Assembly (NCBI GenBank): GCA_036574075.1
Contig: JAINCN010000031.1
Location: forward strand, 386-64,385
Length of the DNA stretch: 64,000 nt
Direction of reading: 5' to 3'
Source of the DNA: Deltaproteobacteria bacterium
GTDB taxonomy: Bacteria; Desulfobacterota; Dissulfuribacteria; Dissulfuribacterales; UBA5754
Shown here: piece by piece, positions 1-64,000 of the stretch
Numbering within the stretch: the first letter of the stretch is position 1
Layout: the number at the start of each line of letters is the position of its first letter
Made by a program: the position numbers and the translations under genes
The notes under the pieces: model-generated
Told to the model about the DNA's origin: nothing
What the model saw: only the letters and a program-made list of their open reading frames with translations
The model's database searches: none

Positions 1-57
1 GCCTTGTCATCGAATGAAGTTCCTTTTTTAGATGTCTCCTAAATACCGAATGCGCGC

Positions 58-133
58 AGGCCAGTAGCTCTAACGGTAGAGCGCCGGACTCCAAATCCGA
101 GGGTTGGGGGTTCGAATCCCTCCTGGCCTGCCA
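58..133 (+). tRNA. tRNA-Trp (anticodon CCA)
   Basis: 76-nt cloverleaf read by eye. Acceptor AGGCCAG/CTGGCCT, D-arm GCTC..GAGC, anticodon loop CTCCAAA, T-arm GGGGG-TTCGAAT-CCCTC, encoded CCA end. It sits at the canonical position just upstream of secE-nusG. Confidence 0.93.
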
Positions 134-202
134 ATTGTTTTCGTGCTGTTTCTGTGGTAAAAGGTGCTTTTCCCCGAATGCCATCTGTAGCATTTTAAGA
201 CT

Positions 203-466
203 ATGGAAGAAAAAAAGAAGACTGCAAAACATACCTCGGGCGAAATTTCGGCCCAGGATGCCCGCAAAGGCATTACGGGATATGTGGAAGATCTCAAGGT
301 TTTTTTGAGCGAAACGAGGCTGGAGTTCGGAAAGATTCATTGGCCTACCCGTAAGGAAGCCACTTCCCTTTCCGCTGCTGTTCTCATGTTGACGTTATTT
401 TTTACAGCATATTTAGGGGTAGTGGACGGGCTGCTTTCGCGACTCGTCGGCATTCTCCTTCGCTGA
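203..466 (+). CDS. secE: preprotein translocase subunit SecE
   Basis: 87-aa ORF between tRNA-Trp and nusG. Carries the SecE-like FLSETRLEFGKIHWPTRKE segment followed by one TM helix (LSAAVLMLTLFFTAYLGVV). Confidence 0.9.
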   Translation: MEEKKKTAKHTSGEISAQDARKGITGYVEDLKVFLSETRLEFGKIHWPTRKEATSLSAAVLMLTLFFTAYLGVVDGLLSRLVGILLR

Positions 467-495
467 GACATTTCTCTGGAAACATCTTCAGACCA

Positions 496-1029
496 ATGGC
501 GCTCAAGTGGTACATAGTGCAGACTTATTCAGGTTTTGAAAATAGGGTCAAGCTTTCTCTTGAGGAGAGGGCGCGACAGTATGGGATGGAAGACCGCATT
601 GTCTCTGTCGTAGTTCCTACTGAAAAGGTGGTAGAGTTCATCGGTGGAGAGAAAAAGACCTCATCCCGAAAGGTTTACCCTGGTTATATCCTTGTGCGTA
701 TGGAATTTGATAAGGATACATGGCATCTCGTACAGGATACCCCAAAGGTGACCGGTTTTGTTGGAGGCCACGAGAATCCAGTACCCTTGAGCGATGAAGA
801 GGCAGAGCGCATCATCCATCAGATGGAGGAGCGGGCAACCAAGCCTGTCCCCAAATATACTTTTGAAAAAGGGGATCAAGTGGTCGTCGCTGATGGGCCC
901 TTTGCCAATTTTCGCGGGATCGTGGACGAGGTTAAGGCAGACAAGGGAAAGGTCAAGGTCCTGGTCTCGATTTTTGGCCGTTATACCTCAGTTGAGTTGG
1001 AATTTGCCCACGTCCAAAAGGCGAGCTGA
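496..1029 (+). CDS. nusG: transcription termination/antitermination factor NusG
   Basis: 177 aa with an NGN domain (KWYIVQTYSGFENRVK) and a KOW motif (GDQVVVADGPFANFRGIVDEV). Conserved secE-nusG-rplK order. Confidence 0.97.
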   Translation: MALKWYIVQTYSGFENRVKLSLEERARQYGMEDRIVSVVVPTEKVVEFIGGEKKTSSRKVYPGYILVRMEFDKDTWHLVQDTPKVTGFVGGHENPVPLSDEEAERIIHQMEERATKPVPKYTFEKGDQVVVADGPFANFRGIVDEVKADKGKVKVLVSIFGRYTSVELEFAHVQKAS

Positions 1030-1040
1030 ATATTGATATT

Positions 1041-1215
1041 CCTGAATCCGTGAGATATGCACTCAACCTTTCGATTTCACAGCATAAGCCTACGGCCGGG
1101 GTATTTGTGGAGTGAGGCGCCCATGGACGGGGCTCGAACGGCAAACCTGCCCCCATGGACGGGGGCTATTTGCCGCACGAAACAAATACCCCGGCCGTAG
1201 GCTCACGGATTCAGG
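1041..1215 (+). mobile_element. MITE-like repeat, copy 1 (175 bp)
   Basis: Perfect 14-bp TIR CCTGAATCCGTGAG / CTCACGGATTCAGG. Internal perfect 20-bp palindrome CCTACGGCCGGGGTATTTGT / ACAAATACCCCGGCCGTAGG. Flanked by direct GATATT (1035-1040 and 1216-1221). Near-identical copies lie at 21628, 30868 and 45122. Confidence 0.85.
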
Positions 1216-1275
1216 GATATTCTGAAGGATTTCCTATTACTGGGTATCTGCTGTTAAGGAACAAGGAGAATTATC

Positions 1276-1701
1276 ATGGCCAAAAAGATAACTGCATGCA
1301 TAAAGCTTCAGCTTCCAGCCGGGCAGGCGAATCCTTCACCCCCTGTCGGGCCTGCTCTCGGCCAGCACGGCGTCAATATCATGGAGTTTGTCAAGGCTTT
1401 TAACGCACGGACCCAGGACCAGGTCGGCATGATCATTCCCGTTGTCATTACCGTATATGCCGACCGTTCATTCAGTTTCGTTCTCAAGACCCCGCCTGCC
1501 GCTGTCCTGCTGAAAAAGGCTGCAAAGATTGAAAAGGGTTCCGGGGCCCCGAACAAAGATAAAGTGGGGAAGGTGACGCGCGCCCAGGTCGAGGAGATCG
1601 CAAGGCTCAAGATGCCTGATCTGACTGCCGGCAGCCTGGATGCAGCATACCGCACCATAGCGGGAACGGCCCGCAATATGGGCATAGAGATTGTGGATTA
1701 G
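1276..1701 (+). CDS. rplK: 50S ribosomal protein L11
   Basis: 141 aa with the hallmark [38 protein letters not shown] lies upstream. Confidence 0.98.
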
Positions 1702-1716
1702 TGGGAGGATGGCAAC

Positions 1717-2421
1717 ATGTCGACCCATGGGAAAAAATACCGGGCTTTGAAGACCCAGATCGATACCACCTCAAAATATTCCATCCCGCAGGCTGTCGAT
1801 CTCGTCCTTGCATGTCAAAGGTGTAAGTTCGTGGAGAGCGTGGACGCTGCCCTCGTTTTGGGGGTTGATCCGCGCAAGGCGGATCAGAATATCCGTGGAT
1901 CTGTCGTACTCCCTCATGGAACGGGGAAGACTCCTCGCGTTCTTGTTTTTGCAAAGGCCGAAAAACAAAAAGAGGCTGAGGAGGCAGGTGCGGATTACGT
2001 TGGCGCCGAGGATTTGATCGAGAAGATCCAGGGTGGATGGCTTGACTTCGATAAGGTTATTGCAACACCTGACATCATGGGGCTAGTCGGTAGAGTTGCG
2101 AAGATACTAGGACCTCGCGGGCTTATGCCCAATGCAAAGACAGGATCTGTCACCTTTGACGTATCTAAGGCCGTTCGGGATCTCAAGGGTGGCAAGGTGG
2201 ATTTTCGGGTCGACAAGGCAGGAGTTATCCATGCACCCATTGGGCGAACGTCTTTTGAAAAAGAAAAGATAGAGGAGAATCTCGTATCGCTTGTGGAAGC
2301 CCTTGTCCGTCTGAAGCCTGCGAGCGCCAAGGGGACGTACATTCGGAGTGTCACACTTTCAACGACCATGGGGCCTGGGATAAAGATCGATCCTGCAGCA
2401 GTGAAGACACTCGGATCCTGA
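1717..2421 (+). CDS. rplA: 50S ribosomal protein L1
   Basis: 234 aa, L1 family ([22 protein letters not shown]). Follows rplK. Confidence 0.98.
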
Positions 2422-2574
2422 AGATTTCGATGCCAATTGGCGTCAAAGACAGTAGGTACACCAAGGTGTTTAATGGGGTATGTGCAACTCGCCGTACCCT
2501 ACCTACCGAGACTGGTGAGCCTCTGCCTTTCGCAGTGAATAACCAACTGCCTACGGCTGAAAGGGGGGATTAGA
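2422..2574 (+). promoter_or_regulatory. probable rplJ (L10) leader RNA
   Basis: 153-nt untranslated spacer between rplA and rplJ with several complementary segments (e.g. GTAGGTAC ... GTACCCTACCTAC). This is the position of the L10(L12)4 autoregulatory leader in other bacteria. No covariance-model search was possible. Confidence 0.35.
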
Positions 2575-3102
2575 TTGGCATTAAGCAAGGAAAAGAAGGA
2601 AGAGAAGGTCGCTGAGCTGAGAAAATTGTTTGAGATGGCACCGCTTGTCATCGTTGTCAGCCACCAGGATCTCAAGGTTTCAGACGCCGACGATTTTCGG
2701 CGTGCTCTCAGGGAGCACGGAGCAGTACTGAGGGCGGGCAAGAATACCCTTTTTGCCATTGCAGCCCGTGGAACCTCCAGTGAGGTGCTTACAAGGCATT
2801 TCGTTGGTCAAAAGGCCCTTGTTTTTGGGCAGGGCGATCCAGTGGCGATTTCGAAGGTTGTGGTCAATTTCGTCAAGGAACGTGCAGAATTCTTGAAGAT
2901 CCATGGCGCGGTCCTCAACGGATCGCTCATTGATGCAGAGGGTGTCACGGCCCTATCCCAGTTGCCGAGCCGCGATGTCCTTCTCGCCAAGCTCCTGTCC
3001 GTTCTGGTCGCGACGCCCAGGAATCTCGTTGGAGTCCTGAGCGGAATACCGCGTTCATTTTTGTACGTGCTCAAGTCATTAGAACAGCAAAAGTCTCTGT
3101 AG
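2575..3102 (+). CDS. rplJ: 50S ribosomal protein L10
   Basis: 175 aa, TTG start 6 nt after the GGGGGGA SD. L10 family sequence and conserved position. Confidence 0.95.
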   Translation: MALSKEKKEEKVAELRKLFEMAPLVIVVSHQDLKVSDADDFRRALREHGAVLRAGKNTLFAIAARGTSSEVLTRHFVGQKALVFGQGDPVAISKVVVNFVKERAEFLKIHGAVLNGSLIDAEGVTALSQLPSRDVLLAKLLSVLVATPRNLVGVLSGIPRSFLYVLKSLEQQKSL

Positions 3103-3385
3103 TTTCTGTATGATCGAACTCAAAAAAGGGAAAAATATGCCGTTCAAAAAATCAGGATTCAAGATGAGCACTTTCTGATTCATAGGGTATATCGCATGTA
3201 TATTGAAATGACGTAAGGATGCAGCTTGCAAATCTGTATGACAGTCGATTTGTTATGCCATAGGCTGAAGCCAAGGGTTGATGTCCAAGGAAGGACGCCA
3301 TGAACAAGGCATGGTTGGGTTTGTCCATCGGCATCAGTAATCAAAAAGAAAATAGACAAGATCTCGAGGAGGTTTTAATTTTGCC

Positions 3386-3775
3386 ATGGCCATTACACGG
3401 GAAGATGTGATTGACTTCATATCCAACATGACCGTTCTTGAGCTTTCCCAGCTCGTCAAGGAACTCGAGGACAAATTCGGGGTGACTGCTGCAGCGCCGG
3501 TTGCCATAGCTGCCGCTCCGAGTGCTGGAGCAGCTCCTGCTACTGAGGCTCCGGCCGAAGAAAAGACGGAGTTTACGGTCATTCTTACAGAAGTAGGCAG
3601 TCAGAAGATTAACGTCATCAAGGAAGTGCGCGCTGTCACCGGATTGGGTCTCAAGGAAGCCAAGGAACTTGTCGAGTCGGCCCCCAAGCCCATCAAGGAA
3701 TCCGTGTCCAAGGAAGAAGCCCAAAAGATCAAGGAGCAGGTGGAGAAAGCCGGCGCAAAGGTGGAGATCAAATAA
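3386..3775 (+). CDS. rplL: 50S ribosomal protein L7/L12
   Basis: 129 aa with an Ala/Pro hinge ([18 protein letters not shown]) and a conserved C-terminal domain ([24 protein letters not shown]). Confidence 0.98.
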
Positions 3776-3831
3776 CCTGCTTTTTTGCTGATCGTCTTAA
3801 AACGAGGCTTAACAACCTTGCAAATCCATGA

Positions 3832-3895
3832 CCCGAAACGTTCGACTCGGGGCAGTAGCCCTGCGTCGAACGTTTCGGGATATTTTCATTTTTTG
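3832..3895 (+). terminator. rplL-rpoB intergenic attenuator/terminator hairpin
   Basis: 15-bp perfect stem CCCGAAACGTTCGAC / GTCGAACGTTTCGGG (3832-3846 / 3865-3879) followed by ATATTTTCATTTTTT. This is the same position as the partial terminator known between rplL and rpoB in E. coli. Confidence 0.6.
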
Positions 3896-3940
3896 CATCT
3901 GTTCATTTGACATAGATCCGTACACCGAGGCTGCCCACTC

Positions 3941-6900
3941 ATGAAAAAAGAAATAGTCTATCCTGTCAGGAAATCATTCGGACGTTCTATTCCTGTCATC
4001 GAGCATCCCCATCTCATCGAATTGCAGAAGAGATCGTACGAAAGATTTTTACATGGTGGGGAAAAGGGGGATATATTTGCGGATTCGGGCCTGGCGAAAG
4101 CCTTTAAAAGCGTATTTCCCATTGTTGATTTTACAGGGGCTTCTTCCCTCGAGTTCGTCAAATATTCAATCGGGGAGCCCAAGTTTTCTGTTGACGAATG
4201 TCTTTCACGCGGAGCGACTTATGAGGCGCCCGTCAAGATCGTCGTTCGTCTCATTTCCTACGACGTTGACAAGGAAAGCGGCATACAGAGCATTCGAGAC
4301 ATCAAGGAACAAGAAATCTATTTTGGAACCATCCCGCTGATGACCTCAACAGGGACTTTTGTCATCAACGGGGCCGAGCGGGTTGTAGTGAGCCAACTTC
4401 AGCGTTCTCCCGGGGTCTTTTTTGATCACGACCAAGGGAAAACACATGCGAGTGGAAAGGTCCTTTACAGTGCCCGCATTATACCGGTCAGGGGTTCGTG
4501 GCTGGATTTCGAATTCGACGCAAAGGATATCCTTTATGTGAGGATCGATAGGAGGAGAAAGTTTCCCGTCACAATCCTGCTGAAGGCCATCGGAATCGAA
4601 AATATTCTGGAAAGTTTTTATCTTTTCGACATATATCAATTTGACGGTCCTCTTCTTTATCGAAGGGCGGATGCGAGGATCCTTGCTGGACAGAAGGCAT
4701 CCTTCGATATCGTCCATCCCGAGTCGGGCAACGTCCTTGTGAAAAAGGGGAACAAGATTTCCAAGACTGCACTCAAAAAGTTTGAGGAGCTGGGCATTAC
4801 TCGTATACCTGCCGATCCTGAAGATCTCATAGGCAAGATCACCGCACGCGATCTCGTCGATCCTTCCACCGGGGAGGTCATAATTTCGGAAAACACCCCC
4901 CTTTCCGAGGAGGATATCCGGCGCATTCAGGAGCATGGGATCGCGGACATTCCTGTCCTTTTCATCGAGAGTGGAAAGGTGAGTTCATCCATTCGTGACA
5001 CCCTTGCCCTCGACAAGACCAGGAATCGCGATGAGGCCATTGTCGATATCTACCGGCGGCTTCGTCCCAGCAGTCCCCTCATCCTCGAGGTAGCGGAAAA
5101 ATACTTCCAGACCCTCTTTTTTAAGCCCGAAACCTACGATCTTTCTGAGGTGGGGCGATACAAGATAAACGAACGCCTTGGTTTGTCCGTTCCGCTCACC
5201 GAAACGGTTCTTTCACCCAATGACATTTTTCTGACTGTGAAGGAATTGGTCCGACTTAAGGATGAACGCGGCCCGGTGGATGACATCGATCACTTAGGCA
5301 ACCGCCGCATTCGTACAGTCGGAGAGCTCATCGAAAATCAGTACCGCATCGGGCTGGTCCGTATGGAAAGGGCCATCAAGGAGCGTATGACCCTCCAGGA
5401 GGTCGAGACGCTCATGCCCAACGATCTCGTCAACCCAAAGCCAGTGAGCTCGGTCATCAAGGAGTTTTTTGGCTCGAGTCAGCTTTCCCAGTTCATGGAT
5501 CAGACCAATCCCCTCTCCGAGATCACTCACAAACGCCGCCTTTCCGCCCTGGGGCCCGGAGGTCTTTCCCGGGAGCGGGCCGGTTTCGAGGTCCGTGATG
5601 TCCATCCCACTCATTACGGCAGGATCTGCCCCATTGAGACGCCTGAAGGTCCCAATATCGGACTAATCGTCTCGCTGAGTTCATATGCGCGTGTAAATGA
5701 CTACGGTTTTATCGAGACTCCCTACCAAATCGTCAAAGATCGCGTGGTCACGGAAGAAGTCCGGTATCTTACCGCCTCCGAGGAGGAAAAAGAGACCATC
5801 GCCCCGGCCACTATCGAGAAGGATCCGTCCGGCAGGCTCGTATCCGATTTCGTAGGCGCCCGCAAAAAAGGGGAGTTTCTCATGGTATCAGCGGAGGAGA
5901 TCACTGCAGTGGACGTTGCGCCGAATCAGATGGTGAGCGTTGCTGCGAGTCTTATTCCGTTCCTTGAAAACGACGACGCCAACCGCGCCCTCATGGGATC
6001 GAACATGCAGCGGCAGGCTGTCCCCCTTTTGGTCTCTGATCCCCCCATCGTGGGGACCGGTATGGAGAAGATCGTCGCTAGGGATTCGGGTGTTTCCATC
6101 GTGGCAAAAAGGGATGGGTGGATTGAGGACGTGGATGCAACCCGCGTTGTCGTCGGCTACGACGAGGACGAGTCTATGGACCTCCCCGTGGAGGTCGAGA
6201 TCCACAAACTGACCAAATATCGCAAGTCAAACCAGATGACAACACTCAACCAGAAGCCCGTGGTCATCCCCGGCCAAAGGGTTCGGAAAGGGGATATCTT
6301 AGTCGACGGTCCGTCAACTCATCAGGGTGAACTGGCCCTCGGAAAGAATGTCCTCGTGGCCTTCATGCCGTGGCGCGGTTACAACTTCGAGGACGCCATC
6401 ATCGTCAGCGAACGAATCGTCAAGGAAGATATCTTCACATCCGTCCATATCGAGGAATTCGAGGTGGATGCCAGGGATACCAAGCTCGGCCGGGAAGAGA
6501 TTACCCGGGATATCCCGAACGTGGGGGAAGATGCCCTCAAAAATCTGGATGACAGCGGCATCATCCGGCTCGGGGCCGAGGTGAAGCCAGGAGATATACT
6601 CGTGGGAAAGGTCACGCCAAAGGGTGAGACCATACTCTCTCCCGAGGAGAAGCTCTTGCGGGCGATTTTTGGAGAAAAGGCAAGCGATGTGAAGGACACC
6701 TCTCTTCGGGTCCCGCCGGGTATTGAGGGCGTGGTCATGGACGTCAAGATCTTCACCAGGAAGGGCATTGAAAAGGATGCGCGCGCCCAGGCCATCGAGG
6801 ATCTTGAGCTTGCCCGAATACAGAAGGACATGGCCGACGAACTCAATGTCATCAGACGAAGTGCGGTCGGCAAGCTCGCCCACCATCTCAAGGGCAAAAG

Positions 6901-8026
6901 GGTCGCGATTCCCGTAAAGGACAGCAGGGACAGGGTCCTTCTCGATGTCGGCGAGGACATAACGTTTGAACGCCTCATGAAGATCCCCATGCATCGGTTT
7001 CGGGACCTCATACTCGAGGGGGGGAGAAAGATCGATCCAGCCGTAGCAGATGTCATTGACTGGTACGAGCGTGAAGACGAAAGGATTCGTTCCGCCTTTG
7101 AGGCAAAGATCGAGAGACTAAAGAAGGGAGATGAACTGCCCCCTGGGGTCGTCAAGATCGTTCGTGTCTATATCGCCATGAAAAGGAAGCTTTCCGTCGG
7201 GGACAAGATGGCGGGTAGGCATGGTAACAAGGGCGTGGTTTCCAAGATTGTACCCATTGAGGACATGCCCTATTTCGCAGATGGGACCCCGGTCGACATC
7301 ATTTTGAATCCCTTGGGTGTGCCGTCCCGTATGAACGTCGGCCAGATTCTCGAGGTCCATTTGGGGTGGGCAGCGCGGAAACTCGGAGAGCAGATTGCAG
7401 AACTTGCCAGAAAGGCAGATCTCGAGGGTGTCCGAAAGAGGCTTGCGGAGATCTACAGCCCGTCCGAGGTAGAAGGGCTTCTCGCTGGAAAGGACGAGGC
7501 TTGGATCCGGGACCTCGCCTATTCTCTTGAACGGGGTGTGCCGGTCGCAACACCTGTCTTCGACGGGGTCTCCGAGGAGACCGTGCGAAGGCTCCTCGTT
7601 GCGGCAGGGCAGTCCGAACTCGGGCAGGTCACCCTATACGACGGACGGACAGGTGAGCCGTTTGCAAGTCCGGTCACGGTCGGAGTCATGTACATGCTCA
7701 AACTGCATCACCTTGTAGACGACAAGATCCATGCCCGCTCTACAGGTCCCTATTCCCTTGTGACACAGCAGCCCCTTGGCGGAAAGGCCCAGTTCGGAGG
7801 GCAGCGCCTCGGGGAGATGGAGGTCTGGGCTATGGAGGCCTACGGGGCTGCGTTCGCCCTCCAGGAGTTTTTGACCGTCAAGTCGGACGACGTAGCCGGG
7901 AGGTCTCGCATGTACGAGCGCATAGTCAAGGGCAACAACTTCCTCGAGGCAGGGCTTCCTGAATCTTTCAACGTGCTCGTGAAGGAATTGCAGGGGCTCT
8001 GCATGGATATGGATCTGATCGAATAG
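3941..8026 (+). CDS. rpoB: DNA-directed RNA polymerase subunit beta
   Basis: 1361 aa with conserved RpoB blocks ([34 protein letters not shown]). Confidence 0.99.
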
Positions 8027-8138
8027 ACGAGCTGTGTGTTTCGGCCGTCTTTATCGTGTCGAATCGTCGCCAGTCACGGTAAACGCGGGAAGGAAGATAC
8101 CCGCATGCCCAAAAGCCTAAAGAGGTCAAAGAGACGCC

Positions 8139-12208
<4,070 letters not shown>

Positions 12209-12212
<4 letters not shown>

Positions 12213-12931
12213 ACGGATTCGATTATATGGGAGTCAGGATCCCGCCGGAGGTCCAGGAGATTTTCGTCCGGCTCCAGACCCGCTACGAGATCGAATTCGA
12301 GCCCATCGTCATTCGGGATCGCCGTTTTCGGTTCATGACGCTCAAGAACATCGAGCCACTCATCGCTGGAAAGGATCTCTTTGCCGAATCCCTCGAGTTC
12401 CCATTTTGGGTGAAGATCTGGGAATCATCTACCGTTCTCGCGGATTTTCTCGCCCGCATGGAACCAGTTTCCGAAAGGCGCATCCTCGAGATAGGGGCCG
12501 GGCTCGGTGTCTGCGGCATCGTTGCGGCCGCCTTTGGGCACCGGGCGGTCATCACCGACTACGAAGAGGAGATCCTGGATTTTGCGCGGGTCTCCGCTGC
12601 GGTCAACGGGTGCGGAGGCATCCTATGTCAGAAGCTCGACTGGTTGCACCCGGCGGACATAGGAAAGTTCGAGATGATCGTCGGCTCCGAGGTCCTCTTC
12701 CATCCCAGTTTTTTCGAGCCCATCCTCCATGTCTTCAGGACCTGTCTTGCTCCTGGAGGGACCATCTATCTGGCCCACGATGTACGGCGAAAGAGTCTCG
12801 CCGGTTTCCTTCCCCTCTGCGAGCGGGAGTATGACATCGCTGTGCAGAGACGTAAACTCAGCTCCGGAGACGAGACCTACGACATCCTCCTGACCCGGCT
12901 TGTTCCGAAAGATGGCCCAAGGGCCTCCTGA
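12209..12931 (+). CDS. class I SAM-dependent methyltransferase, protein-lysine MTase (Methyltransf_16)-like
   Basis: 240 aa with motif [15 protein letters not shown] followed by VITDYEEE. The ATG overlaps the rpoC stop (ATGA at 12209-12212). Family assignment is by motif pattern only. Confidence 0.7.
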
Positions 12932-13553
12932 CGTGGGCACGGAAAGCGAATACGCGGCATCATGCCGAAAGAAATTATGGCAAGAGGTGTTCCGAATCGA
13001 ACTCGCGTATCTCGCAAGGCATCTGGAGGGGTGCCGGGATGTCCTGAGTGTGGGCTGTGGGCCGGCGATCATCGAGGGCGGACTTGCGGAGCTGGGGTTT
13101 CGGGTAACGGGGCTCGATGTATCCCGCGAGGCCCTCAGGTACGCCCCTGACACGGTGCATACCGTGGTTGCCCGAGCAGAGGACATGCCCTTTCCGGCAG
13201 ATTCCTTCGATGCCGTCATCTCTGTCGTATCCCTCCAGTTTCTGGACGACTGGCGCCTGGCCCTGGAAAAGATGCGTTGGGTCCTGCGTCCCTGCGGCAG
13301 GATCATCCTGTTGCTGCTCAACCCGGATTCGGATTTTTTCCGGAGGAAGTCCCGTGATCCTGACTCCTATATTTCCAAGATTCGGCACGTGGATCTAACG
13401 GCCATCGAGGAGGTGGTTGCACAGGGCTTTTCTATCGTTACAGAATATTTTCTTCGTATTGACGGCGAAACGGTCAGCGCGGAATCGGGTGGACGGGACG
13501 CGGTCTTGTATATCATCCGAGGGACGAAGAGAAAGACGGCCCTTTCGCGGTAA
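12900..13553 (+). CDS. class I SAM-dependent methyltransferase (Methyltransf_11-like)
   Basis: 217 aa with motif I VLSVGCGPA, then GLDVS and the post-I/II pattern DSFDAVISVVSLQF...LRPCGRIILL. Start is uncertain: TTG 12900 or ATG 12912. Overlaps the preceding gene. Confidence 0.75.
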   Translation: MFRKMAQGPPDVGTESEYAASCRKKLWQEVFRIELAYLARHLEGCRDVLSVGCGPAIIEGGLAELGFRVTGLDVSREALRYAPDTVHTVVARAEDMPFPADSFDAVISVVSLQFLDDWRLALEKMRWVLRPCGRIILLLLNPDSDFFRRKSRDPDSYISKIRHVDLTAIEEVVAQGFSIVTEYFLRIDGETVSAESGGRDAVLYIIRGTKRKTALSR

Positions 13554-13594
13554 CCGGCCTGGAAAGGTCATGGCGCCGTCTTTTCGAGGGGTCC

Positions 13595-13855
13595 TTATTT
13601 CTTATAGCCCGGGAGTTCAAAGGTGCTGCAACTTCCGGATCCGCAGGTTCGATGCCGAATCTTCGGCGTGTCAGCAGATGCGCCGCCTGATGGCTGGGCG
13701 TTATTCCCGGCGCCGACGTTGGCCGCGCTCATGAGTTTTACTACTTCGGGACTTTGGCAACGGGGGCATAACAGCTCCTTCATCTCCTCCTTGCTCATAA
13801 GAAGGATCTCAAAGGTATAATCGCAACTTTGGCAGCGGAATTCGTGTATGGGCAT
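13595..13855 (-). CDS. FmdB-family zinc-ribbon protein
   Basis: The real start is the internal ATG at 13855 (SD AAGGGAGGA upstream), giving 86 aa MPIHEFRCQSCDYTFE...CPRCQS. This is the typical FmdB CxxC..CxxC ribbon. The 112-aa ORF in the track is a 5' over-extension. Confidence 0.75.
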   Translation of the reverse strand: MPIHEFRCQSCDYTFEILLMSKEEMKELLCPRCQSPEVVKLMSAANVGAGNNAQPSGGASADTPKIRHRTCGSGSCSTFELPGYKK

Positions 13856-13879
13856 GGGGGATCCTCCCTTTAGGACAAA

Positions 13880-13911
13880 GAAAAAGGGGAGGTTGTCCCT
13901 CCCCCTTTTTT
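13880..13911 (-). terminator. rho-independent terminator downstream of the OM protein gene
   Basis: On the minus strand: AGGGGAGG-GACA-ACCTCCCCT hairpin followed by TTTTTCTTTG, immediately after the stop at 13934. Confidence 0.6.
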
Positions 13912-13933
13912 TGGCTTGTATTCTTGGAATCAT

Positions 13934-15538
13934 TTAAAAATAGACCTCAAATGTCACATAGGCGTTGTCGAGCTTGTCGACCGGTGCGAATAGTTGGGCG
14001 TTCATGGGATCATCGAGTTCATCTATATCGATGGGTTTGCCGAGCCAGTTTCCGCTTCCTGTGTAATTAAACCAGTAATACTGGTAACCGGCGCGGATGA
14101 AGGCCCTTCCGTATTTGGAAAGCGGGGTCTCCGGGAGGTCCCAGATCCAGTAGATCTCGCCCACGTGACCGCGGGTCGAGAGTTTCGCCTGGTAGAGGTC
14201 GTCGGCCGCAGGCGTAAAGTTGATCCAGTACTGGGAGCCGTAGTTATACTCCAATCCGATCTTGCTGTTTAGTTGTTCGACCGGTACCCGGATGCCAGCA
14301 TATGCCGCCCATCCCCAGTGGTTCTCGTCCTCTCCGGGGTTGTTCAGAAGGCCGTAGCCACCGAAGCCCGTGCCCCGGTTGTCGGTCCTGCTGAGCCCTC
14401 CGCTCACGAACCAGTCGATGCCATTGTACTGGTGCATGAATACGCCGCTTGCGTGATAGATGTCTCCGAGCTGTCCGGTCAGAGTTCTCGGAAGCCCCCA
14501 GATGTTTTCGTTTTCAAGGATGTCGGGGATGTCTGCCGCCTTGAAGACCTGCAGATTGGCGAAGAGGTTTTCGTCCTTGTCGTCAATGACGTCCCAGCTC
14601 ACCCCGTAGAGGTCCACGTCATCAAACTTTTGCTCTCCCGGGATGTCCTTGAATCCTGACTCGTAACCCCGTCCGTAACAGACACGGACCTTGCCGGGGA
14701 AGGGGTCTTGATACATATAGCCGAGGGTTGCCCCGTCAAAGGTCCAGTCCACTCCGAGCCCCACGGGCGTGGCGTAACGTTCGTCGATGTTGAGTTTGAG
14801 GTGGAGGGGAGGTCCGTCCACGGTTGGCCTCCTTCCTACCGAGAACCAGATGGGCAGTCCCCCGATATTGGTCCAGTTCACGTATGCCATCTCCACCCTA
14901 AGGGTGTCGTCATTGGGCCTGCGGCTGATGTTTGGATCCCAGAAGAAGCCGTTGTTCCCGAAGAACGGGGATGCAGTGGCGTTTGCCGTCTCCATGCCCC
15001 AGATCTTGTACATGGCGAGCCGACCCTTGAAGGTGACATTTTCCGTGGCGTCTGCCTTGAGATTGAGCCGGAGGCGGTTGGTGTAAAGCGTGTCGTTGTC
15101 TGCGTCGTAGCCCTTGGTCTTGGAATAGCCCATGCGCTGGAGCATAGCCTCACGCTGCTCTGCGCTCATGCCGGACAGCATGGCGTTGATCTGTTCCTGT
15201 GTGTATCCCATTGCTTGGAATGCGCTCATGGCGGACAGGATCGTCTGGGCGGCCCAGTACGAATGCGTATCCGCCCTTGCGGAATCGAGCCTGAAGCGGT
15301 AGTCCCCGGACAGATCGAGTCGGCCGCTCCCTGCCTGCTCGGATAGCTCGCTCACGGTCTCCTTGGTCTCTGCTTGGGTGTTTTTGACCTCTTCAAGCTG
15401 TTTCTTGACGGTCTGTAGCTCCTTCGTAAGGCTTTCGATCCTTTTTAGGAGCTCGTCCGGGCTGGGTTGAGGAGCCGCGGATACGATTCCGGGAAAGGCG
15501 AGAGCAGATGCAGCAACGCCTGCCAAGAATTTTTTCAT
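13934..15538 (-). CDS. outer-membrane beta-barrel protein (possibly DUF3373-type porin-like)
   Basis: 534 aa with a signal peptide MKKFLAGVAASALAFPGIVSA|AP and an N-terminal coiled coil. Aromatic-rich alternating pattern, with C-terminal YVTFEVYF ending in Phe (OMP signature). The DUF name is from memory. Confidence 0.65.
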   Translation of the reverse strand: MKKFLAGVAASALAFPGIVSAAPQPSPDELLKRIESLTKELQTVKKQLEEVKNTQAETKETVSELSEQAGSGRLDLSGDYRFRLDSARADTHSYWAAQTILSAMSAFQAMGYTQEQINAMLSGMSAEQREAMLQRMGYSKTKGYDADNDTLYTNRLRLNLKADATENVTFKGRLAMYKIWGMETANATASPFFGNNGFFWDPNISRRPNDDTLRVEMAYVNWTNIGGLPIWFSVGRRPTVDGPPLHLKLNIDERYATPVGLGVDWTFDGATLGYMYQDPFPGKVRVCYGRGYESGFKDIPGEQKFDDVDLYGVSWDVIDDKDENLFANLQVFKAADIPDILENENIWGLPRTLTGQLGDIYHASGVFMHQYNGIDWFVSGGLSRTDNRGTGFGGYGLLNNPGEDENHWGWAAYAGIRVPVEQLNSKIGLEYNYGSQYWINFTPAADDLYQAKLSTRGHVGEIYWIWDLPETPLSKYGRAFIRAGYQYYWFNYTGSGNWLGKPIDIDELDDPMNAQLFAPVDKLDNAYVTFEVYF

Positions 15539-15648
15539 GTGGTACCCTCCGATTACAAGATTTCCCTCATGTGAAAAAGGATAATTTATCTTCTAAAATG
15601 GAAGATCTTGCGTGTCAAGGTGATATTCCAGGGGAAAGGCAGAGAAAA

Positions 15649-16005
15649 ATGGATTGTGCGACATTTTTGAATCGGATCAGGGAAAAGGCGGGAGGGAGTG
15701 CCGGAATGATACTCGTCCATGAGGGTATCGTAAGGGCAACGTCGCGGAACGGGACCCCGGTGGCGGGCATCGACGTGGCCGTGGATCATGATAGACTGCG
15801 TGCGATCGTTGAGGAGGCCCGAACGCGGCCAGGGATCGTCGCAGTGGAGGTCGAGGTCCGTGAAGGAAGGTTTGCCGTGGGCGAGGACATCATGCTCCTT
15901 GGAGTTGCGGGGGACGTCCGTGAAAACGTGATCCAGGTCCTTTCCGAGACCCTCGACCGGATAAAGACGGAGGCAACGAGAAAGCAGGAGCATTTCTATG
16001 GATGA
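15649..16005 (+). CDS. MoaE-like small protein
   Basis: The internal ATG at 15649 gives 118 aa. The pattern GMILVHEGIVR...IVEEARTRPGIVAVEVEVREGRFAVGEDIMLLGVAG...RIKTEATRKQEHF parallels E. coli MoaE (AVVTFTGKVR...HRIGEL.PGDEIVFVGV...PFWKRE). Confidence 0.5.
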   Translation: MDCATFLNRIREKAGGSAGMILVHEGIVRATSRNGTPVAGIDVAVDHDRLRAIVEEARTRPGIVAVEVEVREGRFAVGEDIMLLGVAGDVRENVIQVLSETLDRIKTEATRKQEHFYG

Positions 16006-16603
16006 GAAGGAGGCAAGACGGTGGATCGTGCGCGTATCGAGGCTTCTGTCGGACAGAGGCCTCGTCGCCGGCTCCGACGGGAACGTGAGCGTGCGGCTCG
16101 GCCCGGATGGCCCATTTTTGGTGACGGCGTCCGGCATCCACAAGGGCTTCCTTTCCGAGGACGACATCGTCCTTGTGGACGGCTCAGGGACGCAATCTGG
16201 GCAGGAAAAGGGCAAGGCGAGTTCCGAGTTTCCACTGCATCTTGCCCTTTACCAGGCCGATCCCGAGGCCAATGCAGTGGTGCATGCACACCCTCCCTGG
16301 ACGCTCGCCCTGTTCCTTGCCGGTCGGGGCCTTGATCCCCATCTCCTTATGGAGTCGAGGATCCTTCTTCGGGATGTTGCCCTCATCCCGTATCATCCCC
16401 CGGGAAGCGAGGCCCTGGCAAGGGCGGTCGCTGCCGAGATCCACCGGGGACCGGTTCAGGTGATGGCCCATCATGGGGCAGTTTCTCGCGCCGATACGTT
16501 GGAAAAGGCCCTCTCGTTCATGGAGTGCCTCGAGCATTCGGCAAAGGTCACGCTCCTTGCGCACATGATCGGAGAGCCTTTACCATTGCCGGGCGAGGGC
16601 TGA
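15998..16603 (+). CDS. class II aldolase/adducin-family protein
   Basis: 201 aa with GSDGNVSVRL, SSEFPLHLALY and AVVHAHPPW motifs typical of the fuculose-phosphate aldolase / MTRu-1-P dehydratase fold. Confidence 0.8.
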   Translation: MDEKEARRWIVRVSRLLSDRGLVAGSDGNVSVRLGPDGPFLVTASGIHKGFLSEDDIVLVDGSGTQSGQEKGKASSEFPLHLALYQADPEANAVVHAHPPWTLALFLAGRGLDPHLLMESRILLRDVALIPYHPPGSEALARAVAAEIHRGPVQVMAHHGAVSRADTLEKALSFMECLEHSAKVTLLAHMIGEPLPLPGEG

Positions 16604-17461
16604 CATGGGGATGAGTCTTCCTCTGGTCCCATCCAGCACATATTCCCCCCCGAGGAGGAGTGGGTGATTTTCAGGTCCGTGGCCGCACGGCAGGTCGGAG
16701 ACGATGGGTATGCAAAGGCCTGAAAGGCGTTCCAGGATCACCTCGGTCACTGTCTTTTGTTCGCGGCTGTCTTCAGAGAAGGTGCCTAATGCCACGCCAC
16801 GGATTCGGGAGAGCCTGCCCGCTAAGAGGAGATGGGTCATCATGCGGTCGATTCGGTATGGTGCCTCGTGTGTGTCCTCGAGAAAGAGGATGGCGTCATC
16901 CCAGGTCGGGGCGAAGTCGGTCCCGACGAGATGTGTCAGACAGGTCAGGTTGCCGCCGACGAGCCGTCCGCGGACAGTGCCAGGGCTGCAGGGTGTGCCA
17001 GTGAGAATGGGAAGCGTCCCCGCGGCGAGAAACATCCTGAGCGATCGTCGGGTCTCTTCTGAACTGCGGGAAAGCGTGGTGACGAGTGGGGCATGGAGGG
17101 AGGGGAATCCATGCCGGAGATAGACCGAGTGCAGGACAGTAACATCACTGAAGCCTATGAGTAGCGGAGGGCGGCAGACGGGCCACTCGATCCTGTTGGC
17201 CCATCGAAGTGCCCCGTATCCCCCTCGGACTGCCCATATTGCGTCTATGTCTGGACGTGCCATGAGCTGTGAAAATGCCGATGCCTGCGCGTTGTCCGCA
17301 CCTGCGAGGTAGGGAAAAGGCGCAGGCGATCCACATGACCGGGGCACAAGTGTGATGGCTGGGAATTCCCCAGCTATTATGGCCTCCGCCTCCTCCATTG
17401 CATCCTGTGTGGAAGGGCTCGAGGTCTCGAAAAGGGCTATGGTGATACCGGGTCCGGTCAT
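16580..17461 (-). CDS. LD-carboxypeptidase (peptidase S66, LdcA-like)
   Basis: 293 aa with a nucleophile-Ser motif GFSDVTVLH and C-terminal CGHGPENHPLLLG. Confidence 0.8.
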   Translation of the reverse strand: MTGPGITIALFETSSPSTQDAMEEAEAIIAGEFPAITLVPRSCGSPAPFPYLAGADNAQASAFSQLMARPDIDAIWAVRGGYGALRWANRIEWPVCRPPLLIGFSDVTVLHSVYLRHGFPSLHAPLVTTLSRSSEETRRSLRMFLAAGTLPILTGTPCSPGTVRGRLVGGNLTCLTHLVGTDFAPTWDDAILFLEDTHEAPYRIDRMMTHLLLAGRLSRIRGVALGTFSEDSREQKTVTEVILERLSGLCIPIVSDLPCGHGPENHPLLLGGEYVLDGTRGRLIPMSALARQW

Positions 17462-17549
17462 GGTATCCGTTTGGGGGTTCCCTTGACTTTACAGGGCGTA
17501 TAGTTACCTTGATTCGTGTTTTTTAATAAAAAAAATACGGAATGCGTGC

Positions 17550-18503
17550 ATGACAGATCATAAAGACTACTACAAGATACTCGGGGTTTCGAAGACCGCC
17601 ACCCCGGATGAGATCAAGAAGGCCTTTCGAAAACTCGCCCTCAAATATCACCCGGACCGGAACAAGGGGGACAAGGCTGCCGAGGAGAAATTCAAGGAAG
17701 TAAATGAGGCCTATGCCGTTCTAAGCGATGCTGAGAAGAGGAAACAGTATGATTCCTTCGGTTCGGCCGAGTTCCACAGGAAGTTTTCCCAGGACGACAT
17801 CTTTCGAGATTTCGACCTGGGAAACATCTTCAGGGATCTCGGTGTCGGCGGAGACGCCTTCGGCCGTATCTTCACCGGAGGAAGGGGTGGGAGAACCGTC
17901 CAGTTCGACGACCTCTTTTCCCACATCTTCGGGACACAGGGGGCCGGATTCGGCCCAGCCTATTCCAGGGAATTCACCCAGGCCAGTCCGCCTGGGCAGG
18001 ATGTGGAACTTACCCTTCGACTCACGCCCAAGGAGCTCATCATGGGGGCGGAGAAGATCGTTTCCCTTTCAACAGGGGGCGTTCCTGAACGGGTCTCTGT
18101 TCGAATCCCCAAGGCAATGAGCCCTGGCAAAAGGATCCGTGTGGCGGGTAAGGGAGCGCCTGGCCCCGGCGGGCGGGGGGATCTCTACCTCATCCTCGAC
18201 GTAAAGGAAGAAGGCGGGGTCCACATTACGGGTTCTGACGCCGAAATAGAGCATGCCATCCGTTTTTCAGATGCATGTCTTGGCGTAGAGACCGAGGTAG
18301 AGACCCTCGAGGGGGGAAAGGTGAGCCTCAAGATCCCGCCTGGCACGGGATCGGGCAGACGGCTTCGCCTGAGAGGAAAGGGCCTTCCGCTTCCCTCAGG
18401 TGGGCGGGGGGATCTCTACATTCGAGTAGTGATTGCAGTCCCGAAGCGGCTCACCGCAAGGCAGGAGGAGCTCATTCGGCAGTGCCGCGAGGCGGGGCTG
18501 TGA
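17550..18503 (+). CDS. DnaJ-domain co-chaperone without zinc-finger (CbpA-like)
   Basis: 317 aa with a J-domain (DYYKILGV...YHPDRNKGD) and a G/F-rich linker. Two C-terminal beta domains and no CxxCxGxG repeats. Confidence 0.85.
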
Positions 18504-19896
18504 CAGCGTGCGCCTCCAGGTAGCGTTTCACCGCGGCTGCATCCGCATCCAGGATTTCGCACCTCCTGGGGCGCTTTTCCAGGTCTTTTAGTGCAGCCGG
18601 CCTTTCGGGTTCCTTTCCGATGGCCTTTTTGACCGCTTCAGGGAACTTGGCCGGATGGGCTGTCGCAAGGCATACGAGATGACCTGGGGGGAGCTCAGGG
18701 GCAAGGCGTCTTCCGGCCGCCACCCCCACGGCCGTGTGTGGGTCCATCACATATCCCGTTTCCTGGTAAAGATCCCGAATGGCGGCCACAGTAGCTGCCT
18801 GGTCAATGGTCGCTGAGGAGAAATCCTCGCGGATCCGGGTCCGTTCCTCCTGGTCGAAAACGATCTCCCCGCGTTTTTCAAAACCATCCATGGCCGTTCG
18901 GACCCGTTCGGGATCCCCGTTATAAAGATAGTAGAGGTACCGTTCGAAATTGCTCGCCACCTGGATGTCCATGGACGGGCTCATGGTCGGGACGACAGTC
19001 CCCTTCACGTAGCGGCCTTCGAGAACGAAACGGGTCAAGATGTTGTTTTCGTTGGTGGCAAGTATCAGCCTTCCTATTCTGGGGCGGATGAGACGCCGGG
19101 CCACGTAGCCTGCGAATATGTCTCCGAAGTTGCCGGTTGGCACGGAAAAATGCACCGTCTCGGCGCCCTGCTCGCGGCCGAGCTTGAGTGCTGCGTATAC
19201 ATAATAGACCACTTGGGCAAGGACCCGCGCCCAGTTGATGGAATTGATGGCCCCAAGGCGGAATCGCGCCTTGAAGTCCAGATCCCGGAAGATGGATTTC
19301 ACTATGGCCTGGCAATCGTCGAAGGTCCCGCGTATGGCGATATTGAAGACGTTTCGGTCGGTCACCGTGGTCATCTGGAGGGCCTGGACCTCGCTTACCC
19401 TCCCGTGCGGATGGAGGATGAAGATATGGATGTTATCCTTGCCCTTGACCCCGTATATGGCCGCGCTCCCCGTGTCCCCAGAGGTCGCCCCGAGGATGTT
19501 CATGGTGGTCTTTCTCTGGGAGAGCAGGCAGGAAAAAAGGTTTCCGAGAAACTGGAGGGCGATGTCCTTGAAGGCAAAGGTGGGGCCGTGAAAGAGCTCG
19601 AGGATGGAAAATCCGTTCATACCCACTAAGGGCGTGACATCGGGCGTGTCGAAGGCGGAGTAGGCGTTTTCCACCAGCTCCTTGAGTTTTTCGCTGGGTA
19701 TGTCATCCAGGAAGAGACCCATGATCTCTCGGGCGAGTTCGGGGTAGGAGAGGGTTTCCCATCGCGAGATGGTCTTGGCGTCAGGCCTCGGGTAGTGCAC
19801 AGGAAGGAGGAGTCCGCCGTCCTGGGCAAGGCCCATCATGACGGCCTCGGTGAAGGGAATGGGGTCGATAAGCCCCCGCGTACTCAGATATCGCAT
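18472..19896 (-). CDS. thrC: threonine synthase (long form)
   Basis: 474 aa with the PLP-lysine motif [12 protein letters not shown] and [10 protein letters not shown]. Confidence 0.93.
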
Positions 19897-19928
19897 GGTT
19901 TTTCGCGGTTTCGGGCAGGTCGAATGGC

Positions 19929-20123
19929 TCAGGGTGCCATGGGTTCGAGGACGATCCGGTGCTTAAGAAGGTCGATGGTCGCGATCCTGGCCTTGACGAC
20001 CTTGGGGGACTCGAGGAATCCCTGGATCTTTACGCCTTCGTCACATGGTTCGACAAGGATGGCATCCTTGAGGATCGGCTCCTCCACCCCGCCCTTTCTC
20101 AGATATATTGTGGATTGACACAT
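19929..20123 (-). CDS. CooT-family nickel-binding protein
   Basis: 64 aa starting with MC (the Cys2 ligand). The overall pattern MCxxxxYL...V..I..IDLL...I.L resembles R. rubrum CooT as I recall it. Confidence 0.55.
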   Translation of the reverse strand: MCQSTIYLRKGGVEEPILKDAILVEPCDEGVKIQGFLESPKVVKARIATIDLLKHRIVLEPMAP

Positions 20124-20238
20124 GGTATTGAGGTCCTTTTCTGATTGACGTAGAGTATCTGTTAAAGAAGATAATTTATTCCGTTTTTTCCATCAATCGC
20201 CCCCTTATGCGAGGGGCGCCGAAGGGAGGATCTGAAAC

Positions 20239-21507
20239 ATGGCGGAGATCACGGATATCAGCGCAATCGAGATACTCGATTCACGGGGATTTCCCACGGT
20301 CAGGACCGTTGTGGAGCTGGATGATGGGAGCATTGGGGCGGCCTCCGTTCCTTCCGGGGCCTCGACGGGTGAAAACGAGGCCGTCGAACTCAGGGACGGT
20401 GACGCGAGACGTTACTCAGGCAAGGGGGTCTTGAAGGCCGTCATGAACGTGGAGGAAATCATCGCCCCCCGGCTTCTCGGAATGGACCCTACGCGCCAGC
20501 GCGAGATCGACGACATCATGATCGAGCTGGATGGAACCCCTACGAAAAGTGTCCTGGGGGCCAACGCCATACTTTCCGTCTCCATGGCGGTCGCCCGCGC
20601 CGCTGCCCGGAGTCTGGGACTCCCCCTTTATAGTTATCTCGGCGGTGTGGGGGCGGTGAGGATCCCCGTTCCCATGATGAACATCCTGAACGGTGGAAAG
20701 CACGCGGACTGCAGCGTGGATTTCCAGGAGTTCATGATCATGCCTCACGGTTTTGGGACCTTTGCCGAGGCGATCAGGGCCGGGGCCGAGACCTTCCACT
20801 CCCTTAAGGCGATCCTCAAAGAAAAGGGATATTCCACAGCGGTGGGCGACGAGGGAGGGTTTTCCCCCAATCTGACGAGCAACGAGGAACCCTGTGAGCT
20901 TATCGTACAGGCCATCGAACGGGCAGGGTACCGTCCGGGAGACGAGGTCGCCATAGCGCTGGATCCTGCTGCAAGCTCCTTTTTCTCGAACGGTAAGTAT
21001 CGACTTGACCGATCTGGCAGCGGCGAAAAGACCAGTCAGGAGATGGTCGAGCTCTTCAAGGATTGGGTCAGGAGATATCCCATCGTCTCCATCGAGGACG
21101 GCCTTGCCGAGAATGACTGGGAAGGGTTTAAGAGCATCACGGCCGAGATCGGCGACCGTGTTCAGATCGTGGGAGACGATCTCTTCGTCACCAACACGGC
21201 ATTTATCGCCAGGGGCATCGAAGAAAATGCGGCAAATGCCGTTCTTATCAAGCTCAATCAGATCGGTACGGTGAGCGAGACGATCGATGCCATCCGGATG
21301 TGCCGTAAGGCAGGATGGAATTACGTAATCTCCCACCGGTCGGGCGAGACGGAGGACGCCTTCATCGCCGACTTTGCCGTGGCCATGGACGGATGCCAGA
21401 TCAAGACCGGTTCCGCCAGCAGGAGTGAACGCCTCGCCAAATACAACCGCCTCATCGAGATCGAGGCGGAACTCGGGGCCTCTGCCCGTTACGAAAGCCC
21501 CCTGTAG
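20239..21507 (+). CDS. eno: enolase
   Basis: 422 aa with [25 protein letters not shown] and SHRSGETED motifs. Confidence 0.99.
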
Positions 21508-21627
21508 TCTTGGCGAAGGCCGCAATGGGACCTCGAAAAGGCCGTGTTCGCGGTCCCCTCAAAGTTCTTCGACAACGATGGTTCCACTCAACTTGACCTC
21601 CTTGCCGTTGTCGTCGATGAACGAGAT

Positions 21628-21801
21628 CCTGAATCCGTGAGATATGCACTCAACCTTTCGATTTCACAGTATAAGCCTACGGCTGGGGTATTTGTGGAGT
21701 GAGGCGCCCATGGACGGGCGCCGTCGGCAAATCTGCCCCCATGGACGGGGGCTATTTGCCGCACGGAACAAATACCCCAGCCGTAGGCTCACGGATTCAG
21801 G
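21628..21801 (+). mobile_element. MITE-like repeat, copy 2 (174 bp)
   Basis: Same TIRs and architecture as copy 1. Flanked by direct GAGAT (21623-21627 and 21802-21806). Confidence 0.85.
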
Positions 21802-22019
21802 GAGATGTAACCCCCCTGTATCTCGATCTTGAATCGCCCTTCCCATTCCCGAATGACGCGGCCGTTCATGTCGTAAAGTGTGATCTTGCGCTTGAGTCCG
21901 ATGATGTCGGACTTGATGTGCTTGATCTCCTTGCGCTGCTTTTCCGTGCACGCGGGGATCCCGAAGGCGATGGCAAGACCGAGGACCGCGCTGATGATCA
22001 GTCGCATAGCCGCCTTCAT
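21789..22019 (-). CDS. small lipoprotein, C-terminus supplied by MITE copy 2
   Basis: 76 aa with a signal peptide and lipobox (LAIAFGIPAC). The ATG overlaps the iorB stop (ATGA). The last 4 codons and the TGA stop (21789-21801) lie inside the MITE TIR. Confidence 0.6.
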   Translation of the reverse strand: MKAAMRLIISAVLGLAIAFGIPACTEKQRKEIKHIKSDIIGLKRKITLYDMNGRVIREWEGRFKIEIQGGYISLNP

Positions 22020-22603
22020 TGCACCTGGACGAGGCCCTTGTCGAAGGCTGCCAGGTTCACATCCACGAGTTTCGGTTTTATACGGCGCCGAATGGTCTCC
22101 CGAAGGGACTCTGGCCCCAGGGGAAGAAGCCCGGTCGCACAGAGGGTGCCGAGAAGGACCACATTGAGCGTCTTGGTGGATCCGGCCTCCCGAGCTACTG
22201 CCTCGGCATCATAGGCAATGACCTTGCGGAAGGTGGAGCCCATGAATTCCAGCCAGCGGGGGACGTCGGGATATTCGGCTTGGCCTAAGGTAACGGTGAT
22301 GGGAGGGATGGGGGCGGTGTTCGTGACGATAACGGTGTCAGCCGAGCAGAAACGGAGGGCACGCAGGGTCTCGAGGGGCTCGAAGCCCACGAGCAGGTCG
22401 GCCTCTCCCTCTGCGATGATCGGACTTTCGATCCCGCCGAGCATGACCGTGGATTCCACAACGCCTCCCCGTTGGGCCATGCCGTGGACCTCGCTCACCC
22501 GGACCGGGATACCAGCCGACATGGCGGCCTCACCGAGGAGGCGTGAGGCGAGAAGAGTACCCTGGCCGCCTACACCGGTAAAGAGGATGCGCATGCGTAT
22601 CAT
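22016..22603 (-). CDS. iorB: indolepyruvate:ferredoxin oxidoreductase subunit beta
   Basis: 195 aa with N-terminal ILFTGVGGQGTLLASRLLG (2-oxoacid:Fd oxidoreductase gamma-type domain). Overlaps the iorA stop. Confidence 0.85.
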   Translation of the reverse strand: MIRMRILFTGVGGQGTLLASRLLGEAAMSAGIPVRVSEVHGMAQRGGVVESTVMLGGIESPIIAEGEADLLVGFEPLETLRALRFCSADTVIVTNTAPIPPITVTLGQAEYPDVPRWLEFMGSTFRKVIAYDAEAVAREAGSTKTLNVVLLGTLCATGLLPLGPESLRETIRRRIKPKLVDVNLAAFDKGLVQVQ

Positions 22604-24357
22604 GTCCGGTCTTCCCCCTTGTCATCGGCCCTTGTCTGTTCCGTAATATGGGGCCTTTTTTGTGTTTTTCCCTCCATCCTTTTGAGATACAGGATGCATG
22701 GGGCCTCGGAGATGATGACGGAAAGTTCGTCCTTTGCAAATATCTCCAGAACGGTCTCCACGGCCTCTTTTTTCTTGTATGGATTTATGACGGCAAGATT
22801 TCGTACCCCGCATGCCCTGACAATGGCCTCGATAGAGATCCTCGGGTGCCTTTCGCTGTAGCCGGGCGGGGTAAGTCTGATGCCCGGGTTGGGTTGGTGA
22901 CCGGTCATGGCGGTTGTGCCGTTGTCGAGGATCACGAGACAGAACCGGTGACCATTGTGCACGGCGTTGACGAGGGATGGAATGCCGGAGTGGAAGAAAG
23001 TGGAATCCCCTATGAAGGAGACGACCTTCTTGTCCATGGATAGGGAGAATCCCGCTGACGACCCGATGCTCGAACCCATGCAGAGGAGGTAATCCGCCAT
23101 CTGTATTGGTGGAAGCAGACCAAGGGTGTAGCACCCGATATCCGTGGGAAAGATCGTCTGCTCCAAGAGTCCGAGGCGTGAGAGCGCCTCCTTGATGACA
23201 CCGTATGTCTCCGTATGAGGGCAACCCTTGCAGAGGAACGGAGGGCGCTGGGGAAGGGAGGGGAGTGCACCCAGGTCCGGGAGGGGGGGGGAGGGGAAAT
23301 CCAGTGAAAGGATCCGGCAGATCGCCTCTTCCACGATTCTGGGCGTCAGCTCGTAAAGCCGCGGGATATGGCCGCTCGCCTTTCCGAAGATGGGAAGGGT
23401 AAGCCCCATCTCCTGGGCAACGACCTTGATAGTGTTTTCTTGAAAAGGTTCTAGCTCCTCCACCACTAGGACCTGATCGAGACCCGCGAGAAAAGCACGA
23501 ACGAGATCTCGGGGCTGAGGATATACGAATCCAAGGCGGAGAAACCGGACTCGATCAAAAAGATGGAGTTCTTCTAGGATATCAGCCACATAGCAGGCCG
23601 AGACCCCGGTGGCGATGATCCCGGTTTTGCCGCTACCGGAAAGCGTGTTGAACCTGGAGGTATTGGCCAGACGACGCGCCTTTTCGAACTGATCGAGGAG
23701 GACCTTGTGGCGGGTGCGTGCCACTGCAGGGACGGCGACCCACCTCATGGGGGCCTTCTCGAAGTGGCCCCGGATCTTTTTGGTTTTGGGGATGTTGCCG
23801 AGTTTGACAGGTCCCCGGACATGCGCCGTCCTTGTTGTGATTCTAAGGATAACCGGGAGCTCAAGGGCCTCAGAGAGATCGAATGCCTCCATGGTCATGT
23901 CCTTGGCCTCCTGGGGGGAGGTGGGCTCGAGAACGGGCAGGGATGCCATCTGGGCGTAAAAACGGTTGTCCTGTTCGTTCTGACTCGAATGGAGCGAGGG
24001 ATCATCGGCGCAGACGATCACCATGCCACCCTTGGTCCCCATGTAGGCCAATGTCATGAGGACATCGGATGCGACGTTCATCCCCACGTGCTTCATGGAG
24101 GTCAGTGTCCGGAGGCCAGCTGCAGAAGCCGCTGCCGTGACCTCCATAGCGACCTTTTCATTGACAGAGAACTCGAAATAGATGTCGGATGAGGGATCCT
24201 GGGCGATCTGGAAGAGGTTGTTTCCGATCTCAGAGGATGGGGTCCCAGGATATGCCGCGGAGACGGCAAGTCCTGCCTCGATAGCCCCGCGCACGATGGC
24301 CTCGTTGCTGAGGAGAAGCATGAATCTGCCGGGATCATTGGTGAGAAGTTCGTGCAT
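22600..24357 (-). CDS. iorA: indolepyruvate:ferredoxin oxidoreductase subunit alpha (TPP-binding)
   Basis: 585 aa with an N-terminal pyrimidine-binding domain (GNEA-type LLLSNEAIVRGAIEAG, YPGTPSSE) and a TPP motif GDSTFFHSG...NG. I could not see a C-terminal 2x[4Fe-4S] CxxCxxCxxxC segment. Confidence 0.85.
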   Translation of the reverse strand: MHELLTNDPGRFMLLLSNEAIVRGAIEAGLAVSAAYPGTPSSEIGNNLFQIAQDPSSDIYFEFSVNEKVAMEVTAAASAAGLRTLTSMKHVGMNVASDVLMTLAYMGTKGGMVIVCADDPSLHSSQNEQDNRFYAQMASLPVLEPTSPQEAKDMTMEAFDLSEALELPVILRITTRTAHVRGPVKLGNIPKTKKIRGHFEKAPMRWVAVPAVARTRHKVLLDQFEKARRLANTSRFNTLSGSGKTGIIATGVSACYVADILEELHLFDRVRFLRLGFVYPQPRDLVRAFLAGLDQVLVVEELEPFQENTIKVVAQEMGLTLPIFGKASGHIPRLYELTPRIVEEAICRILSLDFPSPPLPDLGALPSLPQRPPFLCKGCPHTETYGVIKEALSRLGLLEQTIFPTDIGCYTLGLLPPIQMADYLLCMGSSIGSSAGFSLSMDKKVVSFIGDSTFFHSGIPSLVNAVHNGHRFCLVILDNGTTAMTGHQPNPGIRLTPPGYSERHPRISIEAIVRACGVRNLAVINPYKKKEAVETVLEIFAKDELSVIISEAPCILYLKRMEGKTQKRPHITEQTRADDKGEDRT

Positions 24358-24425
24358 GAAGTTTTCCTTTCTTCCCGCTGTTCATGAGGCGTTTTGTCGA
24401 CATCATGGCTGCCTTATCTTCATCA

Positions 24426-25526
24426 TCAGGCCAGATGTGACATCTTGACCACGTCGCCTGGCCTGATGGGGATCTTTTCCTCCAGGACCTCTCCCTGGGA
24501 TGCGTCGGTCCCAAATAGGTCATTGATGACGATCTCGCCCTTGATCTCCCCTGGGGCGAATCCAAGGGACCTGCCGGTCAGGGGATCCACGAGCTCCCTG
24601 CCCTTTCCATATACCCGCAGATGATCTCCTGGTTGGAGGCCTGTCAGGCGACCTGCGTTCAGATACACCTTACCGCCCTCGATCTTGACCACCCGGCATG
24701 ACCACTCCGTTCCCCTGACCACGTCATCGGACATGCGCTGGGCTGTGGCATCGAATCTGTCTATGGGTGTTATGTAGGAGCCGATGAGGACACTTTCCGT
24801 TGCATGGACGAGGTCAAGGCGGATGTTCGGGCTCTCCCCCTGGGCTAGTATCTGGTTTTGAGGGATCGACACGAGGACATAGGCTTGGATGCCCACTGAG
24901 GCCGCTATCTCCCTTCGTACCGAGGCGGAGGCGAGATCCATTGCTGTGAGACCTCGATCATTCAGGAGATTTTCGAGTTGGGATGCGTCCACAGGGACCA
25001 TGCCGTCCGTACGCCGCATCGCCGACGGCAGGAGTGAGAGGACGTCGATGCCCAGATCTCCAAGGAGAGAAAGGAGCACTACCTTACGCCTGAGGACAGG
25101 CATTCCCTTAGCATCCTTCGCCCTGTGCGGAAGCCCCATGAGACGCTCCTCCAGTCGGGCGAGCCGTTCCTCAAGCTCCTTTTCCTTCTTGGAGTCTCCG
25201 AAGAGCTTGATGGATTTCCCTTCCCCGGCCGTCTCACGGAAGTAATCCGAGGTGATGAGCATGGGGGAGGCCACTACCCTTTCCTCAAGCGCCTTTTTCT
25301 GTTCTTCCTCTTTTAGTTTTTCCTCGCCCATGTCCTTCGATGGTTGAGAGCCTTCTGCCTTCCCCGCCTTGGCCGTCTGGGTCGTCTTCTCGGGTAGGGC
25401 GTGCGTTTTGGGAGAGCATCCCGCAATGAAGCCCAGGAGCAGGGGGACGAAGAAAAAGGCCGCAAGGAGAAACAACGCGGGACGCGATCGGGATTGAGTG
25501 GACATGGTCATCTTCATGGCGCTCAT
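24426..25526 (-). CDS. lipoprotein of unknown function
   Basis: The real start is near 25526 (MSAMKMTMSTQSRSRPALFLLAAFFFVPLLLGFIAGC, lipobox IAGC), giving about 366 aa. It has a K/E-rich linker followed by a globular C-terminal part. The 502-aa track ORF is a Pro/Arg-rich 5' over-extension into the upstream gene. Confidence 0.65.
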   Translation of the reverse strand: MSAMKMTMSTQSRSRPALFLLAAFFFVPLLLGFIAGCSPKTHALPEKTTQTAKAGKAEGSQPSKDMGEEKLKEEEQKKALEERVVASPMLITSDYFRETAGEGKSIKLFGDSKKEKELEERLARLEERLMGLPHRAKDAKGMPVLRRKVVLLSLLGDLGIDVLSLLPSAMRRTDGMVPVDASQLENLLNDRGLTAMDLASASVRREIAASVGIQAYVLVSIPQNQILAQGESPNIRLDLVHATESVLIGSYITPIDRFDATAQRMSDDVVRGTEWSCRVVKIEGGKVYLNAGRLTGLQPGDHLRVYGKGRELVDPLTGRSLGFAPGEIKGEIVINDLFGTDASQGEVLEEKIPIRPGDVVKMSHLA

Positions 25527-25546
25527 ATAACAAGACGTTGAGATGG

Positions 25547-27301
25547 TCAAACTTCGTCTTCTTGCATTGAGATCAGGAGGGTGGGAAGAAAACGGGGATC
25601 TATTTCCGTGCCAGGGGGGATCCCGGCAAGGGCGTCTGCAGTCTCCTCGAAGGGTGTGCGGATCAGGCGGGTGATGCGGTCGGCCGGAATGCCCGACCGG
25701 GAGGCGAGGAGCCCGATCCCGTCCGCAAGGGATTTCATGGCGGTTTCCACCGTTTCGAGAGCTTCGTGCGGAAACGTCTCCGCCGGTACCCACAGCCTGC
25801 GGAGTTCCGGAAGCATCCTTCGGGGGATGGGGGCGAGTTCGAGCGTTCCCGTGAGCTGCCAGAGGGCGAGGGCCGTGAGGATGGCCGAGGGCCACAGGAG
25901 TTCCCGTGGATCCTGGAGATTCGTGTGCGACCACGGAAAGGCCTTTTCCCAGGTCGACCAGTGGGGTTCGATGCAGGGCATGATCCGGCAGGCGTCCTCA
26001 ACGAGTAGGAGCCTCTTTTCCGCCTCTTCGATCTGTCCCATGGAATTCGGAGTCTCGTGATGCTCCGTAACGGGATTCCACAGGACCGGTCTGTCCCGGG
26101 AAAGGCCTTCGACGAGAAGCCCCCACGGCTCTGGGAGGTGGATCAGGTCCTTGGGAACGAGCCCCTCACGGATAAGGGAGCGCGCCCGTTTTGAAAGACC
26201 CCGGATGATCCCGTTTGCCAGGTGGATCAGGTCCTCGATGGTGGTATGGGTGAGGACCTCAACGGGCTTGCGCCCGTAGAGGCATTTTTCATGATCGAGG
26301 GAGAGATTGAGGAGGGAGGACACCTTTTCCAGGGCGGAACGGAGTGCAGAGACGTCGTCCCAATCGACCTGATCGGCCACAAGGATCTTGTTCGCCGCTC
26401 CGGTCCATTCGAGGACGATCCTTCCCATGGCCGAGGTCCCGGAAAGGGCGTTGACGGCCTCGGCAAGGGGACCTTCCCTAAGGCCGTAAAGGGTGGGGAC
26501 AAAGACGGGAAGGGGGATGTCTTCATACGCAGGCTGAACGAATGCGCGGCGCTTCAATCGTTTTTCAGGAAGGGGTGCATAGATCTCTATGGCATCAAAG
26601 TAATCCGGGATGCCCCAGGACCCAAGGCGTGCGCATCTCATGCGGTATGAGTGTTCGAGGGTCTCGGTCGGTGTATCCCAAAGCAGGGTCTCCATGACAT
26701 CCCGGTACGACCCGGGGGAGATGCCAAGGAGTTCCTTCAGGAATTCCGCAAGGAGGGGAACGAGTTCCTGTTTCCGGAAGGAGATGTAATAGACGTCGTC
26801 CAAGGTGAATGGGGGGAGGGTGTCCCGCGCCTCCTGGATGTCCATGTCATCCGGGCGCTTTACGACGCGAAGAAAGGGCTGAAGGGCTGCGGGAACGAGC
26901 GCGTAGTCCTGGGCAAGTATCCATGTCAGCCAGGAAACAAGGACAGACCGGTCGTTTTCGAAAAGAAGGACGAGCCAGGCGAGGACCTTTTCCGGCCGGA
27001 GCTGGTCCTTTGCCCACCAGTCCAGATCGAACATGAACTGGAGCTGTTCAGGGAGGGCAAGCTCAAACATGGCCAAGGCGTCTTCCGGGCTCGATGCCTT
27101 GATGGTCCAGAAGAGTTCCTCCACGGGCAGACCCCGGACGAGTTCCCGTGAGTTGGGTGAGTGCAGGATGATCTCATGGCGTTGTTCCCAGGGGGTGAGG
27201 AGGACGAGGATCGCCTGATCGTCTATGGAGAGGGTCTCCAGGTTTTTTTCCCGTTCTTTTGGGGGTAAGGATAGGTAAAAGGCCGGATCGATCTGGCTCA
27301 A
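25547..27301 (-). CDS. hypothetical protein, 584 aa (MgtE-N/FliG-like helical repeats at N-terminus?)
   Basis: Long ORF with coding-like composition, 20 nt upstream of the lipoprotein gene on the same strand. No catalytic motif recognised. Confidence 0.6.
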   Translation of the reverse strand: MSQIDPAFYLSLPPKEREKNLETLSIDDQAILVLLTPWEQRHEIILHSPNSRELVRGLPVEELFWTIKASSPEDALAMFELALPEQLQFMFDLDWWAKDQLRPEKVLAWLVLLFENDRSVLVSWLTWILAQDYALVPAALQPFLRVVKRPDDMDIQEARDTLPPFTLDDVYYISFRKQELVPLLAEFLKELLGISPGSYRDVMETLLWDTPTETLEHSYRMRCARLGSWGIPDYFDAIEIYAPLPEKRLKRRAFVQPAYEDIPLPVFVPTLYGLREGPLAEAVNALSGTSAMGRIVLEWTGAANKILVADQVDWDDVSALRSALEKVSSLLNLSLDHEKCLYGRKPVEVLTHTTIEDLIHLANGIIRGLSKRARSLIREGLVPKDLIHLPEPWGLLVEGLSRDRPVLWNPVTEHHETPNSMGQIEEAEKRLLLVEDACRIMPCIEPHWSTWEKAFPWSHTNLQDPRELLWPSAILTALALWQLTGTLELAPIPRRMLPELRRLWVPAETFPHEALETVETAMKSLADGIGLLASRSGIPADRITRLIRTPFEETADALAGIPPGTEIDPRFLPTLLISMQEDEV

Positions 27302-27348
27302 GTCTTTTCTCCTGTTGACCGATGTTAAAAATAATACTTAACTCAACA

Positions 27349-27475
27349 TGAAATCGAAAGCCGATGCCTCTGAAAAGGCCTGATCCGCAGATCCTGTTCC
27401 ATATTTCTGACCTGAATCCGTGGGCCGACGGCCGGGATATCTGCTTCGTGCGGATTGCGCAGAATAACTGCCATT
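27349..27475 (-). repeat. degenerate MITE relics
   Basis: 27411-27475 (CCTGAATCCGTGGGCCGACGGCCGGGATATCTGCTTCGTGCGG...) matches roughly 80% of the TIR plus inner-stem arm of the MITE. 27349-27360 (TGAAATCGAAAG) matches its unique segment. Confidence 0.5.
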
Positions 27476-27636
27476 GCCCTGGTCTCGCCCTCCCTGTGGC
27501 TCGGGCCATCTGAAGGGGTGACGTCCGGGGACGGACGTCGCCCCTGGAGTGGATCTCAGTGGCATCAAGGATGGTTCCTGTGCAACTGTGCGCCGGGAGT
27601 TTTCCCCGCGGCATAGTGAGGAAGGATGGTGCCCCC

Positions 27637-28317
27637 ATGAGCAAAGATGACAGGACGAGCGGAGAACCCATATACGTCCTGATAGCGGAAGATGAGCGGA
27701 ACATCAGCGAACTTCTCGAGGAGATCCTTGCCCAGGAGGGCCGCAGGATCAAGATCGCCCACAACGGCCGGGAGGCGATAGGTGCACTCGAAGAGAGGCC
27801 TTTCGATCTTTTGATCACCGACCTCATGATGCCGGAAGTGGATGGCATGGAATTGATCCGGAGGGCCAAGGCCTTGTACCCCGACATCATGGTCATCATC
27901 ATGACAGGGTACGCAACCATTGAAACGGCGATCCAGGCGGTCAAGGAAGGGGCCTACGATTATCTCCGAAAGCCCTTTCGTCTCGACGAAATCCGCATCA
28001 GCGCGGACAACGCATGCGAGAAGATCCGTCTCATGCAGGAAAACAAGAGACTCCTGGCCATGCTTCACCATGCGAAAGACCGTACAGAAGGGGACCCGTC
28101 GTGCCTTTTGCCCGTAGCAGGGGATGAAAATCCACGAGAGGACGTGCCCATTTTCTCTCTCGAGAAGATTCCTCCTTCCTATTTCCAAACCGGTGCCATC
28201 CAGGCGGGCGCGGCCCTTACCGAGTTCGAAAGGCTAGGGGCCCTCAGGCAGGCAGGACATCTGACCGATGACGAGTTCCGCTTCATGAAGCAAAAACTCT
28301 TCAGCAGGATCTCCTGA
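27637..28317 (+). CDS. response-regulator receiver protein with C-terminal SHOCT-like tail
   Basis: ATG 27637 (SD GAGGAAGGA) gives 226 aa. REC domain (VLIAEDE...DLLITDLMMPEVDG...KP). C-terminus LGALRQAGHLTDDEFRFMKQKLF resembles the SHOCT motif. No DNA-binding domain. Confidence 0.75.
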   Translation: MSKDDRTSGEPIYVLIAEDERNISELLEEILAQEGRRIKIAHNGREAIGALEERPFDLLITDLMMPEVDGMELIRRAKALYPDIMVIIMTGYATIETAIQAVKEGAYDYLRKPFRLDEIRISADNACEKIRLMQENKRLLAMLHHAKDRTEGDPSCLLPVAGDENPREDVPIFSLEKIPPSYFQTGAIQAGAALTEFERLGALRQAGHLTDDEFRFMKQKLFSRIS

Positions 28318-28328
28318 GTCCCTTTTCT

Positions 28329-29933
28329 ATGGCGACACTTCAGGCCATACATGCGCCAAGGGTGGGCCAGGACGCAGACGGGACGCCGGGTAGTGTCCCC
28401 CGTTTCCGCCTTCTCGTGGTGGATGACGACGAGATGGTCCGCAAGCTCCTTGTCGAGCACATTCGTGCCTTTGGGGATTTTGATGTGGACGAGGCTGCTG
28501 GCGCCTTTGATGCCTTGGCGCTCTTGGAAGGGTCTGCTTCGTATGACGGTGTCCTTGTTGACATCAACATGCCCGGAATGGACGGGATCGAATTCATATC
28601 CCGGATCAAGGAGCGGGATCGGACTATCGTGGCCATGGTCATCACGGGGTATCCATCCTATGACCGGATCCTTGATGCCATGCGGGCAGGGGCCATGGAT
28701 TTCCTTGCCAAGCCTTTCAAAAGCGATCAACTGAAACTCGCGCTCGAGAGGCTGGTCAAGGAGAGGGAAATCCTCCTGGAAAACAGCCTGCTTACCCAAG
28801 AACTCGCCGGGAAAAAGGCCCTCGAGGCCGTCAACGAACAGCTGAAGAAAAAGATCCGGGAGCAGACGATCATTCTCACAATCAGCGAAACGCTCGGAAA
28901 GGTCCGGAGCACGCGGGAGCTCTACCGCAGGGTGGTGGCCCTTGCCGCGAATCTGACCGACGCCGGGCACGCCTTTTTCTGGGTCGTCGACCACGAGGCA
29001 CGACGGCTCGTCCTCATGGCCTCAGAGGGCATGGGTGTCCCGGAATGGGAGGTGGGTGATATCACGGATGAGGCCATGCCGGCATCCCGCGTGGCAAGGG
29101 AGGGGATTCCGATGCTTTTCACCCGTACCCGTTTATCCCGCACGGAAGGCCCAGTCTCCCCCTTCGCGGAGACCGCCCTCGTACCCTTTCGAATACGGGA
29201 GGAGATCTTCGGCGTCCTTGCCATCGCCCGTACGGAAAATGAGCGGATCCTGACCGAGGAGGTCCTTTTTCTCCTTCTCATCCTCGCGGAGCGGGCAAGC
29301 CTCACGGTAGAGAATCTCCTCCTTTACGAGAGTGTCTCCCTCAATCTCCACGCTACCCTCCGCGCCCTTGTCAGAATCCTGGAGGCCAAGGATCCGTACA
29401 CGAAAGAGCATTCGCTGAGGGTCACCCGGCTTGCCGTGGCCGTGGCCGGGCACATGTCATGCGATTCAGACGAGATAGACTCCCTTCGCTTTGCCGGTCA
29501 CCTCCACGACATCGGAAAGATCGGCATTCGGGACCAGATCCTCTTCAAACCCGGACGGCTCACCGAGGAAGAATACGTGATCATCAAGACCCACCCGGTC
29601 ATAGGAGAAGAGATCGTCGGGCATCTCGGGGTCCTTCCCCGCGAAAAGGCCTGTATCAGGCACCACCACGAGAGGTGGGACGGGAAAGGATACCCGGACG
29701 GGCTTTTGGAAACGGAGATCCCGCAACTCGCGCGTATCCTCGCAGTCGCCGATACCTTTGACGCCATCACGACGAACCGTCCGTATCGGCCATGCCGTAC
29801 GCAGGAAGAGGCCGTGATGGAGATCAGGAAAAATGCCGGCACCCAATTCGACCCCCACGTCGTTGATGCCTTTCTCGATACGTTTTATGATGGTGATTCA
29901 TGGGGAAAAGCGGGTGAATCCACTGAACCATAG
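28329..29933 (+). CDS. response regulator with GAF and HD-GYP domains (c-di-GMP phosphodiesterase type)
   Basis: 534 aa with REC (LLVVDDDE...VLVDINMPGMDG), a central GAF-like region, and HD-GYP motifs HLHDIGKIGI and HHERWDGKGYPDGL. Confidence 0.85.
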   Translation: MATLQAIHAPRVGQDADGTPGSVPRFRLLVVDDDEMVRKLLVEHIRAFGDFDVDEAAGAFDALALLEGSASYDGVLVDINMPGMDGIEFISRIKERDRTIVAMVITGYPSYDRILDAMRAGAMDFLAKPFKSDQLKLALERLVKEREILLENSLLTQELAGKKALEAVNEQLKKKIREQTIILTISETLGKVRSTRELYRRVVALAANLTDAGHAFFWVVDHEARRLVLMASEGMGVPEWEVGDITDEAMPASRVAREGIPMLFTRTRLSRTEGPVSPFAETALVPFRIREEIFGVLAIARTENERILTEEVLFLLLILAERASLTVENLLLYESVSLNLHATLRALVRILEAKDPYTKEHSLRVTRLAVAVAGHMSCDSDEIDSLRFAGHLHDIGKIGIRDQILFKPGRLTEEEYVIIKTHPVIGEEIVGHLGVLPREKACIRHHHERWDGKGYPDGLLETEIPQLARILAVADTFDAITTNRPYRPCRTQEEAVMEIRKNAGTQFDPHVVDAFLDTFYDGDSWGKAGESTEP

Positions 29934-30705
29934 CACCTGTGAGGGGAAGGGGGATGAATTGACGGGGCATCTCGCTGAACATTTTCAGGAATATCTCATC
30001 GGGAGCCTTGTGAAGGGTATCGTCCACAACATCAACAGTCCTCTCCAGATCCTGTCGATGCAGATCGAATTTTTTCGGCGCACGCTGTGCGATGATCTGA
30101 AAACCCTTGAATCCACTCTCGCCGGGGTCATGGAGCCGGAGATTGTCCAGACCTTGAAATGCGTAGGCGACCGGTGCAGGAAAAACGAGGCCCGCATCCT
30201 CCAGATGGAGGACATCCTCCATCGTCTCCAGAGGATGGTCGATATCCTGGGAAGGCGCGCTGACCGGGGCGGCGGACCGGCCCCATTTTTCAGTGACCGT
30301 CTTGTGGAAGAAGAGATCGAGTTTCTGGCGGCGGATCTCTTTTACAAACACTCCGTAGAGACAAAGTTCGTGTGTCCGAAGCGGCCGCTCCTTCTCTCCG
30401 GCCTGGAGTGCGATTTCCGGGACCTTGTAGACGCCTCTCTGATCGCATGCATAGAACAGCTTCGGAATGCGGACGAGAGGAAGGTGTTGATTTCCGTGGA
30501 TCAGGAGGCCACAGGTGCGTACAGATACACTTTTGAGCACACTGGGGTGGCGTTTCCTCCGCCGGAAAATCAACCCGGGCCTTTGAAATGCAATGCCTCG
30601 CTGGATCCCCTCGGATTCGCCTTGTTCGTGGTGCGGGAAAAGGCCCGGTCTCTCGGGTATCCCGTCGTGATGGCGCCTCGTTCCATATCCGTAACGTGCG
30701 GGTGA
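29887..30705 (+). CDS. histidine-kinase-like protein with degenerate ATPase domain
   Basis: H-box-like GIVHNINSPLQIL is present. I could not find the N-box Asn or the G1 box, and only a weak G2-like segment (FEHTGVAF, LDPLGFALFVV). No sensor or TM region. Start is uncertain: ATG 29887/29890, GTG 29914 or TTG 29959. Confidence 0.55.
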   Translation: MMVIHGEKRVNPLNHSTCEGKGDELTGHLAEHFQEYLIGSLVKGIVHNINSPLQILSMQIEFFRRTLCDDLKTLESTLAGVMEPEIVQTLKCVGDRCRKNEARILQMEDILHRLQRMVDILGRRADRGGGPAPFFSDRLVEEEIEFLAADLFYKHSVETKFVCPKRPLLLSGLECDFRDLVDASLIACIEQLRNADERKVLISVDQEATGAYRYTFEHTGVAFPPPENQPGPLKCNASLDPLGFALFVVREKARSLGYPVVMAPRSISVTCG

Positions 30706-30867
30706 TCCTTCCCGTCCATCTTTCGTTTTTCTTGTCTTGCCCCGGCAGGTCTGCAGGTGCATACGGGACACTGGCAAAAGACCTTGGATGATGATGTGAT
30801 AAGGAAACATGGTGAGTCGAGGCGGGCCCGTGCATTCGTTGACACAGGGCCTGGTGATGCTATCCTT

Positions 30868-31043
30868 CCTGAATCCGTGAGCCTACGGCCGGGGTATTTG
30901 TTTCGTGCGGCAAATAGCCCCCGTCCATGGGGGCGGATTTGCCGTTCGAGCCCCGTCCATGGGCGCCTCCATCCACAAATACCCCGGCCCGTAGGCTTAT
31001 GCTGTGAAATCGAAAGGTTGAGTGCATATCTCACGGATACAGG
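30868..31043 (-). mobile_element. MITE-like repeat, copy 3 (176 bp, inverted orientation)
   Basis: TIRs CCTGAATCCGTGAG / CTCACGGATACAGG (1 mismatch). Flanked by direct ATCCTT (30862-30867 and 31044-31049). Confidence 0.85.
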
Positions 31044-31106
31044 ATCCTTCTGCGATGCAAACGGGAGGCTTACTGAGTATCTGCATCTTGCTTGTACAGG
31101 TCCGGC

Positions 31107-31703
31107 ATGGGTGATGTGACAATGAAAAACCCGCCCTTTTCCCCTTCGGGGATTGGTTTTGATATCGACGGCGTGGTGGCAGACACCATGGCAGCATTCT
31201 TGCGCATTGCACGGGAGGAGTACGGTCATTGCCATCTGGAGAAGGAGCGCATCACCTCATATTGGCTCGAGGAGTGCCTCGACATCCCTTCGGAGACGGT
31301 AGGTGCCATCATCCAGCGCATTCTCGATGACCCCTTCGGGGTCGGACTCGAGCCCATAGTCGGGGCCAGGGATGCCCTCCTGCGTTTCGCAGCAAAGGGA
31401 CCGCTCACGTTTGTCACGGCCCGCCCTTCTGGAGAGTCCATCGAGGAGTGGCTCTGTGACCTCCTTCCCGAGGTCCCTCGGGGGGATCTTCGGGTCATCG
31501 CGACCGGCAGGCATTCAGCGAAGAAGGACGTCCTCCTGGAATTCGGGATAGGTGCCTTTGTGGAGGACCACCTGGAGACGTGCGAGGATCTCCATGCCGC
31601 GGGTATATGGGCTGCTGTCTTTGACCAGCCATGGAACAGGGCGCGCACCCCCTGGATACGTGTGGGTTCCTGGGAGGAGATCCTTGCCCTGACAGGGGAG
31701 TGA
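31107..31703 (+). CDS. HAD-superfamily hydrolase
   Basis: Motif I FDIDGVVAD. About 198 aa. Start is uncertain: ATG 31107 or 31122 (the track gives TTG 31092). Confidence 0.65.
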   Translation: MGDVTMKNPPFSPSGIGFDIDGVVADTMAAFLRIAREEYGHCHLEKERITSYWLEECLDIPSETVGAIIQRILDDPFGVGLEPIVGARDALLRFAAKGPLTFVTARPSGESIEEWLCDLLPEVPRGDLRVIATGRHSAKKDVLLEFGIGAFVEDHLETCEDLHAAGIWAAVFDQPWNRARTPWIRVGSWEEILALTGE

Positions 31704-31709
31704 CGGGCG

Positions 31710-32324
31710 GTGATCCAGCCCGGCGAAGACATCCTCGTAGAATTCTGGCGCTCTTTCGTTCCGCTCTTCGTGGCCGTGGACGCCATCGGCGTCGTCCCTT
31801 TTTTCATGGCCTTTACAGAGGGGATGGAGCCGGGCCGGGTCCGTTCCGTCATAATCCAGTCCGTAGTTACGGCCTTCGGAGTCGCTCTCTTTTTTATCTT
31901 TGCAGGCCCGGAGCTCCTGCGCTTTCTCGGCGTGACGGTTGCCGATTTCATGATCGCGGGCGGGATCCTCCTCCTCGTTATCTCCATGACTGACATCGTG
32001 GCCGGTGAGAAGCGACGCATGCGGGTAGATCGGGCGACCCTCGGGGCGGTACCCATCGGCGTCCCCCTAATGACGGGGCCGGCCGTCCTCACCACGAGCC
32101 TTCTACTGGTCCAGGTCCATGGGAGGTTCATCACCTCCTCAGCCGTCCTTGTGAACATCCTCATAGCCGGGGCGCTTTTCCTGTCTGCAGGCAGGATCAC
32201 CGCCTTCATCGGGACCCTCGGGGCCAAGATCGTCTCCAAGATCATGAGCCTCATCCTGGCCTCCATCGCCATCATGCTCGTGCGCAAGGGGATCTTGGAG
32301 ATTGTGCAGGGTTTGTCGCAATAG
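31710..32324 (+). CDS. MarC-family (UPF0056) integral membrane protein
   Basis: 204 aa with a GTG start, about six hydrophobic segments and the N-terminal FVAVDAIGVVPFF signature. Confidence 0.8.
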   Translation: MIQPGEDILVEFWRSFVPLFVAVDAIGVVPFFMAFTEGMEPGRVRSVIIQSVVTAFGVALFFIFAGPELLRFLGVTVADFMIAGGILLLVISMTDIVAGEKRRMRVDRATLGAVPIGVPLMTGPAVLTTSLLLVQVHGRFITSSAVLVNILIAGALFLSAGRITAFIGTLGAKIVSKIMSLILASIAIMLVRKGILEIVQGLSQ

Positions 32325-32357
32325 CAGTCATCGGGGATACGCCCGTGCTGGTGTGAC

Positions 32358-32397
32358 TTGTCACGAAAATGCCACCAAAATGTAACGCAATCGTCAC
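32358..32397 (+). promoter_or_regulatory. four heptamers at 11-bp phasing (Pho-box-like array)
   Basis: TTGTCAC-gaaa-ATGCCAC-caaa-ATGTAAC-gcaa-TCGTCAC at 32358, 32369, 32380 and 32391. On the coding strand 37 nt upstream of the 805-aa ORF. Confidence 0.5.
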
Positions 32398-32433
32398 GCA
32401 TCCGATGTCAAGGCGTGGTATGGCTCGAAAGAG

Positions 32434-34851
32434 ATGCAAGCACGCCTTTTTGTTACCATGCCCATGGAGTCCGACGGAAACGCCCATGTCTTTCTCCGGG
32501 GTCATCTTTCAGGGCTTCCGTTTTCTCCTGCCGACGTCACTGCAGGCGTGGAGAACGAGCTCCAGGCGGTCGTAAAGGGCAGCCGGGACTCCGTTGACCT
32601 GCCCCTCGCCATTGCGGGGTCCAACTACTATGCGAACATCGTGAAAAGGGCCGTCTCTGGCGAGGCCAGAAGGCGCGAAGTGACTGCACTTGAAGACTTC
32701 CTCGCCGCAAATGACGAGGGGGTCTGGGAACACAGTTGGGTCCGTTTCCCCAGAAGGTGCCTCTCGCCCGGGGCCGTCGAGATCCTCGAAGAGGATCTTC
32801 GGGCAGACAGGCGTGATCCTGATTCTGGCCCTCGGAGGGACAGGGAGCGGTTTCTTTTTGAAAAGGCGGGTGAAGACTGGGTCCGGGTCCCAGTGAGTTA
32901 TCTCTTGAAGATCGCCCTTGCGGACGCCGTCCTCTCGCCCGGGCCTCTTCCCAGGGGAATCCGGCTCGCCGGGCGTGCCCTTTTGGACCACTTCCTGAAC
33001 GACAACGTCTCCCCGGAGACCACGTCCTTTTTCGTGCACGAGGGGGGCGGCGGATGGGGGCCGGGACGGGCCGCGGCACTGGAGACGGCCCTCCGCTATC
33101 TCCTGACCCAGCTCATTGTCCGATACGCGAACATCAAGTTCGACCTCGTCCAGAACGATCAGGAGGTCGTGGTGTACTTCGCTCCGTGCCCTCCGGTCCG
33201 GCTCAGGGAGCTTAACGAGATCATATCGGACGCCTTCTACGCGGAGCTCTTTGTGAGTCCGTGTCTTTCAGGCTGGGATCGGGGCGAGGAAAAATATCGC
33301 TACATGCTCCTCTGCCACCAGGTCCTTGGCAGGAGCCAGCTCAACGCCATCGGCAAGCTCCGGGACGCGGGGATCGTCACGAACAACCTGGTCGTCCTGC
33401 CCAATACATCCCACATCGGGCTTGCAAACAACGGCACCCACGTGACCCTCGGGAGCAAGGCACTGACGCGTCTCCTTGCCGAGGGGCATCCCTGGTTCGG
33501 CCCACGCCAGGAAAAGTACATAGGGGACCTGGTCACCAAGGTAGTCGAGCACTTTCTGCCCCTTTTCGTCGGCACGTACACGGCCGCGCCCTGGAGGCTC
33601 TCCTTTGCGGAATTCCATCCGGAAAAGGTCCTCGGTTACCTCCCCCATGAGCTCGACTTCACCCATCTCAGGATGATATGGAGGCGCTGGAAGGGAAAGG
33701 CCCGTAACAAGGTCCTCGGAAGGGCCTTCACCCCATTCGGCCCCCGATGGATCGATCGTCCCCTGAGTGCCCTTCTCGGGCTAAAGGGGGATTTCGTGCC
33801 TGATTTTCGTCTCGTGGACTATTTTGTCTCCCTCATGAGCACGGAGAGCTCTCCGGGGCTTGACGGAAGACTTGGCAATCAAGAACGTCTCAAACGGGAT
33901 CTGGCCACCCTTGGGGTCTTCGACCCTGCCATGGCGACCTATCTGCTCTTTCGCCAAAGGGAATACGAAAAGTCTGGTTTTTTCGGCTTCGAGGCCAGGC
34001 ACTACAGCCTTTTTGAGGGATTCGACCGGGATATGACCCCTGCGGTGGACCTTCAGGCCCTCGTGACAGCCTTTGCCTTTAGGTCTGTCCTCCATTCTGA
34101 GGTCCGCCATGAACACATTCCGGACGATCCCGAGACGGAAAGCGAGCGGAGGCAGATCTTTTTCGGGGCAGCCATCGGGATCCCCACCTTTTTCGTGAGA
34201 AAGGGCACACGGAACGCCTTTTTGAAAAGGGTCATGGAAAGGACGGAAAAGGTGAGGGAGAGCAGGAGATATCCGGGCTTTCTCCGGGTGCATAACGATG
34301 AATACAGAAAGGCCCTCGTCCGCGTCCTCCGGGAGGACGGGGCCGATCTCATCGAGGATTTCGGTCTGGAGGACACGGTCAGGGATCTGTCCGAAAGGTT
34401 CGAACTGCACGGGGAAAAGGACGCACTTTCCCGCATTACCTCAGGGGTCATCCAGACCGCTGGCCAAAGGGATGCCTTCTCTTGTGAGGCGCGCGCCTTT
34501 AACGTGGCCGCTGAGCGATATTTCCGTACGACCCTTCGCCGCAGGCACGTAACAGAGGCTTACGCCTTTTTCAAGGAGACGATCCGATCCCTCGAGGGGT
34601 CAGGCGCCCTTGACGGGCGGCAGGAACGGGAATCAATCCGGGCCGTCCTCAAGGGGCGATCCGCTCTGGAGATCGTCCAGGAAGCGGAAAAGGACATCTG
34701 CCAGGATGCCGCCCACCTCGATTTGACCGTCCGGATCATCCATCTTCTCATTCTTGTAATCCACATCCTGGCGGGCCGAAACACGGCCGTGCATCCATTC
34801 GAGGAGATCATTTCCCATGATGCACCAGTATATCGAACGGGAATCGGGTAG
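32434..34851 (+). CDS. orphan 805-aa protein, no family recognised
   Basis: Long ORF with coding-like third-position GC. No motif I can assign, and only a hydrophobic C-terminal segment (LTVRIIHLLILVIHILAG). The start could also be 32458 or 32464. Confidence 0.7.
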   Translation: MQARLFVTMPMESDGNAHVFLRGHLSGLPFSPADVTAGVENELQAVVKGSRDSVDLPLAIAGSNYYANIVKRAVSGEARRREVTALEDFLAANDEGVWEHSWVRFPRRCLSPGAVEILEEDLRADRRDPDSGPRRDRERFLFEKAGEDWVRVPVSYLLKIALADAVLSPGPLPRGIRLAGRALLDHFLNDNVSPETTSFFVHEGGGGWGPGRAAALETALRYLLTQLIVRYANIKFDLVQNDQEVVVYFAPCPPVRLRELNEIISDAFYAELFVSPCLSGWDRGEEKYRYMLLCHQVLGRSQLNAIGKLRDAGIVTNNLVVLPNTSHIGLANNGTHVTLGSKALTRLLAEGHPWFGPRQEKYIGDLVTKVVEHFLPLFVGTYTAAPWRLSFAEFHPEKVLGYLPHELDFTHLRMIWRRWKGKARNKVLGRAFTPFGPRWIDRPLSALLGLKGDFVPDFRLVDYFVSLMSTESSPGLDGRLGNQERLKRDLATLGVFDPAMATYLLFRQREYEKSGFFGFEARHYSLFEGFDRDMTPAVDLQALVTAFAFRSVLHSEVRHEHIPDDPETESERRQIFFGAAIGIPTFFVRKGTRNAFLKRVMERTEKVRESRRYPGFLRVHNDEYRKALVRVLREDGADLIEDFGLEDTVRDLSERFELHGEKDALSRITSGVIQTAGQRDAFSCEARAFNVAAERYFRTTLRRRHVTEAYAFFKETIRSLEGSGALDGRQERESIRAVLKGRSALEIVQEAEKDICQDAAHLDLTVRIIHLLILVIHILAGRNTAVHPFEEIISHDAPVYRTGIG

Positions 34852-35821
34852 GATCCGTACCGAGGTCTTCTTTGGTGAATCGCTCGTGAAGTTTCTCTAT
34901 GGTCCGGTTCGTGAAAATGCCCCGGCCCTGTTTGATATCCTCACGTCGGCACGCATATCCTCCTTTCTGGGATTTCTGAACTACGATGTCTTTCTCGGCC
35001 AGCGCATCAACAGGCGTTTTTTCCAGGACTTAGGGATCGACCTCTCCGAGTGTCTCGACCCACCACATACCCTTGACACGCCCCGAAAGGTCTTTGAGCG
35101 CAAGATCCGCTACTGGGAACTCCGGCCACTTGCGCATGGACAGGATAGTATCCTTTCCCCTGCTGATGCGAAGGCATTCGTGGGCTCCCTTCGAAAGTCA
35201 TCGAGCCTGTTCGTCAAGGGGAAGTTTTTCGATCTCGCGGAGCTCCTCGGAGAGGAAAGAGGCGGCTGGGTCCCTGCCTTCCAGGATGGGGACTTCGCCG
35301 TATTTCGGCTGACGCCTGAAAAATACCACTACAACCACGTCCCGGTCTCTGGAAAGGTCCTCGACATCTACGAGATCCCCGGGAGATATCATTCCTGCCA
35401 TCCGGAGGCGGTCCTCTCGATTCCCACCCCCTATTCCAAAAACAAGAGGGTGGTGACGATCCTGGATACGGACCTGCCCGGGGGGACCGGGGTCGGCCTC
35501 GTCGCCATGGTAGAGATCGTGGCCCTCATGATCGGTGGGATCGAGCAGTGCTACAGCGAAGAGCGTTACGACTACCCACAACCGATCACACGCGGGCTCT
35601 TTCTTCGGGCAGGCTGTCCCAAGAGCCTCTTTCGCCCTGGGAGCAGCACGGTGATCCTGCTCTTTCAGAAGGATCGGGTCATTTTCGAGGAGGACATCCT
35701 TCGTAATCAGAACACTGTCAACGTGGAGAGTCGCTACAGCCTCGGGTTAGGCCGCCCGGTGGTGGAGACAGAGGTCCGTGTTCGATCTGCAGTCGCACGG
35801 GCGAGGAAGGTCAGGTCATGA
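34817..35821 (+). CDS. phosphatidylserine decarboxylase-family proenzyme
   Basis: 334 aa with FRLTPEKYHYNHVPVSG (PSD DYHR-type motif) and the self-cleavage motif FRPGSSTVILLF (GS|S/T). Overlaps the preceding ORF by 35 nt. Confidence 0.8.
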   Translation: MMHQYIERESGRIRTEVFFGESLVKFLYGPVRENAPALFDILTSARISSFLGFLNYDVFLGQRINRRFFQDLGIDLSECLDPPHTLDTPRKVFERKIRYWELRPLAHGQDSILSPADAKAFVGSLRKSSSLFVKGKFFDLAELLGEERGGWVPAFQDGDFAVFRLTPEKYHYNHVPVSGKVLDIYEIPGRYHSCHPEAVLSIPTPYSKNKRVVTILDTDLPGGTGVGLVAMVEIVALMIGGIEQCYSEERYDYPQPITRGLFLRAGCPKSLFRPGSSTVILLFQKDRVIFEEDILRNQNTVNVESRYSLGLGRPVVETEVRVRSAVARARKVRS

Positions 35822-36873
35822 CGATCTCTGCCCTCGTTTTTCTCGCCGGGCTTTCCGTCTTTTTGGGCATATCTCTTTTTTGGGGCATACGCGTCCTTCC
35901 GGGTGAGAGGTGGCAGATGCTCGCCTCAGTGCCCATTGTCAAGGAAAAGGACGGGACATGGTCCGGCCTAAACCTGACCTATTATGGTGCGCTCACGGCA
36001 AATTCCTATGTCCTTGCTGCGGCGGTCTTTCTCGTCCTTCTCGCCTCGGTCGGGGTCCCGGTCTGGCTCTCTGTTTCCGGGGTCGTCCTGGTCCTTGTCG
36101 TCTGCATGCCCCTTTCACGGGTCATCGCGGGGGTCGTTGAAGGAAAGCGCCACACCTTTACCGTGGGCGGGGCGTCTTTTGCCGGGCTCATGCTGGGACC
36201 GCCGGTCTTTTGGGGCCTGAACGCCGTGGCAGATGCCCTTGGGGCCGGCGCGGTGGAGGTGGCCCCGGCGGTCACGGCCATGGCAGTCGCCTATGCCTTT
36301 GGGGAAGGGTTGGGAAGGCTCGCCTGCCTGAGCTTCGGGTGCTGTTACGGACGGAGGCTGGAGGAGGCGCCCCGCTTTCTTCAGCGGATGCTCATGGGCT
36401 GGGGTACGGTCTTTACGGGAAAGACCAAGAAGGCGGCCTACGAGTCCGGGCTGGACGGGGTGAGGCTCGTCCCGGTACAGGCCATGACAGCAGTCCTTTA
36501 CGCCGGAACTGGGCTCGTATCGACCGGCCTTTTTCTTCTCGGCTGGTACCGGTGGGCCTTTCTCTTGGCGGTCCTTGTCACCCAGGGGTGGCGGGCGTGG
36601 TCAGAGACACTTCGGGCAGATTTTCGGGGTGGAGGGAGGATCAGCGCCTATCAGTGCATGGCCGTTGCGGCCATGGCATATGCCGTCCTCCTTGCCTGGT
36701 TCCTCCCGGACGGAAGCGGCAGGTCCGATGTGCTCATGGGGATGAAGGCCGTCTCGAATCTCCCAACCGTCCTTTTCCTCCAGGGGCTCTGGATCGTGAG
36801 TTTTCTTTATACCGGCAGGAGTTCTGTGACGGGATCAAAGGTCACGTTTTACGTCTTCTCAGAGAGGATTTGA
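35818..36873 (+). CDS. Lgt-like (prolipoprotein diacylglyceryl transferase family) polytopic membrane protein
   Basis: 351 aa with about 7-8 hydrophobic helices and a GRLACLSFGCCYGR motif resembling the Lgt GRxGxFxNGxxxG block. ATGA overlap with the PSD gene stop. Confidence 0.55.
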   Translation: MTISALVFLAGLSVFLGISLFWGIRVLPGERWQMLASVPIVKEKDGTWSGLNLTYYGALTANSYVLAAAVFLVLLASVGVPVWLSVSGVVLVLVVCMPLSRVIAGVVEGKRHTFTVGGASFAGLMLGPPVFWGLNAVADALGAGAVEVAPAVTAMAVAYAFGEGLGRLACLSFGCCYGRRLEEAPRFLQRMLMGWGTVFTGKTKKAAYESGLDGVRLVPVQAMTAVLYAGTGLVSTGLFLLGWYRWAFLLAVLVTQGWRAWSETLRADFRGGGRISAYQCMAVAAMAYAVLLAWFLPDGSGRSDVLMGMKAVSNLPTVLFLQGLWIVSFLYTGRSSVTGSKVTFYVFSERI

Positions 36874-38068
36874 TGGATGAGGCGGCGTCTTTGAGGATCT
36901 CCGCCTTGTCCGTCATCTCCCACGGAAGACCCAGGTCGGCCCGACCGACCTGTCCGTACGCGGCCAGTTTCTTGAAGAATCCGCCCTTTATCATGCGGGG
37001 CAGATGGCGAAGCCTGAACTGTTTGAGGATGCCGGCCGGACGGAACTCGAAGTGTTCAGAGAGGAGACGCACGATCTCCTCGTCCGGGACCTTGCCGGTC
37101 CCGAAGGTCTCGACCAGGATGCTGACAGGCCTGGATCGACCGACTGAATAGCTCACCTGGACCTCGCACTCGTCGGCGATCCCGGCGGCCACCACATTCT
37201 TTGCGGCGTATCGCGCGGCATAGGCGCCTATGCGGTCCACACGCCTCGGATCCTTGCCGCTCAGGGCGGCGCCGCTGTGCCTGGCGTATTCTCCGTAGGT
37301 GTCGATGGCGTTCTTTCGCCCGGTGAGCCCTGAATGGACCGCGGGCCCGCACCCCAAATGGGAAAAATCGGACCGGATGTCGATGTTCGTGTCTGCGTCC
37401 GGGCGGATCTCCTCCTCCTTGAAGACCTCGTCGATGACCGTCTCCTTGACGTCGTCGAAAAGCCTCTTGGGATCGGCCGATTTCTTCACGCATGTCTGGA
37501 TCGTGATGGTCTGGATCCGGCTCGGTCGTCCATTTTTGTATTCCACCCCCACCTGGGTCTTGGCGTCAGGCGTGAGATAGGGAAGGATGTTCGTGTAACG
37601 GACCCGTGAGATCTTCCTGGCGAGCCGATGGGCAAGGAAGATGGGCATGGGCATGAGGACAGGCGTCTGATTGCAGGCATAGCCGAAGGCGTTGGCCTGG
37701 TTGCGTACCGGAATCCGCTCGATCTCGTCCTCGTCGATGGCCAGCTCGTCGAAACGGAGGGCTTCTTCGAGGGGCTGTTCCTTGAGGCTCGTGAGCGCTG
37801 TGCAACTCCGTCCGCTGAAGGCCTCGTCCCGGTAGCCCACCTCGTTGATGATCTCCCTGGCCACATACGGGACGTCCACAACCGCTGTCGAGGCGAACTG
37901 GACCGCGAGGAAGACGATGGACTGGGAGATGGCGCATTCGGCGATGATGGACGAGAGGGAGTCCTGCTGGAGGAACCTGTCCACGATGGCGTCGCTGATC
38001 TGGTCACAGAGTTTGTCCGGATGTCCTTCCGTGACCGATTCTGAGGTGAAGAGAAAATCCTTTCTCAT
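36842..38068 (-). CDS. divergent S-adenosylmethionine synthetase (MetK-family) protein
   Basis: 408 aa from ATG 38068, which overlaps the ATPase stop (ATGA). N-terminal FTSESVTEGHPDKLCDQISD. PDAKTQV, GLTGRK and SGKDPRRVDRIGAYAARY are conserved, but the GAGDQG and GD(C) motifs are altered (see findings). Confidence 0.8.
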   Translation of the reverse strand: MRKDFLFTSESVTEGHPDKLCDQISDAIVDRFLQQDSLSSIIAECAISQSIVFLAVQFASTAVVDVPYVAREIINEVGYRDEAFSGRSCTALTSLKEQPLEEALRFDELAIDEDEIERIPVRNQANAFGYACNQTPVLMPMPIFLAHRLARKISRVRYTNILPYLTPDAKTQVGVEYKNGRPSRIQTITIQTCVKKSADPKRLFDDVKETVIDEVFKEEEIRPDADTNIDIRSDFSHLGCGPAVHSGLTGRKNAIDTYGEYARHSGAALSGKDPRRVDRIGAYAARYAAKNVVAAGIADECEVQVSYSVGRSRPVSILVETFGTGKVPDEEIVRLLSEHFEFRPAGILKQFRLRHLPRMIKGGFFKKLAAYGQVGRADLGLPWEMTDKAEILKDAASSIKSSLRRRKT

Positions 38069-41000
38069 GGCGATGGCCTTTTTCGTTTTTTGATGGACTC
38101 GTTGATCAGGAACGGGAGGCATGCGGCGCATCCCGTAACGACCGCATCCACGGCCCCGATCGCTCCTATTCCGAGGAGGGAGCGGAGGCCGGGAAGGAAA
38201 AGGGCTGCCCCCTGAAGGGCCAGGGATCCGCCCACGGCCGCATGGAGATATGGGTTGGGCCGGGAGGCGACCTCGAAGGCGTTTTTCGTCTCAGACCTGC
38301 AACTGTACGCATGTAGAAGCTGGGAGGTGGTGAGGGACAGGAAGGCCATGGCGCTGGCCCCGGGGCCCACACCGTGGCGGAGGATGCCGTAGCCGTAGGC
38401 CCCGAGCGTGGAGACGCTGATGATGGCCGCCTCCCGGCCGATTCGGTGCATGTCGTCACGCCTGACGATCGCCTCTCGCGGATCCCGCGGGGGATGATCC
38501 AGGACGTCCGCCTCCGGGGCCTCCATGGAGAGGGCAAGGCCGGGAAAGATGTCCGTCACGAGGTTTATCCAGAGAAGCTGCATCTCCGTCAGGGGCTGCC
38601 CGGTCCCGAGGATGTTCGACACAAAGGAGACCATGATCTCGCTCATGTTGGTGGAAAGGAGATACCCGAGGGACTTGCGGACATTGGCATAGATGGTGCG
38701 GCCCCGGGAGATGGCAAGGATCATGGTCTCGATCCGGTCGTCCTCGATGACCACGTCAGCCACCTCGCGGGCCACGTCGGTCCCGGTCTCTCCCATGGCC
38801 ACACCCACGTCGGCCGCCCGTAGGGCAGGGCTGTCGTTCACCCCGTCCCCGGTCATGGCCACGACCTTTCCGGCCCCCTGGAGGGCCTGGACGATCTCGA
38901 GCTTGTTGGCTGGGCTCACCCGAGAAAAGATGCTCGCCCGCACGGCGAGTCCTTGAAGTGCCTGGGGATCGAGGTTCGAGATGTTGGAAGAATCGAGGAT
39001 GACCAGTTTGTCCTCTCCGCTGATCTCGAGTTCCTTGCCCACGGCAAAGGCGGTCGGAGACTGGTCTCCGGTGATCATGACCGTGTCGATCCCCGCCCGG
39101 TGGAAACGTCTGATGAGCTCCTTGACCCCGGGCCGAATGGGATCCGTCATGCCGGTAAGCCCAAGCCAGGTAAGGTCCTGTGTGAGGACCTCGTCATCCG
39201 GAAGGGGATCCCCGTCAAGGAACTTGTAGGCAACCCCGAGGACCCGGAGCGCCCTGCCTGCCATGCGTTCGTTCTGCATGCGGATCCTCATGATGTCTTC
39301 TTCCTCGAGGGGGCACTGCGCACCTTCGAGGATCCAGGTGCGGCACAGGGCCAACACCTCCGAGGGGCTACCCTTGACGGCGACGAAGTGGCGACCGGAG
39401 GGGAGGCGATGGACGGTCACCATGAAGTTCCTTTGTTCGGCCCTATGAAGGATCTTGACCCGAGGGGTGTTGGTTTTGAGACGATGGATGTCGATACCGC
39501 CCTGCACGGCAAGGGCGAGTAGGGAGTTTTCCGTGGGGGTCCCCTGGATCTCGAAGTCGTTTCCGTTGCGAGGAATGATCTCGCTTTCGTTGCAGAGGGC
39601 GCATACTACGAGGATTCCCCTGAGCTCGTCGGCGATGTCAAGCCCATCCTGCGGGCAGGGAGCGAGGGACCATTGCCCGTGGATGGGGACGACCTTCTCG
39701 CCTGCGTAAAGCTCCACGACCTTCATGCGGTTTTCTGTTATCGTCCCGGTCTTGTCGAGGCAGATGACCTGGATAGCGCCCAGGGCCTCGATGGCGTCCA
39801 GATGCCGGATGAGGATGTTGTGACGCCTCATGTCACGGACCCCGAGGGCAAGGGTCGTTGTGGCCACGGTGGGAAGGCCTTCTGGGACCGCTGCCACGGC
39901 GAGAGAAATGGCGGTCTTGAGCATGGGCAGGAGTCCGTGGCCTCTAAGGAGACCGAGAACGAATACGAGCCCGCAGAGGACGCCGGAGATGGCCACGAGT
40001 CGGGTCCCGATGGCGTCAAGCTGGCGCTCCATGGGTGTCTCAGGCACTTGTGCCTCGCCGACCAGGGTCTGGATCCTGCCCATTTCCGTGTAACGCCCCG
40101 TGGCGACGGCGATGGCAAGCCCCTGTCCTCCGGTAACAAGGGTGCCCATGTAGCACATGTTCGTCCGATCGCTCAAGGGAATACTACCTTCGGATGCGAT
40201 GCGCAGAGGGTTTTTCCCGACCGGAATCCCTTCTCCGGTGAGAGCGGATTCGTCGATGCTCAACCTTGCTGACTCGACGATGCGGGCGTCGGCAGGGATG
40301 TAGTTTCCAGGCCGAAGTACGATGAGGTCTCCGGGGACGATCTCCTCAGCGCCGATCTCCAGGAGTTTTCCTTCCCGTATCGCAATGGCCCTGGGGCGTA
40401 CGAGCGTCTTAAGGGAGTGGATGGTCTTTTCCGCCTGACTCTCGGTTATGTAGCCTATGATGGCGTTGATGACCACGACCCCAAGGATGACGGCAGCGTC
40501 CATAAGTCCGCCCGTGAGGGCAGAGATGCCAGATGCCAAACCGAGGAGTGCCACGGGAACCGAGGCAAACTGCCCGAAAAAGATCTTGAGCCCTGAACGG
40601 GGAACCGCCTCTGGCAGGACATTCGGGCCAAACCTTCGGAAACGTTCTTGGGCCACGATGGAGGAAAGGCCGTCGCGGGGCGAGGTCTCGAGAAACCGTG
40701 CCACCTCGTCAGACTCCATGAGGTGCCAAGCAAGGGCCTTTTGTTCCTCAGATGTACTGACCAGCCTGACGAGCCGACGCCTGGAGATTGCGGATTTCTT
40801 CTTTTTAGTGGATCGGTTCGGGGGATCGTATGCAGATAGAGAGAGGGTTTTCCCTACTCCTACAACGGGTTTTGAACCGTTCCTCGATTTGACGACCGCT
40901 TCAACAATGGAGATGACCTGCGCAAGTTCCTGAGTCGCCGGAAACGTGACGAGAAGGTGACCGGTCAAGGGGTTGGCCTTGGCCTGGGAGATCAACTTCT

Positions 41001-41124
41001 CGTCACGCAGACGGCTTTCGAGATGACGCTTCAGGTCCTGGGAGCGGTAAAGGCCGGTGACGTGAAGACGTACCCTTCCCGGAACGGCCGTATGGACCGG
41101 CTTGACGACACGCGATGCCTCCAT
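38065..41124 (-). CDS. P2-type cation-transporting P-type ATPase with N-terminal HMA-like domain
   Basis: 1019 aa with DKTGTITENRM, PEGLP (VAAVPEGLPTV), MITGDQ and TGDGVNDSPALRAADVGVAMG. The first ~75 aa (VPGRVRLHVTGL...ANPLTGHLLVTF) are paralogous to the two small proteins upstream. Confidence 0.9.
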   Translation of the reverse strand: MEASRVVKPVHTAVPGRVRLHVTGLYRSQDLKRHLESRLRDEKLISQAKANPLTGHLLVTFPATQELAQVISIVEAVVKSRNGSKPVVGVGKTLSLSAYDPPNRSTKKKKSAISRRRLVRLVSTSEEQKALAWHLMESDEVARFLETSPRDGLSSIVAQERFRRFGPNVLPEAVPRSGLKIFFGQFASVPVALLGLASGISALTGGLMDAAVILGVVVINAIIGYITESQAEKTIHSLKTLVRPRAIAIREGKLLEIGAEEIVPGDLIVLRPGNYIPADARIVESARLSIDESALTGEGIPVGKNPLRIASEGSIPLSDRTNMCYMGTLVTGGQGLAIAVATGRYTEMGRIQTLVGEAQVPETPMERQLDAIGTRLVAISGVLCGLVFVLGLLRGHGLLPMLKTAISLAVAAVPEGLPTVATTTLALGVRDMRRHNILIRHLDAIEALGAIQVICLDKTGTITENRMKVVELYAGEKVVPIHGQWSLAPCPQDGLDIADELRGILVVCALCNESEIIPRNGNDFEIQGTPTENSLLALAVQGGIDIHRLKTNTPRVKILHRAEQRNFMVTVHRLPSGRHFVAVKGSPSEVLALCRTWILEGAQCPLEEEDIMRIRMQNERMAGRALRVLGVAYKFLDGDPLPDDEVLTQDLTWLGLTGMTDPIRPGVKELIRRFHRAGIDTVMITGDQSPTAFAVGKELEISGEDKLVILDSSNISNLDPQALQGLAVRASIFSRVSPANKLEIVQALQGAGKVVAMTGDGVNDSPALRAADVGVAMGETGTDVAREVADVVIEDDRIETMILAISRGRTIYANVRKSLGYLLSTNMSEIMVSFVSNILGTGQPLTEMQLLWINLVTDIFPGLALSMEAPEADVLDHPPRDPREAIVRRDDMHRIGREAAIISVSTLGAYGYGILRHGVGPGASAMAFLSLTTSQLLHAYSCRSETKNAFEVASRPNPYLHAAVGGSLALQGAALFLPGLRSLLGIGAIGAVDAVVTGCAACLPFLINESIKKRKRPSP

Positions 41125-41142
41125 GCAGGGCGCAGATGTCTC

Positions 41143-41823
41143 TTACTCTTTGGCCTTGACCGGAGCCGCCTTTTTCACGGAATGCGTCTCCACCTCATGC
41201 ACGGCCTCGGCCGGTGGCGCAGCGGTCCTTCCCGTTTTGGGCAGGATGGCGCAGAGGACCTCCTTCGCACCGCTGGCGACACCGACAAGGACCTCTGTAA
41301 CCGAGGTGGCCGCGCTCTTTCCGATGGTTCCAGCAGCCTCGATTGCCCCGACTACAGCGACCTTGGCGACCTCCTCCACGTTTCCTCCGACCTCTTTAGT
41401 CGCCTCGATTACGCCATCAACAGCCCGGCGAGCGACCATGGCGACGTCAGCACCCACGTCTGCTGCCCCCTTGACGGCGCCGCGCACCGTCTGGCTCGCG
41501 AAGGTCACAAGGTCTCCCCCTACGTCGCTCACCCCCATGATCACGCCCTTGGCGACACTCTTGGTCCCCATGATGAGCCCGGTACCCACCTCCTCGGTGG
41601 CCTGGATCGCGCCCTTGATGACATCCGAACACACCTTGAGCCCTTCCTTGCTCACATCTCCGGTGGCACGAAGGGTGCTGGAGACCGTGTTACGGGCCAG
41701 GGAGACGATTTCGGCCTCGATCTCGTTGATTCCCTTGAGGCTGTTGACGATCCCTTCCTTGACAATACTTCCCGCCTTGTCGAGCGGCGTTCCGGTTTTT
41801 TGGATCTCTTTCTCTTCGGCCAT
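41143..41823 (-). CDS. Ala/Gly/Val-rich protein made of 15 tandem 11-residue repeats
   Basis: 226 aa with SD AGGAGG 6 nt upstream of the ATG. Residues 24-188 split exactly into 11-mers (VIKGAIQATEE/VGTGLIMGTKS/VAKGVIMGVSD/...). Confidence 0.75.
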   Translation of the reverse strand: MAEEKEIQKTGTPLDKAGSIVKEGIVNSLKGINEIEAEIVSLARNTVSSTLRATGDVSKEGLKVCSDVIKGAIQATEEVGTGLIMGTKSVAKGVIMGVSDVGGDLVTFASQTVRGAVKGAADVGADVAMVARRAVDGVIEATKEVGGNVEEVAKVAVVGAIEAAGTIGKSAATSVTEVLVGVASGAKEVLCAILPKTGRTAAPPAEAVHEVETHSVKKAAPVKAKE

Positions 41824-41991
41824 GGTGTCCTCCTGTGCAGTTTGGGTTATTTCGGTCGATGATTTTTCTCTCTGTGTACTCTGTGCCCTCTGTGGTGAGG
41901 GGTATGTGCAGTTGAAGTTATTTCGGTCAGTAATTCCTCTGGCCGTTTTCAGAAAGATCCCGTTCGATCGTACGTATAAGACCCTTCATGA

Positions 41992-42474
41992 TCATTTCGT
42001 TGATTCGCCTCCCTTTAGAAGCAGGTTCATTCCGTACCAGAGGGCGGTGTACCAGGCAGGTCCGGCGACCCTGCCCTGAAGGATCTGATACGCCCCCCAA
42101 CCCGCCAAGGCGAGAAAAGCGGCGGTTGGGATGTCAATCTGTCCGTTCGTTCCGGCCGTCACTGCGGAATTCAGGGTTCTGTATCCGTCTTTTATCCTTT
42201 GGGACAAGGGGCGAGTGTGTTTAGATGGCTGCCGTACGATGGTAAAAAGGCCAAGTGTCTCTGCCGCTTGACTGATTTGCCCAGGTGTTGAGCGATGCAT
42301 GATGAGTACACTGGCGGTTGTGGGGTTGGCCCTGACCTTCGTGACCATGTCGATATTGGAAAAGGCCTTTTCAATGTCTGCGAAATAGCCTGGGTCGTAT
42401 CTCCTTTCAGGGATCCTGAGACGGATTCTCCCTGTGCTTTCGTGAGCGACGGACGCCTCAGGAAGCCTTTTCAC
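41992..42474 (-). CDS. HMA-like domain protein with C-terminal hydrophobic region (copy b)
   Basis: Contains TGRIRLRIPERRYDPGYFADIEKAFSNIDMVTKVRANPTTASVLIMH and a C-terminal TM-like IPTAAFLALAGWGAYQIL...WYTALWYGMNLLL. There is no in-frame ATG after the upstream gene stop, so I propose GTG 42474, and the start is uncertain. Confidence 0.55.
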   Translation of the reverse strand: MKRLPEASVAHESTGRIRLRIPERRYDPGYFADIEKAFSNIDMVTKVRANPTTASVLIMHRSTPGQISQAAETLGLFTIVRQPSKHTRPLSQRIKDGYRTLNSAVTAGTNGQIDIPTAAFLALAGWGAYQILQGRVAGPAWYTALWYGMNLLLKGGESTK

Positions 42475-42751
42475 CCTCTTCCGCCTGGGAAGCCAAAGTG
42501 GCCTTGGTATGCTCTTCCTCGATTTCGGCCTGGACCTCGGCCCACATGTCCTCAATGGACTCGGCAAGCTCTGCGGCGGCCTCCTTCCCCTTCTCGTAAA
42601 AGAGAAACCCACTTTTAATGAAGGCCTTGGCTACGGGTTTGACGGTCTGGCCCAGGACAGGGATGAGTTTAGGGGCGACGGCTGCGGCGCCCAGCCCGAT
42701 GGCAAGACCTGCTAATGTCTTGTTCTTGAAGATATCTTCGACGATGCCCAC
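42458..42751 (-). CDS. small membrane-associated protein (DUF5132-like, from memory)
   Basis: TM-like LAGLAIGLGAAAVAPKLIPVL followed by an acidic helical tail. GTG 42751 has a strong SD (GGGAGGGA 6 nt upstream). The track start, ATG 42778, has none. Confidence 0.6.
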   Translation of the reverse strand: MGIVEDIFKNKTLAGLAIGLGAAAVAPKLIPVLGQTVKPVAKAFIKSGFLFYEKGKEAAAELAESIEDMWAEVQAEIEEEHTKATLASQAEEGEKAS

Positions 42752-43131
42752 GTTTTTTCCCTCCCATTTTATATTCATGAGGATACCGAAATATTAAACT
42801 TACGCAAACGGGAAGATTCATTACTTTCCTCATGGAGATTGTTAGCAAAAGGATACCGATAGATAGTGTATCATGGGTGCATGATTGACGCCGCCTCCAA
42901 CCTCTTCGACACAGCGACCTTGCTCGTCCTTCTGCGCCATGCCGAGCAGGAGAATGATTTGCTGCGCGATCAGATCCGTTCTCGTTCAAAAAGGCCCGAG
43001 ATGCAATGCGCGATACTTTCCCCTCCCCATCCCTACCCAGCGGGGGAGGGGAAGGGTGGGGGATCATCAGCCGCATGGGCTGAAAAATCGAAGTAACGCC
43101 GCGAGAATCGGGTTTTTCAGTGGGATCAGGG

Positions 43132-43500
43132 CTATATGAGCGCTGATACAAAGGAGAGGCCCATGGATTCAAGGGCCTTTTCCGCGGTGTATCCGAAGAT
43201 GGCCTTTCCGATAAATTCACCGGCGACCGCGGCCTGCCTGCTGACAAAATCCTCCTGTTCGATCTTTGTGCGGTCGAAATAGCCCGAGTTTTCCAGGGTC
43301 GTGAGGATGATGTCGTGATGGAGGACGTTTTTGTCGTACGTGATGAGGATGCTTCCTGTTGTGGTGTTGGTCTCGACGGACCTCACTCCCCGGAGCTGGC
43401 GCACTATGGTAGAGACATGTTCGGCCCGTGCGGGATTCTTTTTGATCAATGGGGTCTTGATCCGGATCCTGCCCGCAACCTCATGAAGATAGTAGCTCAT
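43132..43500 (-). CDS. HMA-like domain protein (copy a)
   Basis: 122 aa from ATG 43500 (SD GGAGAGG). Contains AGRIRIKTPLIKKNPARAEHVSTIVRQLRGVRSVETNTTTGSILITYD. The 206-aa track ORF is a 5' over-extension. Confidence 0.7.
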   Translation of the reverse strand: MSYYLHEVAGRIRIKTPLIKKNPARAEHVSTIVRQLRGVRSVETNTTTGSILITYDKNVLHHDIILTTLENSGYFDRTKIEQEDFVSRQAAVAGEFIGKAIFGYTAEKALESMGLSFVSALI

Positions 43501-43772
43501 GATGTCCTCTCCATGTATATGATCTTTTTGTAAGTTTTGCACATGGGATATTTTGAGCACCTGAATCTGATGCAGGTCTTCTCCCGCCTGTAAACGTACA
43601 TGATGTGCCCGCATAAGGGACAAACAAGTCGGGATCCCGGAAGTAATTTTGGCTCTGCGGAGCCGGAATACTGCCGGCCGCATGACATGCAAAGATAGCG
43701 TTGTTTTCCTCTTCCGGTCTTGCCATATCGGTAAAAGGTGTCTGATCCGCAATCAGGACAGCGTATTTCCAT
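43497..43772 (-). CDS. double zinc-ribbon protein (IS1 InsA-like ribbon plus topoisomerase-type C4 finger)
   Basis: 91 aa from ATG 43772: MEIRCPDCGS..GKQRYLCMSCGRQY then CPLCGH..FRCSKYPMC. ATGA overlap with the next gene. Confidence 0.65.
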   Translation of the reverse strand: MEIRCPDCGSDTFYRYGKTGRGKQRYLCMSCGRQYSGSAEPKLLPGSRLVCPLCGHIMYVYRREKTCIRFRCSKYPMCKTYKKIIYMERTS

Positions 43773-43796
43773 ATAACTTCTTAATACCGCTTGTTT

Positions 43797-43836
43797 GTTA
43801 CAGGCGTGTGACAAAATTGTGACAATTCTGTGACAA
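43797..43836 (-). promoter_or_regulatory. two tandem Pho boxes (four heptamers, 11-bp phasing)
   Basis: Minus strand reads TTGTCAC-agaa-TTGTCAC-aatt-TTGTCAC-acgc-CTGTAAC. A TATTAA hexamer (43781-43786) lies 10 nt downstream and the ATG follows 8 nt after it. Confidence 0.7.
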
Positions 43837-43870
43837 TGATGGTTGAGAGAGGAATGGAGAGTCATGGTTC

Positions 43871-43899
43871 TTGAGGGTAAGACGCGGTGGGCGTATAAA
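43871..43899 (+). promoter_or_regulatory. possible sigma-70 promoter for the PHA-system protein gene
   Basis: TTGAGG-17 nt-TATAAA, 53 nt upstream of ATG 43952. Confidence 0.3.
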
Positions 43900-43951
43900 G
43901 GGAAAGGGGAGTTATGCGTTAAAAACTCTCTCTGCAAGTGAGAATGCAGAT

Positions 43952-44254
43952 ATGTCCCGCATCGTGATCGAAAAAAGGCATGCACTTGGCGTCGATGAGG
44001 CATGGCGCCGAATAGTTCCGATTATCGAGGAAGCGGCCCGGACCTATGGCCTCGATGTCACTTGGGAAGATGGCAGATGTTTTTTCACCGGTCCGGCAAC
44101 CGGTCATGTGAATGTGTCTGAGGAATCTGTGCGTCTCGATGCGCGGCTCGGATTTGCCGCCCTCCTTTTTCGTTCCGCCATCGAGAGGCAGGTGCGGGAG
44201 GGCCTTGAAAAGGCCCTAAGTGACCTGGAAGATGATTACGATCTTGGTGCTTGA
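43952..44254 (+). CDS. polyhydroxyalkanoic-acid-system family protein (TIGR02610-like)
   Basis: 100 aa from ATG 43952. The pattern I.IEKRHALG...W..G...FTG...G.V.V....V.LDARLGF...F...IE..V...L matches my recollection of this small family. Confidence 0.6.
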   Translation: MSRIVIEKRHALGVDEAWRRIVPIIEEAARTYGLDVTWEDGRCFFTGPATGHVNVSEESVRLDARLGFAALLFRSAIERQVREGLEKALSDLEDDYDLGA

Positions 44255-44286
44255 TGCCGTTTTCGAGGTTTCCTCGAGATGAGGGA

Positions 44287-45006
44287 TCATCCTAAGACGG
44301 TATGGTTCAGTTCCTCTATGGGCTTGTGGCGAATATCCTTTCCCTTCACGAGGTAGATGATCGCCTCGCCGATATTTTTGATGTGATCCCCTATCCTCTC
44401 CAGGGAGCGGGCGGTCCAGATCATGTTGAGAGAACAGGGAATGAGCCGCGAGTTTTCCATCATGGCGAGAACGAGTTGACGAATGAGTGCTTCGTACTTG
44501 TCGTTGATGTCGCGATCCGCACGTATTACGGCAATAGCCTTTTCCAGCTCCAGATGTTCAAAGGCCGCGAGGACATCGCGCAAGGAAACTAGGATATTTT
44601 CTCCGAGATCCATGACGACGTGCGTGACAGGGTGCTCACCCCGTCTGCATCCTTCATCGTTGTCGATGACAAGCCAGGCGATTTTTTTTGCCTCGTCACC
44701 TATGCGTTCGAGATTGCCTATTATAGAGTTGACTGTCACAACGAGACGAAGATCGGATGCCGTCGGTTGACGGGTGGCAAGGATCTCGGTGCAGGCCTCG
44801 CTTATGGAGATGTCGAGCGCGTTGACTTCAGCATCCCGGGCGATCACTTTTTTCGCCTTTTCGATGTCCCCTTCCCGTAGGACACGGAGTGAATCATAGA
44901 CCTGGGTGGCGACGTATTTACCCATGCCAAGGGTACGGTCTATGATTGCCTCAAGTTCGACATTGAATTCTTCCGAGATGTGCGAGACAAATTTTTTTCT
45001 GTCCAT
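44287..45006 (-). CDS. phoU: phosphate signalling complex protein PhoU
   Basis: 239 aa from ATG 45006 with two PhoU repeats (ERIGDEAKKIA, ERIGDHIKNIG). The track ORF extends 73 codons further into MITE copy 4, which is an artefact. Confidence 0.93.
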   Translation of the reverse strand: MDRKKFVSHISEEFNVELEAIIDRTLGMGKYVATQVYDSLRVLREGDIEKAKKVIARDAEVNALDISISEACTEILATRQPTASDLRLVVTVNSIIGNLERIGDEAKKIAWLVIDNDEGCRRGEHPVTHVVMDLGENILVSLRDVLAAFEHLELEKAIAVIRADRDINDKYEALIRQLVLAMMENSRLIPCSLNMIWTARSLERIGDHIKNIGEAIIYLVKGKDIRHKPIEELNHTVLG

Positions 45007-45121
45007 GGAGAGCTCCTTGAAGGATATCCTCTCAGGGGATGGTCTTAAGTATCTGATCTTCTCTCGGCGCTTGGATGATCTCCAACTAACGGCATGATTT
45101 CCTTTGCTTCCGAATCTGCTT

Positions 45122-45296
45122 CCTGAATCCGTGAGCCTACGGCCGGGGTATTTGTTTCGTGCGGCAAATAGCCCCCATCCATGGGGGCGGATTTGCCGTT
45201 CGAGCCCCGTCCATGGGCGCCTCACTTTACAAATACCCCGGCCGTAGGCTTATGCTGTGAAATCGAAGGGTTGAGTGCATATCTCACGGATTCGGG
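45122..45296 (-). mobile_element. MITE-like repeat, copy 4 (175 bp)
   Basis: TIRs CCTGAATCCGTGAG / CTCACGGATTCGGG. Flanked by direct TGCTT (45117-45121 and 45297-45301). Lies between the pstB stop (45304) and the phoU start (45006). Confidence 0.85.
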
Positions 45297-45303
45297 TGCT
45301 TTT

Positions 45304-46140
45304 TTAACCGTAGCGTCCTGTGATATAATCTTCTGTTCTTTTGTCTTTTGGGTTTGTGAAGAGGGTTTTGGTATCCTGCATTTCGATCATCTCTCCGAGA
45401 TACATGAAGGCAGTGAAATCGGAGACACGGGCTGCCTGCTGCATGTTGTGCGTAACAATGACGATAGTGAACTGGCTCTTGAGTTCATAGATGAGTTCTT
45501 CGATCTTGTAGGTGGAAATAGGATCGAGGGCGGAGCAGGGTTCATCGAGGAGGATCACCTCGGGCTCGATGGCAATGGCTCGTGCGATCACGAGGCGCTG
45601 CTGCTGACCGCCTGAGAGCCCTAAGGCGTTGTCCTTGAGCCGATCGGCGACCTCGTCCCACAAGGCGGCCCTTTTAAGGGATCTTTCCACGACCTCGTCC
45701 AAGGTCTTTCGATTTTTTATCCCCTGGATCCGAAGCCCGTAGGCCACGTTTTCATAGATAGATTTGGGAAACGGATTGGGTTTTTGGAACACCATGCCGA
45801 CTCGTCTTCTGAGGTCAGCAACGTTGATCGATTTGTCATAGATGTTTATCCCGTCGAGGAAGATCTCTCCTGTCACACGGCAGCCGTCCACGAGGTCGTT
45901 CATCCGGTTGAAACAGCGGAGCAGGGTTGATTTGCCGCATCCGCTCGGGCCGATAAAGGCCGTGACCTGATGGCGAGGAATGGCCATGTTCACATGAAAG
46001 AGGACCTGTTTAGATCCATAGAAGAGGTCGAGATTCTTTACCTCTATGATGACATCTTCCGGATCGACCCCGCCTTCTCGCTTGCTGAACGCCTTGTTAC
46101 GTGCGGCCAGGTCGATGCCGTGCTTTGTGGTTTCATTCAT
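45304..46140 (-). CDS. pstB: phosphate ABC transporter ATP-binding protein
   Basis: 278 aa with Walker [10 protein letters not shown], signature LSGGQQQRL, and the PstB-specific C-terminus. Confidence 0.98.
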
Positions 46141-46163
46141 GGGCCGTGCCTTCCCGATGGGCG

Positions 46164-47813
46164 TTACGACTCTATCGCCCGGTATTTTTCCCGCAAATGG
46201 TTGCGGATAGCTATGGAAGTGAGATTGAGGATCATGATGACGACTACGAGGAGAAAGGCAGTTGCAAAGACGAGTGGACGTACAGCATCCACGTTGGGGC
46301 TCTGGAAACCCAGATCATATATATGGAAACCAAGATGCATGAACTTGCGTTCGAGATGGATAAATGGATAGTTGCCATCGATGGGGAGAGAGGGTGCGAG
46401 CTTGACCACTCCGACGAGCATGAGCGGGGCGACTTCTCCAGCGGCACGGGCGACCGCGAGGATGAGGCCGGTCATCATGGCAGGGCTTGCCATGGGGATA
46501 ATGGTCCTCCAAAGGGTCTCTGCCTTGGTGGCCCCGAGCGCCAGGCTTCCTTCCCGAATGTTGCTCGGTATCCTTGCAAGGCCCTCTTCGGTGGAGACGA
46601 TCACGACAGGAAGGGTGAGGAGGGCGAGGGTAAGGGATGCCCACAGAAGCCCAGGGGTTCCGAAGGTCGGATCCGGCAAGGCCTCTGGGAAAAAGGCCTC
46701 ATCGATCCAGCCGCCGATGAAATAGACAAAGAAACCGAGACCGAAGACCCCGTATACAATGGAGGGGACACCGGCAAGATTGTTGACCGCAATACGGACG
46801 AGACGGGTGAGAATGCCCTGTTTTGCGTATTCTTTTAGGTAAAGGGCTGCTATGACGCCAAACGGTGTGACGATGACGGACATGATGAGAACCATTACGA
46901 CCGTGCCGAAGATGCACGGAAAGATTCCTCCCTCTGTGTTCGCCTCCCGCGGGTCTTCGGTCAGGAGTTCCCACAATTTCTCCGCGTAAAAGGCGAGTTT
47001 TGAGCCGACTCCCATCTCATTCGGGCGATACGCCCTTACCACCTTGGACAGTGGGATATCCACAGTACGTCCGTCCATGATCTCGGCAGTAAAGGATCCT
47101 TTGCCGATCTCCTGATAGAGCCCGATGAGCTGATCCTGGAAGGCCTTGTATTGGGAGTCCAATGCCTCCTTTTGCCGCTCCAGCTCGGCAAATTTTTCAG
47201 GATCGGTCTCGTTCGCCAGTTCGAGTTTGCGTTTCTTCAGGCGCAGGCGTTCGATCTTGTAATTTATGGACCCGATCTCGTCCCTCTCGATATGGCGTAT
47301 TCGGTCATGAAGGGCAAGAACGCCTGGCAGCAGCTCCTGGAGCTTGGCCCAGGCGGATTCCCCTTCCGCCACAACCTTCCCGTCCACAGAGACCGATTTG
47401 ATATATCCATAGAGATTCCCCCATTCCCGCCGCTCGACGACCATGAGGGCATGTGGGTACCGGGTCTCCTTGATGGATGTCTCTGGAACCCAGCGGAAAT
47501 CGAACCCGAATTTGTCCCTGTTTCCGACCTTGACGAGATAACGTTTCTGGAGGGTGTCCGGGTCCCCTGCCGCAGATCCTGTCTTATCGGCGTGTTGTGC
47601 GGGAATTGTTTCTTCTTCAGTGATCTCTCCTATGAGGCGGCTCTGGGATCCATCCTCCACGACGATGGCTTCCATGACGTCTAAAGGCCAGAAAAAACCG
47701 AGTCCTCGGATGGCGATCAGAAGGATGATCCCGAAGACCGCGACAAGGCTTATACTCACGCCTCCGGCGCTCAGCCACACCCACGGGTCACCGCTTTTTA
47801 TCCAATCGCGCAT
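46164..47813 (-). CDS. pstA: phosphate ABC transporter permease PstA (long form)
   Basis: 549 aa: an N-terminal TM, a ~250-aa extracytoplasmic insert with a coiled coil, then the PstA permease core ([20 protein letters not shown]). Confidence 0.9.
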
Positions 47814-47825
47814 GGAGCTACCTTT

Positions 47826-50072
47826 TTAGAGAGTGCTGTATCTTTTTCTCAAACGGTGGCGCACGACCTCAGCCAGCGTGTTGAAGATGAAGGTCAGGCC
47901 GAAAAGTACGAGCCCTGAGAGAAAGAGGACGCGGAAGTGGGTGCTCGCCACCTCGGCCTCTGGCATCTCAACAGCAATGTTCGCGGAAAGGGAACGGAAT
48001 CCCTGAAAGATGTTGAGGTCCATGATCGGGGTGTTTCCCGTTGCCATGAGAACGATCATGGTCTCTCCTACGGCCCTGCCGAGGCCCATCATGACAGCAG
48101 AAAAGATCCCGGGGCTTGCAGTAAACAGCACTACCTTCTGCAGGGTCTGCCAGGGTGTGGCCCCGAGGGCGAGGGATCCTTGCGTGAGGTGTTTGGGGAC
48201 CCCGAATATGGCATCTTCTGTGATGGAGAAGATGACGGGTATCACTGCAAAGCCCATGGCAATACCGACTATGAGGCAGTTTCGCTGGTCGTAGGATATG
48301 CCGAGGTCATGGGTGATCCATTCTCGGATATTTCCGCCAAAAAATATGTTTTCGATCCCCGGAGCGAGGGTATGAGCGATGAAGCCCGTGGTGATGACGA
48401 CGGGGATGAGGAGCGCGGCCTCCCATCCCTCTGGTATGCGGCTTCGCATGTCGAGGGGAAGAAGGGACCAGAGGTACGAGGCGAGGAAGATTGCAGGAAA
48501 CATCAAGAGGATGATGAGAAAGATCTCCACGAGATGCGCCTCTGCGTAGGGGGCGAGCCAGAGGCCGGCGATAAATCCGAGAATGACTGTGGGAAGGGCC
48601 TCCATGATCTCTATGGAGGGCTTTACGATCCGTCTCATCTCCGGGCGCATGAAATGTGCGGTGTAGATGGCACCGAGGATCGCAAGTGGGATGGCGAAAA
48701 GCATGGCGTAAAAGGCGGCCTTGAGGGTGCCGAAGGTTATAGGGACAAGGCTGAACTTGGGTTCGAAGTCGTCGGTCGCAGCAGATGACTGCCAGACATA
48801 GGCGGGCTTTTCGTAATTCTCGTACCAGACCTTTTGCCACAGGGTATGCCATGAGATATCGGGATGTTCGTTGTCCACGAGCCTGAACTGGATCGTGTCA
48901 CCCGCCTGGGCAAGAAGGGCGTCGGCCCTTGGGCCCACAGCCATGGTCGCGATGCCTGTGGGTGCGATCTCTTGTGTGAGGAGCACACGGTGGGCGGTCG
49001 CGTGGTAGATCCCGAGCGTGCCCTTGGCATCAGAGGCCAAGAAACCCTTTCGTCCGTATTCGGGTGCGAGGCCTGTGATAGGAGAGCCCTGGGCATGAAA
49101 ATCCCTAATGAAGGTCAATTCGGGTGCGCCCTTGTCGGATCTCACCGGAAACCATTGGGCTATCCTGCCTGTGGATGTCCCGCATATGAGAGAGATGCCC
49201 CCGGTGAGAAGGGTGATGGCCGTCAATTCTTCACCCGGCTCTGTCACGCGCACAGTCTGGATCTTTCGTGGGGACCCAGCCTCAGTGAGGTCAAAAAAGT
49301 CCACCTCACCCGACCGGTACGCCACATACAGGGATTGCTGAAGCGGAGGGACGAGGAGGTCGAGAACGGGGCCGTGGGTGTTTCCAGCTGTGGCGTGGGT
49401 GATGTCGAGGCGCACCTCGTCTGAGAGAAAGGATCGGATCCGGCCGATTCGAACGACCTCTACGGAACCTGATTCCGTCAGGCCCGCAAGGGTGCCACCC
49501 TCCTCGTCGGCCTGAACGGCCAGGCGGACAAGGGGGCCTTGTGTGGTCACGGACAAGGGCGTCTCACCGAAAGGATAGGAAACATGGGGTGTTATGAGCC
49601 TTTTGTCGCCAGGAAACGTAACTTTGTAAGAATGTTGACATATGAGGGCCGATCCGTTCGAAAGCCCATATGCGAAGATCCCGCTCCTGGGAGAACCCGT
49701 GGCAAAGGAGGTGATCCTGGTGCCTTGTGGAATGGGTGCCACCTGTTCAAGAACGATATGGCCGTTTGATGTATCGAAAAAGGTGATCTTTCCGTCGTCA
49801 GTGAATCGGGATCCGATCTCATGAAGTTCCTCCATGGCGAGGTACAAGGTCTGCGATCCGGTCGGGCCTGGAATGGGATAGGAGACCCCTTTGGAGATGT
49901 GGGCAGGGCGGAATAGGGGGATGACGACGGAAAATAGGTAGAGAAAGATGAGAAGGAGGGCGATGATGACCCCAACGCCGCCTATCGCAACACAGTAACG
50001 GGCGAGCACGTCCTTTATCATGCGCCACGTGCGAAGCCTTACTGTCGAGGTCATATGTGTTGAATTTTCCAT
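47826..50072 (-). CDS. pstC: phosphate ABC transporter permease PstC (long form)
   Basis: Permease core with [14 protein letters not shown], preceded by a ~430-aa extracytoplasmic region. The track start, GTG 50126, lies inside a hairpin. ATG 50072 or 50054 is more plausible, so the start is uncertain. Confidence 0.85.
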   Translation of the reverse strand: MENSTHMTSTVRLRTWRMIKDVLARYCVAIGGVGVIIALLLIFLYLFSVVIPLFRPAHISKGVSYPIPGPTGSQTLYLAMEELHEIGSRFTDDGKITFFDTSNGHIVLEQVAPIPQGTRITSFATGSPRSGIFAYGLSNGSALICQHSYKVTFPGDKRLITPHVSYPFGETPLSVTTQGPLVRLAVQADEEGGTLAGLTESGSVEVVRIGRIRSFLSDEVRLDITHATAGNTHGPVLDLLVPPLQQSLYVAYRSGEVDFFDLTEAGSPRKIQTVRVTEPGEELTAITLLTGGISLICGTSTGRIAQWFPVRSDKGAPELTFIRDFHAQGSPITGLAPEYGRKGFLASDAKGTLGIYHATAHRVLLTQEIAPTGIATMAVGPRADALLAQAGDTIQFRLVDNEHPDISWHTLWQKVWYENYEKPAYVWQSSAATDDFEPKFSLVPITFGTLKAAFYAMLFAIPLAILGAIYTAHFMRPEMRRIVKPSIEIMEALPTVILGFIAGLWLAPYAEAHLVEIFLIILLMFPAIFLASYLWSLLPLDMRSRIPEGWEAALLIPVVITTGFIAHTLAPGIENIFFGGNIREWITHDLGISYDQRNCLIVGIAMGFAVIPVIFSITEDAIFGVPKHLTQGSLALGATPWQTLQKVVLFTASPGIFSAVMMGLGRAVGETMIVLMATGNTPIMDLNIFQGFRSLSANIAVEMPEAEVASTHFRVLFLSGLVLFGLTFIFNTLAEVVRHRLRKRYSTL

Positions 50073-50122
50073 TGGAGCCTGCAGGTCTTGGGCTTGCGTG
50101 TGATGCGCGTCGCAGAAAACGG

Positions 50123-50149
50123 GCACCCCTCTGGTTTGGTGAGGGGCGC
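50123..50149 (-). terminator. pstS-pstC intergenic hairpin (attenuator-like)
   Basis: Minus strand: GCGCCCCTC-accaaacca-GAGGGGTGC followed by CCGTTTTCTG. Confidence 0.45.
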
Positions 50150-50195
50150 CCGTGAGAATCTGTGAGGTTCGGCTTTTTACGACGCCATCAGGTTC

Positions 50196-51179
50196 TTATT
50201 TGATCTTCGCCAATTCTTTCTGGGCGACGTCAGCTGGAAGGGGAACGAAACCGTCCTTTACGACAATCTCTTGTCCTTCCTTTGAGAGAACGAGCTTGAT
50301 GAATTCCTGCTCAAGGGGCGGGAGGGGCTTGTTAGGGGCCTTGTTTACGTAGATGTAAAGCGGACGGGAGAGAGGATAGGTCCCGTTGAGGGCGTTCTCC
50401 TCGTTGGGTTCGACGAATTTCTCACCAGCCTTGGCGGCAAGGGGTACGGTCTTGACCCCAGCGGTCCGGTAGCCGATGCCCGAGTATCCGATCCCGTTCT
50501 TGGATGCAGTGACGGACTGGACAACAGAAGCTGAGCCAGGCTGTTCGTTTACGGTCGGCTTGTAATCACCCTTGCAGAGGGCGTGCTCCTTGAAATATCC
50601 GTATGTGCCGGAGACGGAATTCCGTCCGAAGAGCTGGATGGACTGCTTTGCAAGATCACCTCCAACCCCGAGCTGCCCCCATGTCGTGATGTCCTCGTTG
50701 TATCCACACTTGCGCGTCGAAGAGAAGATGGCATCCACCTGGGGCATGGTGAGGCCTTTGATGGGATTGTCCTTGTTCACGTACACGGCAATGGTGTCGA
50801 TTGCGACGATGATGGGGGTGGGCTTGTAACCGTACTTGTCCTCGAATGCCTTGATCTCCTTATCCTTCATGGCCCGGCTCATGGGGCCCAGGTTGGAGGC
50901 GCCTTCCGTGAGGGCCGGGGGTGCGGTGGAGGATCCTGCGGCCTGGATCTGGATGTTGACATTGGGATAATTGCGCTTGAACTCCTCCTGCCACATGGTC
51001 ATGAGGTTGGCGAGGGTGTCGGATCCGACGCTTGAGAGGTTTCCGGAGATCCCGCTCGCCTTTTGGTATTTAGGGAGGGCCGGATCCACCTTGACATCTG
51101 CGGAAACCGTTCCGGCGGCCCCAAAGACCGCTGCAGCTGCGCATACACCGAGAAACTTTCGTGCCTTTGACCTTGTCAT
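50196..51179 (-). CDS. pstS: phosphate ABC transporter substrate-binding protein
   Basis: 327 aa from ATG 51179 (SD AGGAGG) with signal peptide [30 protein letters not shown]-like sequence including GSDT and GSS motifs. Confidence 0.95.
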
Positions 51180-51239
51180 GTCATTACCTCCTAATGGGAA
51201 TGTTGCTGACAAGTATACAGATCCCATTCCGCTTGTCTC

Positions 51240-51257
51240 GTTACAATTTTGTGACAA
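51240..51257 (-). promoter_or_regulatory. Pho box upstream of pstS
   Basis: Minus strand reads TTGTCAC-aaaa-TTGTAAC, against the E. coli consensus CTGTCAT-A(A/T)A(T/A)-CTGTCA(C/T). A TATACT hexamer lies at 51212-51217. Confidence 0.75.
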
Positions 51258-51636
51258 TCGACCCCTCGATCACGACCACTGCGCCTGCGTATTCGGCCTC
51301 GTGCGTGAGGCTCAGATGGAATCTCTCCGCTCCCATTTTCTTTGCATGCAAGGCGGCGTTTCCGCCGAGCCTCAGGACGGGCTTGCCGGAAGGCTCGTGG
51401 ACGACCTCCATCTGCCGCCACGAAACCCCATGGCGCATCCCCGTTCCGAGGGCCTTGGAACAGGCCTCCTTTGCGGCGAACCGGGCAGCAAGGGCGGCCT
51501 TTTCATTGGATCGGCCTATGCAAAACCCGAGTTCAGCCGGGGTATAGATCCTCTCCAGAAAACGCGATCCCCAGCGTCTGGCCGCCTGTTCGAGCCTCGG
51601 GATAGAAACGAGGTCGATCCCGATACCAAGGACCAT
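51241..51636 (-). CDS. acpS: holo-[acyl-carrier-protein] synthase
   Basis: 131 aa with GIGIDLV and [14 protein letters not shown] motifs. Confidence 0.93.
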
Positions 51637-51639
51637 TGC

Positions 51640-52806
51640 CTATACGGGCCGTCCGGTCTTGACAATGGCCACCATTTCCCGCACGGCGCGCTCGAGGCCT
51701 ACGAGGATCGAACGGGCTATTACGGAATGCCCGATGCTGAATTCCTCGATCTCGGCGACCGCTGCGAGTCTGGCCGTGTTCCGGTAGGTGAGGCCGTGCC
51801 CTGCGTGGACGCGCAGCTCAAGATCCCGTGCATGCCGCGCCGAGGCAACAATTGCGTCGTATTCCTTCTCGATCGCCCCAGGAGATCTGGCCTCGGCGTA
51901 TCTCCCTGTGTGTATCTCGACGCATTCAGCCCCGGTCTTTTGGGCAGAATCGATCTGATGTATCTCGGGGTCCACGAAGAGGCTCACTGGGATCCCGGCT
52001 CCATGGAGTCGGGCGACGGCCTCCTTGATGTGGGCAAGGTTGCCGGCCACGTCGAGTCCCCCCTCTGTTGTGAGCTCCTTTCGTTTCTCAGGGACCAGGG
52101 TGACGATATCTGGTCGAATGGTCGAGGCCAGACCGATCATCTCGTCTGTTGCGGCCATTTCCAGATTGAGTCGGGTCTGGACGACCTCCCGGAGGATCCG
52201 GACATCCCGGTCCTGGATGTGGCGCCGGTCTTCCCGGAGATGTACGACGATTCCGTCAGCGCCAGCGAGTTCGACAATCCCTGCCGCAGTGACGGGGTCT
52301 GGTTCCACAGTGCCCCTGGCTTGCCGCAGGGTAGCAACGTGATCGATATTGATGCACAGGTCTGCCATGGTTTTCTCCTTGTGAAGAAGGTCGATAAGTT
52401 CTGCCTCGAGCGAGGCCATGCGACGTGCCTCATGCGGACCCAGTTCATGGTCCTGCCCAAGAAGATGGACGATGCCGTGGACGAGGAGCGTCTCTATCCT
52501 TGTGTCGATTCCGGTTCCCAGCTCTTCCGCCTCCCGGCGGGCCGTCTCCATGGAGATGGCCACGTCCCCGAGAAACCATCCCTGCATCTCTTCGGGAAGG
52601 GGGCCGGAAGGGGGAAAAGCGAGGACGTTCGTGGGCCGGGGGACGGAACGCCACCTGGCGTTCAGTTCCAGGATTCCCGGGTCATCCGTGAGGAGGACGT
52701 CCACCTCGCCCTCCGTTTTCCCGATGGCACGGAGAAGGATCTGTCTTGCGCGCTCTATGCGCACGGTATTGACGGAAAAGGGAAGACGGGAATCAGTGCG
52801 TATCAT
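51640..52806 (-). CDS. uninterrupted ORF: YbeY endoribonuclease (aa 1-146) in frame with PdxJ pyridoxine 5'-phosphate synthase (aa 147-388)
   Basis: YbeY Zn motif [12 protein letters not shown]. PdxJ N-terminus [19 protein letters not shown] begins at ATG 52368, preceded by SD AAGGAG. There is no stop codon between the two parts. Confidence 0.85.
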
Positions 52807-53782
52807 CGACCCGTTCTTTTTCCCTTTCTTCGTATGCCTGGATGATGCGGCTCACGAGCTTGTGCCGGACCACGTCCTTTTTGGTAAACGTGACAAAGGC
52901 GATTCCGGGAATGTCCCGAAGGATATGAGCGGCCTCGACGAGTCCGGATGCCCGTTTGTCCGGGAGGTCGATCTGGGTGACGTCACCTGTAATGACCGCC
53001 TTGGATCGATATCCGAGCCGGGTCAGGAACATCTTCATCTGTTCCGAGGTGGTGTTTTGGGCCTCATCGAGGATGATGAATGCGTCGTTCAGGGTTCGCC
53101 CCCGCATGAAAGCGAGGGGCGCCACCTCGATGACGCGTCTTTCGATGAGGTTGGCCACCCGGTCGAAGGCAAGCATGTCGTACAGGGCGTCATAGAGCGG
53201 ACGAAGGTACGGGTTGACCTTTTCGGCCAGGTCTCCGGGAAGGAATCCGAGACGTTCACCGGCCTCTACCGCAGGCCGCGTGAGGATGATGCGCTTGATC
53301 TCGTCCCGCAGGAGATAGGAGACCGCCATGGCCATGGCGAGATAGGTCTTTCCTGTCCCCGCAGGCCCGATGGCGAAGACCACGTCGTGGTTTCGAATCG
53401 CGTCCGTGTATTCCTTCTGGGCGATGCCTTTGGGGGTGACGATCCTCTTGCCGGAGTGGATGAAGAGCTTGTCAAGGAGGATCCCCTTGAGATCGGCCTC
53501 AGGGTTCTCCTGGAGGATCCTGAGCGCGTGGTCCACGTCTCTTGGCGACGGGTGGAAACCGGATTCGATAAGCCCGTAAAGTTCTTCACAGGCGCGGACC
53601 CCGAGTTCGATGTCCGGGGTCTCTCCGGTAATGGTGACCTGATTTCCCCGCGCGTGTATGGATACGCCGAGAAATTCCTCGATCCTTTTCAGGTTCGCCC
53701 CGTGCTCGCCGAAAAACTCCGGTACGAGGCCTGCGTCTTCGAAGGTCAACTGTCTGGTGCGGAGGGGAAGGGGTTTTGTCAT
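52793..53782 (-). CDS. phoH: PhoH-family ATPase
   Basis: 329 aa with an N-terminal KH-like region, Walker [12 protein letters not shown], and ILDEAQN. Confidence 0.93.
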
Positions 53783-53800
53783 GCCTTTTTAGGGCCTTGG

Positions 53801-54763
53801 TCAGAACATACGTTTTTTCACGAAGATATACGCCACGAGCCCGGATAGAAGAAAGGCGAAGAGCATGGTGAAGGGAAAGGCATAGGGGGATGACTGAAAG
53901 GGCAGGGGTACGTTCATCCCGTAGATGCTTGTGATCAGATTGGGAAACATGAGGACGATGGTCACGGCGGTGAGGAACTTCATGACGATATTGAGGTTGT
54001 TGGATATGACCGATGCATAGGCGTCCATCATGCCACTCAGGATGTCGCTGTAGATCTTTGCCATCTCGATGGCCTGCTGGTTTTCTATCTGGGCGTCCTC
54101 GAGGATGTCTTCGTTTTCTTCGTTTATGGGCATGTAGCGGCCGCTTTGGAGCCGCGCCATCACGATGTCGTTCGCCTTGAGGCTCGTGTTGAAATAGACG
54201 AGGCTTTTTTCCAGGTTCAGGAGCTTGATGAGCTCCTTATTGCGGAGGGACCGATGGAGTTCGGTCTCGTATTCGTTCGTCAGTCGGTCTATGAGCCGAA
54301 GATGCCGGAGATAGTGGTTCGCGGTCCGCAGAAAGATATGGAGGACGAAGCGGTTGCGGTCCTCGAGAATGCGGTGCGCGTCCTTTGTGTTCGAAATGGT
54401 CCCGAAGAAGGGGGGTTCCTTCAGACAGACCGTGACGACCCGGTCATGGGTGAGGATGATCCCGAGGGGGATGGTTTCGTAGCGGACATAGTCACCCTCG
54501 TGGCGGGGATCGGGTATCTTGATCGTGATGAGGATCTGTCCCTCATCCTTTTCCACACGGGAGGTCTCCTCCTCGTCGAGGGGATATCTGAGAAATTCGG
54601 GGAGGATTCCGAGCTGCTGGATGACGAGTTCCTGTTCCTCAGGGGTGGGGGCGACGAGACTGATCCAGGTGCCATCCACGATGTTGGGACAGCTCTCGAT
54701 CTTTTCCCCAGTGGATCGGAATGAGGTCAGCATCCCATTTCTCCCGGTCTTTGGAAACTCCAT
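53801..54763 (-). CDS. corA: CorA-family divalent cation transporter
   Basis: YGMNV signature and two C-terminal TM helices. Start is ATG 54763 or GTG 54769. Confidence 0.88.
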   Translation of the reverse strand: MEFPKTGRNGMLTSFRSTGEKIESCPNIVDGTWISLVAPTPEEQELVIQQLGILPEFLRYPLDEEETSRVEKDEGQILITIKIPDPRHEGDYVRYETIPLGIILTHDRVVTVCLKEPPFFGTISNTKDAHRILEDRNRFVLHIFLRTANHYLRHLRLIDRLTNEYETELHRSLRNKELIKLLNLEKSLVYFNTSLKANDIVMARLQSGRYMPINEENEDILEDAQIENQQAIEMAKIYSDILSGMMDAYASVISNNLNIVMKFLTAVTIVLMFPNLITSIYGMNVPLPFQSSPYAFPFTMLFAFLLSGLVAYIFVKKRMF

Positions 54764-54855
54764 GGTCACCGGCTTTTCGACGGCTCAGGGTACATGTAGA
54801 ATAAAAAAATACTACACCCCGAAAAGTGGGGCGACAAGCTTGGCAAAGGGGCCGG

Positions 54856-55557
54856 TTATTCCAGGCGTTCTGTTCCTTCGGCAAGGGCCTCCATCCCGTC
54901 TCCATCGAGGATCCTGATCCGGGATCCGTCCACCTGGATGAGGCCATGGGAGGACATCCTGGCAAGGATTCGGGAAAGGGTCTCCGGAACCGTACCGAGA
55001 AGGCTTGCAAGAAGGCCCTTTCGGAGGTCGAGGTCCAGCTCGTTTGCCCCGCCCTGGCGTTCCCTGAGGAGCAAGAGATAGGCGGCGAGTCTGCCAGGTA
55101 CGTCGCGGAGGGAGAGGTGCTCGATCATGACCGTGAATTTTTTGAGCCTGCGTGAGAGGACCGCAAGCATGGTGAGGGCAAGGGTGGGATCCTTGCGGAT
55201 GAGCGCCACGAACCGGTCCCGAGGGAAGAAAACTGCCTCGCTTTCCTGCAAGGCCTGGGCAGAGGCAGGGAATGGGATCCCCTCGAAGGCCGTGGCCTCG
55301 CCGAAGGGCTCGCCTGGACCGAATATATGGAGGATCTGTTCCTTTCCGTCTGGGGAGAGTTTGAAGATCTTCACCCGGCCGGATGAGAGGACATAGAATC
55401 CGTTTCCCGGATCACCGTCGAGGAAGAGGAGTTGACCCCTATTGAACCGTTTGATCTCGGCGATCGTCGCCAGGTCACGGAGTGTTTCCCGTGTCTGCCC
55501 CTCGAAGAGGGGAAAGGAGGAGATCAGGGCATCAATCCGTCCGGCGGCATCAGACAT
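54856..55557 (-). CDS. Crp/Fnr-family transcriptional regulator
   Basis: 233 aa with a cNMP-binding beta-barrel (GFYVLSSGRVKIF...GPGEPFGE) and a C-terminal HTH (ASLLGTVPETLSRILARM). Confidence 0.88.
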   Translation of the reverse strand: MSDAAGRIDALISSFPLFEGQTRETLRDLATIAEIKRFNRGQLLFLDGDPGNGFYVLSSGRVKIFKLSPDGKEQILHIFGPGEPFGEATAFEGIPFPASAQALQESEAVFFPRDRFVALIRKDPTLALTMLAVLSRRLKKFTVMIEHLSLRDVPGRLAAYLLLLRERQGGANELDLDLRKGLLASLLGTVPETLSRILARMSSHGLIQVDGSRIRILDGDGMEALAEGTERLE

Positions 55558-56599
55558 TGAAGCGAAAGTTGATTACATCCCCGTCCCTGACAGGGTACTC
55601 TTTTCCCTCGAGCCGGACCTTGCCGGCCCGCTGGGCATCGGCGTAGGAGCGGCTTTCGAGGAGGTCGTCGCAGGAGATGACCTCGGCCCTGATGAAACCC
55701 TTTTCGATATCCGAGTGGATGACGCCGGCGGCCTTTTGTGCCTGTGTGCCGGCTGGTATGGTCCAGGCCCGGACCTCGTCTTCGCCCACGGTGAAAAAGG
55801 AGATGAGACCGAGGAGCCGGTATGACTCCTGGATGATTCGAATGGTGGCGGGTATCTCAAGGGCGAAATCCTGACGAAAGACATCCGCCTCCTCGGGTGT
55901 GAGTTGCGCCAGCTCCATCTCGAGCCTGCCCTTCACCTCGATTGCCGGGACATCCGCTGGGAGCGAGAGGGATACCGAGCCCATCTCCGAGTCGTCTCCG
56001 GAGTTGATGACCGCGATGCAGGGCTTGGCGGAGAGAAAGGCATATCCCTTGAGGAGTGGGGATCGGGCGATCTCGTTGTCCGAGCGTAGCGGCGTGCCAG
56101 TGTTCAGGAGATCCCGCGCACGTCGAAGGAGCTCGAGCTCCCGCGGGTCTGACTTTTTCCCTTTTGATGCATCCTTTTCCAGTCTTTCAAGCCTTTTTTC
56201 CACGGAGATGAGGTCAGTGAGTACGAATTCCGCATTGATGGCCTCGAGTTCTGCCTGGGGATCAGGCGGCTCTCCGGGGCGTTCGAAATTTCTCAGGACG
56301 ATGAGCAGTGCATCAGCTGGTCGGAGATGTCTCAATGTCTCTTCAAGGGCCGAGCCCTTTTCTTCCTTACCCGCGATCTCGCCTGCGACGTCTACATAGG
56401 TGATCTGGGCCGGGGTCACCTTCTTCGGATGGTAGCGGTCAGCGAGTTTTTCAACCCGCTCGTCCGGCACGGAAACGACAGCCATATTTGGCTCCCTCTT
56501 TCCACCTGCATAGCCTGAGACCTCTGCCTTACGCCCGGTAAGGGCATTGAATACGGTCGTCTTACCACTTCCAGGAAGCCCGACGATCCCGATCTTCAT
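55550..56599 (-). CDS. ychF: redox-regulated ATPase YchF
   Basis: MKIGIVGLPGSGKTTVFNALTG. ATG 56599 overlaps the upstream stop (ATGA). C-terminal TGS-like domain. Confidence 0.93.
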   Translation of the reverse strand: MKIGIVGLPGSGKTTVFNALTGRKAEVSGYAGGKREPNMAVVSVPDERVEKLADRYHPKKVTPAQITYVDVAGEIAGKEEKGSALEETLRHLRPADALLIVLRNFERPGEPPDPQAELEAINAEFVLTDLISVEKRLERLEKDASKGKKSDPRELELLRRARDLLNTGTPLRSDNEIARSPLLKGYAFLSAKPCIAVINSGDDSEMGSVSLSLPADVPAIEVKGRLEMELAQLTPEEADVFRQDFALEIPATIRIIQESYRLLGLISFFTVGEDEVRAWTIPAGTQAQKAAGVIHSDIEKGFIRAEVISCDDLLESRSYADAQRAGKVRLEGKEYPVRDGDVINFRFNV

Positions 56600-57093
56600 G
56601 GCCTGTGTCCCTTGTGGCACGGGGTGGGGTCCCCCTTGATCTTCAAAAGGGCGTGTTCGAGGACCGGGAGGATCGCCTTGAGACCCGAGGCCGCACCAGA
56701 GGGACTTCCCGGCAGGTTCACGACAAGGGAGCCCGCCCTCACACCTGCGAGCCCGCGCGAAAGCATGGCCATGGGCGTCTCGGAGGCCCCGTGCCGTCTC
56801 ATGGCCTCCGGGATGCCTGGGATCTCCCGCTCGATCACCGAGCGTGTGGCCTCGGGGGTGACGTCCCTGGGGGATAGCCCTGTGCCGCCGGTGGTGATGA
56901 GGAGATCCACCCCACTACGGATCCATTGGAGCAGGGACTCCTGGATGGCAGCCATGTCGTCCGGGACCACGGCCGTGGCCCGCACCTCGAACCCGTGCCC
57001 TTCAAGAAGCCTTGCGAGGGCGGGTCCGGCTGTGTCGATTCTCTCGCCCTTTGATGAACTGTCGCTGACGGTAAGTACCGCTGCGCTGAACAT
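56596..57093 (-). CDS. MogA/MoaB-family molybdenum cofactor biosynthesis protein
   Basis: 165 aa from ATG 57093, with VLTVSDS and LLITTGGTGLSPRDVTPEA. The 278-aa track ORF is a His/Arg/Pro-rich over-extension into the EF-G paralog. Confidence 0.85.
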   Translation of the reverse strand: MFSAAVLTVSDSSSKGERIDTAGPALARLLEGHGFEVRATAVVPDDMAAIQESLLQWIRSGVDLLITTGGTGLSPRDVTPEATRSVIEREIPGIPEAMRRHGASETPMAMLSRGLAGVRAGSLVVNLPGSPSGAASGLKAILPVLEHALLKIKGDPTPCHKGHRP

Positions 57094-57098
57094 GTTTC

Positions 57099-59180
57099 TT
57101 ATGCCTTTGCCTTGTCCTCTGCTGCTGCCGCGATCACCTTTTCCGCCAGGTTGGCAGGCATCTCCTCGTAGTGGGAAGGCTCGACGGTGTATGTGCCCCG
57201 ACCTGCGGTCATGGTGTTCAGGTCGATGAGATAGCGCTGGATCTCCGCGAGGGGGACATGGGCTGTGATGACCTGGTGACCCTCGCCCGGTTCCATGCCC
57301 ATGACACGGCCCCGCCTGCTGTTGAGGTCTCCTATCACGTCCCCGACGGCATCGTCCGGCACCTGGATGGTGAGCTTCATGATGGGTTCGAGCAGGGTGG
57401 GCTTGGCCTCGAGGACGCCTTTCTTGAAGCACTGGATGGCGGCGATCTTGAAGGCGGTCTCCGAGGAGTCCACCTCATGGGATTTCCCGTCATAGAACCG
57501 GACCTTTACGTCCACAACCGGATAACCAGCGAGCGGTCCGGAGAGGATTGCCTCATGGAGCCCTTTTTCTACGGCCGGGACGAAATTTCTCGGGACGTTC
57601 ATGCCTACCAGGGCCTCTTCGAATTCAAACCCCTGTCCGCGGGGGAGGGGGGAGATGTCGAAGTGGACCTCGGCGAACTGACCAGCCCCCCCGGTCTGTT
57701 TCTTGTGGCGGTAGATGACGCCCTTCTTGACACCCTTGATGGTCTCCCGGTAGGGGATCCTCGGGAGTTCCAGGTCCACGTGCACACCGAACTTTCTCTC
57801 CATCTTTTCAACGGTGGTTTCGATGTGGATCTGTCCCATGCCCGAGAGGATGATCCCCCCTGCCTCCGGATCCCTGTCCACAGAGATGGCCAGGTCCTCT
57901 TCCATGAGCCGGGCAAGGGCGATGCTGATCTTTTCCTCGTCCCCCCGGCTTTTGGGTTTGAGTACGTAGGAAAGGACCGGTTTGGGAATCTGGACAAAGG
58001 GATAGGCGATGGGAGCGGACGGGTCGCTCAAGGTGTCGCCTGTCGAGGTCTCCTTGAGTTTGGGGATGGCGATGATCTCGCCGGGGCCGGCGGAATCGGT
58101 GGGGCTGAGCCCCTTTCCTTCGACCCTAAAGATCTGGCCTGCTTTTTCGAGGGTGTTCCCTGCAGTGGAGAAAAGGGTCTGGTCCTGGGAGATGACGCCT
58201 GAGACGACCCTCAGTAGCGAGAGGCGGCCGGCATAGGGGTCGATTGTGGTCTTGAAGACGATCGCCGAGGCCGGGGCATCGGAAGTGGTTGCGCGGTTGA
58301 TAGGCATGCCGGTTTTGGGATCCGTCCCCGGGACCTCCCCGCGCGCATCCGGAGAAGGCAGAAGGGAGGAGATAAGGTCGAGGAGGTTAGGAAGGCCGAT
58401 GCATTGGAGGGCTGAGGCGCATACGACCGGGGCAAACCCACCTGCAGCCATGCCCTTTCCGAGGCCGGAGATGATCTCGTCCTCAGTGAGTTCCTCCCCT
58501 TCGAGGAATTTTTCAAGGAGGGCGTCCTCCGACTCGGCCGCATACTCAATGAGGTTGTTCCTGAGGCCTGACGCCATCTCGAGCATGTCTTGCGGGATGT
58601 CTTCCTGGCGGAATCTCCCGCTCCCGTCCTTTTCATACACGAATGCCTTCATGCGGATGAGGTCCACAAGGCCTGAGAAGGTCTCCTGCGAACCGATGGG
58701 TATGAGGATGGGCACCGTCTTGACGCCCAGGTCTTTTTTCACGGCCTCGGCGGCCTTCATGAAGTCGGCCCTTTCCCGGTCCATCTTGTTGACGACAAAG
58801 AGGGCCGGAAGGCCGTTTTCCCTCACCATGGACCAGATCTTTCCGGTCTGGGGCTTGACGGGGTCCACGGCGTCGATCACGAAAAGGGCGGTGTCGCCAC
58901 AGCGCAGGGCGATGCGCGTCTCGGTGTGAAAATTGTCGTCCCCAGGGGTGTCGAGGAAGAATAGCGCCGTCTTGTTCCAGTAAAGGTGATGAGCAGAATT
59001 TCCAATGGTTATGCGGCGCTTGATCTCCTCGGGTTCGAAGTCGAGAGAGGATGTCCCGTCATCCACCTTGCCCAACCGGCTGGTCGCCTTCGAGGCGAAG
59101 AGCATGGCCTCGGCGAGGGAGGTCTTTCCGGATGCATTTTGTCCCACGATGACAAGGTTTTTAACGGAGCCCGTTTCCAT
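57099..59180 (-). CDS. elongation factor G paralog
   Basis: 693 aa from ATG 59180 with G1 GQNASGKTS, DTPGDDNF, NKMD, and EF-G domains II-V. Confidence 0.9.
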   Translation of the reverse strand: METGSVKNLVIVGQNASGKTSLAEAMLFASKATSRLGKVDDGTSSLDFEPEEIKRRITIGNSAHHLYWNKTALFFLDTPGDDNFHTETRIALRCGDTALFVIDAVDPVKPQTGKIWSMVRENGLPALFVVNKMDRERADFMKAAEAVKKDLGVKTVPILIPIGSQETFSGLVDLIRMKAFVYEKDGSGRFRQEDIPQDMLEMASGLRNNLIEYAAESEDALLEKFLEGEELTEDEIISGLGKGMAAGGFAPVVCASALQCIGLPNLLDLISSLLPSPDARGEVPGTDPKTGMPINRATTSDAPASAIVFKTTIDPYAGRLSLLRVVSGVISQDQTLFSTAGNTLEKAGQIFRVEGKGLSPTDSAGPGEIIAIPKLKETSTGDTLSDPSAPIAYPFVQIPKPVLSYVLKPKSRGDEEKISIALARLMEEDLAISVDRDPEAGGIILSGMGQIHIETTVEKMERKFGVHVDLELPRIPYRETIKGVKKGVIYRHKKQTGGAGQFAEVHFDISPLPRGQGFEFEEALVGMNVPRNFVPAVEKGLHEAILSGPLAGYPVVDVKVRFYDGKSHEVDSSETAFKIAAIQCFKKGVLEAKPTLLEPIMKLTIQVPDDAVGDVIGDLNSRRGRVMGMEPGEGHQVITAHVPLAEIQRYLIDLNTMTAGRGTYTVEPSHYEEMPANLAEKVIAAAAEDKAKA

Positions 59181-59294
59181 GTCTTTTCCCTTTCGCGATG
59201 TGATTTCGCAGCCCTGATCCATTGCAGGCCACGATGAGGAAGATAATGAATCACAACAACTTGCGTCAAGGGAAAACTTCACCTCCTTAAGACC

Positions 59295-59323
59295 TCTGAA
59301 TCCGTGGAATATGCATGCAACTC
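59295..59323 (+). repeat. solo MITE-end fragment
   Basis: CTGAATCCGTGGAATATGCATGCAAC versus the MITE left end CTGAATCCGTGAGATATGCACTCAAC (22/26 identical). Confidence 0.45.
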
Positions 59324-59424
59324 CATAAAATTGCGATCAAGAAATCAGGGGAGCGATTCAACAAGGGGGTAAGGAAATACCAGATCTCGAGGATTCCTGC
59401 GGCCTGAAGGGTCTAAATAGGGCC

Positions 59425-59470
59425 AAAAAACAAAAAAAGGAGTCACAGGCGCCTCAGCCTGAAACTCCTT
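59425..59470 (-). terminator. rho-independent terminator after tRNA-His
   Basis: Minus strand: AAGGAGT...ACTCCTT stem with an inner CAGGC/GCCTG helix, followed by TTTTTTTGTTTTTT. Confidence 0.55.
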
Positions 59471-59478
59471 GATTTCAT

Positions 59479-59555
59479 TGGGGTGAGCGATGGGATTCGA
59501 ACCCATAGCCTTCGGGGCCACAACCCGACGCGCTAACCGTTGCGCCACGCCCACC
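59479..59555 (-). tRNA. tRNA-His (anticodon GTG)
   Basis: 77 nt with an extra 5' G(-1) pairing with C73. Anticodon arm TCGGG-TTGTGGC-CCCGA, T-loop GGGTTCGAATCCC, encoded CCA. Confidence 0.92.
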
Positions 59556-59579
59556 ACAGACGTGTCGTGGGAGTACCTA

Positions 59580-59876
59580 TTAACTGGGATTGGGGAATCG
59601 TGTCAAGGCAATCCCGACCCATGGCAGCCTATCCCTTTCCCCTCGCACCTTTTCCGCGCCCAACGGGAAACAGCCGCAGCCAGAGAAAACCGGATAGAAT
59701 GGTGACAAGCGGGATGAGGACGCTCTCCGGCACGGTGCAGTTTTCCGCGTTCTCCCAAGTCCGGTCCGATCCGCGATGACGTCCCCGTAGACCGAGAGAA
59801 AATAGCCGGAGACGGCGATCGTCCCCGCAACTACGAGAAACTCAGCCCAGACCGAAAGGATGGACGATTCGTTCAC
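59580..59876 (-). pseudogene. possible truncated remnant of a cation antiporter gene
   Basis: The first ~40 aa (ILSVWAEFLVVAGTIAVSGYFLSVYGDVIADRTGLG) look like the N-terminus of Ca2+/Na+-antiporter-type proteins. The rest is low-complexity and the ORF ends after 98 aa next to tRNA-His. GTGA overlap with the trpA stop. Confidence 0.3.
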
Positions 59877-60700
59877 AGACCGCGCCGGGTGGCCTCTTTA
59901 AGGGATCTGACAAACGCGCCCGCCTCCTCCACGAGCCCCGGATCTGCCCTATATCCGGTGTCATCCGCCCGTATGTGGCGTTCCATGACCCGTATGAGGG
60001 CGCTTCCCACAATGATCCCGTCTGCAGCAGGGGCAAGGAGAGAGACCTGCGCCGGTGTGGAGATCCCGAATCCCACACAGACAGGCCTTTTCGACTTCCC
60101 TTTCGCCCGTCTGATCCCCTCGAGGAGGTCCGGGGGAAGCTCGGTCCGTCCGCCAGTGATACCCGTTACCGAGACGTAATAGAGAAATCCCCGGGTCCTG
60201 GAGGCTATCCGTCCAAGCCTTGCATCTGGCGTGGTCGGGGCGGCAAGCAGGATGTTGGCGATTCCGCGGGCAGCTGCCTCCCGCATCCATGGGCCGGCCT
60301 CCTCAAGGGGGAGGTCAGGAATGATGGTCCCGTCGATGCCGGAGGAAGCGGCGCGCTCGGCGAATCGTGCGAGTCCGAACTGAAGAATGGGGTTGTAATA
60401 GCCCATTATGACGATGGGAATCTGGGAATGGGGCCGGAAGCGGGCCACGAGGTCCAGGACGTCTTCGAGGGTGGTGCCACGCCGAAGAGATCGCTGGTTT
60501 GCCGCCTGAATGGTTGGGCCGTCGGCAAGGGGGTCTGAAAAGGGGAATCCGAGTTCGATGAGGTCGGCCCCTGCCTTTTCCAGCTCGAACAGGAGGGCCT
60601 CTGTGGTCGCCATGTCCGGGTCACCGGCAGTGATGAATGGGATGAGGGCGGCCTCATCGGCCTTTTGTAGTCTCCTAAAGAGGAGATCGATCCGGTTCAT
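59873..60700 (-). CDS. trpA: tryptophan synthase alpha chain
   Basis: 275 aa from ATG 60700, with IPFITAGDP and [21 protein letters not shown] overlap with the trpB stop. Confidence 0.96.
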
Positions 60701-61968
60701 GTCTTTTGCCTCTCCTTGAGGATCCCGGCGACCGTGGCCACGTCCTTGTCCCCTCGGCCGGAGAGGTTGAGAAGGACTATGGCACCAGGCCCAAGGACAT
60801 GAGCGAGCTCCTCGAGATAGGCGACTGCGTGGGCGCTCTCGAGGGCCGGGATGATCCCTTCGGTCTCGGAAAGGAGCTGAAAACCCCGGAGGGCAGCCTT
60901 GTCGTCCACTGCGACGTAGCGGACCCGGCCGCAGTCCTTGAGCGCGCTGTGCTCCGGGCCGACCCCTGGGTAGTCGAGGCCTGGGGCAATGGAGTGGGCA
61001 CCCTTGATCTGTCCCCACCGGTCCTGGAGGAGGTAGCTCATGGTCCCGTGTAGGACCCCAGGTGAGCCGCAGACAAGGGTCGCAGAGTGATGCTCTGTCT
61101 CAAGCCCTTCGCCTGCCGCCTCCACACCCACGAGTCTTACGCCCCTGTCCGGGACGAAGGCGTGGAAGATACCCATGGCGTTGCTGCCGCCGCCCACGCA
61201 GGCCACGATTGCATCCGGAAGCCTTCCTGTCCTTTTGAGGATCTCTGCCCTGGCCTCCTGCCCGATGACGCTCTGGAAATCACGGACCATGAGGGGATAG
61301 GGATGGGGGCCCACTACCGATCCGATGACGTAGTGCGTGGTCCGGATGTTGGTCACCCAGTCCCGGATGGCCTCGTTGATGGCGTCCTTCAATGTCTGGG
61401 TGCCCGAGTCCACGGGGATGACGCGGGCCCCGGCCAGCTCCATTCGAAAGACGTTCATGACCTGGCGGACCATGTCCTTTCGGCCCATGTAGATCTCGCA
61501 GGAAAGTCCCATGAGGGCGCAGGCCGTGGCCGTCGCCACCCCGTGCTGTCCGGCCCCGGTCTCGGCGATGATCCGTGTCTTTCCCATGCGTTTGGCAAGC
61601 AGGACCTGTCCGATGGTGTTGTTGATCTTGTGGGCGCCGGTATGGGCGAGGTCCTCCCGTTTGAGGAAGACCCGGATCCCGCCCAAGGCCTCGCCGAGCC
61701 TCCTGGCCTCGGTAATCGGGGTGGGGCGTCCTACATAGTCCCTCAGGATGGAGGAGAGCTCTTCGCGGAATCCCAGGTCCCGCCGTGCGGCCTTATAGGC
61801 CGATTCGAGTTCCATAAGGGCGGGCATGAGGGTCTCGGGGACATAGCGGCCTCCGTAGATTCCTCCGAATCGGCCCTTTGCATCGGGTCCTCGGGTGACG
61901 AGATCCGCACCGGCAAGTTCGGCCGGCATGATCGCCGGTGGGCGTGTCTTTGTAAGGGTTTCGCGCAT
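60697..61968 (-). CDS. trpB: tryptophan synthase beta chain
   Basis: [16 protein letters not shown], the PLP lysine in HTGAHKINN, and GGGSNAMG. Start is ATG 61968 (or 61929). Confidence 0.96.
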
Positions 61969-62039
61969 GTTGTGGGGGTCCTTTGGTAACCTTGGCAGGG
62001 TCGAATGTGGCCGAAGAGTAGTGTATGGGAGGGGACTCG

Positions 62040-63107
62040 TCAACGAAGGGGTGTCATCCATTGCCTTCGGGCGAGGAATGCGAAAAGACCCTGTTCAGGC
62101 AGGCTTTTTACCTCGAGGACAAGGATTGGGGGGGCGGATCCCGATGGTTTCTCGAGGGGCAGGATCTTCACCCGGTCCTTGGCAGTTGTGACGAGGGCCT
62201 GTGCCCCTGCCGCACGCGCTTTTCTCCGAAGCCGTTCCATGTCCGCTTCCGTGTAGGGATGGTGGTCCGGAAAGGATCGCCTTTCCAGGATCCTGGCACC
62301 CAATCTTTCGAGGTCTCTGTAAAAGGGGGCGGGATCGGCAAGGCCTGTGAAGGCAAGGATGCGAAGGCCGGAGAGATGCGAGAGGGGATGCATTTCCCCG
62401 GCAAGGGAGACGAGTGCCGATGGGGCCGTTGCACTCGAAAAGACGGGGATGTTTGGAAATGCCGCGTGCACGGTCTTTCGGGCCCGTTCCGTCTGGGTTG
62501 GATCTTCAGCCTTGGTAAGGATTAGGGCAGATGCGCGTCTGAGCGCAGAGACGGGTTCCCTCAAAGGGCCTCCGGGAAAGACCCGGCCGCCGAGGAAGGG
62601 ATCGCGGGCAGGAAGGAGCACGAGGTCCACGCTCCGTGCAAGCCTCATGTGCTGGAACCCGTCGTCGAGGATGAGGACCCGCGCACCAAAGCGTTCCACC
62701 GCAAGGAGCCCTGAGGCGAACCTGCACGAACCTGCAATGACCGGAACACCCTTAAGTGTCTCTGCCATCATGAACGCCTCGTCTCCGGCCTCCCTGGGGG
62801 ATGTGAAAATCCGGTCTCCGTCCGTGACCACAAGAGGGCCTTTTCCGGCAGTGCTGCCATAGCCTCGGGTAAGGACCGCTGGGGACGTCTTTTGCGACCG
62901 GTACCACTCGGCAAGGGCGATCACGAGCGGGGTCTTGCCTGTTCCTCCGAGGGAGAGGTTTCCAACGCTCACGACAGGGCAAGGGAGGCGTCTTGTGCGG
63001 AGCAGGCCCCTTTGATACAAGGATTCCCTTATGACCATTGCGGCCGAATAGAGCGGAGACAGGGGGCGACATGCCGCGAAGAGGACGGAAAGAAGGTACG
63101 GACTCAC
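62040..63107 (-). CDS. lpxK: tetraacyldisaccharide 4'-kinase
   Basis: 355 aa from GTG 63107 (SD AGGAG, GTGA overlap with the waaA stop), with P-loop [13 protein letters not shown]. The 494-aa track ORF is an over-extension. Confidence 0.9.
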
Positions 63108-64000
63108 AGGGTTCTCCTGTCCCTGAGCATGGTCTCGACGAGGGTGATGTGCCTTTCGATGGCCCCCTGGTTCTTTTCCACCACGCCCCTGGCCTTTTTC
63201 CCTGCGATCTTTCTGGCCGTGTGATCGATGAAGAGACGTTCCAGCGCAGAGGCGAGGTCTTCGACCCCGGCTACCATCAGGCCCCCTCCGGATGTAGCGA
63301 GGCCCCTGGCCATCTCCCGGCAGCTCTCCACATGGGGGCCGAAAAGGACTGGCACCCCCCACGCGGCAGGTTCCACGAGGTTGTGCCCGCCCACCGGGAC
63401 GAGGCTTCCCCCGACAAAGGCTGCGTCGCACACGCCGTAACACCGGAAGAGCTCCCCCAGGGTGTCGAGGATCACCACGTCCACAGGGCCTTGCCTTTCC
63501 TTCGCGCTCCGGAGCCGTGCACAAAGGCCTGAGCGCCTGACCATGTCAAAAACATCGCCCGCACGGGCCGGATGCCGGGGGGCGATGAGCATCTGGAGAC
63601 GGGAAACGGTCTTTCGGACATGAAGAAAGGCCTTCAGGATGATCTCTTCCTCGCCCGGATGGGTGCTTCCCGCGACCAGGACGGGCCTTTCGGGTTCAAG
63701 GCCTATCTCCAGTGCAAATTCGATCTTCTGGTCGAGAGGGAGGTCTGGGAGTGGGCGGTCGTACTTGAGATTTCCCAGGACCGTGACCCTTTCCGGGGGG
63801 ATGCCGATTCCTATGAGCCGGTCCCTATCTTCTTGCGACTGCATGACAATGTGTTTGAAGCCACCGTAAAGGAGTTGGGCCAAGGGACGTACGCGGGTGA
63901 TAAGGGCGGCAGAACGGGACGAAATGCCTCCGTTGACGAGGGCCGTCTGGACGCCGCAGGAGGCCAGGTGCCAGATCCAGTTTGGCCAGATGTCCGTCTC
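63104..64000 (-). CDS. waaA: 3-deoxy-D-manno-octulosonic acid transferase (5' end outside the window)
   Basis: The C-terminal glycosyltransferase domain and its reading frame stay open to the window edge (ETDIWPNWIWHLASCGVQTALVNGGISSRS...). Confidence 0.85.
   Translation of the reverse strand, partial: ETDIWPNWIWHLASCGVQTALVNGGISSRSAALITRVRPLAQLLYGGFKHIVMQSQEDRDRLIGIGIPPERVTVLGNLKYDRPLPDLPLDQKIEFALEIGLEPERPVLVAGSTHPGEEEIILKAFLHVRKTVSRLQMLIAPRHPARAGDVFDMVRRSGLCARLRSAKERQGPVDVVILDTLGELFRCYGVCDAAFVGGSLVPVGGHNLVEPAAWGVPVLFGPHVESCREMARGLATSGGGLMVAGVEDLASALERLFIDHTARKIAGKKARGVVEKNQGAIERHITLVETMLRDRRTL

Follow-up and report, generated by a model that had tools for sequence, protein, structure and literature searches.

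A repeat of about 175 bp occurs four times in the 64,000-nucleotide stretch of DNA analysed here (the window), which belongs to a metagenome-assembled genome (MAG). Its inverted ends enclose a palindromic core, and this raises the question of what kind of element it is, which enzyme mobilised it, and what its structured core represents. Our analysis indicates that it is very probably a genuine non-coding MITE (a miniature transposable element bounded by inverted repeats) with IS1380-type ends. On insertion, the MITE duplicates 5 bp of an A+T-rich target; the orthologous sites of the sister species lack it; and its 14-bp termini are those of an insertion sequence (IS) of the IS1380 family.

A preliminary description of the window had reported four full copies, and all four were recovered, with lengths of 174-176 bp (Table 1). 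The 14-bp terminal inverted repeats (TIRs), CCTGAATCCGTGAG on the left and CTCACGGATTCAGG on the right, are perfect in copies 1 and 2 (14/14), while copies 3 and 4 carry one mismatch in the left TIR (13/14). The nested palindrome is also as described: arms of 20-22 bp enclose a 73-nt core with two hairpins, each of which has ATGGAC in its loop. The spacer inside the left TIR had to be corrected from 34 to 32 nt; it may derive from subterminal sequence at the left end of the parent IS, to which it is weakly similar. Copy 1 is 98.3% identical to the family consensus, and the single-strand fold of the 175-bp element reaches -101.7 kcal/mol (z = -10.2).

The gene context held up as well. Copies 1 and 4 begin 11 nt and 7 nt past the stop codons of nusG and pstB, respectively, and copy 2 lies at the 3' end of a lipoprotein gene, whose last 23 codons it has replaced. 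That gene, on the minus strand (window positions 21560-21951), encodes a 93-aa lipoprotein with a weak match to DUF5052; its truncated frame now enters the MITE and stops at 21664, and the orthologue in the sister species is intact. The element creates spurious open reading frames, such as PWTGLERQIRPHG, and contains no transposase gene. The earlier statement that the window has no transposase at all is narrowed here to the IS1380 family, the only family for which the window's contig was screened, and which gave no match there.

Table 1. The repeat family in the window, with the parts of copy 1 listed separately (TSD, target-site duplication).
Feature	Position	Strand	Remarks
MITE copy 1	1041-1215	+	175 bp; between nusG (496-1029) and rplK (1276-1701)
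Copy 1 TSD, GATATT	1035-1040 and 1216-1221		
Copy 1 left TIR, CCTGAATCCGTGAG	1041-1054	+	same sequence as at the left end of the intact IS1380-family IS (L032:230)
Copy 1 spacer	1055-1086	+	32 nt; left side only
Copy 1 inner palindrome, left arm	1087-1108	+	pairs with 1182-1203
Copy 1 hairpin 1	1116-1134	+	loop ATGGAC at 1123-1128
Copy 1 hairpin 2	1139-1175	+	loop ATGGAC at 1155-1160
Copy 1 inner palindrome, right arm	1182-1203	+	
Copy 1 right TIR, CTCACGGATTCAGG	1202-1215	+	matches the right ends of the IS1380 relics in the same MAG and of L032
MITE copy 2	21628-21801	+	174 bp; 23 codons before the end of the lipoprotein gene
Copy 2 TSD, GAGAT	21623-21627 and 21802-21806		
Solo right-end fragment (TIR + arm)	27411-27453	-	43 bp; intergenic, with a DUF6178 gene on one side and a response-regulator gene on the other
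MITE copy 3	30868-31043	-	176 bp; 48 nt upstream of an NT5C-like gene (31092-31703)
Copy 3 TSD, ATCCTT	30862-30867 and 31044-31049		
MITE copy 4	45122-45296	-	175 bp; between pstB (45304-46140, minus) and phoU
Copy 4 TSD, TGCTT	45117-45121 and 45297-45301		

The four window copies are bracketed by the 5-6-bp duplications that had been claimed for them (Table 1), and the same signature extends through the genome. The source MAG (G000) comprises 1.99 Mb in 66 contigs, with 57.5% G+C. BLAST defined 120 full copies whose flanks can be read; in 64 of them a perfect direct repeat of 5 bp or more adjoins the TIRs (5 bp in 47, 6 bp in 16 and 7 bp in one), and none has a perfect duplication of 3 or 4 bp. 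When elements were instead defined by their TIRs, the abutting pentamers were identical in 51 of the 148 with flanks and differed at one base in 17 more; the next pentamers outward in the same 148, which served as an offset control, gave no identical pair and four with one mismatch. The pentamers that were duplicated differ among insertions, and A+T makes up 74.5% of them, compared with 42.5% of the genome.

The empty sites can be read in the sole congener, the sister species 'Deltaproteobacteria bacterium UBA5754' (G001). We matched the joined flanks of the four window copies against this genome and then extended the search to 20 further sites. None of these 24 orthologous sites is occupied by the MITE, and 12 align across the junction with a single pentamer. 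At the site of copy 2, the alignment runs unbroken (...GATGAAC GAGAT GTAACC...), with one GAGAT and the lipoprotein gene intact; the site of copy 3 is empty, with a single ATCTTT; and ten of the 20 further sites are cleanly empty with one pentamer each, sometimes with one substitution. An empty site also exists within the source MAG, where a MITE on contig C29 is flanked by GAGAA and the uninterrupted paralogous sequence on C27 has one GAGAA. Thus, the 5-bp duplications and the single-pentamer empty sites bear out the proposal that a transposase inserted this element, as opposed to its being a REP-type repeat.

The sister-species sites corresponding to copies 1 and 4 lack the MITE and carry a different repeat a few bases away. 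This repeat, of 130-160 bp, lies in the nusG-rplK and pstB-phoU spacers of the sister species (C49:1180-1343 and C8:3245-3379; L038 and L039), is flanked by direct repeats of about 10-12 bp, and is inserted a few bases from the positions of the MITE in the source MAG. Since two element families occupy the same two spacers, these spacers have been hit independently twice.

By BLAST, the MITE family covers 253 loci in the MAG, 148 of them at least 150 bp long, and takes up 35.75 kb, or 1.8% of a small and otherwise compact genome. A search for the TIR with up to two mismatches returned 236 forward and 252 reverse matches. Most copies lie in short spacers, often directly past stop codons, and any effects on the host look incidental. 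Many contigs terminate within a MITE copy, and the family accounts for many of the contig breaks and spurious open reading frames in the MAG and in the sister species; we would advise annotators to mask it. Beyond the source MAG, the element was found in the sister species and in a few short contigs of one sample that had been binned into other MAGs, and a genome of another family in the same order (G023) showed a resemblance confined to the core. Searching for the end pattern also returned single matches in records of Acidobacteria, Thermoplasmata, Magnetococcales and Chloroflexia, which had no wider similarity to the element and were set aside as chance.

Which transposase could have moved a 175-bp element with no coding capacity? 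The combination of a 5-bp duplication and ends that start with CC pointed to the IS1380 family, of which ISEcp1 and IS1247 are examples. A search of the source MAG with the NCBIfam model NF033539 returned fragments only, as partial matches to the model. Two of these relics (C27:2-391 and C29:4082-4805) are paralogous, decayed copies of an IS1380-family transposase: C27 has suffered an internal deletion, and C29 has frameshifts and a MITE insertion. Both terminate, about 213 bp past the stop codon, in CTCACGGATCCAGG, which is the right TIR of the MITE with one change (13/14). Both also begin at residue 166, at a shared contig break, so that the N-terminal 165 residues fall outside the assembly.

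The preliminary description had suggested looking for a longer, transposase-carrying element that shares the TIRs, and an intact one was found. Querying with the read-through sequence of the relic retrieved 4492 relatives, the closest of which are 66-67% identical proteins. An intact IS of 1637 bp lies on a metagenome contig from ENA (L032:230-1866), with the left end CCTGAATCCGTGAG, an exact 14/14 match to the MITE TIR, and the right end GTCACGGATTCAGG. Its transposase (P0002) is 66% identical to the relic and scores 281 bits against the 180-bit cut-off of NF033539; another protein, P0013, reaches 335 bits against the same 180-bit cut-off of the IS1380 model. This IS comes from a sample unrelated to the MAG, and its own duplication is unreadable on that contig. 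Six further members of the clade, about 56% identical, have the ends CCTKAATCCGTGA, and one of them, present as the same element on two contigs (L044 and L045), is flanked by a 5-bp duplication, AGAAA. An IS1380 element from the same order as the MAG (L026) has the ends CCTGAATAATTCATAAA and a 4-bp duplication, CTAA. Beyond the 14-bp TIR, the similarity between the MITE and the IS ends is weak.

In the assembly of the source MAG itself, no intact IS1380-family transposase was found; the copies present are decayed and lie at contig ends, where assembly gaps are possible, and the genome may yet have a resident driver transposase. Pairs of TIRs spaced 250-6000 bp apart in this genome bracket ordinary genes, and none encloses a transposase. 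A tblastn search of the MAG with the IS1380 transposases of same-order relatives gave no matches because those sequences are too distant.

Taken together, the 4-5-bp duplication class and CC-starting ends typical of IS1380, the TIR identical to that of the intact IS, and the transposase relics with the same right end in the MITE's own genome make this a clear case of an IS1380-family MITE. Unlike members of that family, which are represented here by an element of about 1640 bp, the MITE measures 175 bp and has no coding capacity, and its interior is a palindromic two-hairpin module instead of a deleted IS interior. A 2024 review of prokaryotic MITEs does not mention IS1380 (PMC10969869).

Our model proposes that an IS1380-family DDE transposase supplied in trans would bind both 14-bp TIRs and make 5-bp staggered cuts in the target, the repair of the gaps then giving the duplication. 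The MITE would have originated when the ends of such an IS came to flank a palindromic module of about 117 nt, with its 20-bp arms and two AYGGAY-loop hairpins. Amplification would have come later, once the two species of the genus had diverged, and would have brought the family to 253 loci with about 150 full copies; indeed, the absence of all tested insertions from the sister species points to a burst after speciation. Copies have a median identity of 93.4% to the consensus (6.6% diverged; range 77-99%). No two copies are identical and a single pair exceeds 99%, a comparison to be read with the caveat that short-read assembly loses the youngest copies and that near-identical ones may be lost at contig ends. 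The lack of an intact transposase in the assembly and of any identical pair of copies indicates a family that is probably old and no longer mobile. With the assembled transposase copies all decayed and the MITE copies diverged, the amplification burst has probably ended, and the family probably gives a dated picture of an element that spread after speciation and became extinct together with its transposase.

The core of the MITE required a separate analysis. The element had been presented as undescribed, a claim that we soften for this part, as the core resembles the Rfam motif TwoAYGGAY (RF01731); the rest of the interpretation of the element stands. A window copy aligns to RF01731 over its full length with 28.7 bits (E = 0.01), below the gathering score of 43. 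Genome-wide, one copy reached 44.3 bits, above that threshold, and another 31.4. At the gathering threshold, an Rfam search of the window returned two tRNAs only, and a search of the loci of relatives and of the sister species, in a larger search space, gave no TwoAYGGAY match. In an alignment of 102 copies, 97 have ATGGAC, ACGGAT, ATGGAT or ACGGAC as loop 1, and 93 have a loop 2 that fits AYGGAY; nearly all of the variation falls on the two Y positions. The arms show many compensatory double changes (81 cells in 5-6 pairs); the small hairpins are close to invariant in this genome and hence carry no covariation signal, so that only the arms covary.

Two further observations bear on how the core relates to its shell. 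In the genome from another family of the order (G023), a homologous module of arms and two hairpins, 72-76% identical (L003:1440-1660 and L007:1340-1560), has compensated stems and loops that are not AYGGAY, and it sits in a shell with different ends, GGGAACCTTGAAA. The module thus appears older than the MITE shell, and portable. Moreover, 18 of 151 TIR-bounded elements have the core in the opposite orientation to the shell (for example, C2:15160-15335 and C21:67519-67700, the latter just beyond the window), as expected if the inverted 20-bp arms had undergone recombination or template switching with each other. The TIR also holds ACGGAT, itself an AYGGAY word, in the window (1202-1215) and in all TIRs. 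In each element, CAYGGAY occurs three times on one strand and once on the opposite strand, which may be coincidence. A metagenome scan for a wider association, with the TIR plus two CAYGGAYG words as the pattern, gave two unrelated contigs, whose resemblance to the MITE is limited to the TIR and which BLAST does not match to anything in the source MAG; this collection lends no support to such an association.

Could the structured core, and not the transposon, be the real unit? On this reading, the copies are functional structured RNAs of the TwoAYGGAY type kept for regulating their neighbours, the mobile shell is incidental, and the two AUGGAC hairpins serve either as binding sites for a protein such as CsrA or as processing signals on transcripts. 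The full-length match to RF01731, with one genome copy above the threshold, argues for it, as do loop changes that fall nearly all on the Y positions and the same scaffold with compensatory stem changes in the different shell of another family. In addition, AUGGAC has the sense orientation of the flanking operons at copies 1 and 4, and a CsrA homologue is encoded in the genome (C20:41062-41220, 78.5 bits; also in the sister species), but the presence of this gene alone proves nothing for an RNA role. Against these points, AUGGAC shows no strand bias relative to co-directional flanking genes (24 sense, 17 antisense; p = 0.35), the core is flipped in the 18 elements mentioned above, the homologues in the other family lack AYGGAY loops, and the near-invariant small hairpins give no covariation signal. 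Most copies also score under the Rfam threshold, and with the sister-species sites empty no copy is conserved by position. We therefore consider it distinctly unlikely that an RNA function explains the family. The broader proposal that the AYGGAY module is a portable functional cassette of various MITE shells, with orphan TwoAYGGAY 'RNAs' being generally transposable-element cargo, also seems unlikely to us. If it were true, the roughly 300 AUGGAC hairpins could, as RNA, titrate or recruit CsrA or a nuclease in transcripts or, as DNA, the CAYGGAY words, one of which also lies in the TIR (CACGGAT), could be extra transposase-binding sites.

The extreme hairpin (-101.7 kcal/mol) and the preference for intergenic spacers and positions past stop codons would suit a REP/BIME-like palindromic repeat spread by a Y1 enzyme (RAYT, of the IS200/IS605 type) or by recombination, with no DDE transposase involved. 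However, such systems make no target duplication and would be expected to use a fixed target motif, whereas here the duplicated 5-bp sequences vary, the empty sites hold a single pentamer, and the terminal sequences are those of an IS1380-family DDE element; we give this explanation almost no credence. A different question is whether another 5-bp-duplicating family, such as Tn3-derived TIMEs, IS701, ISH3 or IS1634, could have mobilised the MITE. The duplication length alone does not discriminate these families from IS1380, and several other multi-copy elements of this genome are unassembled. Yet the TIR matches an IS1380-family element at 14/14 positions and the in-genome relics at 13/14, and the 38-bp GGGG-type ends of Tn3 are absent from an element that ends in the 14-bp CCTGAATCCGTGAG, which leaves a negligible chance for such a driver. 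We thus retain the IS1380-family MITE as the best explanation.

How does this MITE compare with elements already known? Like the Correia elements of Neisseria, RUP of Streptococcus and the MaeMITEs of Microcystis, it combines a length in the 150-250 bp range with TIRs, target-site duplication and high copy number, and like classical bacterial MITEs it occupies intergenic spacers and gene ends. Its share of the genome, 1.8%, equals the 1.8% of MaeMITEs in Microcystis (PMC2779907). At 174-176 bp and with no transposase gene, it also falls within the usual size limit of roughly 600 bp for prokaryotic MITEs. Unlike classical MITEs, it has a different parent IS family, a nested palindrome with an invertible core, and a density, about one locus per 8 kb, that is very high for a 2-Mb genome. 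TIMEs are likewise non-autonomous and duplicate 5 bp of target, although their Tn3-type ends are roughly 38 bp long, in contrast to the 14-bp IS1380-type ends of the MITE.

The comparison with the TwoAYGGAY RNA (RF01731; Weinberg et al. 2010, PMC2864571) concerns the core only. Both have two adjacent AYGGAY-loop hairpins inside a long outer stem. In contrast to that RNA, most MITE copies fall below the threshold, and the motif here forms part of a demonstrable transposable element and shows no strand bias; furthermore, the hosts of TwoAYGGAY are gut Clostridia or Gammaproteobacteria, whereas the MITE resides in an uncultured 'Deltaproteobacteria' lineage. Of the threads followed here, the most interesting connects an orphan RNA motif with a mobile element; no host function is indicated for the core. 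A TwoAYGGAY-like fold tied to a demonstrably mobile element offers a testable explanation for why the motif is scattered with no gene linkage.

Other repeats accompany the MITE in these genomes. One of them, which we call X and which lies outside the window, is a long imperfect palindrome of 396 bp that starts with CATACCTCAAT and has no Rfam match. It adjoins the right end of the MITE in at least seven places (C41:13490-14210, C15, C20, C6, C3, C17 and C13). On C41, a composite made of MITE positions 1-175, X and MITE positions 26-175 is bracketed by the duplication TAATT; thus, the MITE ends appear to have moved cargo. Many contig ends of the source MAG share sequence with one another (C15, C44, C52, C60, C7, C58, C23, C45 and others): GCTCTCTTAATGTAGGGAGAATAAATCGCC... 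is common to eight of them, GATGGCGGAGCAGACAACGAG... to six, and the C-terminal coding end of an integrase-like gene to four, so that other multi-copy elements are absent from the assembly. Finally, a short repeat rich in CACAGAG/CTCTGTG adjoins several MITE copies (for example, at C10:~650-720 and on C38 of the source MAG) and is multi-copy in the sister species.

Follow-up and report, generated by a model that had tools for sequence, protein, structure and literature searches.

The locus analysed here raises the question of why a phosphate importer and two widely conserved operons of uncharacterised function, all within 19 kb, should carry what appears to be the same operator. The original prediction placed three arrays of the Pho-box type in the 64-kb stretch of DNA under study (the window), one before pstS, one before an operon with Zn-ribbon, ATPase and MetK genes and one before an operon for an 805-aa protein (P805), a PSD-like and an Lgt-like protein, and read them as one Pho-type operator common to pstSCAB-phoU and both uncharacterised operons. 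All three arrays are found, no more than 4 nt from where they were predicted; Pfam and NCBIfam profile searches recovered the gene content, with additions for the operon behind the second array, and comparative genomics supports the idea of a common putative operator.

Phased heptamer arrays in the 19-kb cluster

In each array, TGTCAC/TGTAAC heptamers follow one another at exactly 11 bp, with four, four and two units at sites A, B and C, respectively. Each of them points toward the gene downstream of it, an orientation that rests on one central base because the heptamer core is nearly palindromic (TGT-N-ACA). The sites and the pst locus (unit 1), whose genes were assigned by Pfam and with TIGR02136 and TIGR02135 above their cut-offs, are the following:

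32358-32401, + strand: site A, TTGTCACGAAA ATGCCACCAAA ATGTAACGCAA TCGTCACGCAT, with units TGTCAC, TGCCAC, TGTAAC and CGTCAC
43793-43836, - strand: site B, TTGTCACAGAA TTGTCACAATT TTGTCACACGC CTGTAACAAAC, with three TGTCACA and one TGTAACA
51236-51257, - strand: site C, TTGTCACAAAA TTGTAACGAGA, one Pho box (TGTCACA-AAAT-TGTAACG) in the pstS upstream region
50196-51179, - strand: pstS
47826-50126, - strand: pstC
46164-47813, - strand: pstA
45304-46140, - strand: pstB
44287-45225, - strand: phoU

Site A ends 33 nt before the ATG of P805 (32434). Site B is followed after 9 nt by TATTAA and occupies a divergent region, with the Zn-ribbon gene (ATG at 43772) on one side and the PHA_gran_rgn gene on the other. 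Site C, which overlaps the 3' end and stop codon of acpS, lies 57 nt upstream of the in-frame ATG of pstS (51179), itself preceded by AGGAGG at 8 nt, and a promoter-like site (GAGACA-16-TATACT) abuts its box. The best -10 hexamer is located about 21-22 nt past the last heptamer at sites A and C and 9 nt past it at site B; a classical Pho box takes the place of the -35 region, some 10 bp upstream of the -10.

Within the 64 kb of the genome covered by the array scan, nothing comparable to these sites occurs elsewhere: the pattern TGTMAC-N5-YGYMAC has six matches, all inside sites A, B and C, where shuffled sequences predict 0.03. The original prediction also proposed a scan of the whole genome with a position weight matrix (PWM); in the window, a PWM gives a next-best match of at most 11 against 19.3-29.7 for the sites. 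When each site was left out in turn, the omitted one was every time the top non-training match (19.3 for A, 21.7 for B and 29.7 for C; shuffle maximum about 13, sd about 2, largest 18-22), and the circularity of a PWM trained on the window's own sites is reduced, not removed, by this procedure and by transfer to other loci.

The E. coli Pho box, which has the consensus core CTGTCAT, follows a logic that matches the TGTCAC/TGTAAC heptamer with its 7+4 spacing. At all three sites at least two 7-bp direct repeats are separated by 4-bp spacers, giving an 11-bp period, their cores fit CTGTCAT or the GTTACA/TGTAAC known from PhoB sites validated in delta-proteobacteria, and site C precedes pstS in the same genome. 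Moreover, the heptamer matches the PhoB site AGGTTACAGCATAGTTAC of Desulfovibrio vulgaris, which has been validated by EMSA (PMC6456213).

Phased arrays also recur 5' of both operons in distant relatives. For 14 of 62 loci, where chance would give 1.4 (p ~1e-10), the top array falls within the oriented upstream window of the operons, many other top arrays sit 5' of pst or phoB, and on the same contigs one motif type precedes both pst genes and the operons. In one relative (L010), a four-unit array followed by TATAGT stands before each of the two operons.

Two operons of uncharacterised function

The operon behind site A (unit 2) is a triad of genes conserved in about 45 loci or genomes:

32434-34851, + strand: P805, 805 aa, family uncharacterised, hydrophobic helix at the C-terminus
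34817-35821, + strand: PSD-like pyruvoyl-type decarboxylase, 334 aa (PF02666, E 1e-35, 123 bits)
35818-36873, + strand: 351-aa integral membrane protein of the Lgt superfamily, in which GRLACxSFGCCYGK is invariant

The P805 start at 32434 is the sole ATG conserved in a 90%-identical relative (L001). This protein has no sequence match in Pfam, NCBIfam or the PDB, a search of 1.8e9 representatives recovered its own family alone, and its AF2 model (pLDDT 70) gave no significant fold match; every one of its more than 2800 homologues is annotated as 'hypothetical'. The PSD-like protein contains the PF02666 domain with the YHxxH motif (FRLTPEKYHYNHVP) and the GSS self-cleavage site (PGSSTV), and its matches in the PDB are the PSD of E. 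coli and L-tryptophan decarboxylases with the PSD fold. Against the housekeeping Psd equivalog of NCBIfam it scores 146 bits at best, below the cut-off of 371. Free amino acids are also decarboxylated by PSD-fold enzymes. The Lgt-like protein stays under the thresholds of Pfam LGT (17.7 vs 24.9 bits) and NCBIfam (18 vs 334 bits), and its family profile has no Lgt match in the PDB by sequence; a precomputed PF01790 match is present in most of its relatives. In its AF2 model (pLDDT 88.6), E. coli Lgt (5azb) is the top and only convincing PDB fold match (probability 1.0, TM 0.44/0.53; next match 0.15), and the Lgt fold is retained in the model. A comparison by eye of the Lgt signature G-R-x-G-N-F-x-N-x-E-x-x-G with GRLACxSFGCCYGK finds the Arg and Gly kept and Cys at the Asn/Glu positions. 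Together, the three genes probably specify a Pi-sparing pathway for membrane lipids or amines, a functional reading that is itself tentative.

The recurrent neighbours of the triad are only phoB, a phoR-like PAS-histidine kinase gene, pstS, pstC/A, pstB, phoU and a DksA-like gene. Thirteen loci include phoB, in most of them immediately 5' of P805, and the best NCBIfam match of these PhoB orthologues is TIGR02154 (254-293 bits).

Behind site B (unit 3), the predicted Zn-ribbon, ATPase and MetK genes are present, as part of a longer operon that also encodes two CoBaHMA proteins (HMA_2 in Pfam), a DUF5132 protein and a 226-aa repeat protein (u226):

43952-44254, + strand: PHA_gran_rgn small protein, divergent from site B (PF09650/TIGR02610)
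43497-43772, - strand: 91-aa protein with a double Zn ribbon, encoded first after site B, with matches to IS1/IS1595-type Zn-binding domains
43132-43500, - strand: HMA2a, 122-aa CoBaHMA/HMA_2 protein with H..GRIRIK (PF19991, E 7e-14)
42458-42778, - strand: DUF5132 small membrane protein (PF17195, E 1e-10), conserved in 21 loci
41992-42450, - strand: HMA2b, CoBaHMA domain (H..GRIRLRI) plus C-terminal hydrophobic hairpin (PF19991)
41834-41940, upstream of u226: two 36-nt direct repeats, 71 bp apart, each with ACCGAAATA
41143-41823, - strand: u226, 226 aa, rich in Ala, Val, Gly, Glu and Lys, with 22-residue hydrophobic periodicity
38065-41124, - strand: P2A-type (Ca2+-type) P-type ATPase with N-terminal CoBaHMA/HMA_2 domain (Pfam)
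36842-38068, - strand: metK, S-adenosylmethionine synthetase (TIGR01034, 352.7 vs cut-off 309.4)

In at least 12 loci, the Zn-ribbon gene and HMA2a form a pair. In HMA2b, PF19991 spans residues 1-142 (E 1e-13), and we propose, with some uncertainty, a GTG near 42450 as its start. Among the small proteins of the operon, u226, which has no Pfam match, is the best conserved (57-82% identity across 50 metagenome loci); its hydrophobic residues peak at lag 22 (0.34) and its small residues show no peak at lag 4 (0.02). The position of the ACCGAAATA repeats is occupied in other loci by Pho-like arrays. The ATPase carries the residues of a P2A Ca2+-ATPase (DKTGT, PEGLP with the TM4 Glu, TM5 Asn/Glu and TM6 Asn-Thr-Asp); among solved structures it comes closest to Listeria LMCA1 and human SPCA1 (E ~1e-139), and it reaches 608 bits with the PMR1-type model of NCBIfam, under the equivalog cut-off of 798. 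The metK ATG overlaps the ATPase stop codon (ATGA), and metK comes after the ATPase gene in 14 of 15 related loci; it could be a housekeeping copy held by synteny. A 192-aa ORF at 42669-43247 was rejected as spurious.

Conservation of unit 3 extends to about 35 metagenome loci, several of which adjoin pst, phoU or psiE (pstAB/phoU in L050, L064, L074 and L086/87; psiE in three loci), with ParA-like and CDF transporter genes as occasional members. The PHA_gran_rgn gene holds the same divergent position in L050/L051 and L078, and in L050/L051 all three units occur together in a different gene order. The synteny analysis that had been suggested finds both operons with Pho-system genes in rearranged order. 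Of the other genes named in the original prediction, phoU recurs beside both operons, and phoH gives no evidence of Pho control because it is a ybeZ-type housekeeping gene, which belongs to a corA-phoH-ybeY/pdxJ-acpS string. In keeping with the original prediction, the 64 kb contain no PhoB-like gene and do not include phoBR.

Predicted phosphate control and its alternatives

Judged from the sequence comparisons, it is likely that arrays A, B and C are PhoB operators, and the 19 kb would therefore be a compact piece of the Pho regulon. In this model, which draws on the general E. coli paradigm and on D. vulgaris PhoB, Pi limitation would lead PhoR to phosphorylate PhoB, and PhoB~P would bind the 11-bp-phased TGTCAC/TGTAAC direct repeats head-to-tail, at or beside the -35 position, and recruit RNA polymerase to switch on the three units. 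Unit 1 (pstSCAB-phoU) would provide high-affinity Pi uptake. Unit 2 would be switched on as a membrane-bound pathway of lipid or head-group remodelling that spares phosphorus, in which a transferase with the Lgt fold and a Cys-rich, altered active-site motif might act together with a pyruvoyl decarboxylase and with P805 as a large enzyme, anchored in the membrane, that represents a new family. Unit 3, comprising the Zn-ribbon, CoBaHMA, DUF5132, CoBaHMA-hairpin and 22-mer-repeat proteins, the Ca2+-type P-ATPase and MetK, would be switched on likewise, and it may be a membrane-associated system that pumps or sequesters Ca2+ or another divalent cation; both functional readings are tentative. The divergent PHA_gran_rgn gene would probably be switched on too.

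An alternative is that pstSCAB-phoU alone is Pho-regulated, sites A and B binding PhoB weakly, not at all or without effect, and that the clustering is inherited synteny. One study finds that a large number of the PhoB sites in E. coli have no effect on transcription (PMC10294691), site A has the more degenerate units and a leave-one-out score (19.3) barely over the largest shuffle value (18.4), and many triad loci have no clear, convincing array immediately upstream. We nevertheless regard this explanation as unlikely, since sites A and B, where four units in phase compare with two at the pstS site, are promoter-proximal and correctly oriented. In addition, conservation with L001 begins exactly at the first unit of site A while the intergenic DNA 5' of it has diverged, distant taxa also have arrays in front of these operons, with the significance given above, and these operons co-localise with phoB, pst, phoU and psiE even though gene order is rearranged. 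That A and B are operators of another OmpR-family regulator, for instance one responding to metal or envelope stress, and resemble Pho boxes merely as members of a family, appears very unlikely. Direct repeats phased at 10-11 bp are indeed common targets of OmpR/PhoB-family regulators, operon B encodes cation transporters, plus a CDF transporter in relatives, and it contains a second repeat motif, that of the ACCGAAATA repeats. However, the heptamers of A, B and C predict one another, contigs that carry both pst genes and the operons have one motif type before each, the regulator gene found repeatedly beside the triad is PhoB-type by its best NCBIfam match and has pst and phoU alongside, and the window cluster encodes no OmpR-type regulator.

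More room is left for the explanation that units 2 and 3, though under Pho control, are ordinary systems and concern neither a new lipid nor a compartment, which we consider possible but doubtful. The triad would then be an alternative set for PE and lipoprotein maturation, a spare Psd and Lgt for phospholipid-poor membranes, and operon B a Ca2+/Mn2+ efflux pump against cation toxicity as phosphate and polyphosphate buffering drops. The PSD and Lgt folds are kept, and the ATPase has Ca2+-site residues and Ca2+ or Ca2+/Mn2+ exporters as its nearest solved relatives. Yet the PSD-like and Lgt-like proteins are far from the housekeeping equivalogs, the latter with an altered motif, and P805, their invariant partner, represents a new family of 800-aa proteins. 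Efflux alone would leave two to three CoBaHMA proteins, DUF5132, the 22-mer repeat protein and metK unexplained, as well as the occasional ParA-like and CDF genes.

Comparison with known systems

The predicted PhoB operators resemble the E. coli Pho boxes of pstS and phoA in their gene-oriented 7-bp direct repeats with 4-bp spacers, their TGTCA/TGTAAC core, their location before pstS and perhaps the placing of the repeats at or beside the -35 position, and strong E. coli Pho promoters in having two to four units per array. In contrast to E. coli pstS, the spacing to the -10 is longer by one helical turn at sites A and C, but not at B. Two of the three target operons are known as Pho regulon members in no organism, and phoBR is absent from the window though it adjoins the triad in relatives.

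Pho-regulated phosphorus-sparing pathways include those for PlcP-Agt glycolipids, the BtaAB betaine lipid and the OlsBA/OlsF ornithine lipid (PMC12971839). Unit 2 is like them a membrane-associated enzyme operon behind a putative Pho box, beside phoB/pst, with a diacylglyceryl transferase fold and a head-group-type decarboxylase, and metK (SAM supply) is adjacent in three arrangements; it differs in that PlcP, Agt, BtaA/B and OlsA/B/F/H are all missing from the triad.

Unit 3, by analogy of gene content, resembles the gene clusters of ferrosomes and of intracellular Ca-carbonate formation, apart from having a Ca2+ pump and a metK whose translation is coupled. Ferrosome fez clusters combine R-rich/HMA proteins with a P-ATPase (bioRxiv 10.1101/2020.01.10.902569), and unit 3 shares this architecture of a membrane-bounded mineral store: a P-type ATPase that starts with an R-rich (RxRxR) N-terminal segment, small HMA-type-domain proteins with membrane helices, small membrane proteins that are hydrophobic and rich in Gly and, in part of the relatives, another cation transporter. 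HMA_2 is found in two small proteins and at the ATPase N-terminus, with GRIRIK, GRIRLRI and GRVRLHV. The ATPase itself shows PEGLP and, at its N- and C-termini, domains of the P2A type, not the D[Y/F]SCA and HNxxT of P1B-6, control is apparently by phosphate, not iron, and unit 3 has the 22-mer repeat protein and metK but neither ferritin-like nor FeoA genes. Compared with the ccyA/calcyanin systems of Cyanobacteria and Methylococcaceae, a periodicity check of u226 recognised no calcyanin with a C-terminal (GlyZip)3 domain in unit 3, the period of u226 being 22 residues instead of the four of GlyZip; further differences are a P-ATPase as transporter in place of a CAX exchanger, an anaerobic host from the Thermodesulfobacteriota and the link to the Pho system. 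The likeness lies in CoBaHMA domains that stand alone or are fused to a C-terminal membrane hairpin, and in the DUF5132, CoBaHMA and Ca2+ transporter genes that are found side by side in unit 3, as they are in the ccyA neighbourhood of Microcystis (PMC8890360; bioRxiv 10.1101/2024.07.07.602159).

Probable phosphate-type operators and gene order

The three heptamer arrays that the original prediction had placed within a phosphate-starvation supercluster of about 19 kb around pstSCAB-phoU were borne out at the predicted positions. Each consists of exactly phased 11-mers and lies on the strand of its downstream gene.

Phased arrays and their units
32358-32401, +, site A, before the P805 operon: TTGTCACGAAA / ATGCCACCAAA / ATGTAACGCAA / TCGTCACGCAT
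43793-43836, -, site B, before the Zn-ribbon operon: TTGTCACAGAA / TTGTCACAATT / TTGTCACACGC / CTGTAACAAAC
51236-51257, -, site C, before pstS: TTGTCACAAAA / TTGTAACGAGA

The pattern TGTMAC-N5-YGYMAC has 6 matches in 64 kb against 0.03 expected, and 6/6 fall within sites A-C. With position weight matrices (PWMs) from which one site was left out, the omitted site was the top non-training match every time (A 19.3, B 21.7, C 29.7), shuffle maxima being on average ~13 and the largest shuffle value 18.4; the rest of the window contains no PWM score >11. Site A is the weakest (19.3 versus a largest shuffle value of 18.4), though it has four phased units. In the alignment with L001, a 90%-identical locus, conservation starts exactly at the first heptamer of site A, and the DNA upstream has diverged, with a 62-bp indel.

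The arrays share with the E. coli Pho box both its 7+4 direct-repeat design and its TGTCA core, and one of the three precedes pstS, a canonical Pho target. The EMSA-validated PhoB site of Desulfovibrio vulgaris (AGGTTACAGCATAGTTAC), when read on the opposite strand, shows the same TGTAAC-N5-TGTAAC repeat (PMC6456213). A TATTAA stands 9 nt beyond the final unit of site B, matching the geometry known from E. coli; for sites A and C, the best -10 is farther away by one helical turn. The regulatory layer would correspond to a standard Pho box system.

Genes of the cluster (Pfam and NCBIfam scans, plus reading-frame inspection)
31092-32324, +, NT5C-type 5'-nucleotidase and MarC-family membrane protein, directly upstream of site A
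32434-34851, +, P805 (805-aa new family), downstream of site A
34817-35821, +, PSD-like decarboxylase
35818-36873, +, Lgt-like membrane protein, converging with metK
36842-38068, -, metK
38065-41124, -, Ca2+-type P-ATPase with N-terminal HMA_2 domain
41143-41823, -, u226 (226-aa repeat protein)
about 41992-42450, -, HMA2b
42458-42778, -, DUF5132
43132-43500, -, HMA2a
43497-43772, -, Zn-ribbon protein, adjoining site B
43952-44254, +, PHA_gran_rgn, divergent from site B
44287-51179, -, phoU, pstB, pstA, pstC and pstS, then site C
beyond acpS, ybeY/pdxJ, a PhoH-like gene and corA

The PhoH-like gene, which the original prediction had noted 1.5 kb beyond the cluster, is no evidence of Pho control because it belongs to a corA-phoH-ybeY/pdxJ-acpS housekeeping string of the ybeZ-ybeY type. 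The stated absence of phoB held, no PhoB-like gene being detected in the 64 kb. The cluster is flanked by a response-regulator-GAF-HD(GYP-type) protein (28329-29933, +) and a Crp/Fnr-type regulator (54856-55557, -), neither of them of OmpR/PhoB type. No array stands in front of the nucleotidase/MarC pair; the nucleotidase could also serve phosphate scavenging. A 192-aa ORF at 42669-43247, rich in Arg/Pro/Ser and out of frame, was set aside as an artefact; HMA2a and DUF5132 are the true genes in that stretch. In the pst operon, PstC (766 aa) and PstA (549 aa; together 46164-50126, -) are unusually long forms, each with a large N-terminal extension ahead of the permease domain. The acpS gene (PF01648; 51241-51636, -) terminates within Pho box C, so that its 3' end is shared with the operator of pstS. 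Next to it, a single 388-aa ORF (51640-52806, -) combines a YbeY endoribonuclease domain (aa 30-139) with a PdxJ domain (aa 150-381), an apparent gene fusion.

-10-like hexamers, TATGGC for P805 and TATTAA for the Zn-ribbon gene, are located just 8-9 nt 5' of the ATG (32419-32434; 43772-43783), which suggests leaderless or near-leaderless mRNAs for both genes. Gene callers began P805 at Met11; in L001 the first ATG alone is conserved.

The P805 triad and its neighbours

The P805 family contains >2800 sequences, all annotated as hypothetical, and no relative outside the family was found in Pfam, in NCBIfam, by sequence profile against the PDB or in a profile search of 1.8e9 representatives. Its AF2 model (pLDDT 70, pTM 0.77) has no significant neighbour in a fold search of the PDB; a glutamate-cysteine ligase fold was discarded as too weak (top TM-scores 0.27-0.31, probability <=0.06). 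Many invariant His/Asp/Glu/Cys residues and a C-terminal hydrophobic helix suggest a membrane-anchored enzyme. In the PSD-like protein, the YH..H and GSS motifs that mark pyruvoyl decarboxylases are intact. Because it is distant from Psd equivalogs and also matches PSD-fold tryptophan decarboxylases, it may act either on a lipid head group or on a free amino acid. The Lgt-like sequence is under the Pfam threshold and its profile did not match Lgt among PDB sequences; the relationship is backed by fold search only, in which E. coli Lgt is the sole convincing structural match of the AF2 model (pLDDT 88.6). Its invariant motif, GRLACxSFGCCYGK, suggests an altered chemistry.

A genome scan with P805 retrieved 49 loci from Syntrophales, Geobacteraceae, Desulfobulbaceae, other Thermodesulfobacteriota and a few Gammaproteobacteria and Acidobacteria; cultured carriers include Geomonas, Citrifermentans and Geobacter pickeringii. 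The three genes (operon 2) are adjacent in essentially all sufficiently long loci. Thirteen triad loci encode a response regulator with 41-49% identity to E. coli PhoB, in most of them directly upstream of P805, and the four regulators tested have TIGR02154 PhoB as best NCBIfam match (254-293 bits), other OmpR-family models being far behind. Unsupervised clustering of all ORFs of the P805 loci returned as recurrent neighbours PhoB (12 loci), PstB, PhoU and a PAS-histidine kinase (10 each), PstS (9), a DksA-like protein (8) and PstC/A (7), and no other enzyme recurring beside the triad. Smithella-type loci (L009, L012, L025, L038, L045) carry a DksA/TraR-family zinc-finger gene between the PSD-like and Lgt-like genes (e.g., L012:4786-5190).

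The ATPase-MetK operon and probable Pho control in relatives

The operon behind site B (operon 3) was followed through a metagenome scan with u226, which gave 50 loci; the string (Zn-ribbon-HMA2a)-DUF5132-HMA2b-u226-ATPase-MetK is conserved. MetK lies 3' of the ATPase in 14/15 ATPase-containing loci of >=8 kb, and in relatives the ATPase stop and metK start often overlap or almost abut; in the window they overlap at 38065-38068 (ATGA). Relatives may also contain a third small CoBaHMA protein (10 loci), a DUF3562-like protein (9), a CDF (Cation_efflux) transporter (6) or a ParA-like ATPase (5). The ParA/MinD-like gene is 3' of metK (L066, L068, L074, L078, L099; e.g., L074:15316-17331), and the six CDF loci overlap those that have it.

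u226 displays a hydrophobic periodicity of 22 residues, as in amphipathic-helix repeat proteins, and on this periodicity a calcyanin-like GlyZip protein was rejected. The ATPase, whose nearest structures are Listeria LMCA1 and human SPCA1, has the PEGLP, DKTGT and TM5/TM6 Ca2+-site residues, and about 130 extra N-terminal residues that form an HMA_2 domain. HMA_2 is the Pfam name for the CoBaHMA domain that was described from calcyanin. The CoBaHMA hallmark, a His and a basic beta-strand, is found in HMA2a (H..GRIRIK), HMA2b (H..GRIRLRI) and the ATPase (H..GRVRLHV).

Synteny in relatives bears out the association with phosphate genes, operon 2 recurring beside phoB/pst/phoU and operon 3 beside pstAB/phoU (L050/51, L064, L074, L086/87) or PsiE-family genes (L010, L054, L087). 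L050/L051 contain the whole supercluster in a different order: pstA-pstB-phoU, Lgt-like/PSD-like/P805 (-), PHA_gran_rgn, and HMA2a through MetK (+). In L010 (Desulfuromonadales), operons 2 and 3 stand in tandem, each preceded by a four-unit phased array and then TATAGT. When the window-derived PWM was scored against the own background of each locus, the single best 3-unit array lay, in the right orientation, no more than 300 bp 5' of P805, Zn-ribbon, HMA2a, DUF5132 or u226 in 14/62 loci, versus 1.4 expected (binomial p about 1e-10); many other top arrays are upstream of pst or phoB. Comparative genomics therefore supports one Pho-type operator common to pst and the two uncharacterised operons. 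All three units are probably PhoB-controlled, and from these sequence patterns we infer that operons 2 and 3 would be Pho regulon members throughout this clade.

Additional elements occur within operon 3. Two direct-repeat pairs with a spacing of 70-71 bp lie upstream of u226 (41834-41869, 41905-41940) and DUF5132 (42780-42794, 42850-42864). Their common ACCGAAATA, with 3 exact copies in 64 kb, all here (0.21 expected), may be a second operator or represent degenerate Pho boxes (ATAAC-N6-TGCAC). A G/C-rich hairpin (CCTTCCCCTCCCC ... GGGGAGGGGAAAG; ~43030-43080, -) in the 340-bp HMA2a-DUF5132 gap may separate Zn-ribbon-HMA2a, a pair located elsewhere in many relatives, from the remaining operon. 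No Rfam match to a riboswitch or other RNA control (e.g., a SAM riboswitch before metK) was obtained across the region.

Functional readings and known systems

The triad is tentatively read as a Pi-sparing membrane pathway, a possibility that falls somewhat short of an even chance. For operon 3, our working reading, drawn by analogy, is a Ca2+-handling membrane-associated system of a design akin to biomineral organelles. That it forms a compartment is unlikely; otherwise it would serve efflux or homeostasis. Less probable still, and a long shot, is that both operons jointly build a membrane-bounded store of divalent cations (Ca2+) and phosphate/carbonate, induced by Pi limitation, in Thermodesulfobacteriota. 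The membrane of such a store would be shaped or coated by the CoBaHMA proteins, by DUF5132 and by the amphipathic protein with 22-mer repeats; the CoBaHMA-tagged Ca2+-ATPase would load it, and ParA-like and CDF genes would service it in some lineages. The triad, supplied by the coupled MetK, would make a lipid without phosphorus, to be used in the cell or in this store.

Phosphate limitation moulds the anaerobic sediments and aquifers inhabited by Geobacterales, Syntrophales and Desulfobulbales, whose Pho regulon is poorly charted, and the cluster contributes two conserved modules of apparent phosphate-starvation genes. P805 with its constant PSD-like and Lgt-like partners could constitute a membrane pathway of a new kind that spares phosphorus, and the CoBaHMA/Ca2+-ATPase/MetK operon would connect with phosphate control a CoBaHMA-DUF5132 gene set hitherto associated with bacterial biomineral compartments.

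No paper on the triad or the ATPase/MetK operon was found, and none of their genes is mentioned in a study of D. alaskensis under Pi limitation. Operon 2 follows a logic analogous to that of lipid pathways which spare phosphorus under Pho regulation (see PMC12971839 for a review), but has no enzyme in common with them. The conjectured compartment would parallel ferrosomes and the Ca-carbonate inclusions of cyanobacteria, and would be under the control of phosphate. Operon 3 resembles the ferrosome fez parts, namely a P-ATPase whose N-terminus is R-rich, together with membrane proteins of the HMA/R-rich type and hydrophobic proteins rich in Gly (bioRxiv 10.1101/2020.01.10.902569), and also the Microcystis ccyA neighbourhood, which comprises CoBaHMA-DUF454, two DUF5132 proteins, CoBaHMA and a Ca2+/H+ exchanger (PMC8890360; bioRxiv 10.1101/2024.07.07.602159). 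However, it lacks the P1B-6 ATPase that defines fez and shows no recognisable GlyZip domain, which defines the calcyanin system; metK and an apparent phosphate control come in addition.

Follow-up and report, generated by a model that had tools for sequence, protein, structure and literature searches.

A conserved three-gene operon behind predicted PhoB sites in Desulfobacterota, with a proposed role in making a BACys-type phosphorus-free aminolipid

Introduction

What is a gene of the phosphatidylserine decarboxylase (PSD) family doing between a large gene that no sequence profile recognises and a gene for an Lgt-like membrane protein, downstream of what appears to be a Pho box? This question is raised by three overlapping genes, A, B and C, of the window, by which we mean the whole 64,000-nt stretch of DNA that was analysed. 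The initial annotation had hypothesised phosphate-starvation lipid remodelling through diacylglyceryl transfer combined with a decarboxylated amino-acid head group, a proposal that the sequence comparisons below support and make more specific. We favour, with modest confidence, a reading in which A-B-C is a PhoB-activated operon that would make a BACys-type, phosphorus-free thioether aminolipid from phospholipid.

Results

Three coupled genes behind a Pho-box array

The features discussed here are:

32359-32397, + strand: Pho-box array of four direct half-sites repeating exactly every 11 bp, 37 nt before the A ATG
32434-34851, + strand: gene A, 805 aa, predicted glutamate-cysteine-ligase-like (GS/GCL carboxylate-amine ligase) fold
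34817-35821, + strand: gene B, 334 aa, PSD-family pyruvoyl proenzyme
35818-36873, + strand: gene C, 351 aa, polytopic Lgt-family paralog
43797-43835, - strand: second array of four Pho-box half-sites, upstream of an ATPase operon (context, outside A-B-C)
51257 down to 44287, - strand: pstSCAB-phoU, behind the pstS Pho box
51240-51256, - strand: Pho box TGTCAC-aaaat-TGTAAC immediately before pstS (calibration context, outside the operon)

The ATPase operon, composed of Zn-ribbon/HMA_2 genes, a P-type ATPase gene and metK, converges on gene C.

A, B and C are three translationally coupled ORFs of one operon. At the A/B junction, a GAGGAG Shine-Dalgarno sequence is followed by the B ATG at 34817, and the A stop codon (TAG, 34849-34851) closes a 35-nt overlap; the B/C junction is an ATGA at 35818-35821. 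Both overlaps are as first described, as is the hydrophobic C-terminal helix of A (residues 762-780, Kyte-Doolittle 2.13). A might instead begin at M11 (32464), the start used by P0001, a protein of 795 aa with 100% identity. Called A and B genes also overlap elsewhere, by 41 nt in locus L051, 32 nt in L053, 29 nt in L054 and 4 nt in L059.

A Pho box was defined as at least two 7-bp direct repeats in 11-bp phasing that take the place of a -35 element. The half-sites before A are TGTCAC (32359), TGCCAC (32370), TGTAAC (32381) and CGTCAC (32392), and the promoter scan upstream of A found no sigma-70 -35 element or canonical promoter. The pattern is expected by chance only 0.01-0.02 times per 64-kb window, and its only occurrences in this one are the sites preceding A, pstS and the ATPase operon; the "Pho-box-like array" noticed earlier is real. 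An identical architecture is present in locus L001, and arrays also lie upstream in Desulfonema and Desulfococcus. Across 50 loci, 11-bp-phased triple repeats are enriched upstream of A (mean 13.04 vs 11.08 in controls), an enrichment specific to lag 11, since all remaining lags show differences of at most 0.5 in the same 50 upstream regions. A strict-motif score of at least 14 is reached by 7 of 51 loci vs 0.26% of controls.

Conservation and genomic neighbourhood

Of 43 informative loci, 42 have the genes arranged as A-B-C, so the three are indeed co-conserved, a property singled out in the initial annotation as a check on its proposal. The operon is conserved across anaerobic Desulfobacterota, its carriers being Geobacterales, Syntrophales, Desulfobacterales, Desulfobulbales and a few others; cultured organisms with this gene order include Geobacter pickeringii, Geobacter sp. 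SVR, Desulfonema ishimotonii and Desulfococcus. The operon of other genomes lies beside or inside pstSCAB-phoU-phoB, with pstS, pstB or phoU adjoining it in at least 11 loci. A response regulator encoded directly upstream scores 297 vs the PhoB equivalog cut-off of 296.2, and in C. bremense (L018) A and B are separated by phoB, a phoR-like kinase gene and phoU. The calibrated Pho box, the conserved 11-bp repeats and this pst/phoU/phoB linkage together support Pho control of A-B-C by predicted PhoB sites.

Other neighbours include genes for PsiE, PhoH, alkaline phosphatase, Zn-phospholipase C and PPK/PPX, as well as phn genes. Several are suggestive of lipid turnover (Zn-PLC, patatin, DAG kinase and GT4 lipid-glycosyltransferase-like genes), and in Geobacteraceae a GT4 gene of this kind adjoins A-B-C.

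Gene B encodes a PSD-family enzyme below the PSD equivalog cut-offs

The pyruvoyl-enzyme hallmarks first read in B, YHYNHVP and GSST, are borne out by profile and alignment. B matches PF02666 over residues 92-302 with 123.4 bits (cut-off 22), and E. coli Psd (PDB 7CNW/6L06), which is 26% identical to B over 280 residues, has His144/His147 and Gly-Ser254 at the positions of the two motifs. Asp117 (PAD117), His171/His174 and G275-S-S277-T are invariant in seven orthologs, Asp117 aligning to D90 and the cleavage site to G253-S254 of the E. coli enzyme. Both the autoprocessing triad (Asp-His-Ser) and the G-S site of self-cleavage are thus retained in B, and by these sequence features it is a genuine PSD-family pyruvoyl enzyme. 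Its full-length architecture is that of the ~300-aa clostridial type, as it covers positions 1-288 of the 297-position model PRK00723. This is also its best NCBIfam match, at 146.5 bits vs a cut-off of 371, and B falls below the cut-off of every PSD equivalog in that collection. Weak matches to PsiD-type Trp decarboxylases were also obtained. B further differs from known PSDs in its constant place between A and C, in its predicted Pho control and in its proposed substrate, a gamma-glutamyl head group rather than phosphoserine.

Gene C encodes a divergent Lgt paralog

The resemblance of C to diacylglyceryl transferases, remarked on earlier, holds at the level of family and signature. The window protein itself scores below threshold (PF01790, 17.7 bits vs a cut-off of 24.9; NCBIfam Lgt, 18 vs 334), and all 37 tested orthologs match LGT at E of 0.1 or less, the best at 1.2e-13. 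The motif GRLACLSFGCCYGR aligns to the Lgt signature GRLGNFINGELWGR. An hhalign comparison pairs C with Lgt at R167/R143, R259/R239, E263/E243, R266/R246 and G178/G154, all invariant in 37 sequences; because the hhalign probability is low (E 0.018), this alignment rests on the motifs. The polytopic core of C is homologous to that of Lgt (E. coli b2828; PF01790), and it keeps the GR-x10-G signature and the equivalents of Arg143/239, both catalytic arginines, Glu243 and Arg246.

Three Lgt positions are replaced in C: His103 by Ala or Val, Asn146 by Cys170 and Glu151 by Cys175. In the E. coli enzyme these residues are reported to be important or even essential. C has three invariant cysteines (Cys170/175/176). 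C is also ~60 residues longer, with about eight hydrophobic segments in the family hydropathy profile, including an extra N-terminal one, a profile compatible with either orientation. Its "head" loop (residues 160-221) is strongly basic (K+R 7.7 vs D+E 4.0). Based on these comparisons, we consider C a divergent Lgt paralog, homologous to Lgt and below the Lgt thresholds. The chemistry proposed for it is that of Lgt, namely diacylglyceryl transfer from phosphatidylglycerol to a Cys thiol with release of glycerol phosphate; the lipobox protein that Lgt uses as acceptor would, however, be replaced by a free amino acid or by a dipeptide.

One could argue that B is simply the housekeeping PSD and C the housekeeping Lgt, that A is an unrelated neighbour and that the clustering is meaningless. 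B does have all PSD catalytic motifs, no second PSD-like gene was found in the window or in any retrieved locus, and C-family proteins carry the annotation Lgt in some sources. This is nevertheless highly improbable in view of the strict conservation and translational coupling with A, the Pho boxes and the pst/phoB linkage. Both proteins also stay below their NCBIfam equivalogs (146 vs 371 for B, 18 vs 334 for C), C is devoid of His103, Asn146 and Glu151, and no pssA-like gene adjoins B in seven annotated neighbourhoods. The suggestion that B might be the housekeeping psd is consequently not supported. Geobacter genomes presumably carry a separate short psd-pssA pair together with a canonical lgt.

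Gene A is a large family with a predicted GCL-like fold

A was initially described as an orphan that carries no placeable motif. The first part does not hold, as a sequence search returns at least 2,836 homologs. The second stands at the level of sequence profiles: the window protein has no Pfam, NCBIfam or PDB sequence match, its PDB profile search was empty, and 54 homologs gave no Pfam or NCBIfam match at E of 5 or less. By sequence profile A falls outside PF04262, PF04107, PF03074, PF00120 and PF03136, and hhalign of A against E. coli GshA returned nothing. The structure prediction that had been recommended for this protein does, however, place it. While an earlier model built from a shallow alignment had no structural match, the AlphaFold model (pLDDT 88.5, pTM 0.91) retrieves, at Foldseek ranks 1-10, exclusively GshF, GshA and yeast GCL, then PafA and Dop. 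The E-values are marginal (0.012-0.5, none at or below 0.001), with TM-scores on the target of 0.32-0.47 and a probability of 1.00-0.9 for the top five matches. The best and only consistent matches are GshA and the GshF N-domain (PDB 1V4G, 3NZT, 3LN7; TM 0.43-0.47). We thus assign A, at these marginal E-values, a predicted GS/GCL-superfamily-like fold.

Residues E40/E42, E99, H336 and E520/R522 are fully or almost fully conserved in A1 and A3 and lie on predicted strands 35-42, 97-99, 335-341 and 518-524. As read from their sequence order and the predicted strands, these conserved Glu-x-Glu, His and Glu-x-Arg elements follow one another as the GCL metal/ATP ligands do, and they are our candidate active-site residues of A. 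Compared with GCL, A has some 300 additional residues and carries an all-helical C-terminal region together with the terminal hydrophobic helix, and sequence-profile similarity to GCL is undetectable. A, a cytoplasmic protein, forms a compact stand-alone family without a Pfam model and is probably a new GCL-like enzyme. Enzymes of the GS/GCL superfamily also ligate other amines, including NH3, polyamines and Lys, so that Glu and Cys as substrates of A are a guess.

The same superfamily has members, PafA among them, that ligate small molecules or proteins, which leaves room for a role under phosphate stress outside bulk lipids. A-B-C could make a soluble thiol or amine derived from gamma-glutamyl-cysteine, or lipidate one specific protein or peptide, C then serving as a specialised lipoprotein transferase. 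The known substrate of Lgt is a protein, and PSD-family enzymes can use soluble substrates, B itself weakly matching the PsiD-type decarboxylases. We judge such a role distinctly unlikely: no conserved candidate gene for a substrate protein or peptide was found in the operon across the annotated neighbourhoods, the neighbours (Zn-PLC, patatin, DAG kinase, GT4) suggest lipid turnover, and the overall architecture of B is that of the lipid PSDs.

Discussion

Proposed chemistry of A-B-C

From the gene structure, families, predicted fold, synteny and Pho boxes described above, we infer substrates, possible step orders and a product for the favoured lipid pathway. PhoB would activate A-B-C under phosphate starvation, so that existing phospholipid is converted to a phosphorus-free lipid. 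C would transfer the whole diradylglyceryl unit of phosphatidylglycerol to the thiol of cysteine or gamma-Glu-Cys, leaving glycerol phosphate from which Pi could be salvaged. A, held at the membrane through its C-terminal helix, would catalyse the ATP-dependent ligation of the glutamate gamma-carboxyl to the cysteine amino group; the C and A steps could occur in either order. The active site of Lgt faces the periplasm, which is in tension with the need of A for cytoplasmic ATP. Lastly, the pyruvoyl group of B would strip the alpha-carboxyl from the gamma-glutamyl end, whose free alpha-amino/alpha-carboxyl arrangement is the same as that of the serine of phosphatidylserine, to give a 4-aminobutanoyl amide as a zwitterionic head group. 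Combining diradylglyceryl transfer to a Cys thiol, the gamma-Glu-Cys amide and alpha-decarboxylation leads to the predicted lipid, N-(4-aminobutanoyl)-S-(diradylglyceryl)-cysteine. Its computed head-group cation (Glu + Cys - H2O - CO2, S-linked) is C7H13N2O3S+, 205.0641.

This chemistry was written down before it was compared with the report on BACys, lipids to which the Cys/gamma-Glu chemistry suggested by the fold of A points. BACys, or "N-butyramide cysteine glycerol" lipids, are formed by Desulfatibacillum alkenivorans, a Desulfobacterales sulfate reducer, exclusively when P is limiting (Ding et al. 2024, PNAS, PMC11181052). The same study gives a head-group fragment C7H13O3N2S+ of m/z 205.064, DAG/AEG/DEG cores identical to those of PE/PG, and accompanying GlcA glycolipids (PMC11181052). 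The predicted ion matches this fragment in composition and m/z, isomers being possible, and the shared cores are as expected for head-group exchange. The structure, tentative and based on MS2 only, is drawn there as a "butyramide" on cysteine (PMC11181052), the text consulted does not give its linkage to glycerol, and it may be an isomer of the predicted product. The study names no biosynthetic genes for BACys (PMC11181052), and we found no published ones. Desulfatibacillum was not among the best 120 A matches listed in either search, and no cluster member bears that name.

The operon might instead remodel membrane lipids under Pho control towards a different phosphorus-free product, for instance a decarboxylated O-linked serine or homoserine diacylglyceryl lipid, or a gamma-glutamylated amine lipid, with A joining a different carboxylate/amine pair. 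The regulatory and synteny evidence fits this equally well, a fold alone leaves the substrates of A undefined, and C, having lost several Lgt residues, may accept something other than a thiol. We hold such a product to be possible though unlikely, as it leaves unexplained the invariable pairing of a GCL-like protein (amine substrate Cys) with an Lgt-like protein (acceptor Cys thiol), and the one new P-limitation aminolipid reported from this clade matches Glu + Cys minus CO2 exactly in composition. If the preferred BACys-type pathway is correct, A-B-C would supply genes for these sulfur-containing, phosphorus-free lipids.

Comparison with known systems

BACys is a Desulfobacterota lipid made only under phosphate limitation, with the head group Glu + Cys - H2O - CO2 - H, diradylglycerol cores as in the replaced phospholipids and a co-occurring glycolipid, in keeping with the product proposed for A-B-C. 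The two differ in kind: BACys names a lipid for which its describers propose no biosynthetic genes (PMC11181052), and A-B-C is a set of genes. As a Pho-regulon, PhoB-controlled replacement of phospholipid by phosphorus-free lipid, the proposed pathway resembles the PlcP-Agt/Pgt glycolipids, BtaAB (DGTS) and OlsBA (ornithine lipid). The enzymes of those systems are unrelated to A-B-C, and their routes run via free DAG or acyl-ACP; A-B-C, by contrast, would operate by direct head-group exchange through an Lgt-like transferase and yield a thioether-linked sulfur head group.

Organization and conservation of the A-B-C operon

Genes A, B, and C, which encode a putative glutamate-cysteine ligase (GCL)-like protein, a phosphatidylserine decarboxylase (PSD) paralog, and a prolipoprotein diacylglyceryl transferase (Lgt) paralog, are arranged in the window as follows.

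32434-34851, + strand: gene A, 805 aa
34817-35821, + strand: gene B, 334 aa
35818-36873, + strand: gene C, 351 aa

The three overlapping reading frames described in the initial annotation are confirmed at these coordinates, and both junctions were read directly. GAGGAG lies ahead of the B start codon (ATG 34817) and the A stop codon (TAG) occupies 34849-34851, giving a 35-nt overlap; A and B overlap in other loci too. B and C have the ATGA at 35818-35821 in common. A scan of the cluster found no intrinsic terminator or sigma-70 promoter standing out inside A-B-C. The operon is preceded by genes for an NT5C-like nucleotidase and a MarC-family protein, and metK converges on C from the downstream side. 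Two further genes upstream of the operon region, for a response-regulator-GAF-HD(GYP-type) protein (28329-29933, + strand) and a DUF6178 protein (25547-27301, - strand), have no evident link to it.

The three genes, earlier proposed to form a unit, are indeed co-conserved. Among orthologous loci collected by a scan at one genome per species (49 loci) and by exact look-ups (five more), A, B, and C follow one another in that order on one strand in 42 of the 43 whose contig reaches far enough. Carriers include Geobacter pickeringii, Geobacter sp. SVR, Geomonas, Citrifermentans, Smithella/Syntrophales, Desulfobulbales, and, within the Desulfobacterales, Desulfonema ishimotonii and Desulfococcus, together with a few Gammaproteobacteria and Acidobacteriota MAGs and anammox-related bins. 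In the sole informative locus without B and C (L048:2337-2966, MAG ELA450), the match is limited to residues 23-288 of A (39% identity) and may represent a fragment or a homolog of the N-terminal domain standing alone.

In Smithella/Syntrophales, a small gene for a DksA/TraR-type zinc-finger protein (DksA_N and zf-dskA_traR domains) is found inside or just before the operon, between B and C in five loci (L009, L012, L025, L038, L045) and between phoB and A in three (L002, L051, L052). In Geobacteraceae, A-B-C is adjoined by a gene for a protein of about 810 aa (L053:7083-9518, - strand; also L050, L054, L011, and L041), in which an N-terminal CehA/McbA (PHP-like) metallohydrolase is fused to a C-terminal GT4 domain with lipid glycosyltransferases as its best NCBIfam matches. 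This fusion could be a one-protein "PlcP + Agt" for the glycolipid partner of an aminolipid. Two of these loci, L053 and L054, also carry Zn-phospholipase C and DUF2062 genes 3' of C.

Probable control by the Pho regulon

The 109-nt region 5' of A contains four half-sites, TGTCAC, TGCCAC, TGTAAC, and CGTCAC, at an exact 11-bp spacing (32359-32397), so the Pho-box-like array reported there initially holds up. Where 0.01 occurrences of the motif TGTMAC-N5-TGYMAC would be expected in the 64 kb, there are five: one ahead of A, one immediately ahead of pstS, and three overlapping copies at 43797-43835. Because the same rare motif precedes A and pstS, the array before A is predicted to be a native Pho box of this organism. 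Also present in the window are phoH and a pstS-pstC-pstA-pstB-phoU cluster (51257 down to 44287). In this cluster, the permease ORFs resembling pstC and pstA (47826-50126 and 46164-47813, both - strand) are of unusual length, 766 and 549 aa, with the BPD_transp_1 domain confined to their C-terminal parts. A neighboring 388-aa ORF (51640-52806, - strand) combines YbeY (30-139) and PdxJ (150-381) domains, through either gene fusion or a boundary left unresolved; next comes an acpS-like ORF (51260-51640, - strand), whose end abuts the pstS Pho box.

The three overlapping copies of the motif belong to a second array, which heads an operon of its own.

43797-43835, - strand: second four-half-site Pho-box array (three TGTCAC and one TGTAAC, 11-bp phasing)
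43771 down to 36842, - strand: genes of the operon behind the second array
ATG at 43771, - strand: Zn-ribbon/HMA_2 protein
43132-43752 and 41992-42612, - strand: further HMA_2-domain proteins
38065-41124, - strand: P-type cation ATPase, 1019 aa
Likely start 38068, - strand: metK, ATGA-coupled to the ATPase stop

The second array would thereby place a cation pump and a SAM synthetase (metK) together under Pho control. A P-type ATPase gene likewise lies just upstream of A in one orthologous locus (L022). A functional link of metK to A-B-C, through the SAM demand of a betaine-lipid-like route, was considered and rejected: metK is near the operon in only three loci and, in the window, forms part of this separate Pho-box operon.

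The strict E. coli-like half-site TGTMAC covers only part of the orthologous promoters, and in other orders the half-site drifts to TTTAAY/CTAAC; a motif-free lag analysis was therefore used instead. A set of 50 orthologous upstream regions shows an excess of triple direct repeats at a lag of 11 (13.04 vs 11.08 in controls), and at all other lags the difference from controls is at most 0.5. The physical linkage of A-B-C to Pho genes is strong. At least 11 loci have pstS, pstB, or phoU adjoining the operon, and in many Syntrophales loci the response regulator encoded immediately upstream reaches the PhoB equivalog cut-off. In Citrifermentans bremense R1 (L018:10751-15548), A and B are 5.6 kb apart and the insert encodes a PAS kinase, phoB, a phoR-like HAMP-PAS kinase, and phoU, placing Pho regulators inside the operon. 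Other neighbors are PsiE, PhoH, alkaline phosphatase, PPK, PPX/CHAD, and phn genes, as well as genes of a lipid-turnover type (Zn-phospholipase C, patatin, and DAG kinase). Taken together, A-B-C is very probably a Pho-regulated operon.

A predicted GCL-like fold for gene A

Gene A was initially taken for an orphan, a view overturned by its homologs, which number at least 2,836 at about 55% identity; they come from Geobacteraceae, Syntrophales, Desulfuromonadales, and other groups, carry the annotation "hypothetical" throughout, and include none with a Pfam domain. In an exhaustive profile search, the best 150 matches listed describe a compact stand-alone family with no visible link to other families. 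Neither Pfam nor NCBIfam gave a match, whether one member or 54 were used, and none was obtained by phmmer or hmmsearch against the PDB or by hhalign against E. coli GshA.

A first AlphaFold model, built from 54 sequences of about 55% identity, reached a pLDDT of 73 with residues 391-522 disordered, and Foldseek found no match for it. Only a more diverse alignment, extending down to 29% identity, yielded a confident model (pLDDT 88.5, pTM 0.91) and GCL matches: its ten best PDB matches by Foldseek fall in one superfamily, with GshF, bacterial GshA, and yeast GCL followed by PafA and Dop. The E-values are marginal (0.012 and up), but the matches are mutually consistent and agree with the conserved residues, Glu-x-Glu (residues 40/42), Glu99, His336, and Glu520-x-Arg522, which are placed on predicted strands and follow the order seen in GCL. 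C-terminally, A has an additional helical region that is closed by a hydrophobic helix (762-780). On this structural model, the A proteins most plausibly form a new family of ATP-dependent carboxylate-amine ligases akin to GCL, with substrates guessed from the nearest fold.

Genes B and C as paralogs of PSD and Lgt

By sequence, B clearly belongs to the PSD family (PF02666, 123 bits); over 280 residues it is 26% identical to E. coli Psd, and its PDB matches include 7CNW/6L06. The family hallmarks recognized at the outset are borne out: when seven orthologs are aligned with the E. coli enzyme, PAD117, YH171xxH174, and G275-S-S277-T are invariant. B nevertheless stays below every NCBIfam PSD equivalog cut-off (best 146 vs 371). 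The alternative that B is the housekeeping psd, raised in the initial annotation, and the parallel one that C is the housekeeping lgt, were rejected on context rather than by a direct genome-wide test; the search for a second PSD-like gene covered the window and the fetched loci, and found none.

C is a remote relative of Lgt. The window protein scores 17.7 on Pfam LGT, below the threshold of 24.9, while all 37 family members tested match (best 1.2e-13), in keeping with the resemblance to diacylglyceryl transferases first noticed; a PDB search with the family profile did not reach Lgt. Profile alignment with E. coli Lgt equates R167 with R143, R259 with R239, E263 with E243, R266 with R246, and G178 with G154, but His103, Asn146, and Glu151 of Lgt, which are essential or important there, are replaced in C by Ala/Val, Cys, and Cys. 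The three Cys of the signature motif are invariant in the C family. Given the below-threshold score and the replaced residues alongside the kept Arg, we name C an Lgt paralog and not Lgt. In the family alignment, C exceeds E. coli Lgt by a hydrophobic segment at the N-terminus, and its "head" loop (160-221; K+R 7.7 vs D+E 4.0) is strongly basic. There are hints that the Lgt core may be inverted, with its active site toward the cytoplasm, a point that the positive-inside rule did not decide; all three steps would then take place on the cytoplasmic face.

Proposed pathway and its relation to BACys lipids

Lgt uses the diacylglyceryl unit of phosphatidylglycerol (PG) to alkylate a cysteine thiol, GCL reacts at the cysteine amino group, and PSD removes CO2 from a lipid-bound amino acid whose α-amino and α-carboxyl groups are free. 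A γ-glutamyl residue has this same arrangement and would be a possible PSD-type substrate. Since the three family chemistries converge on one substrate, a product can be proposed. C would put a cysteine thiol directly in place of the phosphoglycerol head of PG, giving S-diradylglyceryl-cysteine and setting free glycerol phosphate for Pi salvage. A would place a γ-glutamyl group on the cysteine of the lipid, the order of steps not being fixed, and B would decarboxylate this group to 4-aminobutanoyl, leaving a thioether-linked γ-aminobutyryl-cysteine head group. The mechanism as a whole is one that we infer by analogy with these families. The predicted S-linked head group has a computed composition of C7H13N2O3S+ (205.0641).

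This product was written down before we found the report by Ding et al. 2024 on Desulfatibacillum alkenivorans, in which P limitation leads to almost complete replacement of PE, PG, and CL by glucuronosyl glycerolipids and a new sulfur aminolipid (PMC11181052). The latter, whose DAG/AEG/DEG cores are those of PE and PG, is defined by its head-group fragment, C7H13O3N2S+ (m/z 205.064), and was given the tentative name N-butyramide cysteine glycerol (BACys); that report proposes no genes for it (PMC11181052). The structure published there is tentative and may be an isomer of our predicted product. "Butyramide cysteine" occurred in the literature searched only in that report (PMC11181052). A Desulfatibacillum copy of A was not among the matches listed from a Desulfobacterales-biased profile search and a cluster-member look-up, which do not show its absence either.

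Composition, inducing condition, and clade all match, and a glycolipid-type GT4 gene lies nearby; on these grounds A-B-C is the best candidate for making BACys, and a BACys-type product is somewhat favored. The broader proposal of the initial annotation, lipid remodelling under phosphate starvation, fares better: the Pho boxes, the pst/phoB linkage, and the family chemistries all fit, and A-B-C likely remodels membrane lipids. It is possible, if not quite probable, that an Lgt-family enzyme was recruited from protein lipidation to bulk membrane-lipid synthesis, with a GCL-like ligase and a PSD paralog finishing the head group.

Significance and comparison with known remodelling systems

If true, A-B-C would supply the genes so far lacking for the "sulfur-for-phosphorus" BACys lipids, and BACys genes would be widespread in anaerobic Desulfobacterota (Geobacter, Syntrophales, Desulfobacterales, and Desulfobulbales). 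Three new enzyme functions would follow: an Lgt paralog with a small acceptor, a PSD paralog acting on a γ-glutamyl group, and a GCL-like family without a Pfam model, the last explaining more than 2,800 "hypothetical proteins". An orphan lipid thus becomes a three-gene hypothesis that is testable now, as the operon is present in cultured strains. Our gene-level and lipid-term literature searches found no description of the A-B-C enzyme set and no published genes for the sulfur aminolipid class of anaerobic Desulfobacterota (2024).

One of the main ways in which microbes respond to scarce P is to replace phospholipids by phosphorus-free lipids, and the known gene sets for this, PlcP/Agt, BtaAB, OlsBA/F, and Sqd, serve as markers in metagenomes. 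A-B-C could likewise serve to track "sulfur-for-phosphorus" membrane remodelling at the genome level in sediments, aquifers, and digesters. Pho-controlled phospholipid replacement is already well known; the A-B-C enzyme set is not.

Follow-up and report, generated by a model that had tools for sequence, protein, structure and literature searches.

A Pho-box-fronted P2A-type ATPase gene cluster with three CoBaHMA domains as a possible scaffolded cation-handling module

Why would a P-type cation pump be encoded behind phosphate-starvation control signals, together with small proteins that carry the same domain as its own N-terminus? One locus raises this question in a 64,000-nucleotide stretch of DNA from a Deltaproteobacteria bacterium (GCA_036574075.1 JAINCN010000031.1:386-64385; hereafter the window). 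A previous sequence-only reading had described it as a seven-gene minus-strand operon and proposed phosphate-starvation-induced cation handling or sequestration. We found its features where it had placed them, with four corrections, which concern an internal gap, a repeat length, a transmembrane tail, and the occurrence of classical hydrophobic segments. The genes and elements are as follows.

43952-44254, plus strand: PHA_gran_rgn gene, 100 aa
43836-43797, minus strand: two Pho boxes, that is, four direct half-sites (TTGTCAC three times, then CTGTAAC) at an exact 11-bp pitch
43781-43786, minus strand: -10-like hexamer TATTAA, read from the sequence, 10 nt past the last Pho half-site and 8 nt before the zinc-ribbon ATG
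43772-43497, minus strand: zinc-ribbon protein gene, 91 aa, double zinc ribbon
43500-43132, minus strand: HMA_2/CoBaHMA protein a gene, 122 aa
43018-43028 and 43043-43053, in the 380-nt spacer: GC-rich perfect inverted repeat, 11-bp arms, 14-nt loop
42816-42831, minus strand: window copy of a conserved 16-nt element, GAGGAAAGTAATGAAT, a 13/16 match to TAGGYAAGTAATGAAA
42780-42808, minus strand: sigma-70-like promoter of the DUF5132 operon (TTTGCG, 17 nt, TATCCT), preceded by the 16-nt element
42778-42458, minus strand: DUF5132 gene, 106-aa ORF; 97 aa from GTG (42751-42458)
42474-41992, minus strand: HMA_2/CoBaHMA protein b gene, 160 aa, the same length as in the NCBI annotation
41823-41143, minus strand: helical-repeat protein (REP) gene, 226 aa
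41124-38065, minus strand: P2A-type ATPase gene, 1019 aa
38068-36842, minus strand: MetK paralog gene, 408 aa

Transcription units and their control elements

The genes and their order were as previously described, but they probably do not form a single operon. The cluster probably consists of two transcription units, because the zinc-ribbon/HMA_2 pair is placed elsewhere in most other genomes (after MetK, on the opposite strand) and because the DUF5132 operon has a promoter of its own. From the sequence, the first unit, served by a canonical PhoB-type promoter, is predicted to comprise the zinc-ribbon protein and CoBaHMA protein a, with an ATGA shared by the stop of the former and the start of the latter. 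The second is predicted to comprise DUF5132, CoBaHMA protein b (GTG start, 17-nt overlap with the DUF5132 gene end), REP, the CoBaHMA-ATPase, and the MetK paralog (ATG overlapping the ATPase stop, ATGA), behind its own putative promoter and the conserved 16-nt element. The PHA_gran_rgn gene diverges from the zinc-ribbon gene, and the Pho-box intergenic region is common to both.

The strong Pho boxes claimed for the front of the cluster are real and canonical in geometry, and the motif also lies 5' of pstS (51257-51240). Matches in the window, exact or with 2 mismatches, number 12 versus 2.9 expected (0/100 shuffles reach 12). As a rule, 10 bp separate the Pho box from the downstream -10 element in PhoB promoters of E. 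coli. No Shine-Dalgarno sequence was found between the TATTAA hexamer and the zinc-ribbon ATG; because of this, and because the -10 hexamer is so close to that ATG, the zinc-ribbon mRNA is probably leaderless.

The internal gap measures 380 nt only if DUF5132 starts at GTG 42751. We think that GTG 42751 is the right start because a Shine-Dalgarno sequence (GGGAGGG) lies 7 nt upstream and the resulting 97 aa match the homologs; the GTG is also favored by the predicted promoter, from which transcription would begin only past ATG 42778. In other loci the counterpart of this promoter, taken from aligned conserved blocks, is T[AG]GACA-17/18-TAnAnT. The core 8-mer of the 16-nt element occurs in 34/57 DUF5132 upstream regions (shuffles reach at most 8) and its exact 14-mer in 29/86 loci; the element also lies 5' of CDF-type and MntP/YtaF-like membrane genes, identified from their N-terminal sequences without database matches. 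The 11-bp-stem GC hairpin described at 43018-43053 has perfectly complementary arms and is unique within the window, with no T-run after it and no sign of a terminator. Folding of the 380-nt spacer gave no sign of structured RNA (z = -0.34), an Rfam search of it returned no credible family (two matches, far under the gathering score), and the motif scan of the window placed no Pho box in it.

The zinc-ribbon protein joins an InsA/IS1595-type ribbon to a topoisomerase-I-type C4 ribbon (PF03811, 2.1e-9; NF050000, 1.5e-12; PF01396, weak), and 8/8 of its zinc-ribbon Cys are kept across 39 homologs. We regard it as a candidate nucleic-acid-binding regulator.

The pump and the proteins encoded with it

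The ATPase has five P2-type cation-ATPase domains, with PEGLP and DKTGT present and CPx absent, in line with the earlier assignment to P2-type rather than heavy-metal P1B pumps. Its best NCBIfam model is PMR1-type, and among solved structures Listeria LMCA1 and human SPCA1 come closest to it (E about 1e-139). Like LMCA1, SPCA1/PMR1, and SERCA, it has the full domain set, the DKTGT, TGE, PEGLP, and GDGVND motifs, and the cation ligands of TM4 (Glu), TM5 (Asn and Glu), and TM6 (Asn, Thr, and Asp); a Gln stands at what we take to be the position of SERCA Glu908 and LMCA1 Arg795. Unlike LMCA1, SPCA1, and SERCA, it carries an additional ~90-residue N-terminal CoBaHMA domain, and it falls under the NCBIfam equivalog cut-offs (PMR1, 608 versus 798 bits; SERCA, 502 versus 703 bits).

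The ~60-aa domain that recurs in the cluster is HMA_2, as had been guessed, known in the literature as CoBaHMA: PF19991 matched three times, with 52.5 (protein a), 51.7, and 32.6 bits versus a gathering score of 30. A structure model and structural comparison gave the CoBaHMA fold with an extra beta0 strand, and H...GR.R is invariant; in the pump domain, H11, G16, R17, and R19 are kept in 118-120 of 120 homologs. Protein a has a conserved C-terminal helix and a signature (Y.H.V.GR.R.K.P ... N..TGS) kept in 46 homologs. The best Foldseek matches of protein b are HMA domains, and its proposed TM tail survives as a predicted C-terminal helical hairpin, but one that is no more than moderately hydrophobic (maximum 19-residue Kyte-Doolittle mean 1.08) and modeled with low confidence.

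All three HMA_2 regions contain zero cysteines, which agrees with the reported lack of a CxxC metal site and bears on whether this could be a classical heavy-metal resistance operon, with HMA chaperones passing Cu, Zn, or Cd to a P1B pump. The HMA-like fold and weak matches of protein a to PF00403 (E 0.0039) and CopZ (1.7e-5) would suit such an operon, but the CopZ/HMA scores are far under the family cut-offs, and the sequence contradicts it, with PEGLP and P2A domains instead of CPx and no cysteines. We consider it scarcely credible.

The DUF5132-like small membrane protein is borne out by a Pfam match (PF17195, 41.8 bits versus gathering 25) and an N-terminal hydrophobic segment with GxxxGxG, followed by a long helix along which a stripe of acidic residues is conserved (E57, E61, E64, D68, E72, and E76, each fully or almost fully invariant across 32 sequences). 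A classical hydrophobic segment was found in DUF5132 only (residues 24-42 of the 106-aa ORF, Kyte-Doolittle mean 1.75). REP is repetitive as previously described, but its repeat spans 22 residues, not 11 (hydrophobic period 3.67 residues), and is rich in Gly, Ala, and Val. It matched no Pfam family; its AF2 model (pLDDT 82.6, pTM 0.71) has seven helices, and its PDB matches are designed helical repeats only. REP relatives fall into 968 representative clusters at E <= 1e-3. Its conservation is very high, for which the explanation that we prefer below gives no reason.

The last gene had been called a divergent MetK, and aptly so: its product passes TIGR01034 (352 bits versus a cut-off of 309) with the methionine ligands replaced. 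It shares with MetK the three-domain fold and the triphosphate/Mg/adenosine ligands (H14, D16, K17, D163, K165, R244, K245, K265, and D271), whereas GAGDQG is gone and the gating loop replaced; identity is ~43% to E. coli MetK versus ~63% among paralogs. Because the methionine-binding Glu55 is absent and Asp238 is His in 57/57 paralogs, normal S-adenosylmethionine (SAM) synthesis is doubtful. At the third methionine ligand, Gln98, most paralogs have Leu or Ser, and the window copy has Gln. A 4-nt overlap of ATPase stop and MetK start recurs in 30/54 loci, and the paralog is predicted to be translationally coupled to the pump.

Conservation, phosphate starvation, and possible function

Co-conservation in other genomes, the check that the sequence-only reading had proposed, is strong, so the refutation which that reading had set out fails. 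Among 49 loci that could be assessed, from Nitrospirota, Desulfobacterota, and others, 39 have the complete five-gene core DUF5132–HMA_2–REP–ATPase–MetK in this order, with order and strand conserved across at least four phyla; the best 80 loci all come from metagenome-assembled genomes. Many carriers are uncultured anaerobic bacteria. PHA_gran_rgn accompanies 12/72 core loci, at variable positions and in deltaproteobacterial versions. Microvirga has a reduced version (two DUF5132, a CoBaHMA-P2A pump, and CoBaHMA proteins) and a Nostoc plasmid a P1B version. Our literature search found no paper on this cluster.

The window region is a Pho island, with pst, phoU, and phoH close by, as would be expected if the genes were unrelated Pho-regulon neighbors and no functional unit. 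Synteny contradicts that reading, which we judge very improbable: order and strand are kept across those phyla, 4-nt start/stop overlaps are widespread, and a cis element is common to the loci. The phosphate link itself recurs. Genes of pst/phoU adjoin 20/72 core loci, the cluster often lying next to pstSCAB-phoU, and PhoH, PsiE, and a PlcP-like phosphoesterase with a GT4 glycosyltransferase are recurrent neighbors, as are OlsB/OlsA-like and GT21 genes (identified from N-terminal sequences without database matches). Pho-box-like pairs lie upstream of 16/38 zinc-ribbon, 12/61 HMA_2-a, and 8/62 DUF5132 genes, against a background of 2%.

The PlcP-like, GT4, OlsB/OlsA-like, and GT21 genes, lipid-remodeling genes together with a PS-decarboxylase-like one, suggest phosphorus-free membrane remodeling, in which the MetK paralog would raise SAM for head-group synthesis or methylation while pump and CoBaHMA proteins adjust envelope cations or sense anionic-lipid loss as phospholipids are replaced. 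The predicted coupling of MetK paralog to pump fits, as does the proposal that anionic lipids bind to the basic patch of CoBaHMA (Gaschignard et al. 2024, quoted in bioRxiv 10.64898/2025.12.07.689555). We nevertheless find remodeling improbable: the lipid genes are just occasional neighbors, the conserved core has no methyltransferase or BtaA/BtaB-type gene, and the Glu55 and Asp238 replacements speak against SAM as the product.

The explanation that we prefer, and to which we give an even chance, is a scaffolded P-type-ATPase module under phosphate-starvation control, with a P2A (Ca2+/Mn2+-type) pump and an architecture like that of PacL/CtpC and Fez. As phosphate runs out, the pump would rid the cytosol of a divalent cation (Ca2+, possibly Mn2+), at the very moment when phosphate-based cation buffers (polyphosphate, nucleotides, RNA, and anionic phospholipids) would shrink. 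The acidic stripe of membrane-anchored DUF5132 would dock on the conserved CoBaHMA basic patch of the pump and proteins a and b, gathering and stabilizing these partners as a membrane platform, as PacL1 does with the N-terminal 85 residues of CtpC. REP would be a soluble scaffold of the pump assembly, the zinc-ribbon protein may regulate at the 16-nt element, and the cation would go to the periplasm or a ferrosome-like vesicle. The originally proposed cation handling or sequestration would fit all findings, supported by analogy with ferrosomes and PacL/CtpC, neither of which that reading had named. On the other side, Pho-box enrichment 5' of the DUF5132 operon is modest, the need for a calcium-type pump in phosphate starvation is one that we infer, and the MetK paralog is left unexplained.

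That paralog, which retains the triphosphate ligands without the methionine ligands, would find a role if the pump loaded Ca2+ (or Mn2+) into a ferrosome-like, lipid-bounded organelle for storage with phosphate, pyrophosphate, or carbonate: it could supply PPi/Pi or tripolyphosphate from ATP, with REP and PHA_gran_rgn as coat or scaffold, extra soluble structural proteins that plain efflux does not need. Induction would then come when the stored nutrient runs short, just as a lack of iron derepresses fez genes. By description, the fez parts list is matched one-for-one except for pump class; FezA and FezB are enough for ferrosomes in E. coli (bioRxiv 10.1101/2025.09.22.677801), ferrosome metal phosphate has an Fe:P of about 1:1 and a fur mutant overproduces ferrosomes (PMC13307979), and Microcystis has DUF5132/CoBaHMA genes beside calcyanin and a Ca2+/H+ exchanger (bioRxiv 10.1101/2024.07.07.602159). 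Yet an R-rich/CoBaHMA N-terminus is also found on plasma-membrane pumps such as CtpC, no inclusion is reported for any cluster carrier, the core has no phosphate or carbonate transporter, and making a phosphate mineral in phosphate starvation is a paradox unless it prepares for resupply. We hold the organelle to be possible, if somewhat doubtful.

Comparison with known systems

The scaffolded pump module that we prefer draws on analogy, in that its parts list appears to parallel those of two studied systems, the fez clusters of ferrosomes and the PacL/CtpC effluxosomes of mycobacteria. PacL1 has a TM segment and Glu/Ala repeats; it binds to residues 1-85 of CtpC and stabilizes this pump in membrane platforms, and genes for PacL-related DUF6110 proteins accompany those for P1B6 ATPases (PMC9374683). 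As in our cluster, CtpC is a P-type ATPase with ~85 N-terminal residues that are Arg-rich and HMA_2-like (PMC9374683, PMC13043812), and its operon partner is a small protein with one membrane segment and a Glu/Ala-rich helix, the architecture of DUF5132 with its acidic stripe. This resemblance is architectural only, no homology of DUF5132 to PacL (DUF1490) or DUF6110 being detected, and DUF5132 has no C-terminal metal-binding motif, unlike PacL. The cluster further differs in its P2A (PEGLP) rather than P1B pump, in control by Pho boxes rather than metal, and in its extra CoBaHMA proteins, REP, and MetK paralog.

Fez clusters encode a pump whose N-terminus is R-rich, a 2-TM protein that combines HMA with an R-rich part, and a membrane protein with GxxxG (bioRxiv 10.1101/2020.01.10.902569). 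In the FezA/FezB/FezC system, the pump has an N-terminal RxRxR motif, as does the cluster pump, and the small proteins can be likened by description, not sequence: the HMA-annotated R-rich two-membrane-helix protein to protein b, the small hydrophobic GxxxG protein to DUF5132, and further soluble R-rich proteins to protein a. Both occur mostly in anaerobes, and fez is induced by nutrient starvation. The cluster pump, however, is without the P1B-6 motifs D[YF]SCA and HNxxT that define fez pumps, regulation is by Fur in fez versus Pho here, and granules have been observed for the fez system only.

The CoBaHMA/calcyanin (ccyA) system likewise has PF19991, the extra beta0 strand, a conserved His, and basic residues (PMC8890360; bioRxiv 10.1101/2024.07.07.602159). 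In Microcystis, DUF5132 genes and a helical-hairpin CoBaHMA protein flank calcyanin and the exchanger, and some of these genes are co-expressed with calcyanin, the marker of intracellular calcium carbonate inclusions (bioRxiv 10.1101/2024.07.07.602159). That neighborhood pairs a Ca2+ transporter with a Gly-rich repeat protein; we claim no kinship of REP to the calcyanin GlyZip domain. Our cluster has an ATPase in place of the CAX exchanger and is hosted by non-photosynthetic anaerobes rather than cyanobacteria, and its link to Pho is new.

Gene order and the two transcription units

The sequence-only reading had described seven minus-strand genes around a P2-type ATPase, and this description was borne out: the genes run from 43772 to 36842 as named. 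The contig is metagenome-assembled, and the ATPase shows 100% identity to an NCBI MAG protein.

Genes of the cluster, in order along the minus strand
Zinc-ribbon protein, minus strand, 91 aa, double zinc ribbon
Protein a, minus strand, HMA_2, 122 aa
DUF5132 protein, minus strand, PF17195
Protein b, minus strand, HMA_2, 160 aa
REP, minus strand, repeat protein, 226 aa, no Pfam match
ATPase (the pump), minus strand, 1019 aa, full P2-type cation-ATPase domain set
36842-38068, minus strand, MetK paralog

Protein b starts at GTG 42474, which gives the same 160-aa product as the NCBI record and overlaps the DUF5132 stop. The most likely start of DUF5132 is GTG 42751, because the motif GGGAGGG is found 7 nt ahead of it and the resulting 97 aa fit the 93-101 aa of its relatives; with this start, the 380-nt gap noted earlier stands. 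ATGA overlaps join the zinc-ribbon stop to the protein-a start and the ATPase stop to the MetK start, and the latter 4-nt overlap is seen again in 30 of 54 other loci. On the opposite strand within the 380-nt spacer lies a 76-aa ORF (window 42866-43096, plus strand; no Pfam match), which is probably not a gene.

The seven genes had been taken for a single operon. We find two transcription units instead, because a separate conserved promoter precedes DUF5132: unit 1 comprises the zinc-ribbon gene and protein a, and unit 2, with its own promoter and a putative regulator, comprises DUF5132, protein b, REP, the ATPase, and the MetK paralog. Upstream of unit 1, four half-sites (TTGTCAC three times, then CTGTAAC) are spaced at an exact 11-bp pitch (43836-43797), and a TATTAA -10 hexamer follows 10 nt after the last of them. 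Tandem half-sites at this pitch followed after 10 nt by a -10 hexamer are the classical PhoB promoter geometry. The zinc-ribbon mRNA is probably leaderless, because its ATG lies only 8 nt beyond the hexamer and no Shine-Dalgarno sequence is present (window 43770-43786, minus strand). The same motif precedes pstS (51257-51240), weaker copies precede a plus-strand operon (32358-32397), and the window holds 12 matches where 2.9 are expected. By geometry and motif, unit 1 would be a member of the Pho regulon, induced through PhoB when phosphate is limiting. The earlier statement that Pho boxes front the operon is thus accurate, and in canonical form, for the zinc-ribbon unit, but the DUF5132 unit of the window has no Pho box. 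When we counted relaxed Pho-box pairs within 250 bp upstream of genes in related loci, we found them before 16 of 38 zinc-ribbon genes, 12 of 61 protein-a genes, and 8 of 62 DUF5132 genes, compared to a background of 2% of random windows. The strict consensus of the window was seldom matched in other phyla, and the relaxed half-site pattern was required there.

The operon with the weaker boxes (32358-36873, plus strand; Pho-box-like sites at 32358-32397) encodes an 805-aa protein without a Pfam match, a PS-decarboxylase-like (PSD) protein, and a weakly LGT-like membrane protein; a pair formed by a 799-aa protein and a PSD adjoins the cluster in a related locus (L003) too. Lgt attaches diacylglycerol to a cysteine thiol. 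This chemistry is reminiscent of the cysteine-glycerol lipids that Desulfatibacillum has when starved of phosphate (PMC11181052), and the operon could make a phosphorus-free lipid.

The perfect 11-bp inverted repeat reported in the 380-nt spacer was confirmed. As an intrinsic terminator or structured RNA it was rejected, having no T-run and lying in a spacer whose fold is unremarkable against shuffles (z = -0.34), and an Rfam search of the spacer gave no credible match, only two hits far below gathering score. What is conserved upstream of DUF5132 is a 16-nt element, TAGGYAAGTAATGAAA. Of 57 DUF5132 upstream regions, 34 contain its core 8-mer (at most 8 in shuffles), and the exact 14-mer is present in 29 of 86 loci; the window copy (42831-42816) agrees at 13 of 16 positions and is followed by TTTGCG-17-TATCCT. 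Most loci carrying the element have a T[AG]GACA hexamer about 8 nt past it, with TAnAnT 17-18 nt beyond the hexamer in nine loci checked by eye. If the region between the element and the DUF5132 start were a leader RNA or riboswitch, pairing should be conserved; RNAalifold returned zero consensus pairs in 20 leaders, and the conserved blocks downstream of the element point to a -35/-10 promoter, not RNA structure. Nor does the element encode a short peptide: frames after ATGAAA end variably, while the nucleotides of codon 6 are always GAC, which together argue for conservation of the DNA itself. The element looks like the mark of a small regulon of divalent-cation genes.

Conservation in other genomes

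Same-length HMA_2-P2A fusions are common in Nitrospirota, Thermodesulfobacteriota, and Planctomycetota. The first three neighbourhoods carried DUF5132, HMA_2, a 222-230 aa protein, the ATPase, and MetK in identical order, and adjoined pstSCAB-phoU, PhoH, PsiE, a PlcP-like phosphoesterase with a glycosyltransferase, CorA, and DUF3562. A scan with the REP alignment, using one genome per species, matched 203 genomes, of which the best 80, all MAGs, were analysed. The check for co-conservation came out in favour of the cluster: at 39 of the 49 REP genes with enough flanking DNA in these best-80 loci, the five core genes occur in order, and six are solitary REP paralogs. The 72 core loci of the best-80 genomes also include pst/phoU (20), the zinc-ribbon gene (33), and PHA_gran_rgn (12) in the same locus. 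Outside the window, the zinc-ribbon/protein-a pair usually follows MetK on the other strand.

The 16-nt element also stands before solitary REP paralogs and a DUF3562-like gene, and it precedes CDF-type cation efflux and MntP/YtaF-like membrane genes, whose identities were read from N-terminal sequences. Sites of the element in related loci are L051 19674, L055 18723, L039 15904, L012 18024, L057 9459, L063 9777, and L075 8636.

A reduced version without REP and without MetK lies on megaplasmid pMVF16-1 of a cultured aerobe, Microvirga sp. VF16 (L086, 4758-12958), and consists of CYTH, two DUF5132 genes, a CoBaHMA-P2A pump, two HMA_2 proteins, and DUF445; CYTH belongs to a triphosphatase family, and its place next to the pump could be meaningful or due to chance. 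On a Nostoc plasmid, DUF454, HMA_2, and DUF5132 accompany a P1B-type pump that has two HMA_2 domains at its N-terminus. Searching a plasmid collection returned no REP match, and a DUF5132 match at chance level.

Several neighbouring genes differ between the window and its relatives. Nitrospirota loci (L001 5801-6270, L004 5934-6194, and about 20 others) encode a third HMA_2 protein of 86 aa, and three families of small Cys-rich proteins (about 70-78 aa) are found next to the Nitrospirota clusters in 20-23 loci; both are absent from the window. The presumed PstA (549 aa) and PstC (766 aa) of the window (46164-50126, minus strand) are far longer than the 280-312 aa permeases beside the cluster in L001 and L004. 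Elsewhere in the window, an ORF at 51640-52806 (minus strand) matches YbeY at residues 30-139 and PdxJ at 150-381; it represents a fusion or, alternatively, two genes that the longest-ORF call joined.

The pump, its proposed partner proteins, and the MetK paralog

Assignment of the ATPase to the P2 type was correct: PEGLP in TM4, DKTGT and the other P-type catalytic motifs, and the N- and C-terminal cation-ATPase domains are all present. Its nearest relatives within the P2 subfamilies are Listeria LMCA1 and human SPCA1 (E about 1e-139), with SERCA next. Curated Ca2+-ATPase equivalog models scored below their cut-offs (PMR1-type 608.4 versus 798.3 bits; SERCA-type 501.6 versus 703.4 bits), although the PMR1-type was the best-scoring model for the pump. 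The cation ligands of TM4, TM5, and TM6 are retained, and a Gln occupies what we take to be the position equivalent to SERCA Glu908.

All three HMA-like domains belong to HMA_2, as had been guessed; against a gathering score of 30, PF19991 gave 52.5 bits for protein a, 51.7 for protein b, and 32.6 for the ATPase N-terminus. The absence of a CxxC site was likewise confirmed, as none of the three regions holds a cysteine, and with PF00403 at 18.0 bits versus 24.8 a classical metal chaperone was rejected. The motif H...GR.R is present in all three domains. Among 120 ATPase homologs, H11 is found in 118, R17 in 119, R19 in 120, and K/R21 in 116, and G16 is essentially invariant. An AF2 model of protein b from a three-sequence alignment (strands 6-13, 16-20, 44-50, 55-60, and 78-80, two helices, pLDDT 82-91) has the ferredoxin-like HMA fold with an extra N-terminal strand beta0, then a lower-confidence helical hairpin; its best PDB matches are MerP, HIPP43-HMA, CopZ, and ATP7B domains (target-normalised TM-score, TMt, 0.57-0.69). 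A word-indexed protein search with protein b returned three near-identical sequences and no Fez link. HMA_2 is the domain called CoBaHMA, first seen at the N-terminus of calcyanin, the protein that marks cyanobacteria with intracellular calcium carbonate (PMC8890360).

The DUF5132 protein matches its profile at 41.8 bits versus 25 (PF17195), as do 31 of 32 relatives. It has a single clearly hydrophobic segment (24-42 of the ORF) with GxxxGxG, and an Ala-rich helix with a conserved acidic stripe. None of the 32 DUF5132 members matched DUF1490 or DUF6110 at E <= 10; nine weakly match YtxH. REP consists of 22-residue repeats whose hydrophobic period is 3.67 and is modelled by AF2 as seven stacked helices (pLDDT 82.6, pTM 0.71) whose likeness in the PDB is to designed helical repeats only. 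It shares 61-66% identity with the copies in the three neighbourhoods, where the three pumps share 54-57%, and its family comprises 968 representative clusters at E <= 1e-3. Some REP domains are fused to a C-terminal MucR/Ros zinc-finger DNA-binding domain or an N-terminal CsbD stress-protein domain (proteins P0126, P0128, and P0141).

The MetK paralog exceeds the TIGR01034 cut-off (352.5 versus 309.4 bits) and retains the ligands for triphosphate, Mg, and adenosine. In E. coli MetK the methionine ligands are Gln98, Asp238, and Glu55 (PMC1282579). Across the window copy and 56 others (L001-L084), Asp238 is His in 57 of 57 and Glu55 is Arg, Val, or Gln in 57 of 57; Gln98 is mostly Leu or Ser, and the window copy retains Gln. 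GAGDQG and the gating loop are lost, and K269R, G258S, and F262L are family-wide changes. Because Glu55 and Asp238 are replaced while the ligands for triphosphate and adenosine are kept, the substrate is probably not methionine. An enzyme that has lost its methionine site but still has its triphosphate site would be suited to phosphate chemistry.

A working model and its relation to known systems

Our model starts from the Pho island with its unit-1 Pho boxes, the separate conserved promoter of unit 2, the tight synteny and coupling of the genes, the P2A pump, and the CoBaHMA domains. We postulate that under phosphate starvation the pump would clear Ca2+ or Mn2+ from the cytosol, that the acidic helix of DUF5132 would dock on basic CoBaHMA patches and so join the pump and proteins a and b as a platform, and that REP would scaffold this platform; unit 2 may be under the control of the zinc-ribbon protein. 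The cation could be exported to the periplasm or loaded into a ferrosome-like vesicle. A bolder idea, which we think rather unlikely, is that the cluster encodes a new organelle of anaerobic Nitrospirota and Desulfobacterota: a ferrosome-like, lipid-bounded, Pho-switched store with a REP coat, in which the P2A pump would concentrate Ca2+ (or Mn2+) and the MetK-derived enzyme, having given up methionine binding, would split ATP to supply tripolyphosphate, pyrophosphate, or phosphate for a mineral. If true, prokaryotes would possess a genetically defined counterpart of the acidocalcisome.

A full-text literature search returned one paper for DUF5132 and five for CoBaHMA, with nothing on this cluster. 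The domain families are already known; the literature searched contains no description of the cluster, of its Pho control, of the 16-nt element, of the REP family, or of the altered MetK. The model would link phosphorus status to divalent-cation handling in anaerobes that dominate sediments and aquifers. It offers testable partners for three functionally uncharacterised families (CoBaHMA/HMA_2, DUF5132, and the 226-aa repeat family that has no Pfam entry) and brings to attention an enzyme derived from MetK whose substrate pocket is altered. It would also extend the principle of a small scaffold protein plus an Arg-rich N-terminal domain to Ca2+/Mn2+ P2A pumps from P1B pumps, for which alone it has so far been shown, in ferrosomes and mycobacterial effluxosomes.

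Three known systems bear on these proposals. In Microcystis, calcyanin and a Ca2+/H+ exchanger are flanked by DUF5132 genes and a helical-hairpin CoBaHMA protein, some of them co-expressed with calcyanin (bioRxiv 10.1101/2024.07.07.602159). An anionic partner for the basic patch of CoBaHMA has long been sought and may be the acidic helix of DUF5132, a pairing that bears directly on intracellular calcium carbonate formation in cyanobacteria. Ferrosomes, which contain iron phosphate (PMC13307979), are encoded by fez clusters with a P1B-6 pump bearing an N-terminal RxRxR motif, which is also found on related pumps such as CtpC; FezC, annotated as HMA, carries an R-rich motif plus two membrane helices, and FezA is hydrophobic with GxxxG (bioRxiv 10.1101/2020.01.10.902569). 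FezA and FezB are enough for ferrosome formation in E. coli (bioRxiv 10.1101/2025.09.22.677801). The R-rich motif is shared by the pump N-terminus and the accessory proteins of the window (GRVRLHV, GRIRLRIP, and GRIRIK, conserved in homologs), and in our reading it corresponds to strand beta1 of a CoBaHMA-like domain; the N-terminus of CtpC, in an approximate sequence, matches PF19991 just under threshold, which we treat as a lead only. The partners in the window also resemble FezC and FezA in architecture, as compared by description rather than sequence. However, the fez pump has D[YF]SCA in TM4 and HNxxT in TM6, whereas the window pump is P2A with PEGLP, and because it is not P1B-6, the cluster is not a fez cluster. 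In M. tuberculosis, PacL1, with one membrane segment and Glu/Ala repeats, binds CtpC residues 1-85 and keeps the pump stable within membrane platforms; the DUF6110 proteins, whose genes accompany those of P1B-6 pumps, are relatives of PacL1 (PMC9374683). DUF5132 likewise combines one membrane segment and an Ala-rich helix with an acidic stripe in the operon of a pump. Given the failed fez test and the lack of a DUF1490 or DUF6110 match, we conclude that the cluster is a member of neither system and would work like both.
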